This document shows, one piece after another, positions 1 to 64,000 of a DNA stretch of 64,000 bases. Position 1 is the stretch's first letter, and the number at the start of each line of letters is the position of its first letter. The position numbers and the translations under genes were made by a program. Source of the stretch: an uncultured Archaeoglobales archaeon (GTDB lineage: Archaea > Halobacteriota > Archaeoglobi > Archaeoglobales > Archaeoglobaceae); assembly GCA_965613355.1 (NCBI GenBank), contig CBFDVJ010000001.1, forward strand, positions 22,688 through 86,687. Direction: 5' to 3'. Under the pieces are notes generated by a model, which saw nothing but the letters and a program-made list of their open reading frames with translations, did no database searches and was not told the origin of the DNA.

Positions 1-1
1 A

Positions 2-619
2 AAGCAGTTCGTCAGAGTTGTGAGTTGTAACACAACAGGGCTGACGAGGCTGATTTACACGATCAAAAAGAACTATCCGATCAAAAAGGTAAGAGCCACG
101 ATGATCAGGAGGGTTGTGGATCCAAAGGAGGATAAAAAAGGCTTAGTCAATGGAATCGAACCCAATCCAATAAAGCTGCCTTCCCATCACGGCCCGGATG
201 TTCAATCCGTGCTGCCTGACGTAAACATAATCACAACAGCATTTAAGGTTCCGACTACACTCATGCATGTCCATTCCGTTTCAATAGAATTTCAGGATTC
301 AGTTAGTGAAGATGATGTGTTGAGGGCGCTATCAGAGGAGCCAAGAATTATGCTGATTAATTCAGCCGACGGATTCACATCAACTACGAGGATCATCGAA
401 TTTGCAAGGGAGCTTAGACTTCGCTATGATCTCTATGAGAACGCGGTATGGGCAGATTCAATCGGTATCGTCGATGGAGAACTTTACGTAACTCAAGCAA
501 TAAACCAGGAATCAATCGTTGTTCCTGAGAACATTGACGCTATTAGGGCGATGCTTGAGCTCAAAGACAAGGGTGAAAGCATAAAGGAGACGAACAAGAA
601 CCTTAAAATTGGAGTTTGA
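2..619 (-). other. placeholder not used
   Basis: Erroneous strand entry; see the + strand gap feature with the same coordinates. Confidence 0.
2..619 (+). CDS. gap: Glyceraldehyde-3-phosphate dehydrogenase, archaeal type II (5' truncated by window edge)
   Basis: Frame is open from base 2 (KQFVRVVSCNTTGL). Catalytic SCNT motif, PSHHGPDV and QAINQESIVVPENIDAIRAM are typical of archaeal GAPDH. Confidence 0.95.
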   Translation, partial: KQFVRVVSCNTTGLTRLIYTIKKNYPIKKVRATMIRRVVDPKEDKKGLVNGIEPNPIKLPSHHGPDVQSVLPDVNIITTAFKVPTTLMHVHSVSIEFQDSVSEDDVLRALSEEPRIMLINSADGFTSTTRIIEFARELRLRYDLYENAVWADSIGIVDGELYVTQAINQESIVVPENIDAIRAMLELKDKGESIKETNKNLKIGV

Positions 620-633
620 TTAATTTAATTTAA

Positions 634-1866
634 TAGGGTCCTTACCAAATCACATCTCAGCCAACCTTTGTAACTCCTTCTTTTCTCTAAAGCCCATAGC
701 AACAACCACGCCAACCAGAAGGACATTCAAAGCTGCAAATTTTAACACAGATCTCCTCGTATAGCGGTGCAATCTTCTCAATCCGAAGGATTTAGCGAGT
801 TTAAACACATCCTCAATGGCAGATCTAACAGCCTTGAACTCACCCCATCTCTGCAGCAAATTCAAAAGCTTGGATTTTAAAGCCTTAAATCTCCTCTTCT
901 CCTCCTTCAGCTTTGAACTGAAAATGCTGAGGGGGTAGCTCAGCATTCCATTTAATCTTTCAACGTCAAAGTTGCTTCGAGGAAAGATCAGAGGAACGAT
1001 TCTGTACTCATTAATCCCGATTAAATAGTTCCCGTAAGCATAAAAACCCTTGTCCATGATGATGACATCTCCTTTCCTGATCATCTTTCTCCTCCTAAGC
1101 TCTTCCATTATTTCCTGGAATATCCTAGCCTCATGCCTGTTCGCTGGATGTAAAAGAAAGAGAAGAGGCTTGATGGAAGGATGCTCCAAGACCAAAGTCA
1201 GTTTCATACCAATAAACATCCCCTTCGAAGAATATCCCCATCTGTATTCTTTCCCTCTAAATCTCTCTGTTTTATTGGTTTCCTGAACAGTTCAAATCGA
1301 CGCTTACATCCGTGCAATCTATGATTACTCTGGTGTTTCTTGCTCTCCTCTTCGTTATTGAGTTTAGAATTCTTAAAACCATGTTTACAAAGTCGTTAAG
1401 GCTGAACTTTGAAAGGAAGGAATAAACGTAACTTGTTTTGGGTATTTCTTTGTCTATTCCCATATAACTCTCTCAGCTCTTCTCTCTGCTTTAATTCGCT
1501 GACAACGTGGCTGATTCTCGTTGAGAAGAACATGGAAGTTGTAACGAGCTTTAAAATCGAGATTGCTTTTAGGCTAGTGTACCTCGCAATTATCTTCTTT
1601 ACCTTCCTTAAATCGAAAACCTTAAGTATTTTCTTAAGCAATTCCCATCTGTAGTCGCTTTGGCAGACTACGAGCGGTATATGCATTTAAACCACCAGAG
1701 GAGGCTTATGCCTCCTCCTACATAAGTTTTTCGGTTTTATGTTGCTTTGTTTCCTTTGAAGAGAAGCTTGGTTATGTCTCTTTTAGTGGGAAGGTTGAAT
1801 TGCTTGTTGTTTGTAGATTGGATGGGTTAGAGAAGAGATTTGGTTCAAGGTTGTGTAAGCACCCTA
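634..1866 (-). mobile_element. Insertion sequence (~1233 bp), DDE transposase of IS4/IS5-like type, inactive
   Basis: Terminal inverted repeats TAGGGTCCTTAC (634-645) and GTAAGCACCCTA (1855-1866) match 11/12. AATTTAA flanks both ends (627-633, 1867-1873). Encloses transposase fragments. Confidence 0.8.
650..1686 (-). pseudogene. Frameshifted DDE transposase
   Basis: ORFs 1396-1686, 1272-1463 and 650-1219 join into one protein with DDE-like motifs (IIDCTD, IMDKGFYA, RSAIEDVFK). Frameshifts near 1465, 1290 and 1252. Confidence 0.85.
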
Positions 1867-2103
1867 AATTTAAGTACTTCACTCGTCTCTTCTTCTTTAT
1901 TTTCACGAGAATAAGTGTTTTAGGAAGTGATTTGTTGGAACTTCAGCATAATTGCCAATTGACTTCAATGAGTTCGACAATAATTCGTGAACTAAACCTA
2001 CCTGAGTTTTCTCCAGCTCGTAGACTTTTTAGATTGTCAAACATATATCACAATTCAAATCTCAGCACAAGATATTTATTCTACTTCTACCACTTATTCT
2101 ACT

Positions 2104-2343
2104 ATGCCCACAAAATCCATAAAACTGACCGAGGAAACTTATAAAAAATTAGTCGAGATCGCCGGGAAGTTGCAATCAGAGCTTAAGAAACCTGTTTCCA
2201 TTGAAGATGCGATAAAATACCTTTTAAAAAGGAGAATAAGTGACCTTGCCGGTTCATGGGATGTTAGTGATGAAGAAATTCATGCGATCAAAAAGTCGTT
2301 GGATGAGGGGTGGAAGACTTGGAGATCTCCAAAATCTGCCTAG
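2104..2343 (+). CDS. Putative VapB-type antitoxin
   Basis: 79 aa, N-terminal KSIKLTEETYKKL DNA-binding-like motif, overlaps the downstream PIN gene. Confidence 0.75.
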   Translation: MPTKSIKLTEETYKKLVEIAGKLQSELKKPVSIEDAIKYLLKRRISDLAGSWDVSDEEIHAIKKSLDEGWKTWRSPKSA

Positions 2344-2723
2344 ACACGGACATTCTCATAGATTTCTTGAAAGGCGACCCTGAGATTGTAAAGAAGACAA
2401 AGGAGCTTGAAGAGAGACACGAGCTGACTACAACCACGATCAACATATTTGAGCTGTACTTTGGTGCTTTCAAGAGCAGAAAGGTGGAAGGGAATGTTAA
2501 AGCTGTGGATGAGTTAGTCGAAAGGCTGGAACCGTTGAAGTTCACATCCAATTCCGCAAAAATTTCCGGTAAGATAATCGCAGATTTAGAAAGAAAAGGA
2601 GAGCCAATCGATTTCAGGGATGCGATGATTGCAGGAATCGCTCTGGAAAATGAAGCTTTGATATACACAAGAAACATGAGACATTTCAAAAGAGTTGAGG
2701 AGTTAAAGCTGTACGAAGGATGA
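2310..2723 (+). CDS. vapC: PIN-domain VapC toxin (likely TTG start at 2319)
   Basis: LDTDILID, INIFEL, DAMIAGIAL and YTRNMRHF are PIN motifs. GAGGGGTG SD lies 6 nt before TTG 2319. Confidence 0.9.
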   Translation: MEDLEISKICLDTDILIDFLKGDPEIVKKTKELEERHELTTTTINIFELYFGAFKSRKVEGNVKAVDELVERLEPLKFTSNSAKISGKIIADLERKGEPIDFRDAMIAGIALENEALIYTRNMRHFKRVEELKLYEG

Positions 2724-2862
2724 GTTTTTTATTAATCTCAAGCTGCTGGCTTAGGTATCCTTGATAACTATCGCAAAATTCATCCCAACTTTCGATTGTC
2801 CCGGTTCCTGACATCTCAACATCCCGATACCCCAGAACGGGAGGATCAGCTATTGGACCATA

Positions 2863-3411
2863 CTAGCGATCAACCAGCTTTTCTTCAGGAATTATAACCG
2901 TATAGCCTCCACTCTCCACACTTTCTCGAAGCTCCCTCATTCCAATACCAAGACCGTAACAGAATATTTTTCTGCTTGGTTTGATTTTAATAAAAACGTA
3001 ATCTCTGCTATCCGATTTGTTGGATTGAGCTAACATCATTTTCAGAGTTCTCTTTTGACTGAATGCCTTCTGAGCTTCAGAATCATCAAGAGGCACGATC
3101 TCTGCTGTTCCCCGTATTTGCACAGTGGAATCTGGAACGAATCGAAGGTAATAATGCGGGAAGGGCACGACAAATGAGACGTGTGGATTTGCTTTGATGT
3201 TTCGAACTTTTTTGTAGTTCTTGCCGGTTAAAATGAAGAAAAAGAACTTGAGTCTGGCAGAGATTCCGTAAAGGACTCCAGTTGAGTGGGGCTTTCCTTT
3301 CGGATCTGTGGTGCTGAGAATACCAAAGGTCTTTTTCCGTAGCTGTTTCTCAACAAAATCAAACGTGATGTTAGATTTTTGTTTGGGTGGCGAGGCCATC
3401 AACTCAGACAC
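2863..3411 (-). CDS. Pyridoxamine 5'-phosphate oxidase-like (split-barrel flavin-binding) protein
   Basis: FGILSTTDPKGKPHSTGV, KKVRNIKANPHVSF and VQIRGTAEIV pattern. Confidence 0.8.
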   Translation of the reverse strand: MSELMASPPKQKSNITFDFVEKQLRKKTFGILSTTDPKGKPHSTGVLYGISARLKFFFFILTGKNYKKVRNIKANPHVSFVVPFPHYYLRFVPDSTVQIRGTAEIVPLDDSEAQKAFSQKRTLKMMLAQSNKSDSRDYVFIKIKPSRKIFCYGLGIGMRELRESVESGGYTVIIPEEKLVDR

Positions 3412-3543
3412 GGGACCATCTCGAATAGTTGAGTTATAGGTTATGAGCGTAGAGCGTAGATAGAGTTAAATCTTTCCCTTATTTCTCCAATTTTCCCCTT
3501 AATTCTCAAACTTCAAAATCCTCTAAATAAAGTTCACCGAAAG

Positions 3544-3987
3544 TCAAAAAAGCAAGGGCAGATGCATCTCGTATTCAAATCCTACAGATTTGACGAAGAA
3601 CCCTGTCTTTTCAAAGACATGAATGGCTCTCATGTTGTTTCTGTCTGTTGTGACGATTATCCTCTCATATCCCGCATCTCTACACATCTCCACAACCGCT
3701 GAGACCATCTTCTGCCCTATGCCCCTGTTCTGAAAATCCTTGTGTACGAATATCGTCAGGTGTGCAGCCTCGCCTTCAGGAACGATTGCAAGATGTCCAA
3801 CTATCCTCCCATCCATCTCAGCAACGATGGATAACCCGTTTGAGGAAAGAAAGTCGATCCATCTTTCAATTTCCTCTTCACTTTCCGGCGGTAAGCCAAG
3901 GGTCCTCTCCGCTGGGGAGAAAGCTTTGTACATCCTCACAAGATCTTCCCTATCTTTCCCGCTGTCATAGACTCTTATCGCAATCAC
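3544..3987 (-). CDS. GNAT family N-acetyltransferase
   Basis: IFVHKDFQNRGIGQKM acetyl-CoA motif A; NMRAIHVFEKTGF motif B. Confidence 0.9.
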   Translation of the reverse strand: MIAIRVYDSGKDREDLVRMYKAFSPAERTLGLPPESEEEIERWIDFLSSNGLSIVAEMDGRIVGHLAIVPEGEAAHLTIFVHKDFQNRGIGQKMVSAVVEMCRDAGYERIIVTTDRNNMRAIHVFEKTGFFVKSVGFEYEMHLPLLF

Positions 3988-4089
3988 TCAATCACCTTGC
4001 TAATGCGTGACACAGTAGCAGCATATAAACTTTTTGGTTTTTGACTGAAGCACAAAAATTATTTTTAAAACTCAGGATGAAAAGACCGC

Positions 4090-4770
4090 ATGAATAGTGA
4101 AATAGATGAAATTTACCTCAGAATTTCAGTTAAAGATTCCAAGATCTTTGTTTCAATAGGAAAAGTAGTAGGAACAAAGGTCGAAAAAAGTAAAGAGAAA
4201 ACGATGGAACTGTTTTACAGGATTTTGGAGGAAATTAAAAACAACTATAACCTCGAAAATCTAAAAGATCATCCTGTTGTACGGGCATACAGAGATTTTT
4301 ACTGGAGGATAGGGATAGATCCAACCAAACAAAGGCCCAGCAGCGAGGCGTTGTTGAGAAGAGGATTGAAAGGCAATATTCCTGTGATAAACAATGTGGT
4401 TGATGCCGGAAATATTGCGAGCATGGAAACCTTGGTGCCCATTGGATTATACGATCTGGATCTAATTGAAGGGAAGCTTGAGCTCAGAGAAGCCGTGGAA
4501 GGTGAGATTTTTGAGCCTATCGGTGGTAGAAAAGAGGAACTAAGGGAGAATCAAATTGTCCTTGCTGATGAAAGGAAGATTCTACACGTCTATCCACATA
4601 GAGACTCAAAACTGACGATGATTCGAGAAACAACGAAGAACGTGCTCGTTGTTGCATGCGGTGTGCCGGGAGTTGAGGAGAGGATTGTTTTAGAGGCGTG
4701 CAGGAAAGCTTCAGAGTATATAACAGAACTTGCTGGCGGGAGTAAAAGGGAATGCAGAGTTGTTAGGTGA
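4090..4770 (+). CDS. Stand-alone B3/4 domain protein (PheRS-beta editing-domain-like)
   Basis: AYRDFYWRIGIDPTKQRPSSEALLRR, INNVVDAGN and IGLYDLD motifs. Confidence 0.9.
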   Translation: MNSEIDEIYLRISVKDSKIFVSIGKVVGTKVEKSKEKTMELFYRILEEIKNNYNLENLKDHPVVRAYRDFYWRIGIDPTKQRPSSEALLRRGLKGNIPVINNVVDAGNIASMETLVPIGLYDLDLIEGKLELREAVEGEIFEPIGGRKEELRENQIVLADERKILHVYPHRDSKLTMIRETTKNVLVVACGVPGVEERIVLEACRKASEYITELAGGSKRECRVVR

Positions 4771-4923
4771 ATGGACTCAATTTCAATCTGGATTTTTTAA
4801 CTTCGTTCAAGTTAACTTAAGGATTAGACTAATTCTATAATTCTATGGATCAATCCCAATAGAACAATTCAGCACTCCTAATTCCTAAATCGAATTTATC
4901 TTAATCTTAACCTCCAAACTCAA

Positions 4924-5469
4924 CTACTCTCCAGCCAACCGATCGTAAATAAGTCTGCCATTGACAATTCTTGCTTCCTTCGAGATTTTATGCTCAACCT
5001 TCCGATCGTTAAGGATGTGAATGACTTTCCATCCTTTCATAGCCAGGTAATCCGAGATAAACTTCCTATGACACCTCCAATAAAGCTTTTCGGCGCACAT
5101 TATGGCAGAGGGTCTCAAAACTGCGATTTCTTGAAGTTCTTCGATCGCCGTTTTGAATTCTTCGGTAAGCATGTAGTCAGCGTAATTCCTGAAGCCCTCA
5201 CTTTTTATTGCCTTGTTGGGAGAATCATCCATTATCTTCTTCCTGTAACCCCCTAAAGTGGGAAACCAGTAATACTCGATTCCCGATTCTGAAAGAATCT
5301 GCCTGAGATACTCCCCTTTGAAGTGGGGAAATTTCGAGGTTGGAAACCTCCTAACATCTATCAGGATTTCAATCTCGTTTCTGATAAGCAGTTCAACAAA
5401 TTCCTCTGCCTTTCTGTTGGAGTGGCCGATCGTGAATATTCTTTTTATTTCTTTTCCCTCTGCCTCCAT
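4924..5469 (-). CDS. DUF488 family protein
   Basis: IFTIGHSNR, LIDVRRFPTS, LGGYR and IMCAEKLYWRCHRKFISD are DUF488 signatures. Confidence 0.9.
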   Translation of the reverse strand: MEAEGKEIKRIFTIGHSNRKAEEFVELLIRNEIEILIDVRRFPTSKFPHFKGEYLRQILSESGIEYYWFPTLGGYRKKIMDDSPNKAIKSEGFRNYADYMLTEEFKTAIEELQEIAVLRPSAIMCAEKLYWRCHRKFISDYLAMKGWKVIHILNDRKVEHKISKEARIVNGRLIYDRLAGE

Positions 5470-5529
5470 CTAATTTATCTTTTTAGTCCTAGGTTTAAAA
5501 TTTCCTTTTAAAATTTCAGTTGGTTCTAG

Positions 5530-6843
5530 TTATCTTGTTCTTCTCAAGGGTATTGCCACTAACATCACCAATGCCACTAAAATTCCCGTCAGAGCGGTGA
5601 GAGATTCAAAACCCGGAATCCTCGGAACTGATTCCGGTTGCTCAGTGGATGTTGAGATTGGAGTTGGAGTTGTTGGAGTTGGAGTTTGCAGGACTGGCTT
5701 TTCTGGTTGGATACTTTTTGCTGCTAAGACATAGATTCCGCTTTTATTAGACATAAAACTTAAAGCAATTTCAGAATCACTTGTATTGTAGTAATCAGAC
5801 GTCCTTTCAATTGTTTCCTCACCTAACCGATAAAAGGCAAGGGTTGATACATTAATTTGCTTGGATAATTCTTTAATTTCTTCATCGGATAGATTTGATT
5901 CCATATAAATGTACCCGGCCTCGGTATAGACATCAGGTATTACCGTTGCATATATCGAATCGCTAAGCATGACCAATCCTTCAGGCAACGAATTCAATCT
6001 CACGATTGACAACTGAAATTCCTCGCCAGAAACGTTGAGGTTTTTAAGAGAATAGAGAGATCCATGAGATGCCTGATCTCGGATAAAAACTCCCTTCTCT
6101 GCGATACTCCCAGAAACTATGAATCCGTATTCGGAAAAAGTGGAAAGAAACGCACTATCTTCGCTATCTTCTCCATCTCCTCTATCTTCTCTTCCTACAA
6201 ACACTACATCTTTTACTCTATTTGCCATACCACCGGAAAGCTTAACACCTTTCTGAAATCCTTGGAGGATGAGGTTGGAGAGCAAGATTTTTCTTGAGGC
6301 CGAAACTTCAATTCCCACTTCATCTCCCTCCAGAAAGCTGTCCTTGAGCTTTATAGAGGTGGAATGTTCCACCGTTACACCTACTGCACATCCTTTGATT
6401 TCCAACCTTTGAAGGGTAATATTCATACTTTCGGTTATCTTTATGGCTTCCATATTGTCTTGGAAGACGCAGTTCTTAACATCCAAATCACCAGAATATA
6501 AAATCTCCAGCCCCGTTGATCCGTTGATGATGCGCATACCTTCAATCACAACATTCGGCGTAGAGATAACCTGAATTGTAGGAAGCAATCGGATTTTAGG
6601 CTCAAGAGTTGTTTTCTCACCTCCTACAATATTTACAGACTTTTCTATCTTCAAATTCTCACGATAAGTTCCCGGAGCTATCAAAATCGTATCTCCCTCT
6701 TTCGAGGCGTTGATTGCATCCTGAATGTTGGAAAAATCACATTCCTCGCACACTTGAATTGCGTTTGCGTTAGCAGATGACGCTAACAGAGCAAGTACGA
6801 GAAGTATAGAGAATATCACTAGGGCTTTTTTTAAAGATCCCAT
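5530..6843 (-). CDS. Cell-surface protein: signal peptide, NosD/CASH-type beta-helix, beta-sandwich, Thr/Pro linker, PGF-CTERM sorting signal
   Basis: Hydrophobic N-terminus; SNIQDAINASKEGDTILIAPGTYRENL helix cap; C-terminus IPGFESLTALTGILVALVMLVAIPLRRTR (PGF + TM + basic tail). Confidence 0.85.
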   Translation of the reverse strand: MGSLKKALVIFSILLVLALLASSANANAIQVCEECDFSNIQDAINASKEGDTILIAPGTYRENLKIEKSVNIVGGEKTTLEPKIRLLPTIQVISTPNVVIEGMRIINGSTGLEILYSGDLDVKNCVFQDNMEAIKITESMNITLQRLEIKGCAVGVTVEHSTSIKLKDSFLEGDEVGIEVSASRKILLSNLILQGFQKGVKLSGGMANRVKDVVFVGREDRGDGEDSEDSAFLSTFSEYGFIVSGSIAEKGVFIRDQASHGSLYSLKNLNVSGEEFQLSIVRLNSLPEGLVMLSDSIYATVIPDVYTEAGYIYMESNLSDEEIKELSKQINVSTLAFYRLGEETIERTSDYYNTSDSEIALSFMSNKSGIYVLAAKSIQPEKPVLQTPTPTTPTPISTSTEQPESVPRIPGFESLTALTGILVALVMLVAIPLRRTR

Positions 6844-9800
6844 TACCTTTTCACCACCTTGATCTCAATATGACCGCTTATCTCCTGTCTCACGGATTTG
6901 GAGTTACTTCTCGAACTGCATGAGTAAGAGCGAGTGGAGGAGAAGTCTCTACTGCTTTCATGATGATAATCTCCCACAACCTCCTGCCATCTATCTTTAC
7001 CTGTTTTTTTGAGAATTAGGAGACCTGGTTTCACTTCGTAGTAGGGTACGGAGACTCTCTGCTTCTCAGCATAACCGGGATAAGAGCAACTAGCACCATC
7101 TCGAGGATTTGTTCCTGTATCACCATCATAAATGCAAACGTCGACAAAAGTGCTCGTTCCTTCTCCGAGAGATGAAGTAGAAACGTCTGTTTCAGTTCCT
7201 TTCATCAAAAATACTGGCCACTGAATGGGATCTATTGCCAACACCAAGTCTCCGTTACTAGTCTCCCACAAGAGCCAAGTTCTTTCATTGGAGACTCTCG
7301 ATGAAAGGGAAGTATCCTCTACCTTCACATGGCTACTCCCAGAGATACCACTGTTGCCACTGCAGCCATCGGTGTAACTTCCGCTATGAGTTCTAGAGTA
7401 GCTACTCTGGTATTTGTAAGCGTAACTGGCTGTAATTCTCTCTTTTCCTGTGCTTTCCTTCCAGTAAGTTTTTGATGTGAAGTGGATGGAAGAACGTGCA
7501 GACATCGTCCACTCCGCATCAGACGAGCCTGAATCCGCTGAATTGTAACATTCCTCCCCTATAGGACAGCAGAGATGCGGACAGTTCGATGTGGCAGAGG
7601 TTGTTCCGGATTCCTGATATAGAGAATTTCTTGTCCACGTGATGAACAGGACGAACTCTTTTTCCTTAACCTCGATGAAAGCCTCATCCCTCGGAGCTTC
7701 TGTATATCCAAGTCCTTGATATACTGCTGGTATCTTTACCAAACCTTCTTTCTTGCCTGCAACGAATTTAATTGTCGCTCTACCATTTTCACCGGTTATC
7801 GGGTTGTTGTGAGCATCAATAATGCCTAAAGGGAATACCTTTCCATCTAACAAAGCAAACTTCTCTATCAAGATCATCTTGTCAGCTAGGGGTGTCCTCT
7901 TACCGCCCAGCTCCTCTTTGTAGACGAAAATATGCAAGAGTGTTTGTTGTTTTGGTAGTAATTCGTCCTTCTCGGGCTTTATCTCAATTCCAATTCCTGC
8001 TATCTTAACCATCGCTAATCTGTGGATTTTCTTGCCACCTCTCGCCTTTGCAAACACTTCTATCTTATCCACACCAGCTCTAACGCCTTTGGATTGCATG
8101 AGGAAGTATTCTGCCTTAGCGACTCCTAAAGCGTCGGTTGTCGAGAAAACGTAACCGTAATCGCCCTTCCCCTCCGCTTTAACATAACCTCGATCGGTGA
8201 CCTCTTTGAAGTAAACCTTCGCTCCTTCGATAGCTTTACCTCTGCAGTCCCTTACAACTGCTTTGATTACCACTTTATCCTTTCCTTCCTCGAATGTGAG
8301 AGTTTCAGGATTAAGTGTTAAAAGCAAAGAGGGATCTCTTGGCGGTTTAGGATTGTTAACCTCCCACGTTTCGATGATCGATTTCAAATCACCCTGTGAG
8401 TTAATCAGATCATTTAAAATTGAGATATCATCACCTCTAGCTGTAACACCACTCACCCTAACGACATTATCTACATCGAGAAGCACAAGATTCATCAGGT
8501 TCGTGTCTCCAAGCATAACGTAGTTGAATCGAAGGATGTATTCTGCATTAACCATCTGTCGAATTCTTGATAGATCTGCTTCATCAGGATTCTCGGCCAA
8601 GAAATTCTCTTGCTCGAGCAGAGCACTCTTCACATCAACATCACTCGTTATAATCACTCCCGGAGACTTCGCCTGAATAAGCTCCTTAACCTTAATTGAG
8701 AAATATCTTTTGAGGGTTTCGGGAGTGTCGCCGGGATAGGTTTGCAGCAATTTTTCAACCGCCTCATCTCCCAGTTCTACAAAGAGGTATACTTTTGGTT
8801 TTGAACATCCCTCTTCCCCTTGGAACAAATCTGCATTTAGTATGCAGTTTCCTTCGCTTTCACTTAAGTTTAAGACTGAAGTGCCCTGAAGGTTAAGGCT
8901 AAAGGATGTTACACCGATGTCAGCAAGATCAATCTCTCCTGTGTAGCGAAGTGGGAGATTTCTTGTCCTATTTTCGCATCCAAGAGCTAGTTTAACCATA
9001 GGGATGTAGTATATCTTTCCATCGCTCGTATAGGCTTCGCCAGCAAGATAGTATTTACTTGGAGAAGCTGTTATTGAATAACCAAAGTGGTTTCCTTTAA
9101 ATTCAAACTCATTAGTTTCGAGGGTATAGGAGTCAATAAGTCTTATTCTGCTTAGGACGAAGGGAGAGGTGTCGTTGTCCGTTGCATTTCTTAGATACGT
9201 TCCTTTTATTGTTGATATGCCACAAACCTCAAATGTCTGGATGTCCTCTGCAACCAGCACCCCATCATCGTTGAAAAGGTTGCTTCTTAGGATGTAAGTG
9301 CCCTCTTTCCAATTACTGTTTATAAATTCTTCAAAAGCTATGAAGTAATCAGATTCTATGGGTTTGTATCGCTTACCTTCAGCCTTTTCAGAGAGCGTTG
9401 GTAGATGTACGACATTGCTTTCGGGATCCTCCATTGATGACAAAAGTGTCCCGTTTTGAGTTGAGTTTCCCGTGAGCATGTGTTCTATTATGACTTCCTG
9501 TCCATTGCTGAAGATTTCTCTGTTTATGTAGAGCTTTACTGAGGTTTGATTATTGTAGTAAAGCTTGTCCGTGGAGAGTGAGACCGTATTGAATCCATCT
9601 GCTAATCCATCTGCTAATCCATCTGCTATCTTGCCAACCAAAATGTAGGTTCCTGCTGAAAAGCTGTTGTTGAATTTAATCGAAGATGGCAAACGCCCAT
9701 AGTAGTTCGTTCTTAAGTAGTATGAATCTATCGGTTTTTTGGTTTCACTCCAGTCTGGATAGTAGAGTTTTTTGCCATCCGGGGTTAGAAGGTAGATGTA

Positions 9801-12800
9801 TGCTTTGTAATCTTTGCTTCCATTTCCGTTGATGATTCCGTCTATCTTTAGGTAAGTTGTCATGGTTTCGTTTTCAGAAATGGAGTTGTCTGAGGTGAAT
9901 GCCTTTATCTGTGGGAAGCTGAAGGGGAGTGATGGAATTAGGGAGACATTTTTGATTTCCCACTGCCTTGTTCCTCTATCCCATGCATTCTCCGAGACGA
10001 ATGAAATTATGTTTTCCACATCTGGAGTGATGTTTTCCAAGATAGGAATTTCGTAGGTTTGGTAATTTGAATTTAGTTGGATGGTTGTAACAAGGTTTCC
10101 CGAAAGGTTGTTATAGCTCTGGATTCCGTTTCTATGGAATTTGTTGAGGTAGATGTCTATTTTACCTCCACCCTTTGCTTCAAAGGTCAAGGTATAATCC
10201 GTTTTCCTTCCAAAGAAGGAGAAGGCCACGTCATCTGTAAACGAGGTCATAGTTGTGTTCAATTTAAGCAATTCACCTAAGGTGAGAGGTATTATTTTGA
10301 ACTTTACCTCTCCATTTCCTTTTATTGCATAGTAATCCTCTCCATTGACCATTATTCTGTGCTCTCCAAGAGATAACCTTTCGATTTCTACAGTTCCTGC
10401 GGTTGCATAAGGCTTCAATGAGATGGCAGTAGGTGAGGAATTATCTACGATATAGGAAGCTCTTCTCAAAGGATATTGAGAGGTAAAGGCTAGGGTTAGG
10501 GATCTTTCGGTATAGGATTTGCTTTTAGGAGTGATTTCAATGCTAAACTGGGGTTCTTTAACCTCCTCTAAAACTGGGATTCCTCCAGCCCCTGTTCCAG
10601 CGGTTCCTCCACCTCCAGTAGTCCCAGAAATAACGTTTATTGAGAAGTTAACTACCGTGAAGTTGAGATTTCCGGCCGTATCGTTTACGTAGACAATTAA
10701 CGTGTAATCTCCGTTTGATAAACCTGTTATCGTTGTGTTTGGAGTGAAGGTTACGTTTGACGCCGAGTTTAAAGAGTACCACCATCCGTCTATATCTGGA
10801 TCGGGTGAGTGAACTTTTAGATAAACGTAGTTCGCTGAATAGGTCTTGCCTTCTTCAGGTGAAATTACACCGATGAATGGAGCTGTATAGTCTGGGGTGA
10901 CGTTTGTGAGGGGTAGATAGTCACCGCCAGCTATGTTTCCGCTTGAGTTGTAGGGCAGAAGCGTATCTCCTAAACCATCTCCTCCAGCCGTGTCAGCTCC
11001 CGTATAATCATGCCAGTAGTTCCCTCCCAAATATGAGCCATTGATTATGTTCGTGCCTGGAGTTTTCGAGATGTTCCAGAAGTTGTTGCCGTTATCGTAG
11101 GCGTTTATGGAGTTGTTGAAGTAGTTATTGTAGATTAGGTTGCTGTTTGAGGAAGAGAGGTAGATTCCGTATCTCTGACCTCCAATCCAGATTCCTTGCT
11201 GCGGGTTCGCTAGGCGAAGGATGTGATTCGTTTGAATCGTGTTCGAATTTGAGTTTGAAAAGTGGAATCCATATCCGCCCTGGCATGGATTGGTTGTTGG
11301 AGGGAGATAGAAGCTCGGCCCATTGTCCGTTATGTTTGAATCTAGAATCGTGTTGTCGCTAGATTCGTCGAGTTTTATTCCGTAGCACCAGTTCTTTTCC
11401 ACCTTGGTGTTTTCGATGGTAGTATTTTCAGATCCCCCGAGATACAAGCCTGAACCGTAATTGGAGTTGCCATTATCAGAGAAATCTGAGTTAGTGATTG
11501 TGACATTGCTGGAATAGTAAATCGCCAGTCCTGTAAGGTAATTGGTAAAAGCGTTTGTTGAATCAATGGTAGAATCAGAAGTGTTGTAAAGGATTATCCC
11601 ATGTGAGTTTGAGAATAAGCCGATGTTTCTGACTATCACATTTTTGCAGTTAATGCAAGCGAAAAATCCTATCGGTGGTTGAGCAGATTGGTCGAATATT
11701 GCATTAGAGGCGTTTTTGATGTAGTAAATTGCACCACCGCTGACGTTGTTTGACGTATCTATGTCAAAATCGAAGTCCCGGAATTGGGGAGTAGTGTAAA
11801 CTTCCCCTGGGTCAAAATAGAAATCGTAGGTGTTACCGAGCATTCTATTCTCTCTGAGCGTTAAGTTGGTTGAATAGGTGTAAGGAGATGATGAGTCGAT
11901 TTTGATTCCCGCATACTTGAATTTTACAGTGTTGTTGTAGATTAGGCAGTCGCTCGCATGGTTTATTTTTATTCCTGCATCTTCATCTTGGACAGGTGTA
12001 TCCCCTACAATCAGGTTGTTTTGTATAACGCAGCCTCCCGAGTCAAACCTTATCCCTCCATAGCCCGAGAATGTGTTGTTGGAAACAGTATTTCCCTCAG
12101 CATATCTCTTTATCCACACTGCCGGCATAGAAGATGTAAAATTCTTCACGAATGTGTTGTCATAGATCAAATTGTTACCAGCGTTTCTATAACTCAAACC
12201 TTCAATTGTTATGTAGCTGTTGTAAGTTCCCTCTGCAAAAGTATTGAGAGTTATGTTGTTGTAACTTGAACCCTCAATTCGGAGTTGAGATGCTATGAAG
12301 GTGTTCTCTGCTATCAGATTTCTATCTGAACCATGTAGATAGCCCTTTACGAGGAATATTCCGCTTCCATTGAATGTATTGTTCCTTATGATGTTATCTG
12401 TCGACTCATGATCGGTTATCTGGATACAACTCATACCGGAAACCAGATAGGTTGTATATCCCACCTTTATACCAGCCTCAGGTATTGAGCCGAGAGGGCA
12501 TGGGCCAGGATAGGCTGAATTGTTGATGTAGAAACCTTGAACAACGTTACCATTGGAGGCGAGGGTGAAACCACTACCTTTCTGGTTGGCATCTATGACG
12601 GGATTACCAATCCCCGTTATGTTCAGGGTTTTATTTACAAAAACGTTCTCAACGTAGGTTCCATTACAAACGATAATCGTGTCTCCATCCATCGAAACAT
12701 TTACAGCATCCTGAACTTTAGTGAAATTTGCCGGGCAGTCAGCCAGATCATCATCAACATACCACGTTTTTGGATCTCTAAGGGTAGTGAAATTTCTGAT

Positions 12801-14030
12801 TGAGCTGTTGGAGTAAAGGCTTGTGTTGTCTGCCTTATACGAGAAAGCTGAGTAGTAGTAGGTTGTGTTTGGAGATAAACCGGATAAAGTTATGGAAGGA
12901 TTCTGCGTGTAGTTATCCCAATCTCGCTCAGGATACATAGTTTCGCCGCCAGATAGGATTACAGACTCATTCATATAGAGAGTCTGGGTATTGTTATCCC
13001 ATTCAGACCATTCCGGTGACGATAGATCACTATTGAGGCTGTAGAGAACCCTGTTAGCTGATAAAACATTCGTATACCAGCTAATTGTTATGCTGGTATT
13101 CGTTAGATCGCTCTCCTGGATGTTGCTTATGACCGGAGGTTGTTCTGTCTCGAAAAGCATCGGATAGTAATCTAAAGGCAAATTCGAACTTTCACCTTCA
13201 CCACACCAGAGGGTGGAGACCTGATATGGCATATCACCGATTCCATCGTTGTTTGAATCGATTCCTGAATAATCATCCCAGTAGTTGCCGGTGTAATTCG
13301 AGTAAACATCGCCTTGGTAGCTGTACTGCCTTATTTCAGTCGAGTTCCAATTGTTATCCCCGCAATCGATCGCGTTGTAGGTGTTGTTGATAAACCGATT
13401 GAGGTAGAAAACGTTTGTAGAAAAATCAGCCTGAATGCCGGTATCGCTATCCCTTATCGTGTTGTTGTATATCGTGTTGTTGTAAACGGCGTTGGTATTG
13501 GCGTAGAATTCAATTCCAACAGTGGTGTTATGGATCGTGTTATCGAAAATCACAGCATAGCCCGAATCTTCAAGCTGAATACCATCGTAGGTATTGTAAA
13601 TTACATTGTTTGAGATATTGGCATGATCGGAAGGATTCAGCGAGGCGGGATTTGGTTCTACATCAATCCCATCATCATTGCTTTTCGTTGAGCCACCGGT
13701 GATAGTAAATCCAGATATGGTAACATAACTTGCATGAACCTCAATAACATCCTCGCTCGTGTCGTTTGCTTGGATAATCGTATCCATTGGATTCTGAGAG
13801 AACGATTTGAGCGTTACCGAGATGTTGATATCAATATTCTCCAAATATGTTCCACTGCAAACGACGATCGTGTCTCCATCGCTAGCATTTTTCAAGGCTG
13901 ATGTGATAGTTGGAAAGTAAACATCCCCAGATGTACATGGAGTTGTTTTATTGACTACAAGAACAGCATCAGCACTAGCTGACAGCATTACCACTACACA
14001 GACTATTAGAACTACTTTTACGACATTCAT
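6843..14030 (-). CDS. 2395 aa secreted multidomain protein: two NosD-type beta-helices, FN3-like, Ig-like domains, CsgG/TolB_N-like alpha/beta domain, invasin-type Ig domains, Cys-rich C-terminus; no C-terminal anchor
   Basis: Signal peptide ending SADA; repeated beta-helix coils with GNYW-D-D-G caps; ITISWYTN...LSGLSPNTTYYY FN3 motif; TTDALGVAKAEY and TGENGRATIKF Big_1-like motifs. Confidence 0.85.
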   Translation of the reverse strand: MNVVKVVLIVCVVVMLSASADAVLVVNKTTPCTSGDVYFPTITSALKNASDGDTIVVCSGTYLENIDINISVTLKSFSQNPMDTIIQANDTSEDVIEVHASYVTISGFTITGGSTKSNDDGIDVEPNPASLNPSDHANISNNVIYNTYDGIQLEDSGYAVIFDNTIHNTTVGIEFYANTNAVYNNTIYNNTIRDSDTGIQADFSTNVFYLNRFINNTYNAIDCGDNNWNSTEIRQYSYQGDVYSNYTGNYWDDYSGIDSNNDGIGDMPYQVSTLWCGEGESSNLPLDYYPMLFETEQPPVISNIQESDLTNTSITISWYTNVLSANRVLYSLNSDLSSPEWSEWDNNTQTLYMNESVILSGGETMYPERDWDNYTQNPSITLSGLSPNTTYYYSAFSYKADNTSLYSNSSIRNFTTLRDPKTWYVDDDLADCPANFTKVQDAVNVSMDGDTIIVCNGTYVENVFVNKTLNITGIGNPVIDANQKGSGFTLASNGNVVQGFYINNSAYPGPCPLGSIPEAGIKVGYTTYLVSGMSCIQITDHESTDNIIRNNTFNGSGIFLVKGYLHGSDRNLIAENTFIASQLRIEGSSYNNITLNTFAEGTYNSYITIEGLSYRNAGNNLIYDNTFVKNFTSSMPAVWIKRYAEGNTVSNNTFSGYGGIRFDSGGCVIQNNLIVGDTPVQDEDAGIKINHASDCLIYNNTVKFKYAGIKIDSSSPYTYSTNLTLRENRMLGNTYDFYFDPGEVYTTPQFRDFDFDIDTSNNVSGGAIYYIKNASNAIFDQSAQPPIGFFACINCKNVIVRNIGLFSNSHGIILYNTSDSTIDSTNAFTNYLTGLAIYYSSNVTITNSDFSDNGNSNYGSGLYLGGSENTTIENTKVEKNWCYGIKLDESSDNTILDSNITDNGPSFYLPPTTNPCQGGYGFHFSNSNSNTIQTNHILRLANPQQGIWIGGQRYGIYLSSSNSNLIYNNYFNNSINAYDNGNNFWNISKTPGTNIINGSYLGGNYWHDYTGADTAGGDGLGDTLLPYNSSGNIAGGDYLPLTNVTPDYTAPFIGVISPEEGKTYSANYVYLKVHSPDPDIDGWWYSLNSASNVTFTPNTTITGLSNGDYTLIVYVNDTAGNLNFTVVNFSINVISGTTGGGGTAGTGAGGIPVLEEVKEPQFSIEITPKSKSYTERSLTLAFTSQYPLRRASYIVDNSSPTAISLKPYATAGTVEIERLSLGEHRIMVNGEDYYAIKGNGEVKFKIIPLTLGELLKLNTTMTSFTDDVAFSFFGRKTDYTLTFEAKGGGKIDIYLNKFHRNGIQSYNNLSGNLVTTIQLNSNYQTYEIPILENITPDVENIISFVSENAWDRGTRQWEIKNVSLIPSLPFSFPQIKAFTSDNSISENETMTTYLKIDGIINGNGSKDYKAYIYLLTPDGKKLYYPDWSETKKPIDSYYLRTNYYGRLPSSIKFNNSFSAGTYILVGKIADGLADGLADGFNTVSLSTDKLYYNNQTSVKLYINREIFSNGQEVIIEHMLTGNSTQNGTLLSSMEDPESNVVHLPTLSEKAEGKRYKPIESDYFIAFEEFINSNWKEGTYILRSNLFNDDGVLVAEDIQTFEVCGISTIKGTYLRNATDNDTSPFVLSRIRLIDSYTLETNEFEFKGNHFGYSITASPSKYYLAGEAYTSDGKIYYIPMVKLALGCENRTRNLPLRYTGEIDLADIGVTSFSLNLQGTSVLNLSESEGNCILNADLFQGEEGCSKPKVYLFVELGDEAVEKLLQTYPGDTPETLKRYFSIKVKELIQAKSPGVIITSDVDVKSALLEQENFLAENPDEADLSRIRQMVNAEYILRFNYVMLGDTNLMNLVLLDVDNVVRVSGVTARGDDISILNDLINSQGDLKSIIETWEVNNPKPPRDPSLLLTLNPETLTFEEGKDKVVIKAVVRDCRGKAIEGAKVYFKEVTDRGYVKAEGKGDYGYVFSTTDALGVAKAEYFLMQSKGVRAGVDKIEVFAKARGGKKIHRLAMVKIAGIGIEIKPEKDELLPKQQTLLHIFVYKEELGGKRTPLADKMILIEKFALLDGKVFPLGIIDAHNNPITGENGRATIKFVAGKKEGLVKIPAVYQGLGYTEAPRDEAFIEVKEKEFVLFITWTRNSLYQESGTTSATSNCPHLCCPIGEECYNSADSGSSDAEWTMSARSSIHFTSKTYWKESTGKERITASYAYKYQSSYSRTHSGSYTDGCSGNSGISGSSHVKVEDTSLSSRVSNERTWLLWETSNGDLVLAIDPIQWPVFLMKGTETDVSTSSLGEGTSTFVDVCIYDGDTGTNPRDGASCSYPGYAEKQRVSVPYYEVKPGLLILKKTGKDRWQEVVGDYHHESSRDFSSTRSYSCSSRSNSKSVRQEISGHIEIKVVKR
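9592..9627. repeat. In-frame 12 bp tandem repeat x3 (AATCCATCTGCT)
   Basis: Three exact copies, encoding ADGLADGLADG. Confidence 0.95.
13233..13289. repeat. 57 bp exact repeat, copy 1 (copy 2 at 26062-26118)
   Basis: Direct comparison shows identical sequence; encodes [19 protein letters not shown] in both giant genes. Confidence 0.95.
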
Positions 14031-14083
14031 TAATTAACCTTCCTCCTTTACGAATTTCTTCGATGAATCAGACTTTGTTTGAA

Positions 14084-14174
14084 AGTAGAATAGACTAGGT
14101 TGTCTGGTAAGAACAATTCTTTAGAGGAAATTTAAATTTTTCGTTGTAAATTTTATTTTAATAATTATTATTAG
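14084..14174 (-). promoter_or_regulatory. Duplicated promoter/leader upstream of the 2395 aa gene
   Basis: 76/91 identical, ungapped, to 28594-28684. On the minus strand it contains CGAAAAATTTAAAT (BRE/TATA-like). Confidence 0.8.
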
Positions 14175-14229
14175 CTGATGAATAACCCAACGAGGGTTAC
14201 GGCAAAATATGTTTTATCTTAAACAACCT

Positions 14230-14345
14230 TCATATTTCAAACCTAACATTCTGCTCTCCAACCAAAAGATTGTAAATTAGCTTGCCGTCTAGTGTATCCA
14301 GTTCCAGCCTCAGTGGCCGATCGTGTATATTGTTTTTGTCTCCAT
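14230..14345 (-). pseudogene. Internally deleted DUF488 remnant
   Basis: ATG 14345 encodes METKTIYTIGH then stop (19/20 nt identity to 5421-5440). Out-of-frame LDGKLIYNLLVGE follows, matching the intact gene's terminal VNGRLIYDRLAGE. Confidence 0.85.
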
Positions 14346-14454
14346 TTAACTTATCCTTTGAATTAAAGGTATAACTTTGTTTTCGGTTTGCTATCTTTGA
14401 AAGATTCCAATGGGAGGGGAAAAACAATAAAAATTAAAAAGTTAAATAAAAAAT

Positions 14455-17400
14455 TTAGGCGCCACCCTTGCCTATTCTACCTTTGTAAGCTAAAACCGCA
14501 ATTAATATTGCAATGATGGCGATTATTGGCAAAGCGAGTTGCCAGAGCTGCAAAGGTTGCGGTGGAGTTGGTGTGGGTGTAGGCTTGGGTGTTGGGGTTG
14601 GTGTAGGTATTGAGATCGGAGATGGGACAGGAGATGGGGCCGGATATGGAGTAGGTATTTCAGATGGTGTCGGGGTTGGAGTTGGTGTAGGCTTGGGTGT
14701 TGGAGTTGGGAAGGGTGTGTAGTGTGGAACTCTTATCTGCGTAGGTACAGGAGTTGGCGTGGGCTGTTTCTTTATGCAAGCATCTCCTGGATAGGATTCA
14801 AACTGGCAGGCCTGGTAGTAATTCGTCTGGTAAGTATCTTCCCTCTCCTCCACAAGTGAGAGATCATTGTTGTATATTTTAAGATATGATAAGTAGTAAT
14901 TTCCGTTCTCCTCACTCTTTCCGATATCTTCTCCTCTGAATTCGAGAGTTATAAGTTGAGTTCCTGTATCAAGCGGCGCAGATTTATACAAATTGGTTAT
15001 GAAGCTCCCACCAAGGCTGCCGTAAATAATATAATCTCCTTCCTGCTCGACATTCAATTTCAGCTTAACAACTAAGTAATCGTACAATCCGTTGTTATCT
15101 GTGTCCAAGCCATAATCTTCCACAACCTCTAAAAGATGTACCGGCTTGCCCTGGAAATCTGAGGAGTTGTAAGAGGCTGTGGTTGTGTCCTCTGCCTTCC
15201 CTATCAAACCCGGATTGTGAGAGTAGAGTTTAACTCCAACCACATCGTAAGGCCCGTCTTCACAACTGTTCCTAATCTCAATTCCGCTGAAATTCAAATA
15301 GACAATCTGATTTCCTGAATCTAAATGCATAGTGTTAGATGTGTGTGTTATCCTCTGGTTGCCTTTATAGAGAGACCCAGTTATCGTATAATCGCCCGCT
15401 TTAGAGAGGTTTACTGAGAATCCTATCCCGAGATAATCTATTAACCTATCGTTATTGGAGTCGACCGTTTCCTCGCTCACCTTAATCATTCGTGTAACTA
15501 CGTTTTTGGGGTGCGGGAAAACAGCGACATTGTTTGTTTCACCAATCTCTTCAATCGTGTTGTTATAGTCAGCAACAACAAAGAAAATGTATTTTCCTGC
15601 TGGAAGGATTGCGTTAAACGTGACGTCAGCGGATTGATTCGGTGAGATGGAATACAGACTTGTTTTATCAATTATGGCACTCTCGTTGATAACAGAGGTT
15701 CCATTAACAACCGTATACGGATTGTTCTTAAACAACGCCACCTCAACATTCTCCGCAATTACACTTCCTACGTTCCTCACTTTAACATCTATTGTCGCAT
15801 TATCGCCGAAATCACTTGAAACAGAGATTTCTTCCCCTCTGACTTCCAGATCTGGGCCAATAAGCACAGGAATTAATTCATGGTTGTTCGTTTCATCTCC
15901 TTCAGCAATCTCGTTGTTTTCATCGAGCATAAGATGAATATAGTAGTAACCAGCTGGAAGCCCACTAACATCCCATACCGCTGTGAGATCTTCAGTTTCG
16001 GAAATTTCGAGGCTCCTAACTGTTTGAGAGTCTATAAGCACCTTATCCTTGTTGAAGAAAGGAGAAGTACTGTAATAGAAATTAACAGTTGATTCATTCG
16101 CCTTGTAATGCCCGCGATTGATTACTGTTGTTGTAATTGAGATTTTATCGAACTCGTATAGAATATGCATAATTCTATGGGCCAAGTCTGGCATGAGGAT
16201 AGGCTTAGAGGCTATGTTGTTGGTTTCATTCCCCTCTGCTATACTATCGAGCGGATCTATCTCCACATAGATAATATGTTGTCTTCCATCAGATGGAACT
16301 GTCCAGTTTAAAGTCACCTCCTTGGTTTCACTACCTCTAATGAAATCTATTATTTTCGTTCTAATTATCCTTCCATTATCGGTGAACCTCACAAGCACAT
16401 TGTCCAAGGCTAGATCTCCAACATTGTGTACTTTTACAGCTATCGTTATGTCCTTGCCCGGTTCTGGTGTACTTGAGAAACCAATATCTCCACCATCAAT
16501 CTCCAAATCGACGATGATCTTATGCTTCAAAAGATAAATGCTCGCATTCTCAAACTTCGTAGTAGTTACATTGAAGGTCTCATTACCAGCGGTTACAGTT
16601 TCGTTCTGCAGTTTGATCTCCTTTTTAATATAAACATTCAGGATCTCATTCTTAGAGTTGATTATGGGAGAGAAGCTCTGTTCAAGGTCGAAATCATTCG
16701 TTAAGGTGTTGCTCATGCTCCAGCTGTCATGCGCTTTATCAAAAACAGAATAAAATATGTTCAAATCGCCATCCATGCGTGATTGCCATAGGATGACAGG
16801 GTTGTTTGCCGGATTCCTAGCGATCTCCAATCCTTCAACCTTTCCCTCCACGGTTATCGACTCTGGCTCTGACCAGCTTCCATCGTAAATTGCATACAGA
16901 ATTACATTCTCAGTTTTGTTCTCAGTTGAATTGTCCTTCACCCAAACAAGCATAATTTTATCGCCAAAATAAAGCACGTCAGGAAGTCTGTCTTCCCTTC
17001 CATCGTTCGTGAATCTTGCCTTTGCAGACCAACCCGTTCCATCGAAAATTGAGTAGAATACTTCTTTATCAGAAATCGTGGATGAGTTGCCATCCATATC
17101 CTCTGTCCATACCGCAATCGCTGAATTGTTGTGGAAATCGAAATTGAGGTTGTCCGTTAGCCTTAAATCTGAGAATGCTTTCTTTTCCGGAGAGAAGGCT
17201 GTTCCATTCCATATGCTGTAGTAGTAGTCGTTTTCAAGGGGGTGATTTTCTGTTGCATTATTTCCGATGTAAACCTCATTCCTCGGATTCTTAATCCACA
17301 TTACCATCGCTTCATAACCATCGGCAACAATCTTCGGCTCATAGTCGAAGTATGAATCATTCGTGAGTAAGGCTGGAGTTGTCCAGTATCCAGAAGAATA

Positions 17401-20400
17401 AAGTGAGTAAGCGATCTCTGCATGCTTTATAACCTCACTGAAGTTGCCCGGATTTTCCGGCAAGCTTTCATTATTCAACTTCGTCCAAACTGCTATGAAT
17501 CGATTGTCTAAGGTGTATGCAAGATCAGGCTTGAAATCAGATGTGGTGTCATTGACAATTGGTTTCGGCTCGCTCCATCCACCGCTTTCGTTAAAGGTGT
17601 AATATATGTCGAATGCCCGAGTTAGATTCTTAGATGGATTATCAGCTGAATAAACAATCATCTCCTCGTTATCAATCCCGAGGGCAAGCTTCGGGTCGGC
17701 ATCAGGATATGTGTTTTTCACGATAATGTATTCCTGAGTGGGGGAACTGTGGATTAACTCTCCAGCCAGAGTATTGTACTCTGCAGTTAGATAATCTCTA
17801 TCAGAAAGTCTCCAGTACTCCGGTTTCGAAGCTGGTTCAGTCCAGCAATTTCCATTCCAAAGATCGCATATAAACTTTCTGCCCCAGTGATCTGAGTAGA
17901 ACAAGAAGTGCCAATCCACCCTTATCAAGACTCCGGCGCGAAGGGAAGTGATTGAGAAGTCGTAATTCCTATCAAGCTCAGCACCCATTCCAACGTTCGC
18001 TCCTACCGTAACCTCAACACTTGCTATGACAACACTGGCACCACCACTAGCTTCACCCCAAATATCCACGTCAGCGGTTGCATTGTAGAACTTCAGTTCA
18101 CCGCTCTCCGTCCTTTGCACAATTCCAAAGCTCACTCTTACATCCATTGTTACCCCAGCCTTAATGACCACAAAATCCCATTCAGTCAGGGGGATATCCT
18201 GAACGTCAACGATCAGATTCCAGTCAACTTCATCCAAGTATAAAGTATTACTAGAGGGTTTGTATATTGCAATTCTTTGAGCGCAGATTCCGGCAAGGGT
18301 TTGCTCTCCAAAGGTGTAATAAATTCCTCCACCATAACTCATTCTCCCCCTTCCTGTAAAAGAGCTGAATGTAGCGTTTTCTTCAAAGAAGATTCCACAT
18401 GCTCCTGGATTTGAGCAGAACGTACCCTCCTGTGGCGTATGTTTGCCGGATGGTATGTAAGTAGTTACACCGTAATGCCCGCCTACCCATGGTACTCCTG
18501 AAGGAACATCAAAGCCTGGTATTTTGTCAATAACCTCCATGATCGGCTCGATTATACCGATAATATCCAAGGCAGAGTCTGTAATTTTTGTTACGTCTAT
18601 AATCACATCCGTAACCACCAACACCGTATGAACTCCAGTCAAAACATCTCCAACTTCATCAATAACATCTTTAACATCATCTGGAAGCGGAATATCGCCT
18701 CTATATTCAATACCAGAGCCATTGAAATAGCAGATGTAAGCTTTATTATCTTTATAAAATACAACATCACCCCTCGATTTATCGTAGGAGACACCTACAC
18801 CCTGATATACAAATCTGAGTAAACTATCCTTATATGCCGCTGAAAGGGATATGGATCCGTCGTCATAATTGAAGGAGACCTCGTAATCAGACGTGTTGAA
18901 GCTCGCTTCTATATCAACTCCATCGCTGTAGTTAAAGCCGACTTCACCTTTATCATACTCTGCTTCAATTTCGATTTCACCGCTATATCTTATGCTTCCA
19001 GCGTAATCATCCAAATCGATAGAGACTCCCACATCAGGTGTGTCCAGTGAGAGCCTGTGTGCATCAAAATCCCAATAGAAAGTATAACCACTATATACAA
19101 ATTCCACATGATCCTCAAATACGTAGATTTTGGTTACCTTTTTCAGATCGACGTAGTTCTGGCCCTCAATGTACTTCTCACCTCTGACAACTTGCGGAAA
19201 CCTCGGCAAGCCTTTTGGCTGGAGTCTGTGAAAGAGTGTCTCAGCTTTAACTGTCGTCGTTTGTTCAGAAACCGCCTCAATCAAAAACATGCTAGCTCCA
19301 AGAGGCAAGTCTTCCATGTTGAATCCTTCATGGGTCGTTTGAGTGTATTTATACGAGGGATCATCAGGATAGTAATACCAAACACATTCCGGATCGGGAT
19401 GTCCCTGAATGCAGAACTTCTTCGTTATCGCTTCTTGAGTTGGAGGCGTTACTGATACCCTCAGTGGATCTAGTTCTCCATCCCATCCAACGCTAACCTC
19501 CAATCCATTTTCAATACCGTATCCTTTCAAGAAGTACTTAGTGTACATCGGATTTATTTCGAGAATATCCGGATACCTTGCAAGGCTGTTAAAGGTTCTG
19601 TGAGTTCTCACTGCTCTTTCTGAATAGGGGTCATTCGTCTCAGCCTGTATAGTTGCATTTCCAACTTGATTGAATGCATAGTCAAAGATTGCAGTTCCAT
19701 TCTCATTTGTGAATGCAATCGGTGGGAAGATCACTCCGTTTTCCTCCTCTGAAATCTCGGAGAAGTTAACTTGCATACTTGAAACTGAGATCGGATTTCC
19801 GTTGCAGTCAGTTATTTGAGCAAAGCCTACGAGGTGTTGGTTTTCATACGATATTGCTCCCATCTCGAGTCCAAAGCAAGTGAGAGGAGGTGAGGTGAGA
19901 GGATACATGTCCTGATTATTTCCTCCGGTTATGTTATAGGGACTATCGCATATTCCATTGTTGTCCGAATCATAACATCCCTCAGAGGGTTCATCGTAAT
20001 CACTCCAGTAATTGCCTCTTGAGTCATTGTACCAAAGGTAGAGGGATCTTCCGTCATCCAATGCCGAATATTCGTTATTTAAGAAGCTATTGTTCTCAAC
20101 CACTATAGATTCCATAGCTTCAGCTGGAAGTAAAGCTGCTGTATGGTTAAGCCTAACTCCTCTATAATTCTCATTTAGAATGTTCTGAGAAATGTTAACA
20201 AAAGTGCAGTCCACCAGACTTATACCTGCATCGCTGTACGAGGCTGTATTTTTGATAATTTTGTTGAAATTGGAGTTTTTCATATGAATTGCATCGTTTT
20301 TACAGTTTATTACACTATTATCCTCAATTGTGTTGCCATCGGAGTGATTGAGATAAATCCCATGGCTTGTAGCATTGAAGAGGTAGTTACCCTTAACTAA

Positions 20401-23400
20401 ATTGTCTCTGGATTCGTTCAACCAGATAAGATACCATCCCTGGACGATGTTGTTGTTTGTGATGGTTGTATTTGTAACTTCATCGAGCAGCGTTATTCCA
20501 GCTTCTTTGTTGTAGAGAAGGTTGTTTTCAGTTATGTTGTTGTAATCTGATGAGAAAATGGCAATGCCGTAATAGCTGCCAAATACGGAATTGTTCATTA
20601 TAAGGTTGTTGTTTGCTTGATAGTCAACATATATTCCCGCCCCTGAGCTTGGATACAATTCGTTGTTTCTGATAACGTTGTTCCGCGATTCCAAGACTGA
20701 GATGCCCGCATATGACGAGTTGACCAAATAATTATCCTCTATCACACTATTCATAGAATAATCGAATATGATACCAGTTTGGAGATAATTGCCTATTCTA
20801 TTATTCCTAACTCTAACCTCATCGGAATTGGAAACATTTATTCCATGCCCAGATGATGAGAGTTCGTTTTCTTCTACCGTAATGTTCTCAGAGTTGAGGA
20901 TTGTTACAATATTCCCCCCATATCTTGCAGAGAAATTGTTTCTTAAAATCAGTGAGTTCTTGATATTGCTTAGATAAAGCCCACGATAGGAATACATTGG
21001 AGAGATGTTATTTGAAGCTATAAGGACCGAGTCACCTCCCGAAATATATATTCCTGTTACTACAGTATCTCCTACGATGGTGTTGTTCGTAATGAGGCTA
21101 TCACTTAATCCACTAAACTCAATTGCGACATAAAATGTTGTATTAAAGTAATTCTCACTTATGACGTTTCCAGTGTTATATGTTTCTATTCCTATCGACA
21201 GACCCCATCCTTGGGATAAGAACCGGTTATTTGAGATATTGGAATTGTAAAGATAACCTGTGCGTATCCCATAACCGTTGTCTCTAAAAATGCAGTTGGA
21301 GATTTCGATATTATCCATGACTCCCCAGTATCCGAATATACCGTCAGTTGATGCGCCCTCTATCGTAATTCCAGTTATGTTTACTTTGTTTCTCAAAGAA
21401 AATACCTTATCACCCATAGCATGAACAATCGTATCGACTGGATTTCTCGAGAAGGATGCGATTTTCTCCAAATTCTTGTCTATTGTGACACTCTCATTGT
21501 ATTGCCCTGGACAGATGATAATCGAGTCTCCGCTGTTTGCAGCATCTACAGCTTCACTTATTGTATGATGATGGGTAATACCCTTAACACAAATACCTCT
21601 GTCCGGCTTGTAAACCACCCTTATCGGCTTGTTTGTCCCCATTATGGCATAAGTTCCACTGGAATTTTGAAGATCAACGTGTGTGAAGACGGCCTTATCA
21701 GCGGGATAAACAACATTTGGCCAGGAGTTAACGGGAAGTCTCCAGTTTCCATCCACGAAGTTGTAGAGTGCTAGAGTATCTTCAATAACCGAAGTTATAT
21801 CTCTGTCTTCATAACTCAAAGTTAAATCAAGATATCCACCCTCACACACCGGATTGAGTTCCAGATAGACTCCAATATTTTGAATGTACTCAAGGCTGTC
21901 CAGAATGGGTTCTGCCTCAGCTATAGCATAGCAGTTTCCAACAAAACTAGCTTTAATATCATTTAGAGATACATTCCAGAAGAGTTCCCTTGATAAACTC
22001 TGAATTGAGACAAAATCCGATGCGTTAAGATGAATCGTTGTGAAGGCATTATCTTCAGTATTTTTGAGCTTTATACCTACCTTCGAGTCAATAACATTAA
22101 TGTTCTCGAATTCATTATGAGAACTATTCTGGACTTTGATGCCCGTATTGGAGTTTGCTATCTCTACATCTCCAAATTCATTGTAATTCGAGGAGGTAAG
22201 ATTAATCGCATCGAAGGTGTCGGAGGAAGCAATATTATGGAAATCACAATTAAAAGAATTTTCGAGGTTGATCGAGCTGTATTCGTGCGTGGACTCCAGA
22301 TCTGACACCGATTGTCTCAAACTACCATTAACATATATCCCGTTTTTATTTCCAGAAGTCCTTATAGTTGAAAAAGAACTCTCATACCCGCCGATATCCT
22401 TAATCCCATACACGTTGTTCTCAGAGGTAAGATCGTAAACATTAGCGAAGGAGACATCATACAAAAACAGCCCTGAGCCTCCCTTTGAGTTATTTGAGAG
22501 TACAAGATTTCTCAGTGTGACTTGAGTAGAGTTAATTATCGTTATTTTTCCGAGATTACTAACATTTTCAGCCACGAGGGTACGGTTTGCTATCCAAATA
22601 TTCTTCGCATTTACATAATGGAGATATGGTTCTCCGTTAACAGTATTTCCAATTATATCATTGTAATAGCTCTCGATCCCATTGAAGAAGATTCCCGACC
22701 CCATAGGATTAATTATTGAGTTGGAGATCAAAGTAAAGGTATTTTTAACGTTGCTGGAGAGTCTTATTCCATTCTCCTGGGGATTAATAATAGTGTTATT
22801 CGCGATCAGTAAATGTCCTGGGGATGTGTCTTTGGATGTTAAAGATTTTACCGCTATGGCTATTCCGTTGTCTGAGAATGTGTTATTATCGATCACATTA
22901 CCTACGCTAACAGAAGGATATCCAAAATAATAGTAGATGCCGTAGGTTGAGTGGAGAATCTCATTATTACTTATCAAATTTCCTGTGCTTGGTTCAATAA
23001 AAGCGATTGCTTCAATCCCCTTTTCGGATGTATCTATCAGATTGTCCAAGATTGTTATATTCTTAGATATATACAGGGAAATACCCTTGCTCGAGAGTTC
23101 AATAACATTATTGCTTATAGTGATGTTGTTGCATTCCTGTTTAAAGAAAACGGGAGGTGAGAGATCAATCCCGATTTTGTGATGATAGAGTGAATTTCCA
23201 TCGATGATGCTGTCCGTCACATTGACGAAAGTTATCCCATAGCGATATCCAGTGAAGGGTGTGAATGGAGTGAACCCTCCAATTCCTCCCGAGCCTTCAG
23301 AATTCAATGCATTATCCCAATCAAGGGTATTATTTCTAATTACAATGTTAGTGGCATCCTCAACAAAAATGATTCTTTCAGTTCCTCCATAGAACTTGAA

Positions 23401-26400
23401 TCCTTCAACGGTTACATTGTCAGAAGTTATATTCATTCTACCAACTATCTCGGCGTTTGAGCCATAAGCTTCGAGTGTGAGAGGTTTATCAATCGCCAGA
23501 ATTTCAGTATATCTTCCATCACAAACTACTATTGTGTCACCACCGCCTGCTGCATAAATCGCATCAGAAATATTGTTGAAATAAAGCGGTGCGGAAAGGC
23601 ATGGAGTTGATGATGCTGGATAAACCACGAGATCCACTCGAGTAATGTTTACTAGAGTAAGAGGTAAATAATCCACGTTGTCATCGTTAAGGAAGTAACT
23701 CGAATCGCAGAAGCTATCTTGATCTGAATTTGGACATGTTTGACTGAATCCCGAATGATCGGTAGCCCAGTAGTTTCCACCAATTTCTGAACCACCAACT
23801 ATATTCGTCCCATTCATTTTCGTTACATTCCAAGAATTGACATAAAACGTGTCTCCAAAGATTGCGTTGTTCTCATTCCTGAAGAAGTTGTCATAAATGG
23901 TATTGTTGCCCGAAGTTGAGAGCTTTATACCATAATTGTTGTCGGTTACAGTGTTTCTGTAAAGTGTATTGAAATCTGAGAGGTAAAGGTCAAATCCTAT
24001 GGTGTTCAGGGTTAGAGTATTGTTAGACAGGATGTTTTCTGAGGATAGATCGATGTGTATTCCAAAGTAGTTTGAGTTGGCGTTGTTTAGATCGATGAGG
24101 TTGTTTATGCTTGAACCTGAGATACTAATTCCATTATAGTTGTCTTTTGCTAAGTTACCGATGACCGAATTGCCTGTAGAATTATAAAGGAAAATTCCGA
24201 TATCGTTGAATTCTGCTGTGTTGTTTATTAATACGTTGTTCTCAGAGCTGTAAACCGAGATTCCATAATCATCATTCAAGGTTGCGGTGTTGTTTTTGAT
24301 CGTATTATAGGTGCTATGAGAAGATAACGAGATTCCATCGTTACCATTCGAGCTTACGGTATTATCAACTGTGGTGATATAACTGGAATTATAAAGTCTG
24401 ATTCCCGTTCCCAAATTTTCTATTGCAATATTATTTGTAATCAGACAATTCTGAGAGTTGCGCAAAACGATTCCATACATTGTGTTTGAGCTTACCGTAT
24501 CGTTCTCAATTCTGCAGTCCTTTACATTTCTGTAATAAATTCCATCCCACCACCCAGTAACAGTCACATTCCTCACCGTCACATTTAAGGTATTGGAGGA
24601 GTAAATGGCTGAACTTCCCAAACTGTTAATTCCATCGATTATATGTCCGTTTCCGTCCAAAATTACATCGTTTGCGGTAATATTAACGCACTTGCTTGCT
24701 GAACTATCCAAGATATCATTCTGAAGGACATAGTAGCCAGGAGTATCGATAACTGTGCAAGAATAGATCCTAAAACCTTCGGCCTTTTTACCCTTCAGAG
24801 GGAGGTAATCTACATTTCCTAGAGAGAGAGTATAGCTTTCATCGCAAAAGCCGTCCAAGTTTGCATCAACACAAATCTGGCTGAAACCTGTGCCATCTGG
24901 TTTAGCCCAGTAGTTTCCGCCCAAATAACTTCCACCAATTATGTTAACCCCTTGGATTTTGCTGACATTCCATGTATTCGAACCTCCAACATTTGCGTTG
25001 ACTGGGTTGTAGAAGTAGTTGTTGTAGATTAGATTGGAGAACGAAGAGGTTTGGGCTATGGTAATTCCGAAGTTGTTTAGGGTTACGGTATTGTTTGAGA
25101 TGGTGTTGTTCCAATTGTTGTATCCCAAATAAATTCCGTAGAAGTTCGAGGTTGCTGTGTTGTTCGTAAAGGTGTTGTGACTTGAATAATCTAGCCAGAA
25201 ACCTCCCTGTCCATTTGAGCTGGCAGTGTTGTTCTCTATTAGGCTGGAGATCAATGAAAGTACAAAACCATAATTCCCGTTTGAGTTAGCAGTATTGTTT
25301 GTTATGGTGGCACTACCCTCTACATAAATCCCCCTATAGTTCGAATTTGCGATATTATTTGATATTAAGCCACCAAGTTCTGAATAAAGCCCATAATTGG
25401 TATTGTAGCTCAGATTGCAGTTCAGAATGCTGTTATCAAGGGAATCTTCGATCCAGATTCCATCATAGTTAGAAATTGCGGAGACGTTGGAGATTATGTT
25501 GCTGTTGCTGGAATACACCAAATTCATTGCCTTTCCGTTTGAATGCAGAAAACTATTCGATATCGTGCAGTAACTTGAATTTAGGAGGCGTATCCCTTTA
25601 CTAAACGATGAAACTTCGAGGTTTGTTACCCTTATATGATCAGAATTTGAGATGGAAATTCCTTGATTGTTACTCCCTGACGAGGTTGCACTTACATTCT
25701 CGATCCTTCCATCGCTTACATAAACAAAACCTATCCCCTTTTCTTTAACAACTAAATTTAGATCTTTCACAGTCACATTAGTTAAAGTTTCACCGGCATA
25801 AACGAAAACAGCATAACCGCTGGATTGCAAAGTTATTGTATGATTGTTTCCATCGAAGTTCACATCGCTAGAGTTAATATAAATACAGTTCGGGGAGGAG
25901 GTGGTGATGTCAGAGATAAGGGAGTAAACTCCTGGCTGACTTATAATGGTGCAGTCACCAACATTTCCCGGTGGCAGTACGGTTTGATTGACCGAAAGCA
26001 TAGGATAGTAGTCTAAAGAAGATATTAACCACGGGCCATTTTGTGGGATGTCATAGGGAACATCACCGATTCCATCGTTGTTTGAATCGATTCCTGAATA
26101 ATCATCCCAGTAGTTGCCCGTGAAATTGTAGTATTGGGAGTTGCTAAAGTTGTAGTACATCCTCTCAGTCGAATTCCAGTGGTTGTTGCCAGAGTCATCG
26201 ACGGCATTCTGGAAGTTGTTGGTGAAGTTGTTGAGGTAGATCGTGTTATTATAAGAGAGAGGATAGATTATACCAATCGATTCGAATTGGGTGTATCCCC
26301 AACCCTTAATGTGTATCCCATATAAACTGTTTGAAATAAAGTTGTTTCTAATCGTGTTATTGAGGGAGCTTGAAACTATCTCTATCCCTACTGAGTTACC

Positions 26401-28374
26401 ACTAAGGCTGTTGTTCTCCACAACAGAATTACTTGTTCCATAGAAGAGAACTCCATGACTGGCTTTATTTAGTACTGAATCTCTCACAACAATGTCGTTG
26501 CAGTTTACGCAAAAAACAGCTCCAGCGTTGGAGGCTGAGTTAATCTCTACACCAGATTCACCTATAAGGTAATAAAGCTTCTTGCCATCCATCAGATTTG
26601 ACGTGTCTATGTCATGCACTATGTCTGAAACATCTTGCCAATCCTCAATCCAGAAGCCATGGGTATTTCCATTCATTAAATTGTTTCTAAGCGTTGTGTT
26701 TGAGGCATATTCGAAATAGATACCATATTCGTTGTTTTCAACCGAATTTCCAATTAAAGAGCAAGAATCCGAATCGTAAAGCTTGATTCCGTACATACTA
26801 TTATCAAAGGAGTGACACTCTACTATGGTTATATTGTACGAAGAATCGAGGTAGATCCCACCTCTACCCGAGTTTCCCGTCACATTAAATATCTCAGAGT
26901 CGCTTAAGTATTCGAATCTCACACCGTAATACCAATCTGTCACCGTAACGTTCTTAACAGAAATATTGGAGAGAGAAGATGAATACCCCTCTGCGTAGAT
27001 GCCATAGATGCCATTAACATCTCCACCATTTATTGCATGACCATTTCCCTCAAGGGTAACATCACTTGATTCTATCTTTATGCAATGATCGTTTCCTGCA
27101 GAAGATATGTCTTGGCTAAGGATATAAACACCGGGAGAATTTATAATCGTGCAAGAATCTACTAGAACTCCAGATGGCTGAACAAGCGTTAATGGAAGGA
27201 AATCTATGTTTTCAGAAGCTAAAGTAAGGCTAGAATCGCAGATTCCATCTCCATCGCTATCACTGCATGTCTGGCTGAAACCAGTGCCATCTGGCTTAGC
27301 CCAGTAGTTTCCGCCCAAATAACTTCCACCAGCTATATTTGTTCCCAATTGCTTGGTTGTATTCCAAGTGTTTGGATACGCTGCAGAAATCTCGAAGTTG
27401 TCTATGTTGTTGAAATAGTTGTTAAAAATGAAATTATCCTGTGAATCGTAGATGTAGATCCCATAATTTGTATTGGAATCTATAGTGTTGTTTACTATCG
27501 TGTTACCCTTCGAATGGTCATATAGCATAATTCCTTCCGAATTCTCATTTATCGTACTATCAGTCAGGTTGTTGCTTTCACTTCCTTCAAAATAAATCCC
27601 ATAATTATCATTCAAAACGGCAGTATTATTCTCAATTGTGTTGTTAGACGCATAGTATAGCCATATTCCGTGAGTGCTAAGGCTAGCCGTGTTATCAATT
27701 ACCGTGTTATTGTCAGACGTATCCAGAGTAATCGCTCCATCTCCATTGCAGTGTCTAACTTTATTCGCTATCACGATATTGAAATTGGAATTGAAAAGGT
27801 AAATTCCATAAGCTGATGTCGAATTTACTGTGTTGTTTTCTATTCGCCCATTATCAACAAAATCATAAGAAATCCCATAACTCCAATCTGAAAGGACAAA
27901 GTTCTTCACAGTCACATTAGTTACCATTGAAGTTGAGTTATAAACCCGAATACCAAAATGACTACCGATCCCGTCAACTACATGCCCTCTACCATCCAAA
28001 ATAACATCACTGGAAGTTATTCCTATACAGTTGGAATCTGCATCGATTATATCTTGAGTAAGAACATAAACGCCAGGAGAGTCTATAACCGTGCACGAAT
28101 CTATTTCACCTCCCGATGGTGGTTGTGTGGTCTCAGCAGCAACCTTAATAACCCATACATCACTACCTCCGGCATCGTAGGATTGAGTAGATCCACTAAT
28201 TATGTACCCACCGTCTGACGTTTGCTGTACTGAACTTGCCTTATCCCAACCAGCCCCTCCGAATGTTTTATTCCATTCTTCATTAGGCGCTTCATTAGCA
28301 TCCGCAAAAGGTATAAGGGTAAATAAGCAACAGACGAGCAAAAATAATAGAACGTATTTTAATCCCAAACTCAT
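14455..28374 (-). CDS. ~4640 aa giant surface protein: six NosD/CASH beta-helix modules, Ig-like, beta-rich region, propeller-like repeats, three CARDB-like domains, Pro/Thr linker, C-terminal TM anchor (alternative start 28392)
   Basis: Uninterrupted 13.9 kb ORF; signal peptide; repeated CTxIxxPGxYxLxxDI caps; DLxI...VxNxG...ExNETNN CARDB motifs; [20 protein letters not shown] plus basic tail. Confidence 0.9.
14556..14763 (-). repeat. Pro/Thr-rich low-complexity linker coding repeat
   Basis: [13 protein letters not shown] occurs twice just before the TM helix. Confidence 0.9.
24876..24937. repeat. 62 bp near-exact repeat, copy 1 (copy 2 at 27270-27331)
   Basis: 60/62 identical; encodes [20 protein letters not shown]. 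Confidence 0.95.
26062..26118. repeat. 57 bp exact repeat, copy 2
   Basis: Identical to 13233-13289. Confidence 0.95.
27270..27331. repeat. 62 bp near-exact repeat, copy 2
   Basis: 60/62 identical to 24876-24937. Confidence 0.95.
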
Positions 28375-28378
28375 GTTA

Positions 28379-28561
28379 TCAACTCCTACCATTCCGATAG
28401 GTTAACAAACCGTTAAACACAGCATTTGGTTTAATTGCTCGGTTTGCTAGATGATTATTCAGCTCAGTACACCCCGAATTAGGAAAAGAGAACAATTCAA
28501 GGACTACAAGAGTATAGAGTTCACTCTCTCGAGGCTCCATGCCACTAATACAAGGAGACAT
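28379..28561 (-). CDS. Possible 60 aa upstream ORF or gene remnant in the leader of the giant gene
   Basis: GGGGGT SD before ATG 28561; stop is 4 nt before ATG 28374; no recognisable motif. Confidence 0.35.
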
Positions 28562-28593
28562 TTTACCCCCTTTTAATCAGGCGTTGTTATCAG

Positions 28594-28684
28594 AGTAGAA
28601 TAGACTAGGTTGCCTGATAAGAAAAGTCAACAATTAAAAATTTAAATTTTTCGTTGTAAATTTTATCTTGATAATTATTATTAG
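28594..28684 (-). promoter_or_regulatory. Duplicated promoter/leader upstream of the 4645 aa gene
   Basis: 76/91 identical to 14084-14174, with the same BRE/TATA-like core. Confidence 0.8.
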
Positions 28685-28708
28685 GATGCTAAATAATGCC
28701 ATCCCAAA

Positions 28709-29275
28709 CTATAACTTCCCCTTATAATATTTTGTCGCAGGACATCCCAAACACCTTTCATGCTCGTATCTCTTACAGGTACCGCAATGAACACCACATG
28801 GAGCATATTCAAGAGTTTTTTCCGGTACAACGTTGATGTCCAAGAAGCCATCATACTTTATTTCTTGAATTGGGTAAAGTTCGAATCTTCTAACACCTTC
28901 CTGGCTTCTGAGAGAACATTTTTCCAAACTTACACTCTCTAAGGAATGGTAATCTTCAGCAAAAATCAATGCGAAGAGGTTGTAACCGCCTGTGGTAACA
29001 AAGAACTTGATGATCCTCGGACAATCCTTGAACCTTTCAAACAACTTCTCCAATGCCTCTGCACTTTCAAGCTCCATTGCGATCAGAGCGGTTATAATTT
29101 TCAGTTTCTCAGTATTTAAAAGAGGTTTGATTTTTATCAAGTCTTTAGCAACCAGTTTATCCACCCTCTTCTTCGCACCCATTGAAGAAAGGCCTATCGC
29201 CTCACCGATCTCGGATAACGTGGCCCTACCGTCGCGCTGGAGAACGGCTATGATCTTTCTGTCTCTTGTATCCAT
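28709..29275 (-). CDS. Lrp/AsnC family regulator with C-terminal Cys cluster
   Basis: N-terminal HTH (IIAVLQRDGRATLSEIGEAIGLS), RAM domain (TTGGYNL), tail CGVHCGTC...CLGC. Confidence 0.9.
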   Translation of the reverse strand: MDTRDRKIIAVLQRDGRATLSEIGEAIGLSSMGAKKRVDKLVAKDLIKIKPLLNTEKLKIITALIAMELESAEALEKLFERFKDCPRIIKFFVTTGGYNLFALIFAEDYHSLESVSLEKCSLRSQEGVRRFELYPIQEIKYDGFLDINVVPEKTLEYAPCGVHCGTCKRYEHERCLGCPATKYYKGKL

Positions 29276-29464
29276 GATTCTGATAAAATCTTCAGAGTTT
29301 AAAAAGTTTAAGTTAAAAATTGTTCTAGACTTTTAAGTTTAATATGTAATTTTAATATAAACCTAAACCTACTTCTCAATTCACCCCAGTATACCATTCC
29401 CTCGAGAAATTTCTCCCAAATAACTACTCCCTATCGCAACCTGTCTGCGAAAGCCTTTTCATGT

Positions 29465-30310
29465 CTACACAGGCAATTTGAGCCCCAAGCCTGCCTCAAT
29501 CATTTTCCAGCCCATATACACCATTACCACAATGAAAACATACCTTAATTTCCTCGCAGGAAGTCTGTGTGCTGTCCTTGCACCAACCTGAGCCATAAGA
29601 ACGCTCGTTACCGCAAGTAAGATCCACGATTCTAGATTTACGTATCCAATGAGATGTCCAATCGGCGAGGTTAGAGGTACTCCAGCTCTTAGTCCATTGT
29701 AGATGTAACCGGCAACACCTCCAAGGCTTGTGAATATCATCAGGGCCGTTGACGTTCCAACCGCAAGATGGATTCCAAAAGATAATGCCACTACCATCAC
29801 AGGAACCATCAGGACTCCACCTCCAATCCCTATTATGCCTGTCACGATTCCAAGTGGAAAACCCCATGCAGCCCACAATAGTGGGTTGTCAGCCGGTTTC
29901 CTGCCGGTCTCCTCAGGGGGTTTTGCTGTGAGCATTCTAATTGCCCCTCCGATTACCGCAAGCCCGAAGATTATCCTCAGGATGTACTTCGGTGTTAATG
30001 CAGCAATACTTGAGCCTATAACAGCTCCAATAGCTCCCGTAATCCCAAGAACGATTGCCGCTTTCCACCAAACGAATCCCTTTCTCGAGTGCGCAAAAGC
30101 TCCACTTGCCGCAGTTGGAAATACGACGAGCAGGTTTGTCCCGAAAGCCACCATCGTTGCGGTCGCTGGGTCGATACCCATTGAAGTATAAACGAAGTAC
30201 TGCACTGGGATCATGATGAAGCACCCACCTACTCCGAGTAAACCACTCGCAAAGCCGACACCCAACCCAGTTACCAAGAGAATTATGGCAGCCTGAATGA
30301 AGCCCATCAT
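29465..30310 (-). CDS. Sulfite exporter TauE/SafE family membrane protein
   Basis: Duplicated GxxxGLLGVGG / GIIGIGGG motifs, multiple TM segments, AxGTS. Confidence 0.9.
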   Translation of the reverse strand: MMGFIQAAIILLVTGLGVGFASGLLGVGGCFIMIPVQYFVYTSMGIDPATATMVAFGTNLLVVFPTAASGAFAHSRKGFVWWKAAIVLGITGAIGAVIGSSIAALTPKYILRIIFGLAVIGGAIRMLTAKPPEETGRKPADNPLLWAAWGFPLGIVTGIIGIGGGVLMVPVMVVALSFGIHLAVGTSTALMIFTSLGGVAGYIYNGLRAGVPLTSPIGHLIGYVNLESWILLAVTSVLMAQVGARTAHRLPARKLRYVFIVVMVYMGWKMIEAGLGLKLPV

Positions 30311-30552
30311 CTCAAATCACCTCTTATAAACCACTCTATGCATGCAACACTTGTAAAGATCGATAGGATGGATTTTAGACCAGAAATCTTACCTACTCTT
30401 CGGTAGCTAAGTTCTCCTATCTTTACAATTTTCGCAAAAACTTCTGTCCACTTCCTATCTCCAGCCGCTACAGCAACAACGATCATTATCGGGCGCTGGG
30501 CTTCTGGAATACTCTCAAGTGTCATAACGAGCACCTTTTCACTTTCGTTCAA
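30307..30552 (-). CDS. Hypothetical small protein or degenerate gene
   Basis: TTG start, overlaps the TauE start; no clear family motif. Confidence 0.3.
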   Translation of the reverse strand: MNESEKVLVMTLESIPEAQRPIMIVVAVAAGDRKWTEVFAKIVKIGELSYRRVGKISGLKSILSIFTSVACIEWFIRGDLR

Positions 30553-30692
30553 TTTATATGATAAACGATATTTATAGTTTTGGTTTAAAAAGTAAACAAA
30601 AGTGAGTTATGCCAAGACAAGAAAAGCTCCACTACTTACATTGCTCATGTTTGAAATTGAATCGTCGTAAGAAAGTAGGGTTAAAAATTCTT

Positions 30693-32135
30693 TTAAGCGA
30701 TTCTTTTAACCTCCTTCCAATCTATTTCCCTAAATCTCCTTTCAAACCATTTTTTTAAGGCAATATAACTGTTTCTCACAATAATTCCCCTGAAACCCTG
30801 CATATAATCTTTTATTATCGAATCTAAATGTCTAAGATTGTGTTCAGCGCATTTTCTCAGAATTTCATAGTGTAGAATTTTCATTTCTTCAAATCTGAAA
30901 AATTTCTCGTTTCTGAGGGCTGAGGTTTCCATTGGAATGAAGAAGAGAGGAACGATTAAAGATCTGAACCTCCTAACCCTATCGAGTAGATCAAGGGTTT
31001 CGGCAAGATCCTCTTCATTTTCACCAGGAAGCCCCATGACAAGGGTCACGGCAGGAATCCAGTTGTTTTCCTCCATAATCTCGAAAGCTTGAACCACGAC
31101 CTCTTTCCAATCTTCTGGCTTAAACGGATAGGGCTTTGCCTGCATATATTTAGCTATAAGCCTCGAACTGCCAGTTTCCATTCCCGTTTGAACCCCAACA
31201 AAATCTGAAGCTATGATTTCAGTTACTTTTTCTACGAGTTCCGGGTTAGCAGCAACGGAAGCAAGTGAGCAGTGACTTATCCCTATGTTTTTGGTAAGCT
31301 CTCTAACCTTCCTGAAAAGGGTTACAACTTTTTCCTCATTAGGCGTTAACCTTGAGCCGTACATTAAAACATCTTCGGAATGTAGGATCACCCCATTCGT
31401 ACCATTCTTTAGATTTACCTTCACTTCCTCCAATATCTTATTTAAAGGAATGTCCTGTCTTTTCAGTCCGGTCGTTGAGCAAAATCTGCAACCTCTCCCA
31501 CAGCCCCTTGAGATTTCAACCAGACCATTTATCGAGGCGTTTTTTATTGTGGGAATTTCATCAACATTTGGACTCTTTACCACGATCTTTTTCGGAAGTC
31601 TTTCCCCACTAACTGCCCTTCTAAAAATGTCCAAAGCTACTGATTCCGCTTCTCCCACAACTATACAGTCAACGTTGAAGTTTTCCAACTCGAGCTGCCA
31701 AGATCCCGCTCCTCCTACGATTATCTTGCAGTCGTATTTCCTTATCCTTCTGATGAGGTCAAGAAATTCGATCCTCGTTGTCGGGGTGCCGTTCACAAGG
31801 GAGGCAAATGTAACACTCACTGGTCCATAGCCGAGCGGATCCATTACGGAAATTCCAACCACCTTTGCCCCATCTAGATACTCCTCAATATCAAAGGGAT
31901 GGACTGTAAGAACGTCAAAATGATCGTTGAGAATGGCTTCTATCTTTCTAAGGCCATAAGGAGCAAATTTGACGATTCCATTTTTGGTCTTAACCTTAGG
32001 ATAGAAAAGGCTTCTTACCAAAAAGGATGGGATTATTTCCTGAGGTGTACATGTTCCAAAACCCAAAAACTCTTTTCCATGATGATTACTCATCTCTGTC
32101 GCAGGAGCCGTAAGGATTATTCGCTCTTGTGCCAG
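30693..32135 (-). CDS. B12-binding-domain radical SAM protein (probable CTG start at 32135; first ATG 32093)
   Basis: CGRGCRFC cluster motif; PYGLRKIEA, IIVGGAGSWQ and GEAE motifs; GGGGGTG SD 5 nt before CTG. Confidence 0.9.
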   Translation of the reverse strand: MAQERIILTAPATEMSNHHGKEFLGFGTCTPQEIIPSFLVRSLFYPKVKTKNGIVKFAPYGLRKIEAILNDHFDVLTVHPFDIEEYLDGAKVVGISVMDPLGYGPVSVTFASLVNGTPTTRIEFLDLIRRIRKYDCKIIVGGAGSWQLELENFNVDCIVVGEAESVALDIFRRAVSGERLPKKIVVKSPNVDEIPTIKNASINGLVEISRGCGRGCRFCSTTGLKRQDIPLNKILEEVKVNLKNGTNGVILHSEDVLMYGSRLTPNEEKVVTLFRKVRELTKNIGISHCSLASVAANPELVEKVTEIIASDFVGVQTGMETGSSRLIAKYMQAKPYPFKPEDWKEVVVQAFEIMEENNWIPAVTLVMGLPGENEEDLAETLDLLDRVRRFRSLIVPLFFIPMETSALRNEKFFRFEEMKILHYEILRKCAEHNLRHLDSIIKDYMQGFRGIIVRNSYIALKKWFERRFREIDWKEVKRIA

Positions 32136-32384
32136 GTTTCCACCCCCACTTAGTCATATGCTCGAATTTTAATATATATTTCATATTATAAACTTACTCT
32201 GCTGGTAAAATTCTAAAATAAATATATTTTCTCAGATCATTTAACTTTTTTGTTTGAATTTTAAATCCTTAACCCAAAAATTGTAGAAATAACAAAAAAA
32301 TTATTGGTAGTATTTTTAGTTTTACAACTTCCCTAAGGGATCTGAAAGATAGTTATAAAATTTAATAAAAATAAAAATAAAAAA

Positions 32385-33125
32385 TTAATATTCTTTCAAT
32401 ATATCCGTAAATCCAAGTTTCATGTCGAAGTGGAAGTAAATCGTCGTTAAGATTTCTCCAATCTTTATCTTATGCACCGGATCGATCTCAGAAGGTGAGT
32501 CGTAGGTGAGAGAGGCAGTTCCACCATAAATTACCTTCTCTCCATTTGCGTTTGAGTGAAAGTCGATGTCAGCATACCATTTTACAAGTTGGGTTACTCC
32601 TCCTTTACCGTTTATCGGTGGTAAATGCCTCACTGACAGCAGGGTTGTGGGCTTAGGTAGGATAGCTGAAATAAAATCGTAGGATGCTTTATAATTCGGT
32701 TTCATTGTGAAAGTTACGAGCCTTTTTCCCGAGGGCCTTTCGAGTATGCCTTGAACCAAATCATATTCTTTTTTCAACTCTATCTTGGCAAGCTTTTTGG
32801 GAGCACCTGCTATCTCTCTGCCCGCTGCAAGTGCGGCATCGTTGGTTACGTAAATGTAAGGGATGTAGTACCCCATCTCTCCCTGAGTATCCTGAACTTG
32901 GATGACCGAGAGAAATTCATGATATTCGCCTACAGTGCTGAATGGATAGTGGGCTATCCATATCCCTCCTTGAGCCGGATCGCTAAACGGACTCAAACCC
33001 TCGGGTAGAAGATCACTCACATCTCCTTCAATAGTGAAGAACGCTGTCATCCCTTCACAATTCCTATACTCTATCTCCCCCTCCACATCATAGAGGGGTG
33101 AATCAAAGGGGATTCCCTTCACCAT
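32385..33125 (-). CDS. Acetoacetate decarboxylase family protein
   Basis: GREIAGAPKKLA Schiff-base Lys motif and GEYHE; GGAGGTG SD before ATG 33125. Confidence 0.85.
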   Translation of the reverse strand: MVKGIPFDSPLYDVEGEIEYRNCEGMTAFFTIEGDVSDLLPEGLSPFSDPAQGGIWIAHYPFSTVGEYHEFLSVIQVQDTQGEMGYYIPYIYVTNDAALAAGREIAGAPKKLAKIELKKEYDLVQGILERPSGKRLVTFTMKPNYKASYDFISAILPKPTTLLSVRHLPPINGKGGVTQLVKWYADIDFHSNANGEKVIYGGTASLTYDSPSEIDPVHKIKIGEILTTIYFHFDMKLGFTDILKEY

Positions 33126-33208
33126 TCCAAACACCTCCTAAACTAAAGTTTTAACCAATTTTAAACTAGAGATTACCCATCCTCCTCATATCCCGCTATA
33201 TCCCATTT

Positions 33209-34504
33209 CTATTCATATCTCCTTGAAATGTCTTCCACATCGTAATAATCCTTTTCGTAGTTCGAAATTACATCATCGGCTGCATCAAAACTCAAAACTT
33301 CGATGGTTCCATCCTCTATCAACAAAGCTCTAGCATCTCTGAAGAGTTTTTCTACAATAAAATCGGAACTCAATCCATACGCCCCGAAAATCTGTAAAGC
33401 TTCGTTTGCAACCTCAAAGGCTACCTTCTTGGCATAGATCTGTGCTGCTCTGGCGTGCCTCGGAAATGCGTCGAAGGTTTTCTCCACAAGAATTTTCCTG
33501 TGAACATACTCCATCGTTTTTCTGACAAAGTAGCGAGCAGTTTCCACCTTTTCAAACATCTCATAGAGCTTCAGCTTGATGTTTTTATGCTTAACAAGGG
33601 GTTTTCCTCCCTGCTCTCTCTGTCTGGCATAGGTTAAAGCCTCCTCGAATGCTGCTCTGGCAAGACCGACGGCAAAAGCCCCCATTCCACAGCTTGTCAG
33701 ACAAAGAAGTTGGTCAAAAAAGATTCCGTAAAAGGGAGTTGGAGCCACAACAACGTAATGCTCGGGAATCCAAACGTTATCGAAAAAGAGCTCTCCTTGT
33801 GGATCGTCTCTCATTCCCATCATGTCTGCAACCTTTCCTTTCCTTACTCCTTCTGCATCCAGCGGAACTATGCAGAAGATTCCGTCATAGATTGCTTTTC
33901 CATCCTTTACCTGAGCGTGAAGGCCGCAATGGGTTGCAACCGGGGCAGATGAAACCCATGCAGATTTTTGCCCTTTCAAAACCCATCCGTCCCCATCTTC
34001 CTGGGCAATAACGTTGCCCCTTCCAAATTTGTCAGCCTCCTCATCTCTGAAGCATAACAAATAATCGCTTCCGTGTTCCGGCTCGGTGACAGCCCAGCAT
34101 CCGTGATATCTGCATTCTTCATCCTCCAACCAGGGTTTTACGAGGTCTTCAACAAGCTCGTCAGGACCAAAGAGCAACGCATTAACGAAAGGTATCTGAT
34201 CGACACCTATCGCTGTAGCAAACCCAAGACTTCCCCAACCCAGCTCCTCCATGATTATGTACCTATCCAGAGCCGTCAGATCCAAACCTCCGAATTCAGG
34301 AGGTACGTGGATTTTGTGATAAGAGAGTTTTTTCATCTTTTTCATCACTTCGAAATAGGGTGAATCTCTTTTAATCCTCTCTTCTGGAGGTATTCTATCG
34401 AGTTCTATCGATGCTGGTCTTATAACTTCAGCCGCAAATCTGTGGACTTCCTCCTTCAAAATCCTATCTTCTTCAGAAAGTTCATCCAGATCGGGATACC
34501 TCAT
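33209..34504 (-). CDS. Acyl-CoA dehydrogenase (start MRYPD at 34504)
   Basis: CWAVTEPEHGSD, LKGQKSAWVS, REQGGKPL and QIFGAYG...EKLFRDARALLIEDGT. Confidence 0.95.
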   Translation of the reverse strand: MRYPDLDELSEEDRILKEEVHRFAAEVIRPASIELDRIPPEERIKRDSPYFEVMKKMKKLSYHKIHVPPEFGGLDLTALDRYIIMEELGWGSLGFATAIGVDQIPFVNALLFGPDELVEDLVKPWLEDEECRYHGCWAVTEPEHGSDYLLCFRDEEADKFGRGNVIAQEDGDGWVLKGQKSAWVSSAPVATHCGLHAQVKDGKAIYDGIFCIVPLDAEGVRKGKVADMMGMRDDPQGELFFDNVWIPEHYVVVAPTPFYGIFFDQLLCLTSCGMGAFAVGLARAAFEEALTYARQREQGGKPLVKHKNIKLKLYEMFEKVETARYFVRKTMEYVHRKILVEKTFDAFPRHARAAQIYAKKVAFEVANEALQIFGAYGLSSDFIVEKLFRDARALLIEDGTIEVLSFDAADDVISNYEKDYYDVEDISRRYE

Positions 34505-34782
34505 AGAACCACCAGATTTTGAATCAATCTTAATTTTGAAATTAATTAATTTAGAACATAAGAACATATATTAACTTTATCTAGCTTTATCTAACTTTAT
34601 CCACCCCAAATCTAGAGTTAGCGTCGATCAAAGAACATCTGGATACCAATTAAATTCAGTTAGACCGTATCTCTGGATCTATCGGTGGTTTAGCCAACTA
34701 TCCAGCCAACTATCCTCTAAAAAGAACAAAGGAGAATAAAAGAGGATAAAGATTAATAACTTGTTAAATTAAAAAACATGAG

Positions 34783-35493
34783 ATGAGAGGTAATTCAAGA
34801 AGCTCAAAAAATAAAAATAATTTAAAGGATATTCATAAAGCTGACATACCCGATCCTTATTTTGAAAAAAGATTGAGGCTAATGAACAGATTAAAAGATG
34901 AGCTCAATCTGAGTGAGAGAGTCTACAAGGCCATGTTAAAAGTCCCAAGACATCTTTTCGTGCCCTTCAACTATAGAGACGATGCCTATGCGGACACACC
35001 CCTACCTATAGGAAAGGATCAAACGATCAGCGCACCCCACATGGTTGCGATAATGTGTGAACTCCTCGATCTCAAAGAAGGACATAAAGTCTTAGAAGTT
35101 GGAACGGGAAGAGGATATCATGCTGCTGTTGTGGCGGAACTCATTGGTAAAAAGGGGAAAGTTATCACAGTAGAGAGGATAGAGGAACTTGCAAGAAAGG
35201 CGAGAGAAGTTCTTGAATCTCTCGGTTACACGAATGTTAGAGTTGTGGTAGGAGATGGAAGTAAGGGATTCGAGGAGGAGGCTCCATACGACAGAATTTT
35301 CGTCACAGCCTCAGCACCAGATGTTCCAAAACCTTTAATCGATCAGCTTAAGCTAGGGGGAAAGATAGTCCTGCCGATTGGAAATTTCATGCAAAACCTG
35401 GTTATCGTAGAGAAAGATGAAGGTGGGGAGATAAAAAAGAAACCATGGGGTGCCGTGAGATTCGTTCCCTTGGTTGGAGAATATGGTTTCTAG
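34783..35493 (+). CDS. pcm: Protein-L-isoaspartate O-methyltransferase
   Basis: AMLKVPRHLFVP, QTISAPHMVA, VLEVGTGRGY and APYDRI motifs. Confidence 0.95.
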   Translation: MRGNSRSSKNKNNLKDIHKADIPDPYFEKRLRLMNRLKDELNLSERVYKAMLKVPRHLFVPFNYRDDAYADTPLPIGKDQTISAPHMVAIMCELLDLKEGHKVLEVGTGRGYHAAVVAELIGKKGKVITVERIEELARKAREVLESLGYTNVRVVVGDGSKGFEEEAPYDRIFVTASAPDVPKPLIDQLKLGGKIVLPIGNFMQNLVIVEKDEGGEIKKKPWGAVRFVPLVGEYGF

Positions 35494-35647
35494 GGGGGAT
35501 TAGTGGGGAATTGAAGCATGAGTAACCCATACTGAGAATTTAGATGTAAAGACCCCACCAACAAATTTTAAAAACCCTAGCCTCATAATTTACAAGGAAA
35601 AAAATTTATATCCAGAGGCTATTGTCTTTAAGACTGGAAAAACTTCT

Positions 35648-35721
35648 GGGCTCGTAGCTCAGCCAGGCAGAGCAACGGGCTTTTAACCCGTTGGCCGCGG
35701 GTTCAAATCCCGTCGAGCCCG
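35648..35721 (+). tRNA. tRNA-Lys (anticodon TTT), no intron, CCA not encoded
   Basis: Acceptor GGGCTCG/CGAGCCC; anticodon arm ACGGG-CTTTTAA-CCCGT; T loop TTCAAAT. Confidence 0.97.
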
Positions 35722-35746
35722 TTCACCCAATGATGGAGGAGTGAGA

Positions 35747-35980
35747 ATGAGCAAAATCAGACTGCAGGATCACATACTCGTACCAAAGCATGAGCTCTTG
35801 AGTGAAGAGGAGGCTGAGAAGATCTTAGAAACTTTAAAGCTGAACAAAGAACAGCTACCAAAGATAAAAGTTGATGATCCCATAGCCAAAGAGATTGGAG
35901 CAAAGGTGGGAGATATAATAAGGATAGAAAGAGAAAGTCCCACATCGGGAAGGTCGATAGCTTATAGACTGGTTGTTTAA
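35747..35980 (+). CDS. rpoH: RNA polymerase subunit H (Rpo5)
   Basis: HILVPKHELLS, QLPKI and DPIAKEIGAKVGD. Confidence 0.97.
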   Translation: MSKIRLQDHILVPKHELLSEEEAEKILETLKLNKEQLPKIKVDDPIAKEIGAKVGDIIRIERESPTSGRSIAYRLVV

Positions 35981-36117
35981 AATTTAAATATATACAAAAA
36001 AATATGAAAACGGAAGTGGAGTGATTGGACTTGAATGATTTTTTAGGATTAGTTTATGGTATCAATTTAGTATTGAGAGCCGAGATCGATTCTGAAAAAA
36101 TTTTAGAGGTGTAAGGA

Positions 36118-37647
36118 ATGTTGGATAGGAGAGTTCTTGCGAGAGCGTATTTTACCCATGAGAGACTCGTAAGGCACCAGATCGATTCCTTTAATAGATT
36201 CATTGAGGAGGGGCTTCAAAAGGTCATAGACGAGCAGAAAAAGATCGAACTTGATATACCAGACACCTATGTAAAATTAGGTAGAATATGGGTGGATAGA
36301 CCTATAATAAGAGAAGCAGACGGTTCTGAACCTCCTCTCGTTCCCTCTACCGCAAGGCTAAGAAACCTAACCTATGCCGCCAAGGTGCACCTTCATGCGC
36401 AGGTGGTTGATGAGGGTAGAGAGTTGGAGGAGGAAGTTGTAACCATAGGAATGCTTCCAATAATGGTGAAATCGAATAGGTGTAACCTCCACCCAGACAA
36501 CATCGATGACACGATCGAGAGGCTGAGATACCCTCTACCTTCAACCTACGAGAAAAAGTTGGCCTTGTTAGGAGAAGATCCCCTCGATCCCGGTGGACAT
36601 TTTATCATAAACGGAAGCGAAAGGGCTTTGATGACTCTGGAGGATCTTGCTCCAAACAAGATCCTTCTTGAGAAAGAGGAGAGATACGGTGAGAGTATAG
36701 AGATTGCAAAGGTTTTCAGCCAGAGATCTGGATACAGAGCACTTGTTGTTGTTGAAAGGAACAAGAATAACATCCTAGAAGTTTCTTTCCCCCAGATTCC
36801 AAAAACAATCCAGTTTGTTACCCTTATGAAAGCTCTTGGCGTGGAAACAGATCAGGAAATCGTTACCATGGTGAGCGAAAATCCAGAAATGATGAAGTTC
36901 ATGCTGGAAAATATAGAGGTTGCAGAAGTTGAGACTCAAGAAGAGGCGATTGAACTCATTGGGAGGAGGGTTGCTCCTGGCCAGAGTAGAGAGTACAAGC
37001 TCAGCAGGGCAAACCAGGTTATCGATCAGTATTTCCTTCCTCATCTAGGTACAACCCCAGAAAGCAGAAGAGCGAAGGCTTTCTTCCTCGCAAGAATGGC
37101 CGAAGCGGTGCTTGAGCTAACTTTAGGGCTAAGAATGGAGGACGATAAAGACCATTATGCCAACAAAAGGTTGAAACTTGCTGGAGATCTCATGGAGGAA
37201 ATTTTCAGGGTTGCATTTCTCAGGCTGATAAAGGACGTGAAATATCAACTTGAGAGAGCTAAAGTTAGAGGGAGACCTTTGAAGATGAGCACGGCTGTAA
37301 GGAGTGATGTCCTGACTGACAGAATAATGCATCCCATGGCTACGGGAAATTGGGTTGGCGGTAGAACGGGAGTCTCGCAGCTAATCGACAGACATAACTA
37401 CATCTCCGTCCTTTCTCATCTAAGAAGGGTTATATCTCCCCTTTCACGTTCCCAGCCCCACTTTGAGGCGAGAGATTTGCATCCCACGCAGTGGGGTAGA
37501 ATTTGCCCAAGTGAGACTCCCGAGGGGCCTAACTGTGGTTTGGTCAAGAACTTTGCCCAGTATGCAGAGGTTAGCGTAGGAACAGATGAGAAAGAGATCC
37601 TTGAGACGCTTTTTGATCTGGGCGTTGAACCGATAAGAGGGAGCTAA
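36118..37647 (+). CDS. rpoB2: RNA polymerase subunit B'' (Rpo2N)
   Basis: [13 protein letters not shown] and [27 protein letters not shown]. Confidence 0.97.
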
Positions 37648-37663
37648 AAAGGAGGCCATCATT

Positions 37664-39475
37664 ATGAAAGCTAGAGTTTACGTTAATGGAGCTCTTATAG
37701 GATTTTATGAGGATGGAGAGAAGCTTGCTAACCATATAAGAAGGCTCAGAAGGGCTGGAAAAATTTCAAATCAGGTTAATGTTGCATATTACCCAGATTC
37801 TAATGAAGTGAGAATTAACACCGATGCAGGAAGGGCGAGAAGACCTTTGATCGTTGTGAGAGGTGGGGAGCCTGCTGTCAAGCCCGAACACATCGAGCTT
37901 CTGAAATCAGGTGAAATAACATTCGACGACTTGATAAAGATCGGAGTTATTGAGTTCCTTGATTCTGAAGAGGAGGAAAATGCATACGTCGCTGTGAACG
38001 AGGAGGATCTAACGATTGAGCATACCCATCTCGAACTCGATCCAGCACTCATAGTTGGAATTTGCACGGGTTCGATCCCATACCCAGAGCATAATGCATC
38101 GCCAAGAAACACAATGGGAGCTGCAATGATTAAACAGAGCCTTGGATTGCCATTTTCAAACCTTGACTGGAGGGCAGATACGAGAGGGCATCTTTTGCAC
38201 TACCCACAGATACCTATCGTCACAACCGATACGCAGCTTGAGATAAAGTTTGATGAGAGGCCGGCAGGCCAGAACTTCGTTGTAGCCGTGGTAAGCTATG
38301 AGGGCTATAATATTGAAGATGCCCTAATTTTCAACAAAGCAAGCATTGAAAGAGGCCTTGGAAGAAGTCACTTCTTCAGAACCTACGAGACGGAGGAGAT
38401 GAGATATCCTGGGGGCCAAGAAGACAAGTTCGAGATTCCTGGTGCTGACATCTCCGGCTTCAGAGGAGCTGAAGCTTACGCCCATCTCGATGAGGATGGA
38501 CTCGTTTTTCCCGAAACGGAGGTTGGGCCAGATGATGTTCTGATAGGAAAAACATCTCCGCCGAGGTTCCTTGAGGAACCAACCGAACTCGGAATTTCGC
38601 CGCAAAAGAGAAGGGAGACTTCCATAACGATGCGCTCAAACGAGAAGGGGATCGTTGATAGGGTTTTTCTAGCACAGTCAGAGGGAGGATCGAAGCTTGC
38701 GAAAGTGAGAGTTAGAGATCTAAGAATCCCCGAACTTGGTGACAAGTTCGCATCAAGGCATGGTCAGAAGGGTGTAATTGGATTGATAGTCCCAGAAGAG
38801 GACATGCCCTTCTCTGAAAGCGGAATAGTGCCGGATGTAATCATCAACCCCCATGCGATTCCATCGAGAATGACCGTCGGCCACGTGCTCGAGATGATAG
38901 GTGGTAAAGTTGGTGCACTCGAGGGAAGAAGGATAGATGCGACGATTTTCTATGGAGAGAAGGAGAAAGATCTCAGAGAGACTCTGAAAAAGTACGGATT
39001 CTCCCATACATGCAAGGAAGTTATGTACGACGGCATAACGGGAAAAAGATTCGTCGCAGACATCTTTGTCGGAGTTATCTACTATCAGAAGCTGTATCAC
39101 ATGGCATCAAGCAAGATCCATGCAAGGAGCAGAGGGCCCGTGCAAGTCCTCACAAGGCAGCCCACCGAGGGCAGAGCGAGGAAAGGAGGACTAAGGTTCG
39201 GAGAGATGGAAAGGGATGTTCTGATAGGTCATGGGGCTGCGTTACTTCTGAAAGACAGATTGCTTGAAGAATCGGACAAAGTTGAAGTTTATGTATGCGG
39301 CAATTGCGGTCACGTCGCAACATTCGACTACAGAAAGAACACTGCCTACTGCCATGTATGCGACGACGACACGAACATCCACAAAGTTGTTATGAGCTAC
39401 GCCTTCAAGCTCCTTCTCGATGAGTTGAAGTCCATGATGGTTGCTCCAAGGCTTATCCTTGGAGATAAAGCCTAA
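37664..39475 (+). CDS. rpoB1: RNA polymerase subunit B' (Rpo2C)
   Basis: [19 protein letters not shown] and [11 protein letters not shown]; C-terminal Zn finger. Confidence 0.97.
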
Positions 39476-39494
39476 TTTATTAAGAGGTGTTAGA

Positions 39495-42128
39495 ATGATC
39501 CCAAAAAGAATAGAGTCGATTAGATTTGAGGTTTTAAGTCCTCAGGAAATCAGGAGAATGAGCGTATCCAAGATCATAACTCCAGAAACGTATGACGATG
39601 ATGGATTCCCGATTGAAGCGGGATTAATGGATCCTAAATTAGGAGTCATAGATCCCGGCTTGAGATGCAAAACGTGCGGTGGAAAAGCAGGCGAATGTCC
39701 TGGCCATTTCGGGCACATAGAGCTTGCTGCTCCCGTTATCCACGTCGGTTATGCCAAGCTTATCGCTAAGCTGCTGAGCTCCACTTGCAGGGAGTGCGGG
39801 AGGGTTCTGCTTAGAGACTCCAAAAAAGAGGAATTCATTTCGGAGATTGAAAGAAGAAAGCAGCTAGGCCAAGACTATGAAAACGTCGTTAAAGAGGTTT
39901 TCAGGATAACCAAGCCCATCAAGAAGTGTCCCCATTGCGGGGCTGACCAGTTCGATATAAAGTTCGAAAAGCCCACATTCGTTTATGAAGGAGACCACAG
40001 GCTCACACCCAAAGATGTTAGAGAAAGACTCGAAAGGATTCCAACTGATGATCTGTTAGTCTTCGGACTCGATCCCAAAGCTGTAAGACCGGAATGGATG
40101 GTTCTTACCGTTCTTCCCGTGCCACCCGTAACGGTCCGACCATCCATAATCCTCGAGACAGGGCAGAGGAGCGAGGACGATCTAACGCATAAGCTCGTTG
40201 ACATAATCAGGATAAACCAGAGATTTATTGAGAACAAGGAAGCGGGAGCTCCACAGCTAATTCTTGAGGATCTTTGGGAGCTCTTACAGTATCACGTTAC
40301 AACATATCTCGACAACGAAGTGAGTGGAATTCCTCCGGCAAGACACAGAAGTGGGAGGCCTTTGAAGACGATAGCTCAGAGACTTAAGGGCAAGGAAGGA
40401 AGGTTTAGAGGGAGTCTTTCAGGTAAAAGAGTTAATTTTTCAGCTAGGACCGTTATAAGCCCCGATCCAAATCTCAGTATAATGGAGGTTGGAGTTCCAA
40501 TTGCAATCGCAAAAGAGCTAACAGTTCCGATTTACGTTACTCCAAACAACATTGAGGAGGCCAGAGAATATATCCTCAGAACGGAGCATCCAAGAGCAAA
40601 CTATGTGATAAGGAACGATGGAAGGAGGATAAGGGTTCTCGACCTTAATGCCGAAGAGATTGCTGAGAAGCTGGAGCCTGGCTGGATCGTTGAAAGACAG
40701 CTCAAGGATGGAGACATAGTCCTCTTTAACAGACAGCCCTCTCTGCACAGAATGAGTATAATGGCCCATTACGTCAAAGTTCTGCCCTACAAGACCTTCA
40801 GACTCAATCCAGCGGTCTGTCCACCATATAACGCTGACTTTGATGGAGATGAAATGAATTTACATGTTCCCCAAAGCCTCGAAGCCCAAGCTGAGGCGAA
40901 AATCCTGATGGCAATCCAGGAGCACATCCTCTCGCCGAGATTCGGCGGGCCGATTATTGGAGGTATCCACGACCACATAAGCGGACTCTACCTGTTAACA
41001 AGAGGAGAGAAGAAGTTCACCAAAGAGGAGGTAATCTATCTCACGAGAAGGCTCAACATCGACAAGATCCCTGAGCCAAAGTACGACGGGATGTGGACCG
41101 GGAAGCAGATATTCAGCATGATTTTGCCTGAGATTTCACTGGAGTATAAAGCGGAGATATGTCAGGGCTGCGAGGAATGCAAGAAGGAGAACTGCGAACA
41201 TGATGCATACGTGATAATAAAGAAAGGAGAGCTTTTGAAGGGTACGATTGATGAAAAATCAGTCGGAGCGTTCAAGGGAATCATTATAGATGAAATCATG
41301 AGGAAGTTCGGGCCGGAGGAGACAAGGAAGTTCATCGATAACATGACCCAGCTTTCGATAAGGGCGATAATGAATGCCGGCTTTTCCTTCGGGATAAACG
41401 ATGAAGAAATCCCGGATGAAGCTATCCAGCAGATCAGGGAGGTTCTTGATGAGGCTGAAAAGAAGGTGGACGAGCTTATCGAGCAGTACAGGGAGGGAAA
41501 TCTCGAGCCAATGCCAGGAAGGAGCATTGAAGAGACACTTGAGATGAAAATTATGCAAGTGCTGGGAAGAGCGAGAGACAGGGCAGGAAACATAGCAAGC
41601 AAATATCTCGGCATGGAGAATTCAGCCGTTATAATGGCAGTAAGTGGTGCTAGAGGTTCTATGCTCAACCTCACCCAGATGGCCGCATGCATAGGCCAGC
41701 AGTCCGTGAGAGGAGAGAGGATAAAGAGGGGCTATACCTACACAAACAGAACGCTCTCCCACTTCAAGCCCGGGGAGCTCGGATCGAGGGCGAGAGGATT
41801 TGTGAGGAGCAGTTATAAGGAAGGATTAAGCCCAGTTGAATTCTTCTTCCACTCGATAGGAGGGAGAGAGGGGCTCGTAGACACAGCCGTAAGAACATCA
41901 CAGTCAGGTTATCTCCAGAGAAGACTGATCAACGCTCTTCAGGATCTTAAGGTTGATTACGATGGAACTGTAAAGGAGCAGACCTCAAACATGGTTATCC
42001 AGTTCAAATACGGAGAAGACGGTGTAGATCCTATGAAGAGCTTCAGAGGAAAGGCAGTTGATGTAAGAAGAATCATGAGAGAAGTTCTCGGTGAGGAATT
42101 CGAGGAGGCAAAACAGGCGAAGGAGTAG
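39495..42128 (+). CDS. rpoA1: RNA polymerase subunit A' (Rpo1N); real start MIPK at 39495
   Basis: Catalytic YNADFDGDEM motif, Zn-binding Cys motifs and TSQSGYLQRRL. Confidence 0.97.
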   Translation: MIPKRIESIRFEVLSPQEIRRMSVSKIITPETYDDDGFPIEAGLMDPKLGVIDPGLRCKTCGGKAGECPGHFGHIELAAPVIHVGYAKLIAKLLSSTCRECGRVLLRDSKKEEFISEIERRKQLGQDYENVVKEVFRITKPIKKCPHCGADQFDIKFEKPTFVYEGDHRLTPKDVRERLERIPTDDLLVFGLDPKAVRPEWMVLTVLPVPPVTVRPSIILETGQRSEDDLTHKLVDIIRINQRFIENKEAGAPQLILEDLWELLQYHVTTYLDNEVSGIPPARHRSGRPLKTIAQRLKGKEGRFRGSLSGKRVNFSARTVISPDPNLSIMEVGVPIAIAKELTVPIYVTPNNIEEAREYILRTEHPRANYVIRNDGRRIRVLDLNAEEIAEKLEPGWIVERQLKDGDIVLFNRQPSLHRMSIMAHYVKVLPYKTFRLNPAVCPPYNADFDGDEMNLHVPQSLEAQAEAKILMAIQEHILSPRFGGPIIGGIHDHISGLYLLTRGEKKFTKEEVIYLTRRLNIDKIPEPKYDGMWTGKQIFSMILPEISLEYKAEICQGCEECKKENCEHDAYVIIKKGELLKGTIDEKSVGAFKGIIIDEIMRKFGPEETRKFIDNMTQLSIRAIMNAGFSFGINDEEIPDEAIQQIREVLDEAEKKVDELIEQYREGNLEPMPGRSIEETLEMKIMQVLGRARDRAGNIASKYLGMENSAVIMAVSGARGSMLNLTQMAACIGQQSVRGERIKRGYTYTNRTLSHFKPGELGSRARGFVRSSYKEGLSPVEFFFHSIGGREGLVDTAVRTSQSGYLQRRLINALQDLKVDYDGTVKEQTSNMVIQFKYGEDGVDPMKSFRGKAVDVRRIMREVLGEEFEEAKQAKE

Positions 42129-42168
42129 AGGAGTTGAAAGTAGTTTGAATGCGAGAAGAGGTGGTTAG

Positions 42169-43308
<1,140 letters not shown>

Positions 43309-43326
43309 GCAAGCGAGGTGGAGAGC

Positions 43327-43614
43327 ATGAAAGTCGATGTTGAGAGGGCTCTGAGGAGGGCTCTGAGTACGGGAAAGGTTTACTTGGGTGCAAAAAGAAC
43401 GCTCAAGGCTTTGAGAAGTGGAGATGTAAAACTTGTAGTTACGGCAGTAAACTGTCCGGAGGAGTTTCTGGAGGAGATTAAAAGATATGACATACCCGTA
43501 CTAACGTATAACGGTACAAATATGGATTTGGGTGCAACATGTGGAAAACCCTTTGGTGTTTCGATGCTTGCTATCGTTGAACCGGGAGAATCAGAGATAC
43601 TGAACGCAGTTTGA
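43327..43614 (+). CDS. rpl30e: 50S ribosomal protein L30e
   Basis: GKVYLGAKRTLK and DLGATCGKPF; conserved operon position. Confidence 0.95.
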   Translation: MKVDVERALRRALSTGKVYLGAKRTLKALRSGDVKLVVTAVNCPEEFLEEIKRYDIPVLTYNGTNMDLGATCGKPFGVSMLAIVEPGESEILNAV

Positions 43615-43720
43615 TCTTGAGGTGGGTCAGAAAAAAGAAAGAAGAAATTTGATATCGAAGAGATATTGAAGATGAAGAAAAAGATTCGATGCTTTTGTAA
43701 AGCCAATAGAGGCTGATAAT

Positions 43721-44140
43721 ATGGGAGTTAAACTTTCTGCAGAGAGTATTAGATTTTTAACCCTTTTTGAAAGTATAACAGGAGCCAGTGTTAAGGACTG
43801 CGTAGTGCAGGACGATAAGGTTGTTTTTGTTGTTAAGAAGGGTGACATGGGGACTGCGATAGGAAAAGGTGGAATTAACATAGAGAGAACGAGAGAGCTT
43901 ATAGGCAAAAAAATAGAGGTGGTTGAGTATTCAGATGATCCCGTTGAATTCATAGTAAACATTTTTAAACCGATTAATATCAGTGTGAAGCTGCAAGAAA
44001 AGGACGATAAGAAGTATGCGATAATCACCGTTAATCCCCAGCTCAAAGGGCTGGTGATCGGCAAAGGCGGTAAGAATATAAACAAGGCCAAGGAGTTGGC
44101 CAAAAGACATCACGACATTGAAAGCATAATCGTGAAATAA
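43721..44140 (+). CDS. nusA: Archaeal NusA (KH domains)
   Basis: AIGKGGINI and VIGKGGKNI KH motifs. Confidence 0.95.
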   Translation: MGVKLSAESIRFLTLFESITGASVKDCVVQDDKVVFVVKKGDMGTAIGKGGINIERTRELIGKKIEVVEYSDDPVEFIVNIFKPINISVKLQEKDDKKYAIITVNPQLKGLVIGKGGKNINKAKELAKRHHDIESIIVK

Positions 44141-44167
44141 TAGATAACGATGCCAAGGTGATAGAAA

Positions 44168-44596
44168 ATGGGCAAAGGTTTGTTCGCAGGAAGAAAGCTG
44201 ATTGAGCAAAAGAAGAAGTTCAGATGGAGCGATAAGAGGTACGTAAGGAGAGTCCTCAGGCTCAACGTTAAATCCGATCCTCTGGAAGGGGCTCCAATGG
44301 CAAGAGGAATCGTGCTCGAAAAGCTCGGTGTTGAGGCAAGGCAGCCGAACTCGGGAATAAGAAAGGCTGTTAGGGTTCAGCTGATCAAGAACGGAAAGCA
44401 GATCTCCGCATTTACCCCCGGAGATGGATCTATCAACTTCATTGATGAGCACGATGAAGTGATCGTCGAGAAAATTGGCGGGAGAATGGGAAGGAGCATG
44501 GGAGACATCCCGGGCATAAGATACAAGGTGATCAAGGTCAACAACGTATCGCTCAAGGAACTCTGGAAGGGAAGAAAGGAGAAACCACTGAGATAA
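44168..44596 (+). CDS. rps12: 30S ribosomal protein S12
   Basis: [17 protein letters not shown] and [10 protein letters not shown]. Confidence 0.97.
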
Positions 44597-44611
44597 AACT
44601 GAGGTGAGAGC

Positions 44612-45193
44612 GTGTACGGTTTTAGTGAGGAAGAGTTACTTGTTTTTGGCAAATACAACCCCGAAGAGGTTGAGATCAAGGATCCGGCGCTGAAAAACTA
44701 CATATCCTTAAAACCAACATACGTCTACCACACCCATGGAAGGCACTCGAAGATTCCCTTCGGGAAAAGGAAAGTGTTCATAGTCGAGCGATTGATAAAC
44801 AAGGTCATGAGAAAGGAGAAAAACACGGGAAAGAAGATCCTCGCCCACAATATCGTTAAAGGAGCCTTTGAGATTATCGAAAAGAGGACGAAGCAAAATC
44901 CCCTTCAGGTTTTAGTTGATGCCGTTATGAATGCTGGCCCCAGAGAGGAGATCGTAAGGCTAAAATACGGCGGCATAGCCGTTCCCAAATCAGTTGACTC
45001 TTCAAGCCTTAGAAGGCTTGATGTTGCTCTGAGAAACATAGCTGAGGGGGCGAGAAGGGCAAGCTTCAAATCAAAGAAAAGTATCGAAGTTTGTTTGGCG
45101 GAAGAGATTATAGCTGCAGCAAATAACGATAGCAAGAGCTTTGCTGTAGCAAAGAAGGAAGAAGTGGAGAGAGTTGCCAAGAGTGCAAGGTAA
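44612..45193 (+). CDS. rps7: 30S ribosomal protein S7
   Basis: [17 protein letters not shown] and [10 protein letters not shown]. Confidence 0.97.
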
Positions 45194-45216
45194 TCCTTCT
45201 TTTTTAAGGTGATAGC

Positions 45217-47403
45217 ATGGTTAGAGCGAAGAAAATGATTGATAAAGTTACGGAACTCATGTACCAACCAAAGAAAATCAGGAATATGGGTATCGTCGCA
45301 CATATCGATCACGGAAAAACGACTTTGAGCGATAACCTTCTTGCGGGAGCTGGAATGATAAGCGAAGAGCTTGCTGGAAGGCAGCTTTACCTCGATTTTG
45401 ATGAACAGGAACAGGAAAGGGGAATAACGATTAACGCCGCAAACGTTTCGATGGTTCACGAGTACAAAGGCGAGGAGTATTTGATAAACCTCATTGACAC
45501 CCCCGGCCACGTTGACTTTGGAGGAGATGTTACAAGGGCGATGAGGGCTGTTGATGGGGCAATAGTCGTTATAGATGCAGTTGAGGGTGTAATGCCTCAG
45601 ACGGAGACTGTTCTCAGACAGGCTTTACGAGAGAACGTTAAGCCAGTTCTTTTCGTTAATAAGGTTGACAGACTGATAAGGGAGCTCGAACTCGGCCCTG
45701 AAGAGATGCAGAATAGGTTGCTCAAGGTTATAAACGAGGTCAATAAGCTCATCAAGGCGATGAGACCGGAGAAATACAAGGAATGGAGGTTGGATGTTAC
45801 AGAGGGAAGCGTTGCATTCGGTTCAGCTTTGTACAAATGGGCGGTTAGCGTTCCCTCGATGAAGGAAACGGGAATAGGATTCAAAGAAGTAACGGAGTAC
45901 CTGAAAAATGATGACACCAAGGAACTTTCAAAAAAGACACCCCTCCACAGAGTTGTCCTAGACATGGTTATCAGGCATCTGCCAGATCCAACACAGGCTC
46001 AGAAGGAGAGGATAAGCGTTATATGGAAAGGCAAGCTCGACAGCCCGGAAGGACAGGCGATGGTGAAATGTGATCCCAACGGCCCGGTAGCTTTGATGAT
46101 AACAAAGATCGTCGCAGACCCGCATGCGGGAGAGATAGCGGTCGGCAGACTTTTCAGCGGAACTATCAAAGGAAGCATGGAACTCTACATTGTTGACAGG
46201 AAGACGAAGAACAGAATTCAGAACGTCGGCCTCTTCATGGGGCCGAAAAGGGTGGATGTACCAGAGATTCCGGCCGGGAACATAGTTGCAGTCGTTGGAC
46301 TGAAGGATGCTGTGGCCGGCTCAACGTGCACAACGGTTGAAGACTTCATTCCCTTTGAAAGCATAAAGCACGTTAGCGAGCCCGTTGTAACTATGGCGAT
46401 AGAAGCAAAGAACCCGAGAGACTTGCCAAAGCTGATTGAAGTATTGAGAATGCTTGCCAAAGAGGACCCAACACTTCAAGTTACGCTAAACGAGGAAACC
46501 GGAGAACACTTGCTCAGTGGTATGGGAGAGCTTCATCTCGAGGTTATGGTTGAGAAGATAAGAAGAGAGAGGAATCTCGAAGTTATCACCTCCCCGCCGA
46601 TAGTGGTTTTCAGAGAGACAGTCACAGCTATTTCTCCAACCGTAGAAGGGAAGAGTCCAAACAAGCACAACAGATTTTACATAGTCGTTGAACCTTTGCC
46701 TGGAGGCGTGCTGAAAGCGTTCAAAGAAGGCGAAGTTTCGATGAGGATGGACAAGAAAGAGAGAAGGAGAATTCTGGAGCAGGCAGGCCTTACAAAGGAG
46801 GAGGCAGCTGGAATTCAAGAATACTACGAAGGAAATGTTTTCACCGATGTGACTAAGGGGATTCAATACTTGAATGAAACGATGGAGCTCATCCTCGAGG
46901 GCTTTAGAGAAGCGATGCGTGCCGGACCGTTGGCAAGGGAGCCAGTGATGGGGGTTAAAGTTAAGCTTGTTGACTGTAAGCTCCACGAAGATGCTGTTCA
47001 TCGTGGGCCAGCACAAGTTATCCCCGCTGTTAGATCAGCCATTTTTGCGGCGATGCTCCAAGCAAATCCAACTCTGCTCGAGCCATATCAGAAGGTTTTC
47101 ATTTCAATCCCACAGGATATGCTCGGGAATGTCACTAGGGAGATTCAGGGAAGGAGAGGGCAGGTGCTGGAGATGAAGACCGAAGGTGACATGGTAACGG
47201 TTATAGCAAAAGCTCCGGTTAAGGAGATGTTCGGCTTTGCCGGAGACATCAGGTCTGCCACTGCTGGAAAGGCGATATGGAGCACTGAGGTATCAGGGTT
47301 TGAACTTGTACCTGGAGGAATGCTCCAAGACTTCGTGATGGAAGTCAGGAAGAGGAAAGGACTAAAGCTGGAGATTCCAAAACCAGAAGATTTCGTAGCT
47401 TAG
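45217..47403 (+). CDS. fusA: Elongation factor EF-2
   Basis: [21 protein letters not shown] and the diphthamide loop AVHRGPAQ. Confidence 0.97.
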
Positions 47404-47962
47404 AGCGGGAGATCCATCTACTCTATTTCATGTTTCATATTTTCTTTTTCAGCTTTTTTAAGTTCCCAAGTATGTTAAAATGACTTCTAAAGTGTGACCT
47501 GATCACTATTGGACTTACTAGACTTTACAAAAAATTTGAAGAGAGTGGGTGAGAGGAGAGAGGTAAGTATCGTGAAATATCAAGTACACTTCGATTCTAT
47601 ATAAATATTCGAATATAAGAATCTCCAATAGGTTTTCTATTTTATCGAAATATCGCTTACCTTTTTACTTTTCCGCTATTTCTGGATTTGCAAGGATGTT
47701 TTTGACATGGGCAAACTCTAGAGACAATTTTATTCCCAATGTAATTGGCGGTTAAAAAGCTCTCGTAACATTCAAATGACACTCCTAAACAGCATCCAGC
47801 CGAGTAACCAACCGGATTTAAAATCAAGTGGGGAACCACTTTCTTGAATAAAAAAGATTGGGTCTACTCAGTGAAAGTTTTATATACCCCGCTATCAAAA
47901 GCGATTGAAGACAGCTGAAAGAAGCTAAAAGATTAAAAGAATAATTATGGGGGATTGGTATT

Positions 47963-49234
47963 ATGGCTAAGGAGAAGGAGCACATCAATATTGCCATGAT
48001 CGGGCATGTAGACCATGGGAAGAGCACGTTAATCGGCAGACTGCTTTATGAGGCAGGAGAGATTCCGGAGCACATAATAGAGAAATACAGGAAAGAAGCA
48101 CAGGAGAAAGGAAAAGCTACCTTTGAGTTTGCATGGGTCATGGACAAGCTTAAGGAAGAAAGAGAGAGAGGAATCACAATCGATGTCGCACATAGAAAAT
48201 TCGAGACGAATAAGTATTACATCACGATCGTCGATTGTCCTGGCCACAGGGACTTCATCAAGAACATGATCACCGGAGCGAGCCAGGCTGACGCTGCGAT
48301 TCTCGTAGTTGACGTTAATGATGGTGTACAGGCTCAGACGAAGGAGCATGTATTCCTTGCAAGAACTCTTGGAATAAATCAGCTCGTCGTTGCGATAAAC
48401 AAGATGGACAAGATCAACTACGACAAGGACAGATATGAACAGGTCAAAGGGGATGTTTCAAAGCTCATAAGAATGGTCGGTTATAAACCAGATGAGGTGC
48501 CGATGATCCCAACCTCTGCTTACTATGGTGATAACGTCTTGAAGAAATCTGACAAGACTCCATGGTACGATGGACCGACTTTCTTCGAGGTCTTCGATAT
48601 GTTCAAAGCCCCAGAAAAGCCAGTCGATAAGCCACTCAGGATTCCAGTTCAGGATGTTTATTCAATAAGCGGTGTTGGAACGGTTCCAGTCGGTAGGGTT
48701 GAGACCGGGGTCCTAAAAACGGGAGACAAGGTAATATTCATGCCACCAGCGGTGTCAGGAGAGGTAAAGAGCATCGAGATGCACCATGAAGCAATTCCCG
48801 AAGCTATCCCCGGAGACAACATCGGTTTCAATGTAAGAGGGGTGAGCAAGAACGATATCAGAAGAGGAGACGTCTGCGGCCATACGGATAATCCACCTAC
48901 AGTTGTGAGAGACTTTACCGCTCAGATCGTCGTGCTACAGCATCCAACTGCAATAACGGTCGGCTACACACCAGTTGTGCACGCTCACACGGCTCAGGTT
49001 GCTTGCAGGTTCGTTGAACTTCAGAAGAAGATTGATCCAAGGACTGGACAGGCTAAGGAGGATAATCCACAGTTCCTGAAGACGGGCGATGCGGCTATAG
49101 TCAAGCTTGAGCCAACAAGGCCGATGGTAATAGAGAAGGTTAAGGAGATCCCACCCCTTGGCAGATTCGCCATCAGGGACATGGGACAGACCGTAGCTGC
49201 TGGAATGGTTCTCGATCTCACGGAGAGGACCTAA
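47963..49234 (+). CDS. tuf: Elongation factor EF-1 alpha
   Basis: [25 protein letters not shown] and GRFAIRDMG. Confidence 0.97.
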
Positions 49235-49262
49235 TTTTTTTACTATTTTCCGAGGGTTTTCC

Positions 49263-49583
49263 ATGGCAATCAAGGGGTACAGGGCGAGAATCAGACTCTC
49301 TGGACTGAACCCAGTAGATCTAGACCGAATCTGCAACCAGATCAAAGAGATTGCTGGAAAAACAGGGGTAGAAATAAGCGGGCCCGTGCCACTGCCAACA
49401 AAAAGGCTTGTTGTGCCGGTGAGAAAGTCTCCAGATGGCGAGGGCTCAGAGACTTACGACCACTGGGAGATGAGAATTCACAAGAGGCTTATTGATATCG
49501 CAGCGGATGAGAGAGCTTTGAGACAGATCATGCGAATTCAGGTTCCGAAGGATGTGAACATCGAGATAGTCCTCGAAACCTAA
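49263..49583 (+). CDS. rps10: 30S ribosomal protein S10
   Basis: GPVPLPTK and [12 protein letters not shown]. Confidence 0.97.
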
Positions 49584-49608
49584 TTTCCTTTTTAAATTTA
49601 TCCCTAAG

Positions 49609-50523
49609 ATGTTTTTAAAGATAACTTTTCTCGGCACTTCGGGCACGATTCCGAGTGTTGAGAGGAACCCATCATCCATTCTCTTAAACTACAACGGAGA
49701 AAGGTTGCTTTTCGACTGTGGAGAGGGAACGCAGAGGCAGATGATGAAGGCAAAAACGGGGTTCAAGAGACTGAACAACATTTTTATAACCCACCTTCAC
49801 ACTGACCATTTCATCGGACTTTTCGGACTTCTCGAGACTCTATCCCTCAACGACAGGAGGGATAGGCTGAACATCTACTCTCCATCTCCCACTTTCCTTT
49901 CAACGATGTTCAGGCTTTTTGGCTACCACAACTTCGATTTTCCGATAGAAGTTTTCGGAGCTGAGGATGGAAAAACTTTCGAATTTGGAAATTTCAGCGT
50001 CCTGGCCTTCAAAACAGATCATATAATCGAGAGCTACGGTTACGCTTTCATTGAAAAGCCTAGACCAGGGAAATTTAACAGAGAAAAAGCTGAGGAGCTT
50101 GGAATACCTCCTGGACCCCTTTATTCGAAGCTCATTAAGGGAGAGAGCGTTAGAGTAGGGGGCAGAATCGTTAGGCCGGAAGAAGTTGTTGGCGAACCGA
50201 GACCGGGGAGGAAAGTGGTCTACACCGGCGACACCCGACCCCTCGATAAAGTTGTTGAGATAGCAAAAAATGCTGATTTGCTGATCCATGACGCATCCTT
50301 CACGATTGACCTGCTCGAATGGGCTAAGGAGACGAAACATTCAACTGCTAGAGAAGCTGCTGAGATAGCTCTTAAAGCTAGGGTGAAGAAACTCGTTCTC
50401 ACGCATATAAGTGCCCGATACTCCAAAGACTCTTCACCCTTGCTGGAAGAAGCCAGGGAGATTTTTCCGAATACTGTTGTTGCCGAAGATTTTCTGGAAA
50501 TTGAGGTTCCTTTAGAGAAATAA
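49609..50523 (+). CDS. rnz: Ribonuclease Z
   Basis: FDCGEGTQRQ, THLHTDH, flexible arm GIPPGPLY, YTGDT and THISARY. Confidence 0.95.
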   Translation: MFLKITFLGTSGTIPSVERNPSSILLNYNGERLLFDCGEGTQRQMMKAKTGFKRLNNIFITHLHTDHFIGLFGLLETLSLNDRRDRLNIYSPSPTFLSTMFRLFGYHNFDFPIEVFGAEDGKTFEFGNFSVLAFKTDHIIESYGYAFIEKPRPGKFNREKAEELGIPPGPLYSKLIKGESVRVGGRIVRPEEVVGEPRPGRKVVYTGDTRPLDKVVEIAKNADLLIHDASFTIDLLEWAKETKHSTAREAAEIALKARVKKLVLTHISARYSKDSSPLLEEAREIFPNTVVAEDFLEIEVPLEK

Positions 50524-50544
50524 AGTTTAGAGGAAGCGAAAATC

Positions 50545-51231
50545 TCAAACAGATAGAAGACCTCTCACCCACTCTTCAAAGCCTTCAAGCCGTTGAGTGA
50601 GCAGAATTTCTAGGAAATCCAGAATGCCTGACAGCATCAGGAAGAGGAATGTAAGAATTACAGCTCCGAAAATCCAGTTTATTGTTGTCTGATTTTCGAT
50701 TAACTTCCCCGAAAACCTGGAGCCGGCAATTAAAATCGCTGATATGGCAACGGCCATTCCAAATGCGTAGGATAGCATCAGAAGTGTTCCACCCAAAGCA
50801 GATCCGCTTACAGCAACCAACCCAATTACTGCCCCCAAAATCGGGCCAATGCAGGGGCTCCAGATCACTCCGAGGCCCATTCCAAGAACAAATGGATAGA
50901 AAGAGGAAGTTGAGGCCTTCACCATTTTTCTTCCAAAAAATCCACTCAGTATATCAAATTGAGAGACCCAAAGGTCGAAAACAAGCATAATCCCGAAAAT
51001 AAAGAGAACTACAAAAGCTATGTAACTTACAATTTTTATTGAGCCCAAAATACCGAAAACCAGCCCAAGAACCCCAAAGGAAAAAACTAGGCCGATAACA
51101 ACCAAAATGCTCCTCCACCACTTTCCCTCCGCCGTTGCAAGTATGACAGGAAGAACCGGAAGTATGCAGGGTGAGAATACCGACAGCACCCCTCCGGCGA
51201 AGGAGATGAGATATCCCAGAAACCCGATCAT
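50545..51231 (-). CDS. ccdA: Cytochrome c biogenesis CcdA / DsbD transmembrane domain protein
   Basis: SPCILPVLP and WSPCIGPILG Cys pair within TM helices. Confidence 0.9.
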   Translation of the reverse strand: MIGFLGYLISFAGGVLSVFSPCILPVLPVILATAEGKWWRSILVVIGLVFSFGVLGLVFGILGSIKIVSYIAFVVLFIFGIMLVFDLWVSQFDILSGFFGRKMVKASTSSFYPFVLGMGLGVIWSPCIGPILGAVIGLVAVSGSALGGTLLMLSYAFGMAVAISAILIAGSRFSGKLIENQTTINWIFGAVILTFLFLMLSGILDFLEILLTQRLEGFEEWVRGLLSV

Positions 51232-51246
51232 CCAATTTTTACTCGT

Positions 51247-51420
51247 TCAGCCGGCATAAATAGTATATGATCTGCAGGCATAAATCTTCCCCATACAGTC
51301 TCCTCGAAATTGGAACGAGCTTGATGAAGTCCCTTCCATCACCTTCTCCATGTCCTTGCCGAAGTACCTGCAGTAGCTTTCCACCTGCTCTTCCGAAACT
51401 TCCAGTCCTCCTCTTCCATT
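51247..51420 (-). pseudogene. Possible degenerate small gene
   Basis: Protein-like EEQVESYCRYFGKDMEKVMEG continues plausibly as DFIKLVPISRRLYG only after a frameshift near 51330; family unknown. Confidence 0.3.
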
Positions 51421-51547
51421 AGGCGATCTTGAAATAGAACAAAATGTCTCACTTAACAGCGTATAAAAGAATAAAAGGGAAATCAAAGATTTCCCCAAAT
51501 TGCCTTCGACAACTTCTTTTATCCGCAATACGTTACGCGAGGTGTTT

Positions 51548-53134
51548 TCATCCTTCCAAGATCTTCTCTGCCTCTTCCCTATAAGCTTCCATTACATATG
51601 GAATTCCTGAAATCTTCGCTGCCTCCTCGGTTAAAGCCATTAGGTCGCTGCGAGATATCGTTGAAATTTTGAAGTTTCTGCTACCTGCCATTAATTGCTG
51701 CAACCCCACCTTTATCTTCTGGCAAAATGTATACATGGCCACTGCCCCCAATGGTATATTTTTTATTTCGCTTCCATACTTATCCCTCAACTCTTCGTAG
51801 CAGACGAAGATTTCCTCCATGGTATCTCCATACTTGGAGACGTTTTTTGGCAAATTACCCTCTTTCATCCATTTTTCGATATTTTTACCTACCATCCCCG
51901 GAATCATTAGTGCCCTTCCCATACATACCGCTTTCACATAAGGGGCCCCCATGGCTATTGCCTTGAATATCCCATCTTCGGTGGAAAAACCTCCGGCAAT
52001 AGCAATATCAGGAACTCTAAAACCATTTTCCTCTAGTTTCCGGCAAAATTGATAGGTCAAGGATTCAAGGTAAAACGTGGGGATTCCCCACTCGTTCATC
52101 ATCGGCCATGGGCTCATTCCTGTTCCTCCAGGTGCACCATCTATCGTGATCAAGTCAAGCTTCGCCTCTGCTCCAAACCTCAATGCCATCGCAAGATCAA
52201 CAGCAGAATAAGCACCGGTCTTCAGTGTGATTCTCTTGAACCCAATGCTTCTTAGCCTATCTATCTCTTCCAAAAAGGATTCCTTACTTACAAACCCGAG
52301 CCTTGAATGCCTCTCAAATTCTTTGATTGACCCTCTTTTATATGCTTCTCTAATTGCAGGATTTTCAGGGTCAGGCAAAACGATATATCCTCTCTTCTTA
52401 AGTTCAATTGCTCTCTCTATATCTTTTACCTTTATCTCGCCACCTATGCTCTTTGCTCCCTGTCCCCATTTGAGTTCGATCGTCTCAAGGTTATGTTTAC
52501 TTGCAATATATTCAGCAACGCCAAGCCTCGTATCTTCAACGTTCATCTGAACGAGTATCTCTCCATATCCTTCATGAAACCTTCTGTATATCTCTATTCT
52601 ACGATCCATCTCAGGCGACTTCTTTACTTTTCCCTCTGAATCGAGCTCAAGTTCGGGGTCTACACCACATACATTCTCTCCACACACGATTGTAATGCCA
52701 GAGATAGCAGCACCTACCGCAAAATGTTCCCAGTTCCTGCGAGCTATCTCGGTGGAGCCCAATGCCCCCGTGAAAATGGGGATAAGCATCTTCACTTTCT
52801 TCTCCCATCCATATTCTGTCGTAGTATCAGCATTCGAAAAGATAGCCTCGTCAGGACCAGCTTCGCCTTCCAAGCCCCTTGCTCCCCTCGCATAGCCCTG
52901 AATGCTCAGGTGGGAGTAATCCACAGGATAGTCCTTATCTGCTCCTGCAGTTATCTCCCCAAAGGGCTGGGGGTACAACACCTCTCTTCCCCTGAAAGAT
53001 GCCAACCAGACCTCACATCCCCCTTTACAGCCGTCAACGCACCTTGAGCAAAGCCCGGACATCGGAACAACGTTTCTGGAACGATTGAACGTTCCAGTTG
53101 CATCATTAGCATTCGGCCTTCTCAGATTTCCCAT
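51548..53134 (-). CDS. Stand-alone FMN-binding glutamate synthase family protein with N-terminal Cys cluster (start MGNL at 53134)
   Basis: IELKWGQGAKSIGGE, ITIDGAPGGTG, IAGG and KAIAMGA; CSRCVDGCKGGC at the N-terminus; GGAGGTGA SD. Confidence 0.85.
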   Translation of the reverse strand: MGNLRRPNANDATGTFNRSRNVVPMSGLCSRCVDGCKGGCEVWLASFRGREVLYPQPFGEITAGADKDYPVDYSHLSIQGYARGARGLEGEAGPDEAIFSNADTTTEYGWEKKVKMLIPIFTGALGSTEIARRNWEHFAVGAAISGITIVCGENVCGVDPELELDSEGKVKKSPEMDRRIEIYRRFHEGYGEILVQMNVEDTRLGVAEYIASKHNLETIELKWGQGAKSIGGEIKVKDIERAIELKKRGYIVLPDPENPAIREAYKRGSIKEFERHSRLGFVSKESFLEEIDRLRSIGFKRITLKTGAYSAVDLAMALRFGAEAKLDLITIDGAPGGTGMSPWPMMNEWGIPTFYLESLTYQFCRKLEENGFRVPDIAIAGGFSTEDGIFKAIAMGAPYVKAVCMGRALMIPGMVGKNIEKWMKEGNLPKNVSKYGDTMEEIFVCYEELRDKYGSEIKNIPLGAVAMYTFCQKIKVGLQQLMAGSRNFKISTISRSDLMALTEEAAKISGIPYVMEAYREEAEKILEG

Positions 53135-53303
53135 CCTATTCACCTCCTATAATTATAAACTCAAAAAGCCCTTATAATGCCTTTTGACTTCGAGTGTGCG
53201 ACTATGCACCAAACCTCGCAGAGATGACATCCTATGCATACCTTCCAGCTTAGCAACTACAGGCAATTCCTCCCTTCCTACTTTGATATTACTTGACATA
53301 CTA

Positions 53304-53328
53304 ATGCATTAAAGCCGGTTTAATGCAT
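53304..53328. promoter_or_regulatory. Perfect inverted repeat ATGCATTAAA-N5-TTTAATGCAT abutting a TATA-like box
   Basis: 10 bp arms are exact reverse complements; minus-strand TTTATAT at 53333-53327. Confidence 0.65.
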
Positions 53329-53459
53329 ATAAATATTGCGCTATTTTTCAAAAATACTCATGCGACAAAAAACGGTTATTCAAAAAATCAAATGAATTAT
53401 TAAAAAACTTTGCCTTTTTCAGTTAAAAACTAAAATATTTTTCTATTGAATAGAAATTG

Positions 53460-54590
53460 TCAAGAAATAAAGTCCTCTAGCCTGCCAAGCATCTCTTGAA
53501 TGTTCTCTCTTGATGTTGCATAGCTAACCCTCACCCAGCTACCATAACTCTTACCAAACGCCGCTCCTGGAGTTGTTGCGACGTACTTCTCCTTTAAAAA
53601 TCGCTCACTGAAGTCCATACTGTTTTCTCCAACATCCATGAAGATGTAAAATGCTCCTTGAGGTGGGGCATATTTTATTCCCAGCTTGTCAAGCCCTTCC
53701 ATCAGTATGTCCCTTCTGGCTTTGAACTCTGCAACCATCTCTTCGATGAAACCCTGATCCCCTTTTATAGCCTCAACTGCAGCGTACTGCACGAAGGATG
53801 TTGGATGGCTTACTGAATGGGATTGTATCCTTGCCATCGCCTTGATTATATCCTCTCTCGCAGCAGCATAACCAATTCTCCAGCCTGTCATTGAGTAGGT
53901 TTTGGATAAACCGTTGATCAGGATTGTTCTTTCGAGCATCCCGTCCATTGATGCTATGCTCTTATGCTCCCCGTCAAAAATTATCTTCTCATAGATTTCA
54001 TCTGACATTACGAAGATGTCGTGATCAATGGCCAGATCCCTGAGCTTCTTAAGAAACGAATCAGGATAAACAACCCCCAGCGGGTTATTTGGGGAGTTGA
54101 ATATTATCATCCGGGTCTTCTCAGTTATGTAATCTTCAACTGGTGCATCTTGAAAGTTTTCGGTATGGGGAACCCAGATTACTTTTCCTCCAGCCATTAA
54201 AACACAGGCTTCGTAGGTTACCCAAGAAGGATCAAGTAGTATGACTTCATCACCCTCATCGACTAAACTCATCACAGCTTCGAAAATGGCATATTTAGCT
54301 CCCGGAGTTGTGATTATGTTCTCTGGAGAAAAATCTATACCATTTTCCTCTTTAAGCTTCCAAGAAATCGCCTCGAGCAACTCGGGAATTCCTCGAGAGG
54401 GTGTATAGAAGACTTTTCCATCTTTCATGGCCTTATAAGCAGCCTCTATGATGAAAGAAGGTGTCGGAAAGTCCGGCTCGCCAACGCTCATATCAACGAC
54501 CGGTTTACCTTCCCTTCTGAGCTGCTTCGCAGCCTCAGATATTCTCAGCGTTGCTGATGGGCTTACAGCATTAACCCTTCTGCTCGTCAT
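53460..54590 (-). CDS. Class I PLP-dependent aminotransferase (aspartate aminotransferase-like)
   Basis: [25 protein letters not shown] and [15 protein letters not shown]. Confidence 0.95.
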
Positions 54591-55002
54591 ACTCTCTCAA
54601 CCTTTTAACGAGTTTAACTGCTGCTTCAACCCCTCTCTTCGCATATTCAATCCTCTGCTGGGCAGCAATTCTTCCCATTCCCGGCCCAGATATTCCTAGA
54701 GTTACGGGTTTGTTATACTCCAGTGATAAATCCATTATCTTCCTTGCCGCATGCTGGGCTACCACTTCATCATGCTCCGTTTCGCCCTCGATAACGCTTC
54801 CAACTGCAACAACAGCATCAACATCCGACTTCTCAAGGATTTTTTTTACGGCGATCGGGGTATCAAAAACTCCGGGCACCCTGATGATGTCTGTAATCTC
54901 ACCACCAAGAAATTCAGCGTGCTCTTTGGCAAGAACTTCCATCATGTAGGTTATATCTCTGTTAAACTCAGCTACAACTAAGCCCAGTTTTATTTTATCC
55001 AT
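54571..55002 (-). CDS. ribH: 6,7-dimethyl-8-ribityllumazine synthase (real start MDKIKL at 55002)
   Basis: [25 protein letters not shown] and KPVTLGI. Confidence 0.95.
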
Positions 55003-55102
55003 CTTATCACCAACCGGTTGAAATAGATCAGGATATTTTAATATTTTGTCGTCGTTTAGTGAAATTTTTAAGTTAGAAAGCCGATAATCTTTATTTGGCT
55101 TC

Positions 55103-55860
55103 TTTGAATCGGATGGCTTAAAGCTACGATATTTTGAAACAGGAGAGGGAAGTCCATTGATTCTTATCCATGGACTGGGCGAGCCTAGAGGGGTGGACCT
55201 TCCAGTATGACGAATTTTCAAGACACTTTAGGGTTATAAGCCTCGATCTAAGGGGATTTGGTATGTCCGATGTGCCAGAAAGCATTTCTGTCGAAGATTT
55301 CGTCGAAGATGTGATAAATCTAATGGATGAGCTTGGACTCGAATCTGCAAACCTTTTAGGCCTTTCAATGGGAGGAGCCGTATGCATGGCCTTCTTCAAA
55401 AAATACCCGGAAAAGTTAGCTCTCTGATCCTCGCCAACACCCTTTACAAATTGCCTGAAGAGGCGAAACCTCTTTTTGAGGAGAGACTAAAACTAGTCGA
55501 GAAAGCAAACATGGCTGAAATAGCTAGTTTTATAGCAGAGCTATCTATTCATCAGAAAAGGGAGGATCTAAAGGATTTCATAAGAACGATCCTGAGAAAA
55601 AACGACAAGGAGTTTTACAGAAAAGTTACAATTGAAATGAGGAAAATCAATTTTGAGGATGTTCTTCCGAAGATCAATATACCAACATTGATTCTCGTTG
55701 CAGAATGTAACCACTCCTCCAGCAATTGGAGAGACGATGGCAAAGCTTATACCAAACTCAGAAATAAAAATGGTAAGCAATTCAGCCCATCTCGCAAAAA
55801 TTGAGAATCCAGAGGAATTTAATAGGTATGTGGTAGAGTTTTTGATGGGTCTGGAGGGTT
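55103..55860 (+). pseudogene. Alpha/beta hydrolase pseudogene
   Basis: [23 protein letters not shown] nucleophile elbow and SAHL are spread over four frame segments; shifts near 55180, 55415 and 55705; no in-frame start. Confidence 0.85.
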
Positions 55861-55956
55861 TAACGAAAGGTGAAACGAGTCAAACGATTGCTCTCGGGAA
55901 AGATGAAATTTACAATACCAGCTTACAAATAAATATCCATTCCTCCCACTATCTTT

Positions 55957-56853
55957 ATGGATCTTCCAAGGTTCATCTTCCAAGCTGAGGAAAATCTTGT
56001 CGAAAAACCTTGGGGTGGCAGATGGATCGCCATGCTAAAAAGCTTGGAAGGAGATAGAATTGGAGAGTCCTGGGAGTTTTCAACTCACCCATCCAGACCA
56101 TCTTATGTTATGGTTAGGGGAAAGAAAATCAGTTTAGTAGATCTTATTCAAATAGCAAGAAAAGAGATTCTCGGAAATATCGACTCAGGAACCTTACCGA
56201 TTCTGGTTAAGTTTTTGGATGTCGAAGGGAAAATTAGCATTCAAGTGCATCCCACCAGCGAAATTGCAAGGATGCTTGGAGAAAGAGAGGTTGGGAAGAA
56301 CGAGGCATGGATAATTCTGAATGGTGGAAGTGTATATATCGGATTCAAAGAAAATGTGGGTAAAAATATATTCGAGATGCCTCCAGCAGAGATCTTAGGA
56401 AAAATGAACAGATTTGAAGCGAAATATCTGGATTCCTTCAGGATTCCAGCCGGTACAATTCATTTTGCGGAGAATACAAAAATCCTTGAAATATCAACAA
56501 ACTCCAATTTGACCTACAGAATCTACGACTTTGAGGGGAGAAAAACCCAGGCTGAGAAGGCTATTAAAGCTCTTAAAATGCAAAGAACCAGAATTGAGGA
56601 GGTTAGGGGAGAAAGGGGTAAGATTTCAATGGAAGAGTTTGAGGCAGAGATACTGCACCTTGAGGGGTGCCTTGATCTCTCAACAATGGGTGTTTTCAAC
56701 ATCCTAATCTCCCTTGAAGGTTCAGCTATCCTTAGAAGTGAAGGAGAAGTTTCAGAGCTCAAGAGAGGATATTCATGTCTTATTCCTGCGATAACCGGTA
56801 TTTACACGATCGAAAGTGATAAAGCTGTGATTGGAAAGATCTATGCGAAGTAA
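55957..56853 (+). CDS. manA: Mannose-6-phosphate isomerase, type I (cupin)
   Basis: KPWGG, GESWE, LVKFLD...SIQVHP, KNEAW, GTIHF and TYRIYDF. Confidence 0.85.
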   Translation: MDLPRFIFQAEENLVEKPWGGRWIAMLKSLEGDRIGESWEFSTHPSRPSYVMVRGKKISLVDLIQIARKEILGNIDSGTLPILVKFLDVEGKISIQVHPTSEIARMLGEREVGKNEAWIILNGGSVYIGFKENVGKNIFEMPPAEILGKMNRFEAKYLDSFRIPAGTIHFAENTKILEISTNSNLTYRIYDFEGRKTQAEKAIKALKMQRTRIEEVRGERGKISMEEFEAEILHLEGCLDLSTMGVFNILISLEGSAILRSEGEVSELKRGYSCLIPAITGIYTIESDKAVIGKIYAK

Positions 56854-56922
56854 AGGCTGTAATTGAAAAGATGGTGATGACATTTGGGAAAAATTTAAAA
56901 GTATGGGGAAAATTTTAGGTAG

Positions 56923-57963
56923 ATGTTCAAGCTGATCTGCGAATTAGGCGCTGAAGTCCGTAGAGAGAACAAGACCGAAGATATAGTCAAAAGATTGTGT
57001 GTTATTACAGCCAACAGAGTCCATCTCAAAAGATACCCCGTCGACAATCCGGTAACGATATTCAATCCCTCCCTAGTGGTCGAAGACGGAGAGATAACAA
57101 TTTACGCCAGAATCATTCTTGGGTATTTTACCTATGCCAGTGCTGTTGCTGAGATATTTGTCCCTCATAGAGATATCTACACAAACGCTTTTTCCGGGCA
57201 CTACACTGCTGAGATAAAGGTGTTTCCAAACAACAGATTTGATTTATGGGGAGTTGAGGATCCAAGGGTTTATGAGATAGAAGGAAAGAAGTACATGACA
57301 TACTGTGGGAGGACTGTAAACTACTTTAATCCTTCTATTAGAACGGAGAGAACCCTTCCGATCACGGCTGTAGAAGAAAAGGACAGATGGAAAAAGCTAT
57401 CGGTTTACAGGCTCGCCCCAGAACTCAGGGGTTTTGTTATAAGTGATAAAGATGCTTTTCTTTTCAAGGCGAAGGATAAACTAATGCTGTTCCACCGCCT
57501 CCACATGAGCGATGAGAAGTTCTATCCGGTTATAAGTGAGGTGCCAAGGAAGTCACTCGATTCAGAGAACTTCCAGGAAGTTACGGTCGAGAATACATCA
57601 CTAGCCCTTGAAGCCCAAGAGTTTGAGGAAAAGATAGGCTGGGCAACACCACCCGTTAAGGTTGATAAGGAGTACCTCTTTCTAATGCATAGTGTTGACA
57701 AAGAAACCAAGATCTACAGGGTTTTCGCCCTACTGATGAACAGAAAGCTGGAGATCACCGCTGTAACCCCACACTACATCCTCGAGCCAAATGAACCCTA
57801 CGAAGTTTATGGTGACAGGCCATTTGTCGTATTCCCATGTGGTGCACAACTAATTGATGATTCCCTTCTGATATCTTACGGAGCAGCAGATTCGGCTGTG
57901 GTTGTGGGAGAGATCGATGTCTCAGAGCTAATGTCTATCCTCGATACGAATAGAATCAAGTAG
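56923..57963 (+). CDS. GH130-like glycosidase/phosphorylase (five-bladed propeller)
   Basis: IFNPS, GVEDPRV, DKDAFLF, KIGWATPP, VVFPCGA and YGAADS. Confidence 0.85.
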   Translation: MFKLICELGAEVRRENKTEDIVKRLCVITANRVHLKRYPVDNPVTIFNPSLVVEDGEITIYARIILGYFTYASAVAEIFVPHRDIYTNAFSGHYTAEIKVFPNNRFDLWGVEDPRVYEIEGKKYMTYCGRTVNYFNPSIRTERTLPITAVEEKDRWKKLSVYRLAPELRGFVISDKDAFLFKAKDKLMLFHRLHMSDEKFYPVISEVPRKSLDSENFQEVTVENTSLALEAQEFEEKIGWATPPVKVDKEYLFLMHSVDKETKIYRVFALLMNRKLEITAVTPHYILEPNEPYEVYGDRPFVVFPCGAQLIDDSLLISYGAADSAVVVGEIDVSELMSILDTNRIK

Positions 57964-57987
57964 TCAATTTAATGGATTCAAATGGAT

Positions 57988-59019
57988 TCAAATAGACTCA
58001 AATAACTCCAGAAATTTCCTAGCTACTCTCCCTACCTCATTCTGCTCAACGTATTTTTCTGCGGCATTTATGATTCGTGCTCTCAACTCATCATTCTCAA
58101 TTAGTTCGATGAGCTTTGTTTTAAGATCTTCTACATCTTTGTAGACGACAACCGGCAACATTTGTTCATCCAAGGTTTCAAAGTGTCGGGTGTTGGGAAC
58201 TACAGTTGGTACGAGACTTCCCAAACACTGGAAGAGGGTTGAGGAAACAACAACGAACTTTGTTTTCCCCTTAGGCAGGAGGTGGATGTCTGCAGAATGT
58301 AAACGAGCATAGAGTTCCCTGTTGGATATCCTCCCATTGCTCTGCTCGATCCATGGTTTCTGGAAAGGGAGAAAACCATCAGACCTTATTATCCTATAGA
58401 CAAAATCGTATCTTTCGGCCAACCAATCAAGGGCTTTTATATAATCAACATACTCCCCGAGTGGCTGTCTTCCAAAGCTGAAGAAAGTAAGAATATCTTC
58501 TGCAAACTTCCTATTTCCTTTCTCAACGGGATGACACGGATATGGGATTACTCTTGTTATGTCTCTGTAATCATAGAGCATCTCGTTGATGTAGCGCTCA
58601 TCGAAAACGACAAGAGAATCGAAAACCCTGAGATTCGAGTATCTGAGATGAGACCTACTTCCCTCATGAATTACAGCCACTTTTTCACATTTCAATTTTC
58701 TTACGAGCTCTTCCACTTCCCTATAGGGTATGCTCGTGTAAGACTCAACGACAAAGAAATCAAAATCCCCTTTCAGAATGTTATCAAAATCCAAACTCCC
58801 TCCCTTAAAATCTTTTGGCCTGAGTTCAGCGTAGCACCGGATTACGAAGGGTTCATCCTCTTTGATTATCCGATGATGCCACCAGCGGTTTGCCGTCTCA
58901 ACATAAGGAGCGAAAACCTTGATTTCATGACCCATTTTAATAAATTCCCAAGCTAAAAGCTCGGCATGCATGGAAACACCACACGTGGCGTTCCATCTCG
59001 AAAGTATACCGATTTTCAT
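57988..59019 (-). CDS. GT-B (GT4-like) glycosyltransferase; start MKIGIL at 59019
   Basis: WNATCGVSMHAELL and GHEIKVFA; C-terminal GT-B half. Confidence 0.8.
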   Translation of the reverse strand: MKIGILSRWNATCGVSMHAELLAWEFIKMGHEIKVFAPYVETANRWWHHRIIKEDEPFVIRCYAELRPKDFKGGSLDFDNILKGDFDFFVVESYTSIPYREVEELVRKLKCEKVAVIHEGSRSHLRYSNLRVFDSLVVFDERYINEMLYDYRDITRVIPYPCHPVEKGNRKFAEDILTFFSFGRQPLGEYVDYIKALDWLAERYDFVYRIIRSDGFLPFQKPWIEQSNGRISNRELYARLHSADIHLLPKGKTKFVVVSSTLFQCLGSLVPTVVPNTRHFETLDEQMLPVVVYKDVEDLKTKLIELIENDELRARIINAAEKYVEQNEVGRVARKFLELFESI

Positions 59020-59078
59020 AAATTTTAAGTTAACACTTCTCGGTATAAATAATTTAATTTCTTTCCAGAATGGTTGAA

Positions 59079-59321
59079 TTACGCAAAACACTTGAATAGG
59101 GAATATAAAACAAGAATTACCGCGGTAGATACAATTATAACATAAACCCAGACCACATAACGCTCTTTCGCTATTCCAGTAAGCCTGTAGATAACATAAA
59201 TCCAGATTGGTGCGAACTGAGAGAGGGGGTCGAGGGAGAAATCAAAGAGCTTGGGAATGAGAGCTAAAATTATCAAACAGACTAGGGCGGTAATGGCAAT
59301 TTTTGTGTCCGCCTCCCTCAT
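59079..59321 (-). CDS. Small hypothetical membrane protein
   Basis: 80 aa with three hydrophobic segments. Confidence 0.6.
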   Translation of the reverse strand: MREADTKIAITALVCLIILALIPKLFDFSLDPLSQFAPIWIYVIYRLTGIAKERYVVWVYVIIVSTAVILVLYSLFKCFA

Positions 59322-59476
59322 AAATCTGAGCTAACCTCGTTTTATTTATACTTTTATACTTACATTTTAACACACTCTACACAATCTTTTTCAAAAGCTT
59401 AAAAGGCCTCTCAGAAGTCCTCTCAAATTTGATCTAAGGTCTAAAACTTTATCTTCCCATCGAAAAAAGTTATTTT

Positions 59477-59890
59477 GTGAAGGCAAAAACTCGAGTTTCG
59501 GGATTCCACGTCAGCAACAAAAAGCCCATACCAAAGGAGAGGGTTTTATTCTCAGGTTATCTTCAGGTTTATGATTCGGAAAACAGGAGATGGGATCCCT
59601 TGAGGGGTAAACTCTTGCTTTTTGTGGATGGTGTTAAAAGAAGAGAGTTCAATTCGGATGTCTACGGTCAATTTGAGGTTGATTATGAATTCATGTTCCC
59701 CGGGAAATACGAGGTAGAGGTAAGATTCGAAGGAGGGCCTAAGACAAGGGCGAGCATGGCTGGAATGAGGGTAGAGGTGATAACCACAGAGCAGAGAAAG
59801 AGGATAACAAAACTGATCAGGATTTTCATAGCCCTACTCCTAATCTTCATCATTTCAGTCTCCCTTATTATGATGTTTGCAAATCTGTGA
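59477..59890 (+). CDS. Hypothetical protein: Ig-like beta-sandwich with C-terminal TM
   Basis: Alternating beta pattern (GKYEVEVRFEG), hydrophobic C-terminus, no signal peptide. Confidence 0.65.
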   Translation: MKAKTRVSGFHVSNKKPIPKERVLFSGYLQVYDSENRRWDPLRGKLLLFVDGVKRREFNSDVYGQFEVDYEFMFPGKYEVEVRFEGGPKTRASMAGMRVEVITTEQRKRITKLIRIFIALLLIFIISVSLIMMFANL

Positions 59891-59957
59891 TTTTCCCCAA
59901 TCCATAACATCCCAAGTCAGAGTTAAATTTTAAATAATTCCAACCGAAGTTTTCGGA

Positions 59958-60194
59958 GTGGATCCTAAATTAATAAGAGAACTGAAGAGACTAGCGATTG
60001 GAGTTGGAATGAAAACGATAGGCTACCTGCTCATCGCAGGTGGCATTTTTTTGCCTCTTATTAATAAAAAGATGGGGTATACGGCTATCTATGCCGGAGT
60101 GATCTTGGTTGTTGCAGGATGGGTATACATTTACGTTGCTCTTAAGAAAAGTGGGGAAATCAAAAACAAAGACCAGAAACAAAAAAGAAAATAA
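59958..60194 (+). CDS. Small hypothetical membrane protein
   Basis: Two TM segments and a Lys-rich tail. Confidence 0.6.
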   Translation: MDPKLIRELKRLAIGVGMKTIGYLLIAGGIFLPLINKKMGYTAIYAGVILVVAGWVYIYVALKKSGEIKNKDQKQKRK

Positions 60195-60232
60195 AAATCA
60201 AAATTGGATTTTTAAACTCCATCAGGCCCATG

Positions 60233-60865
60233 TTAGGCCCTTGCTGCCATCTTCTTCTTTAGGTGTTTTAACTTGATGATGTTTTCCCTATCCATCTCTT
60301 CAAGCTTGAACGTGATAAAACGGGCCGTTTCCTCCATCATCGGAATAACTCTGAATTCCAAGGCGTTAACTCTCCTTTTTGTCCTGTCAATCTCATCAAT
60401 CAATCTCCTTAGGGTTGTCTCAACCTCTGCAACCTCGAGGATGGCATCTACAAGTTCTTCAAAGGCCGCAACCGCCTCATCTATTCTTGTCGTCGTACTC
60501 AAAACACCGTAATCCCTTTCCGTTATCTTCTTTCGAATCGGCTCCTTCTTAACAACGGGCACGGGAACCCCCATTATGTTTTTCCTTTTCATTGTGAATT
60601 CGGGAGGGATTCTACAGCAGGCTAAAGATATGGACTTTACCGCCACCGCACCGTCCACCGCCATGGCAAGGGCAAGCTTCTGCTGGGCTTTCTCGTACTT
60701 CTCGATCATCCTTCCGATTACTTCCTTTGCCTCCTCCAGAATCTGCCTGAATTCCATTATCAAACCATCCCTCTTCATCTTAAGAAGCGCATGTCCCTTC
60801 GTAGCCATCGCTATTCGTCTTCTGAGCTTTATTAGTTCCATTCTCGTCGGTTGTACCTCTGCCAT
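60233..60865 (-). CDS. atpD: A-type ATP synthase subunit D
   Basis: PTRMEL, GHALLKMKRD and TKRRVNALE. Confidence 0.97.
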   Translation of the reverse strand: MAEVQPTRMELIKLRRRIAMATKGHALLKMKRDGLIMEFRQILEEAKEVIGRMIEKYEKAQQKLALAMAVDGAVAVKSISLACCRIPPEFTMKRKNIMGVPVPVVKKEPIRKKITERDYGVLSTTTRIDEAVAAFEELVDAILEVAEVETTLRRLIDEIDRTKRRVNALEFRVIPMMEETARFITFKLEEMDRENIIKLKHLKKKMAARA

Positions 60866-60888
60866 GATATCACCGTGAAATAAAAAAT

Positions 60889-62292
60889 TTAGGCTGCCTC
60901 AGCAGCCTCTTCAGCTGCTTTCTTCCTGTAAGCAGGATGATACTTCTCTATGAACTTCCTCTCAATCTTAACGAGATCCGCCTCAGGTAACATGGAGAGG
61001 AGCTCCCATCCGAGGTCGAGTGTATATTCAATGTCTCTGTCCTCATACCTCCCCTGCTGGAGCCATCTTCTCTCGAATTCATCTGCGAACTTGAGGAATC
61101 TCCTGTCTTTCTCCGATAAAGCCTCTTCACCGACGATGGCAACCAAACCTCTCAGATCGACTCCTTCTGCGTAGGCAGCATACATCTGGTCGTTCCACTG
61201 GACATGGTCGTCTCTTGTCAATCCCTCTCCGATTCCTTCTTTCATCAACCTGCTGAGGGATGGTAGCACGTTGATCGGTGGATAGATACCCTTAGCATGG
61301 AGCTCTCTGCTCAGCACGATTTGGCCCTCGGTGATATATCCAGTCAAGTCCGGAATCGGATGGGTTATGTCGTCAGCCGGCATCGTAAGAACTGGGAACT
61401 GAGTGATTGATCCTTTTCTACCTCTAATACGCCCGGCTCTCTCGTAGTTTGTAGCAAGATCGGTATACATGTAACCCGGATAACCTCTTCTTCCAGGCAC
61501 CTCTTCTCTTGCCGCACTTATCTCTCTCAAAGCTTCACAGTAGTTTGTGAAATCCGTCAGGATGACGAGGATGTGATAGTCGTATTCATAGGCAAGATAT
61601 TCAGCTGCTGTCAAAGCCATCCTCGGCGTTATAAGCCTCTCAATGGCCGGATCGTTTGCAAGGTTGAGGAAGATAACCGCTCTCTCCAAAGCTCCCGTTC
61701 TCTCGAAATCCTTTATGAAGTAGTGAGCTTCCTCATACGTAATACCCATCGCAGCGAAGATGACGGCAAACTCTTCACCCGTGCCTCTAACCTTCGCCTG
61801 TCTTGCGATCTGCAGGGCGATGTCGTTATGTGGCAAACCGGAACCGCTGAATATGGGCAGCTTCTGACCTCTTACGAGGGTGTTCATTCCATCGATAGCA
61901 GATATACCAGTCTGGATGAACTCTCTCGGATAGGTTCGAGCATATGGATTTATGGCAGAACCTATGATCGGCAATCTCTCCTCGGGAATGATCTTTGGTC
62001 CCCCATCGATAGGTTCCCCTGAACCGGAGAGGATCCTGCCCATCATGTCTTTTGAACAGGCGAGCTTAACGATATCACCGGTAAAGCGGACAGCTGAAGA
62101 TTTGTCAATACCTCTTGTGCCCTCAAAAGACTGAACTACTACTATATCCTTAGCCGAGTCAAGAACCTGGCCTCTTCTCGTTGTACCATCGGGGAGTGTA
62201 ATCAAAACGAGCTCACCGTAGGAGACGGGCTCCGTTTTCTCAACGAAGATCAAAGGCCCGGCAACATCCCTAATGGTTCTATACTCCTTCAT
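60889..62292 (-). CDS. atpB: A-type ATP synthase subunit B
   Basis: [15 protein letters not shown] and [13 protein letters not shown]. Confidence 0.97.
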
Positions 62293-64000
62293 GCTTCACC
62301 TCCAAGAAGGTTAGCCTTAATTTTTGCAACAGCCGCATCGAGGTGCTTCTTATAATCCTCCTCAAATTTGGCTCTGGCAAAGTCCTCTCTTCCCTCAACG
62401 TTCTCAATCTCATCGATCGTTCTGCCAGCATCTAACGCCTTGTAGAATATGTCATTGAGCTCCTTTATCGCTTTCATCATGTCATACATCTTCTGAACCG
62501 AACAGTAAGTGTCAACCTCGTGATATGCGTACTGGGAAAGGTAAACCTCTCTGATATATCTCGCAATTTCGAGCAACACCCTCTGGTTGTCCGCAAGCGC
62601 ATCCTTTCCAACAAGCATAACTATCTCCATGAGATTTGCTTCTTCCTGTAGAACCGTCATTATCCATGTTCTCAGATCACTCCATTCGGGAGAGACATTC
62701 TCCTTGAACCAATCAGCCAAGGATTCAGCATATAGGCTGTAACTCTGGAGCCAGTTTATTGCTGGGAAGTGCCTTCTCGCAGCAAGCTTCGTGTCGAGAG
62801 CCCAGAACACTTTCACAATTCTCAGTGTGTTCTGGGTAACGGGTTCACTGAAGTCTCCACCCGGTGGTGAAACTGCTCCAACAACACTGACACTTCCTAT
62901 GCTTCCGGCTAGAGTCCTCACTCTCCCAGCTCTTTCATAGAACTCTGCAAGCCTTGAAGCGAGGTAGGCCGGATATCCTTCTTCACCAGGCATCTCTTCA
63001 AGTCTACCCGACATCTCTCTCATAGCCTCAGCCCATCTGCTCGTTGAATCAGCCTGGACTGCCACATCATATCCCATGTCCCTGAAGTACTCTGCCAAGG
63101 TTATCCCCGTATAAACCGATGCCTCCCTCGCGGCAACAGGCATGTTCGATGTGTTTGCAACAAGAACCGATCTTTCCATAAGAGATTCCCCAGTTCTCGG
63201 GTCTATTAACTCTGGGAATTCCTCAAGAACCTCTGTCATCTCGTTTCCTCTCTCTCCACATCCCACGTAAACGATAACATTGGAGTCGGACCACTTGGCG
63301 AGCTGATGCTGCATCACGGTTTTACCGGTTCCAAACCCACCAGGAATGGCCGCTGTTCCACCTTTCGCGATAGGAAAGAGAGTATCGAAGATTCTTTGGC
63401 CGGTGAGCAAAGGAACATCAGGCGGGAGCTTTTCTTTATAAGGTCTTGGAATTCTTACTGGCCACTTGTGGTGCATCTTTAGCTCCACTCCTTTGTCAAG
63501 AACCGCTATCGTATCCCTCACCGTAAACTTACCCTCATAGATTTCGTTCACCACTCCCCCTTCGACATTTGGTGGCACAAGGATTTTGTGCTCAACAACT
63601 TTCGTTTCCTGAACAACCCCAATGATGTCTCCTGGATTTACGCTGTCCCCCTTCTTAACCGTAGGCTTGAACTCCCATTCTTTCTTCATATCGATGCCTG
63701 GAGCTTCAATACCTCTGCCGATAAAGTCTCCAGAAATTTCCTTCATCACCGGCAAAGGTCTCTGGATCCCATCGTAGATCGAAGTTAGTATCCCCGGCCC
63801 GAGGTCGACGCTCAATGGCATTCCCGTGTTCTCAACCTTTCCACCAGGTTTTATCCCCGATGTGTCCTCGTAAACCTGAATGAGAACTTTGTCACCTGCC
63901 AGCCCTACTACTTCTCCCATTAATCCTTCAACCAGACAAACATCGTACATTCTTGCTTTCAAACCCTCTGCCACAACCAGAGGGCCAGAAACTCTATAAA
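62289..64000 (-). CDS. atpA: A-type ATP synthase subunit A (5' end outside window; no intein in the visible part)
   Basis: Frame is open to the window edge ([12 protein letters not shown]); P-loop [17 protein letters not shown] and [10 protein letters not shown]. Confidence 0.97.

Follow-up and report, generated by a model that had tools for sequence, protein, structure and literature searches.

Two cassettes of predicted giant surface proteins in a probable strain-variable island of Archaeoglobus

In the genome of an Archaeoglobus species, the same order of elements occurs twice in succession: a promoter, one or two giant genes, and a DUF488 gene or its remnant. The locus raises the question whether such a repeat is a dedicated system for diversifying surface proteins, as a first-pass annotation had proposed, or the product of recombination at a variable genomic site. 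The region is probably a strain-variable flexible genomic island that holds two allelic surface-protein cassettes and has been reshaped by recombination, with no new dedicated system involved. The same judgement covers the cargo, predicted from its sequence to be giant, heavily glycosylatable cell-surface proteins built of right-handed beta-helix modules.

Anatomy of the locus

The tandem cassette region lies in the window, a stretch of 64,000 nucleotides from a 105-contig draft genome of 2.3 Mb that is 97.6% complete. Its genes, promoters and relic, all on the minus strand, are located where the first-pass annotation had placed them. The features of the island and its borders are:

4090-4770, plus strand: B3_4 gene, conserved, adjoining DUF488
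4924..5469, minus strand: intact DUF488 gene (181 aa; PF04343, E 8.6e-31), right-hand flank of the island
5530..6843, minus strand: G3 (437 aa by translation; Pfam NosD/Beta_helix), its start overlapping the G2 stop
6843..14030, minus strand: G2 (2395 aa), cargo of cassette 2, a predicted secreted multi-beta-helix protein without membrane anchor
14066..14174, minus strand: promoter copy P2, from alignment with P1; exact core 14128-14156, 23-nt motif 14084-14106
14175..14212, minus strand: inter-cassette junction, read from alignments and sequence
14213..14359, minus strand: DUF488 relic, three collinear blocks against the intact copy
14455..28392, minus strand: G1 (4645 aa), cargo of cassette 1; probable true start ATG 28374
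28382..28561, minus strand: G1 leader of ~180 nt, read from sequence
28575..28684, minus strand: promoter copy P1; exact core 28638-28666, 23-nt motif 28594-28616
28709..29275, minus strand: Lrp/AsnC-family regulator with Cys-rich tail (Pfam), left-hand neighbour of the cassettes
29465-30310, minus strand: TauE exporter, which with the next two genes completes the island as compared with species G003 (29465..32093)
30307-30552, minus strand: 81-aa ORF
30693-32093, minus strand: radical-SAM/B12 protein
32385-33134: ADC249, acetoacetate decarboxylase (ADC) gene, a core gene bordering the island

The repeated order is real: P1, G1 and a DUF488 relic are followed by P2, G2, G3 and the intact DUF488. 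As also first reported, the duplicated flanks remain alignable, at 82-97% identity, while the giant genes between them cannot be aligned as DNA. P1 and P2 (28575-28684 against 14066-14174) are 82% identical over 114 nt, including a 29-nt exact core. The match is significant (E 9e-24 in a search of the region and 5.7e-24 in one of the whole 2.3-Mb genome), and the genome has no further copy. P2 combines an AT-rich block on its upstream side, a core that resembles BRE/TATA elements and contains the 29 exact nucleotides, and the conserved 23-nt motif. G000 and G004 (Archaeoglobus sp. GB_MAG3_049, the closest other species) share a 47-nt promoter block almost unchanged, although the DNA around it is 65-80% identical; the block occurs only in the present species and at one G004 locus. 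The downstream half of P1 is similar to the G004 promoter. Both cassettes are presumably transcribed from this conserved promoter, which would make G1 and G2 likely to be co-regulated.

The intact DUF488 gene scores 107.5 bits against a gathering cut-off of 22.2 for PF04343 and is the single copy in the genome. The remnant behind G1 aligns to it in three blocks (14359-14340 to 5483-5464, 14337-14312 to 5446-5421, and 14286-14213 to 4959-4895), so that the claimed remnant is confirmed and its extent becomes 14213-14359. It retains the ribosome-binding site, the first 11 and last ~12 codons and ~45 nt of 3′ flank, and has lost 461 nt of the gene interior; it is a non-functional relic. Its best block scores 42, above the maximum of 35 in 2000 shuffles; one of these shuffles attained the 33 of the second block. 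The adjoining junction consists of a filler of ~22 nt and, after it, a homologue of the stretch just past the Lrp stop codon. The sequence from relic through filler to P2 is unique.

Giant genes and their neighbours

G1 encodes a signal peptide and six beta-helix modules, four of type A and two of type B. It also has a sialidase-like beta-propeller at aa 3540-3950, CARDB domains (three), a Pro/Thr linker and, at its C-terminus, a transmembrane anchor; T-rich tracts lie directly 3′ of its stop codon. Its leader has no counterpart in P2 or G004 and holds an orphan 60-codon ORF, ending 4 nt ahead of the G1 start, for which no Pfam match, NCBIfam match or homologue was found. The nearest homologue of G1, on contig L040, aligns with it collinearly across ~3500 aa (61-69% identity over the regions compared), and N-terminal module number varies among G1 homologues. 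The L040 gene is truncated 5′ and is followed by other downstream genes; a donor locus with the order promoter, G1 and intact DUF488 was not found.

Eight orthologues, 2321-2435 aa long and about 50% identical to G2, are collinear with it from end to end, and the G2 architecture is fixed. Together with the collinearity of G1, this speaks against the proposal that the cargo diversifies by module shuffling. The G2-G3 pair is kept in at least five other contexts. Besides a beta-helix and a signal peptide, G3 has a Pro/Thr linker and a PGF motif as well as a transmembrane segment with a basic tail. The PGF-TM-RRTR pattern, visible by eye, recalls PGF-CTERM/archaeosortase A sorting, which the searches do not support: G3 has no PF18204 match at E <= 0.01, its G004 orthologue reaches 16.3 bits, under the cut-off of 18.8, and the 97.6%-complete genome has no match to TIGR04125 or PF09721 for ArtA, with Haloferax and Methanosarcina control genomes matched by TIGR04125. 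An assignment of G3 as NosD likewise fails (its TIGR04247 score, taken for G3 alone, is 48 bits where 300 would be needed). No nos genes of a nosZ/nosFY neighbourhood occur among the locus neighbours, and the NosD-type similarity is confined to generic Pfam NosD/Beta_helix repeats.

As proteins, G1 and G2 are only 27-40% identical, within beta-helix modules, with the best match (40% over 180 aa) between corresponding module ends. The exact DNA patches first described come down to a single 81-nt patch (13224-13304 against 26053-26133) that is 91% identical with 57 nt exact; outside it the two genes share no alignable DNA. At 9 of these 57 positions the G004 orthologue has another base. The short exact patch shows that DNA has been exchanged between G1 and G2. 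The two come from separate protein families, and orthologues of each occur in other contexts, which does not fit a simple duplicated locus. The tandem is more likely to join two allelic cassettes than to have copied one.

The products carry features expected of secreted, surface-anchored proteins. Signal peptides, Pro/Thr linkers with transmembrane anchors, NosD/Beta_helix and CARDB domains and the sialidase-like propeller are accompanied by 126 and 63 N-glycosylation sequons among the predicted surface proteins of the island. Such features suggest surface fibres that may act in adhesion or interact with carbohydrates.

Lrp orthologues are present in 58 of 91 genomes of the family. At 11 of 12 further Lrp loci there is no giant gene in the fetched flank (some flanks are short), and the twelfth, in G010, has only a convergent giant gene ~2.5 kb away; TauE-like genes lie beside Lrp at four of the twelve. 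Adjacency of Lrp and a giant gene is seen only in the present species and G004. Control by the adjacent Lrp, as first proposed, is thus possible but without comparative support. DUF488 adjoins B3_4 in four other Archaeoglobus species, G001, G003 and G004 among them, and in G001, G002 and G003 it is present with neither a giant gene nor Lrp beside it. At five more distant G2-G3 loci, DUF488 and Lrp are both absent. Linkage of giant genes to DUF488 or Lrp is therefore not found elsewhere, contrary to the view of DUF488 as a component of a system; a missing DUF488 linkage was among the outcomes that the first-pass annotation had itself named as counting against its model. Archaeal DUF488 has been found fused to ParB-CTPase/HTH domains (bioRxiv 10.1101/2025.10.10.680097), indicating a cytoplasmic role, and the DUF488 of the island would be a cytoplasmic bystander.

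Strain variation and the origin of the tandem

The island occupies a site between ADC249 and DUF488-B3_4. In G003 the ADC gene is joined directly to DUF488. The G004 island, at the same place, reads TauE, Lrp, promoter, a 2424-aa gene, a 450-aa gene, an Rce1-like gene, DUF488 and B3_4. Cassettes number none in G001-G003, one in G004, and one in contigs L039 (Ga0190363_1004363) and L071 (SRR7051320); the window, L043 and L044 each have two. L039 and L071 come from the same species as the window, and their G2 genes are 99.15% (58 SNPs over 6817 nt) and 98.6% identical to that of the window, respectively. Both carry Lrp, promoter and G2 without G1. Their promoter is a hybrid, of P1 type upstream of the 29-nt core and P2 type downstream, placing the crossover within the core. 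Consequently, the G1 cassette was gained or lost by recombination between promoter repeats. This strain variation, with single- and two-cassette forms of one species in nature, is new here; the single-cassette form is represented by two short contigs that may share one sample.

G1 may have been lost from an ancestor that had two cassettes, or it may have been gained by a single-cassette strain. Loss is favoured because the downstream half of P1 resembles the G004 promoter, while the G1/G2 conversion tract decides neither. An exact identity of 29 nt is short for homologous recombination, a point against the promoter crossover. The island edges show further signs of recombination: of the nine SNPs that distinguish Lrp from its L039 counterpart, six lie within the last 31 nt of the gene, and DUF488 has discordant relatedness, with nucleotide identity of 70% to G003 against a background of 83-87%, and of 80% to G004 against 76-80%.

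In the preferred reading, two allelic versions of one expression locus would have been joined head to tail, one with promoter, G1 and DUF488 and the other with promoter, G2, G3 and DUF488. G1 would bring its own membrane anchor, and the anchorless G2 would be paired with the tail-anchored G3. The duplicated promoter and DUF488 flanks would be homology arms left by the recombination that imported the second allele, after which the middle DUF488 copy would have decayed through the 461-nt deletion. The original tandem may have arisen by unequal or illegitimate recombination, or by Campbell-type integration, of an allelic segment. The promoter copies would now act as direct repeats, such that a crossover in the BRE/TATA core could add or remove the 14.5-kb G1 cassette.

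A tandem duplication in place of one promoter-giant gene-DUF488 cassette, with later divergence of the giant genes and no imported allele, would account for the tandem geometry, with its single junction and both flanks doubled, and for the position of the best G1-G2 protein match at corresponding module ends. This is improbable, however, as the flanks have stayed 82-97% identical around cargo that is not alignable as DNA. G2 orthologues of ~50% identity and the same length recur with a G3 partner in unrelated contexts, and G1 is of another family, with propeller, CARDB domains and its own anchor. Current data thus oppose G1 and G2 as mutual closest relatives; their separate families and orthologues place the split between them long before the flank duplication. 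Still lower stands the proposal of a dedicated, duplicated diversification system, in which promoter, giant adhesin and a working DUF488 are controlled by Lrp while beta-helix modules are shuffled. The twofold element order, the promoter block near-invariant between two species, the 57-nt exact patch that is altered in G004, and the variable N-terminal modules of G1 homologues speak for it. Its parts, however, occur apart: DUF488 without giant genes in three species and missing at five G2-G3 loci, Lrp mostly away from giant genes, and the promoter block limited to this species and one G004 locus. The constant G2 architecture across eight orthologues and the cytoplasmic role indicated for DUF488 also count against it, and it is very improbable.

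Draft assembly in 105 contigs, the short repeats, and the origin of both forms in metagenome-type assemblies could point to alleles of two strains chimerically joined through the promoter repeat, in either the tandem or the single-cassette form. This has hardly any probability. The tandem recurs in JGI Ga0309840_100200 and ENA ERZ27227314 k141_517385, so that three assemblies share it at about 100% identity, and its order is not an assembly artefact. The path from G1 through relic and filler to P2 and G2 is unique and could not result from repeat collapse, and the exact repeat of 29 nt falls below the usual k-mer length of assemblers. The contigs with one cassette have SNPs of their own (58/6817 nt and the Lrp 3′ cluster) and occur in two datasets. 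An extension of the allelic reading, that the paired promoters are a selected ‘accordion’ by which populations repeatedly add and drop the cassette through crossovers in the core, is unlikely, if less so than these alternatives. Each event would then also swap the 5′ leader ahead of the remaining gene, and the locus would be an archaeal recombinational on/off switch for a surface protein, perhaps under virus or attachment pressure.

Relation to known systems

Replacement and additive flexible genomic islands code for exposed cell structures and are exchanged via homologous recombination (Lopez-Perez, Martin-Cuadrado & Rodriguez-Valera 2014, PMC4033161). In Alteromonas, such islands hold giant proteins (PMC3698932). 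The Archaeoglobus island resembles them in its fixed position between core genes, its very large predicted surface proteins, cargo that differs between close strains and between species, and the lack of an integrase beside it. It also has a boundary SNP peak and a flank gene of discordant ancestry, a described signature of island exchange by homologous recombination (PMC4033161). It differs from them in that it resides in a hyperthermophilic archaeon and retains both alleles next to each other, with doubled flanks, where replacement would have left one. The promoter itself serves as the repeat for gain or loss, and the crossover maps to its 29-nt BRE/TATA core.

G2 and G3 belong to a two-gene pair of Archaeoglobaceae, a giant secreted beta-helix protein with a small anchored partner, encoded with overlapping stop and start codons. 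In this island, the pair shares its locus with a second, unrelated giant gene. NosD-like/CASH-type right-handed beta-helix surface proteins have been proposed as adhesion factors of sediment archaea and of the viruses of these archaea (PMC13452462). The island proteins are similar in combining NosD/Beta_helix modules with signal peptides and adhesion-type domains, and in their Guaymas-type hydrothermal sediment setting. They differ in being much larger (2395 and 4645 aa) and, judged by the G3 score and the gene neighbourhood, in not being NosD proper.

In bacteria, deletion and duplication between direct repeats switch surface proteins in recombinational phase and antigenic variation. The Archaeoglobus locus differs in lacking a dedicated recombinase and in showing a single crossover product, with no sign of recurrence or reversal. 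As in those switches, a gene for a predicted surface protein lies between direct repeats, and what distinguishes the strains is precisely the stretch from one repeat to the other. Both end states, with one cassette and with two, exist in nature on separate contigs.

Two giant-gene cassettes in tandem

The window comes from an Archaeoglobus and carries two genes for giant beta-helix proteins, G1 and G2, each headed by a copy of the same promoter. Cassette 1 comprises promoter copy P1, G1 and the relic of a DUF488 gene. Cassette 2 comprises promoter copy P2, G2, its small anchored partner G3 and an intact DUF488 gene. The features of the region are as follows.

Features of the tandem locus and its surroundings (window positions)
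30693-32093, minus: radical-SAM gene, first in transcription order
Between the radical-SAM gene and TauE, minus: 81-aa ORF (o81)
29465-30310, minus: TauE
28709-29275, minus: Lrp/AsnC regulator
28575-28684, minus: promoter copy P1
G1 leader of 180 nt, minus: contains an orphan 60-codon ORF
14455-28392, minus: G1, 4645 aa
14213-14359, minus: DUF488 relic, followed by a short junction
14066-14174, minus: promoter copy P2
6843-14030, minus: G2, 2395 aa
5530-6843, minus: G3, 437 aa, its start overlapping the G2 stop
4924-5469, minus: intact DUF488
4090-4770, convergent with DUF488: B3_4
650-1219, minus: DDE transposase fragment, 189 aa, 4 kb past the right flank of the island
35647-35722, plus: tRNA-Lys(TTT), on the left side, beyond a PCMT gene

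The first-pass annotation had reported this repeated order and its duplicated flanks, and both hold. Self-BLAST of 4-30 kb returns four off-diagonal matches: P1 with P2 (82% identity across 114 nt, E 9e-24), an 81-nt patch common to G1 and G2, and two repeats internal to G1. The relic aligns with the intact DUF488 gene in three collinear blocks, with 461 nt of the interior gone. One block spans the ribosome-binding site and ATG and a second codons 4-11; the third runs from the last ~12 codons into ~45 nt of 3′ flanking sequence. In 2000 shuffles no score exceeded 35, whereas the best block reaches 42. In its 5′ portion, the relic is closer to the island-type DUF488 allele, found in this genome and in Archaeoglobus sp. 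GB_MAG3_049 (G004), than to the alleles of three other Archaeoglobus species (G001-G003). Apart from the relic, DUF488 is single-copy in the genome. As an identical tandem is present in two other public assemblies (JGI Ga0309840_100200 and ENA ERZ27227314) and the relic-filler-P2 junction is unique, the arrangement is not an assembly artefact. An origin as a mobile element was rejected, given that an integrase is absent and the PCMT gene lies between the sole tRNA gene and the island. Neither this tRNA-Lys gene nor the transposase fragment borders the island directly. An Rfam scan of 1-34 kb detected no RNA elements.

The 2.3-Mb genome contains exactly two copies of the promoter, P1 and P2, and a fuzzy search of it for the 29-nt core and a 23-nt downstream motif (≤5 and ≤4 mismatches, respectively) gave no others; the promoter is thus neither a repeat dispersed through the genome nor the motif of a regulon. 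The core has one match among public genome contigs, in G004, a Guaymas Basin MAG, and one among public metagenome contigs, in Ga0190363_1004363 (L039). P1, P2 and G004 share a near-invariant 47-nt block in which an AT-rich segment precedes a CGAAA/TTTAAAT BRE/TATA-like core; around it, the DNA of the two species is only 65-80% identical. This constancy speaks for functional constraint and hence for similar transcriptional control of the two cassettes. The G1 stop codon is followed by T-tracts, and G2-G3 are therefore probably driven independently, from P2.

The G1 leader encloses an orphan ORF (28382-28561, minus) of 60 codons with a Shine-Dalgarno-like GGGGGT, whose stop lies 4 nt ahead of the likely G1 start (ATG 28374) and whose own ATG aligns with the giant-gene start codon of G004. 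It matches no family, a search of 5.8 billion proteins gave no homologue, the ENA assembly carries an in-frame GTA insertion in it at 28507, and its status as a gene is unproven.

Putative giant surface proteins and a single conversion tract

Both giant proteins begin with signal peptides and are built from NosD/Beta_helix repeats (Pfam, E 6.5e-218 for G1 and 2e-60 for G2), with 126 N-glycosylation sequons in G1 and 63 in G2. G1 also contains three CARDB domains (Pfam); a long Pro/Thr linker and a transmembrane anchor form its C-terminal end. G2 lacks a membrane anchor; the C-terminus of G3 (5530-5620) consists of PGF, a transmembrane segment and RRTR. Identification as NosD proper was rejected, as G3 scores 48 bits against the TIGR04247 cut-off of 300 and the nos context is absent. 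Residues 3540-3950 of G1 (16543-17775) match no Pfam model and form a domain common to more than 1000 large proteins (E < 1e-10, 1.8-billion representative library). The structure predicted for it is a beta-propeller of the sialidase type (mean pLDDT 71.6), with 8gn6 as a Foldseek match (E 2e-8, TM 0.44); the model supports this fold and does not support catalysis. PDB sequence searches with the parts of G1 and G2 outside the beta-helices returned nothing useful. From these features, the giant proteins would act in surface adhesion or carbohydrate interaction, in agreement with the adhesion role proposed for NosD-like proteins of sediment archaea and viruses (PMC13452462).

Neither archaeosortase model (TIGR04125, PF09721) has a match in the 97.6%-complete genome. 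In G004, a gene for an Rce1/CPBP-type intramembrane protease lies between the G3 orthologue and DUF488 (L030 11294-12061) and might encode a tail-processing enzyme for the G3-type C-terminus. This gene is missing from the locus in the window.

The shared patch is the sole conversion tract between G1 and G2. It is 91% identical, 57 nt of it exactly. At 9 of these 57 positions the G2 orthologue in G004 has a different nucleotide, and the encoded peptide is nearly unchanged, which identifies the patch as a short gene-conversion tract rather than a product of protein-level selection. Its motif is native to the G2 family, suggesting conversion from G2 to G1. The tract was set aside as a marker of G1 gain versus loss because its direction is not decisive. 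A repeat inside G1 (24865-24945 versus 27259-27339, 2394 nt apart, 88% identity) stems from duplication of type-A beta-helix modules ~400 aa long, which start at aa 100, 414, 814 and 1212. The architecture of G2 is fixed, and within the G1 family only the number of N-terminal modules varies. Diversification of the cargo by module shuffling, as the first-pass annotation proposed, finds no support in these patterns.

Conserved partners and neighbours in relatives

At the same site, G004 has one cassette, in the order TauE, Lrp, promoter, a 2424-aa protein, a 450-aa protein, the Rce1-like protease, DUF488 and B3_4. The larger protein is a collinear G2 orthologue (52% amino acid identity) and the smaller a G3 orthologue. 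In G001, G002 and G003, DUF488 has neither a giant gene nor Lrp beside it. Instead, B3_4 adjoins it in G001 and G003, and in G003 it directly abuts the acetoacetate decarboxylase gene (window 32385-33134). These neighbourhoods indicate that DUF488-B3_4 is old core synteny beside which the island was inserted.

The G2 family includes eight full-length, collinear orthologues at ~50% identity. In those examined, a G3-like gene comes next, and its start codon often overlaps the stop codon of the G2-type gene. Such G2-G3 loci lie in five unrelated neighbourhoods, and DUF488 and Lrp are absent from all of them. As the pair is kept across unrelated contexts, it is the conserved functional unit. The module, a ~2400-aa anchorless protein with a ~400-aa tail-anchored one, recurs across Archaeoglobaceae and related MAGs, in at least five unrelated genomic settings (L072, L074, L075, L077, L078).

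Orthologues of Lrp occur in 58 of 91 family genomes (46-88% identity). Among 12 further loci, 11 lack a giant gene in the fetched flank, and the twelfth, in another family genome (G010), has a convergent one ~2.5 kb away. A TauE-like gene lies beside the Lrp orthologue at four loci (L062, L063, L067, L069), two of which also have an o81-like gene; the truly conserved pairing of this Cys-tailed Lrp may be with TauE. G004 has two Lrp copies (contigs C29 and C49). The JGI assembly, in other respects ~100% identical to the window, has a ~206-nt frameshifting deletion in Lrp (window 28919-29125; 3074-3283 of that contig), leaving a 69-aa product with the HTH domain alone; the deletion either occurs naturally, giving a regulator-null variant, or is an error of assembly.

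Linkage of the giant genes to DUF488 is thus not kept among relatives, and module order in G2 is invariant; the first-pass annotation had itself named such findings as grounds against its proposal. The first-pass annotation had joined DUF488 and Lrp to the giant genes as one system; on comparative sequence grounds, both are best regarded as neighbours. Its observation stands, and its interpretation does so in part.

Crossover point and probable origin of the tandem

Two contigs of the same species carry a single cassette. L039 is 99.15% identical to the window over 6817 nt of G2 and P2 and has the Lrp gene immediately upstream, an arrangement shared by a Logan contig (SRR7051320). Their promoter is a hybrid, with P1 variants upstream of the invariant ATAAAATTTACAACGAAAAATTTAAATTT and P2-identical sequence downstream. 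Hence, a crossover inside the 29-nt core is exactly what distinguishes the tandem form from the single one, and one recombination event across 14.5 kb would account for the difference.

Identity between the flanks is 82-97%, whereas G1 and G2 are members of different protein families that each have orthologues elsewhere. The duplication of the flanks is consequently much younger than the split of the cargo. In the simplest history, the starting point would be two alleles of one locus, P-G1-DUF488 and P-G2-G3-DUF488. Either an unequal or illegitimate crossover would have joined them, or a circularised allelic segment would have been inserted by Campbell-type integration. The joining would have left ~22 nt of filler, with the DUF488 3′ flank on one side and, on the other, the sequence normally found after the Lrp stop codon; the middle DUF488 copy would have decayed afterwards. 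The single-cassette form may descend from a two-cassette ancestor by loss of G1, or a single-cassette strain may have gained G1 to produce the tandem. The downstream half of P1 resembles the G004 promoter, which slightly favours loss; gain is possible. A donor locus with the promoter, G1 and an intact DUF488 was not found through the G1 homologues P0004, P0005 and P0006, which lie in unrelated contexts, P0004 being cut by a contig end.

The locus offers a nucleotide-resolution case of strain-to-strain variation in surface gene content in a hyperthermophilic archaeon. It is instructive in that two alleles are kept in tandem and the crossover by which one giant-protein cassette is gained or lost maps to the 29-nt promoter core. 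For annotation, the attractive grouping of DUF488 and Lrp as a system is corrected and the G2-G3 pair recognized as a real conserved unit. The promoter block, G1 and G2-G3 are worthwhile targets for studies of attachment, biofilms or virus receptors in Archaeoglobus.

The locus adds one more example to a known kind of feature, the flexible surface-protein island remodelled by homologous recombination. Of the nine SNPs that distinguish Lrp of the window from that of L039, six fall in the last 31 nt, beside the promoter. DUF488 of this genome is 70% identical to that of G003 against a background of 83-87%, and 80% identical to that of G004 against 76-80%. This SNP cluster and the discordance of DUF488 match the boundary signatures of homologous-recombination exchange described for replacement flexible genomic islands (PMC4033161).

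Follow-up and report, generated by a model that had tools for sequence, protein, structure and literature searches.

A repeated promoter and leader region, probably a shared module, precedes two giant surface-protein genes in an Archaeoglobaceae genome and coincides with a strain polymorphism

Two ~110-base control regions (copies A and B), each positioned 5' of a giant surface-protein gene on the minus strand, were identified in a window of 64,000 nucleotides (the whole stretch of DNA analysed here) from the 2.3-Mb draft genome (42% G+C) of an uncultured Archaeoglobales archaeon. The two repeats are probably copies of a single promoter-plus-leader module belonging to a giant beta-helix surface-protein operon present in a group of Archaeoglobaceae. 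According to this reading, a 31-nt AT-rich element would provide an activator-binding site or a contact surface for basal factors, and would be followed by a consensus BRE/TATA and a 21-nt stretch that is free in sequence and fixed in length, with transcription expected to start at 14105-14108 (copy A) and 28615-28618 (copy B). The first bases of the long 5' leader would pair with a partner ~28 nt downstream, generating a 7-bp stem around AGUCUAUUCU ahead of the ribosome-binding site, and the leader may shield the 5' terminus of an mRNA of 7-14 kb or bind a protein that controls translation. The existence of two copies would be due to a 14.5-kb unit carrying gene B, bounded by the module (5') and by a DUF488 remnant (3'); homologous recombination in a 29-nt identical promoter tract would add or remove this unit, and some strains would therefore carry one giant gene with a hybrid promoter and others two. 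The genes and associated signals of the locus are as follows.

6843-14030, minus strand: gene A, encoding a 2395-aa NosD/Beta_helix surface protein (Pfam)
14028-14047, minus strand: Shine-Dalgarno sequence AGGAGG (14042-14047) and ATG (14028-14030) of gene A (sequence)
14213-14360, minus strand: DUF488 remnant, 5' and 3' ends only, at the 3' end of the 14.5-kb unit (alignment to 4924-5469)
14416-14457, minus strand: stop codon of gene B plus oligo-T runs of T6, T5, T5 and T5, together probably an archaeal terminator (sequence)
14455-28392, minus strand: gene B, encoding a 4645-aa NosD/Beta_helix/CARDB surface protein (Pfam)
28379-28561, minus strand: short ORF of 60 codons in the leader-to-gene-B interval, its ATG following the AGGGGGT of the leader (no Pfam family)
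28709-29275, minus strand: gene for an Lrp/AsnC-type regulator, adjoining copy B on its upstream side (Pfam)

Genes A and B are arranged head to tail. The N-terminus of the gene A product reads as a signal peptide, and this product is 55% identical over 600 aa to that of the giant gene of a sister species (G004, Archaeoglobus sp. GB_MAG3_049); the true start of gene B is likely to be the ATG at 28374, which lies behind GTAGGAG. Apart from generic beta-helix repeats, the first 600 aa encoded by the two genes (12231-14030 versus 26575-28374) are unrelated (BLASTP E=0.13). An 81-nt patch common to both genes at 91% identity (13224-13304 versus 26053-26133) suggests local gene conversion between them. 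Archaeal transcription terminates at oligo-T, and gene A needs its own promoter because the oligo-T runs behind gene B separate the two transcription units. An intact DUF488 gene (4924-5469) follows the gene A operon; the remnant matches this gene and its flanks at 24/26 and 52/63 positions, with 13 gap columns. The upstream regions of other giant genes in the genome were found to be unrelated to the module.

Realignment reproduced the extent of the repeat as reported in a first-pass annotation of this DNA: positions 14084-14174 and 28594-28684 (minus strand) are identical at 76/91 positions without gaps, and homology continues for ~18 nt toward the genes, to 14066 and 28576, with one indel. 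Within this stretch, an upstream block (block U; 14128-14174 versus 28638-28684) is identical at 45/47 positions and a downstream block (block D; 14084-14113 versus 28594-28623) at 28/30, both at a single common offset of 14,510 bp, while the intervening spacer (14114-14127 versus 28624-28637) retains 3/14. The mismatches, described earlier as packed downstream of the TATA box, indeed fall inside one 14-nt window in 11 of 15 cases (0/200,000 permutations were as clustered), and the near-invariance claimed for the AT-rich block and for a downstream AG(A/G)CAACCTAGTCTATTCTACT was likewise recovered, with the motif present as described. When compared with an in-genome control, the DUF488 remnant (85% identity), blocks U plus D are more similar (95%; p=0.0085), a similarity that gene conversion between copies A and B could inflate, and the spacer is diverged far beyond this neutral control (p=1.5e-7), so that divergence is non-uniform. 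A blastn search of the whole 2.3-Mb assembly with block U returned the second copy (E=1e-15) and no third one. The parts of the two copies are listed below.

14144-14174, minus strand: AT-rich upstream element of copy A, 31 nt, beginning with CTAATAATAATTATT and ending with TTTACAA (29/31 versus copy B)
14130-14143, minus strand: BRE plus TATA box of copy A, CGAAAAATTTAAAT (genome-wide enrichment, spacing calibration)
14109-14129, minus strand: gap of 21 nt between TATA box and predicted start in copy A, core 14114-14127 fully diverged (3/14 versus copy B)
14067-14108, minus strand: predicted leader stem-loop of copy A, 5' arm ACCAGAC 14102-14108, loop 14074-14101, 3' arm GTCTGAT 14067-14073 (RNAalifold, pair counts, covariance model)
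28654-28684, minus strand: AT-rich upstream element of copy B, 31 nt (30/31 versus G004)
28638-28666, minus strand: 29-nt tract identical in both copies (14128-14156 in copy A), the crossover lying inside (three assemblies)
28640-28653, minus strand: BRE plus TATA box of copy B, CGAAAAATTTAAAT (genome-wide enrichment)
28619-28639, minus strand: gap of 21 nt between TATA box and predicted start in copy B, diverged core 28624-28637 (alignment)
28576-28618, minus strand: predicted leader stem-loop of copy B, 5' arm ATCAGGC 28612-28618, 3' arm GCCTGAT 28576-28582 (minimum-energy fold at 37 °C)

The 14-mer CGAAAAATTTAAAT, located within the last 16 nt of block U, represents the consensus BRE/TATA of this genome: six exact copies (0.07 expected) and 17 copies with one mismatch (2.7 expected) were found genome-wide, corresponding to an ~85-fold enrichment, and a start codon lies ~25-75 nt past nearly all of them. 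At the repeats, the BRE is on the gene-distal side, with the Shine-Dalgarno site and ATG downstream. Spacing was calibrated on 95 sites matching a relaxed BRE/TATA pattern, taking the first ORF of 80 aa or more that follows each site; ORF ATGs showed a peak at +23/+24 after the 14-mer (16/56), which marks the start site because the genes concerned are leaderless. The peak is in agreement with genome-wide mapping in Thermococcus kodakarensis, which placed the transcription start ~23 bp from the TATA box (PMC4247193). Across the whole genome, a long ORF begins with an ATG 22-26 nt past ~40% of the strong-consensus BRE/TATA promoters, and leaderless mRNAs therefore seem to be common in the host organism.

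In five homologous promoters, the first A of the 5' arm of the leader stem is situated at +22 to +24 after the BRE/TATA. As block D thus begins where the ATGs of leaderless genes are found, start sites are predicted at 14105-14108 and 28615-28618, within 3 nt of the positions guessed previously. The gap is 21-23 nt long in the same five promoters and its sequences are unrelated, which fits a spacer constrained in length and free in sequence; the first 11 nt of the copy B gap (TTTTAATTGTT) recur in G004. One way to read the difference between the A and B spacers is a 7-nt insertion with a compensating 7-nt deletion around a common AATTGTT. The architecture proposed in the first-pass annotation (AT-rich block, BRE/TATA, spacer of fixed length and free sequence, conserved transcribed leader) is largely borne out.

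Block U is identical to its G004 counterpart at 46/47 positions, versus 77% for the adjacent Lrp coding DNA (binomial 9e-5 for all of U and 0.0036 for the 31 nt), and the edge of homology is abrupt, at CTAATAAT. Weaker versions of the 31-nt element were found in G002, G068, L065 and L069, the best-kept part being AAAATTTACAA, which abuts the BRE. From this pattern we conclude that the 31-nt element is under purifying selection, and it may act as an activator binding site or as an extended contact surface for basal factors. A lack of conservation in relatives had been put forward as a refutation of the first-pass reading; conservation was found both here and in the leader, which recurs before orthologous genes. 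Among other strong promoters of the genome, none was observed to carry an upstream region resembling the 31-nt element, which is confined to this locus. Copies A and B share a semi-palindrome, TTATY-AA-RATAA, with 9 bp between its end and the BRE; the dyad is not retained in G004, in G002 or in G068.

Matches to block U in other genera (G012, G015, G008 and G016) were rejected as instances of the same element, as what follows them is a C92 peptidase gene or a tiny ORF and not a beta-helix gene; they reflect a generic strong promoter with AT-rich upstream DNA. As a separate observation, a strong BRE/TATA with upstream AT-rich DNA leads to a conserved tiny ORF of ~19-21 codons in three other Archaeoglobaceae genera (L005:1501-1620; L007 ~1032-1078, minus strand; L008:1501-1600). 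The encoded peptides follow the pattern M-[ED]-x-KKK-x-EEVFKK-x-KI-[FY]-x-A-stop, for which a regex search of the host genome returned no match.

Block D contains the 5' part of a 7-bp stem, AYCRGRC/GYCUGRU, that encloses the AGUCUAUUCU loop motif and sits just upstream of the ribosome-binding site, its partner arm being located ~28 nt downstream. Within the loop, AGTCTATTCT (14087-14096 in copy A and 28597-28606 in copy B) is invariant, and AGUCUAUUCU is unchanged in five of eight homologues. RNAalifold independently selected this distal helix. Across the eight homologues, 96.4% of pair cells are standard-paired, versus 20-35% when the partner is slid, and two pairs are changed on both sides (5 cells: U-A to C-G, and G-C to A-U via G.U). 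The covariation score was reached by 5/500 shuffles, a test in which eight related sequences were used and in which relatedness alone can beat shuffles; because the leader sequences are related, the compensatory changes may represent two or three independent events only. G.U wobble pairs occur on the sense strand only (4/56 pair cells), and the stem of copy A has one C.A mismatch. These patterns provide moderate support for a conserved stem with compensatory changes in the leader. The first-pass annotation had suggested a pairing of AGRC with the adjacent GTCT; although such pairing is always possible, it shows no double changes, and the distal GYCUGRU, which is changed on both sides, is the better supported partner.

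Single-sequence folds at 37 °C were no better than those of shuffled sequences (z ~0), and the stem helix has a dG of -0.6 to +2.1 kcal/mol at 75 °C, the optimum growth temperature as estimated from proteome composition, so that it is not predicted to be stable at growth temperature. A covariance model built from five copies recovered three more, namely a second G002 locus at the very start of its contig and the metagenomic orthologues L065 and L069, in each of which the leader copy precedes a giant beta-helix gene; the giant genes behind the further copies include paralogous as well as orthologous ones. The stem of L065 starts at +38, 15 nt farther from the TATA box, and that of L069 at +23 (manual count). 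No hit to the model was obtained upstream of the distant orthologues L072-L075 (41-52% protein identity); stems of 6-7 bp seen by eye at +23/+24 after the TATA box in L072 and L073 were post hoc, with a chance probability of ~0.04-0.1 each, and were not counted. A search of the whole window against Rfam 15 at the gathering score returned tRNA-Lys only and no leader family.

An extra GUCUGG arm is present in L065 (1100-1185), 10 nt upstream of the CCAGAC of its stem, so that this 5' arm could pair upstream or downstream, giving two alternative hairpins. At the second G002 locus (L061:1-61; G002:C41), the contig begins 16 nt before the leader copy, and an assembly break inside the promoter is expected there if block U is also repeated in G002.

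When 96 genomes of the class were surveyed, the leader pattern was found in four and a reversed control pattern in none; within the genus, it is present exactly in those genomes that carry a gene A orthologue. Stem arms and loop motif persist at orthologous loci with 52-62% protein identity, at which the spacer and the other loop bases change freely. Short ORFs comparable to that between leader and gene B were found in G002 and G068 (L034:4970-5050, L061:86-155 and L035 ~700-830). Conservation of both their DNA and their peptides is poor, and a conserved peptide behind the leader was rejected on these grounds; an exact-protein look-up of the 60-aa ORF returned no match. At both G002 loci, the short ORF stops in or just past a ribosome-binding site, GGAGGTG, which leaves 2-3 nt between its stop and a TTG start codon. 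The short ORFs of copy B, G002 and G068 could represent translational coupling or a relic. In G068 (L035/L026, G068:C309, ~1-700), a transposase-encoding insertion sequence that has terminal inverted repeats lies right behind the leader and short ORF; it separates the promoter from its gene, and the contig ends there.

We infer that the leader acts at the RNA level, either as 5'-end protection for an mRNA of 7-14 kb or as the binding site of a protein that controls translation. A search of the literature retrieved no description of a 5'-terminal stabilizing stem-loop for archaeal mRNAs. Two alternatives to this reading were considered.

The first is pure history, i.e. that the repeats simply mark the boundaries of a segmental duplication or cassette insertion of fairly recent date and have stayed alike through time and gene conversion, with block U and the leader having no special function beyond the BRE/TATA. 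Recombination between the copies demonstrably occurs (see below), genes A and B share the 81-nt patch at 91% identity, and the neutral control itself is still at 85%, which makes the 95% of U plus D moderately unusual and no more. A recent common origin does not, however, account for the retention of U at 46/47 positions in another species with 77% identity in flanking coding DNA and 55% in the giant-gene protein, for the persistence of stem arms and loop motif while the spacer and the remainder of the loop vary, or for a spacer diverged beyond neutral expectation. This explanation is considered unlikely.

The second alternative takes block D as DNA, with the inverted repeat AYCRGRC...GYCTGRT and AGTCTATTCT forming a putative start-site operator at which a repressor would block polymerase recruitment. 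The region downstream of +1 is the usual place of archaeal repressor sites, and many archaeal repressors block polymerase recruitment. The block covers +1 to ~+43, the unpaired AGTCTATTCT is conserved more than the stem, and the RNA stem has only marginal stability at 75 °C, all of which would suit a DNA site. Yet the half-sites are ~35 bp apart (centre to centre), which is unusual for a dimeric operator; the sense-strand G.U cells keep the RNA helix and break DNA symmetry; and symmetric double changes are expected of RNA pairing and not of a protein reading a fixed half-site. Such an operator therefore appears improbable, and the module with an RNA-level leader is retained as the preferred reading.

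The first-pass annotation had further suggested co-regulation of the two promoters, with a motif search for a regulon and binding assays with the neighbouring Lrp as checks. In the corresponding rival reading, the Lrp-type regulator would bind the AT-rich block and co-regulate both giant genes as its regulon. The Lrp gene adjoins the module upstream in the present genome, in G004 and in a strain with a single promoter; the TTATY-AA-RATAA dyad, 9 bp from the BRE, is near the position described for archaeal Lrp-type activators (PMC2995911); and the two A/B differences in U fall at symmetric dyad positions. Against this, the dyad is not retained in the three genomes named above, and scans with blastn, with the 14-mer, with the ATAATAATTA decamer and with the leader pattern returned only the two sites genome-wide, leaving no further members for a regulon. 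Among 15 Lrp homologue loci (Pfam), moreover, a TauE exporter gene is adjacent in six, a SLAC1-type channel in one, and the module follows in one. Elsewhere, the module is located behind four unrelated neighbours, i.e. an M20 peptidase gene (G002), a tRNA (G068), a tRNA synthetase gene (L065) and small ORFs (L069), and as there are five different upstream neighbours in total, it is tied to the giant gene and not to Lrp. Control by Lrp is thus very unlikely, and the Lrp gene is probably a neighbour and not part of the module.

Further observations concern the Lrp gene itself. The Lrp protein of the window had no match in an exact-protein look-up. A MAFFT alignment hinted at a vestige of the 3' end of Lrp ahead of copy A, which was rejected (local score 10 versus 8.4 +/- 1.4 for shuffles; 85/500). 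At five loci (L013, L015, L017, L018 and L022), a conserved intergenic motif, TTTAAACCAAAAGCCTTTAATA followed by ATTTAAAATCTAAAC, was observed just downstream of a Cys-tailed Lrp homologue, and the gene behind it is TauE in 3/5 loci; this motif is a better candidate for an Lrp target than the giant-gene promoter.

The 14,510-bp period spans promoter to promoter, and its 3' end contains the DUF488 remnant. In three independent assemblies (JGI, Logan and ENA) of a strain of the same species, Lrp is followed directly by a hybrid promoter and gene A, without the 14.5-kb gene-B unit; source samples include those behind SRR7051320, JGI 3300021472 and ERZ27248349. The hybrid promoter is B-type upstream of the 29-nt tract, with an A-type spacer and leader after it, and in one metagenome contig (L037) identity is 99.1% along gene A and its leader and 96.2% beyond that point, where the match is to the upstream part of copy B and Lrp. 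The three single-promoter assemblies represent two sequence variants, and their contigs may share one environment or overlapping read sets; the k141_ name of the ENA contig suggests k=141. These junctions place the crossover behind the presence/absence polymorphism of gene B in the repeated promoter. Insertion is slightly favoured over deletion as the direction of the event, given that G004 has the single arrangement.

A simple tandem gene duplication was considered and rejected: the flanks are homologous (95% for U and D, 85% for the DUF488 remnant), and the first 600 aa of the genes are not (E=0.13). Because these 600 aa cannot be aligned, the A/B arrangement is not the outcome of simple duplication plus drift: the ends of the unit are conserved and its cargo is different. 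The first-pass annotation missed that the copies bound a 14.5-kb unit which is absent in another strain. A further reading takes the direct 47-nt repeats as attachment sites at which a site-specific recombinase would move an integrated mobile element, as a unit between direct repeats with a clean junction within the repeat in the strain lacking it might suggest. This is extremely unlikely, since positions 14175-28637 contain no integrase or transposase ORF (only the giant gene, a short ORF and the DUF488 remnant) and since other species conserve the repeat, a working-type promoter, at loci with a single copy.

A bolder reading, which remains speculative and is rather doubted, is that the module is a portable expression and recombination handle of giant surface-protein genes. 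A dedicated factor would recognise the stem with its AGUCUAUUCU loop, or the AT block, and would be required for the synthesis or protection of 7-14 kb mRNAs at ~75 °C, the 47-nt block serving as the crossover site for unrelated cassettes. If true, cassettes would be gained, lost or exchanged between strains, resulting in cell-surface variation at the population level.

The distal GYCUGRU as a better pairing partner and the recombination role of the repeat are the new elements of this analysis. The module is lineage-restricted and made of known kinds of parts, and is for the latter reason useful rather than surprising. Documentation of cis-regulatory elements in archaeal mRNAs, other than BRE/TATA, is poor, and functional 5' leaders have little experimental backing in archaea (PMC4247193). 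The locus is a compact testable case in which three features come together: an upstream element more strongly conserved than the genes around it, compensatory changes in a leader stem located at the predicted 5' end of an mRNA of unusual length, and a natural strain polymorphism with a repeated promoter as the crossover through which a 4645-aa surface protein is gained or lost. An attractive and unsupported idea, that of Lrp control over the giant genes, is corrected as well.

Compared with known systems, the core promoter resembles that of T. kodakarensis (PMC4247193) in having a purine-rich BRE abutting an 8-bp TATA box upstream, an inferred start 22-24 nt away, a spacer of fixed length and free sequence, and a start codon with a Shine-Dalgarno site. 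The predicted leader, however, measures 77 nt in copy A and ~244 nt in copy B, versus a median of 16 nt in T. kodakarensis (PMC4247193), and most strong-consensus promoters of the host genome give rise to leaderless or short-leader mRNAs, unlike copies A and B. Archaeal upstream activating sites are known for Ptr2 and other Lrp-type regulators (PMC2995911), for GvpE (PMC2241852) and for EarA at the fla promoter (PMC5512572). As in these systems, a conserved, partly dyad AT-rich element is found a few bp upstream of the BRE of one operon; it differs from them in that the dyad varies across species, AAAATTTACAA directly abuts the BRE, and there is no second site or regulon.

Bacterial 5'-terminal stem-loops stabilise mRNAs against 5'-end-dependent decay (PMC3997798), and archaea possess 5'-3' exonucleases of the aCPSF2/RNase J type (PMC3792030). 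The predicted leader stem shares with such stabilising structures a position at, or no more than ~3 nt from, the predicted 5' terminus of a very long mRNA and an end just before the ribosome-binding site, and differs from them in consisting of 7 bp with a ~28-nt loop and in being marginal at 75 °C.

In the sap S-layer cassettes of Campylobacter fetus, the conserved 5' regions of a surface-protein gene family are recombination handles. The present locus differs in that each gene has its own promoter, the change is a gain or loss of a whole gene and not a promoter inversion, and no dedicated recombinase is evident. It is like the sap system in combining unrelated or diverged cargo genes with a common 5' control region, recombination at which, in C. 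fetus, alters the surface-protein repertoire of the strain.
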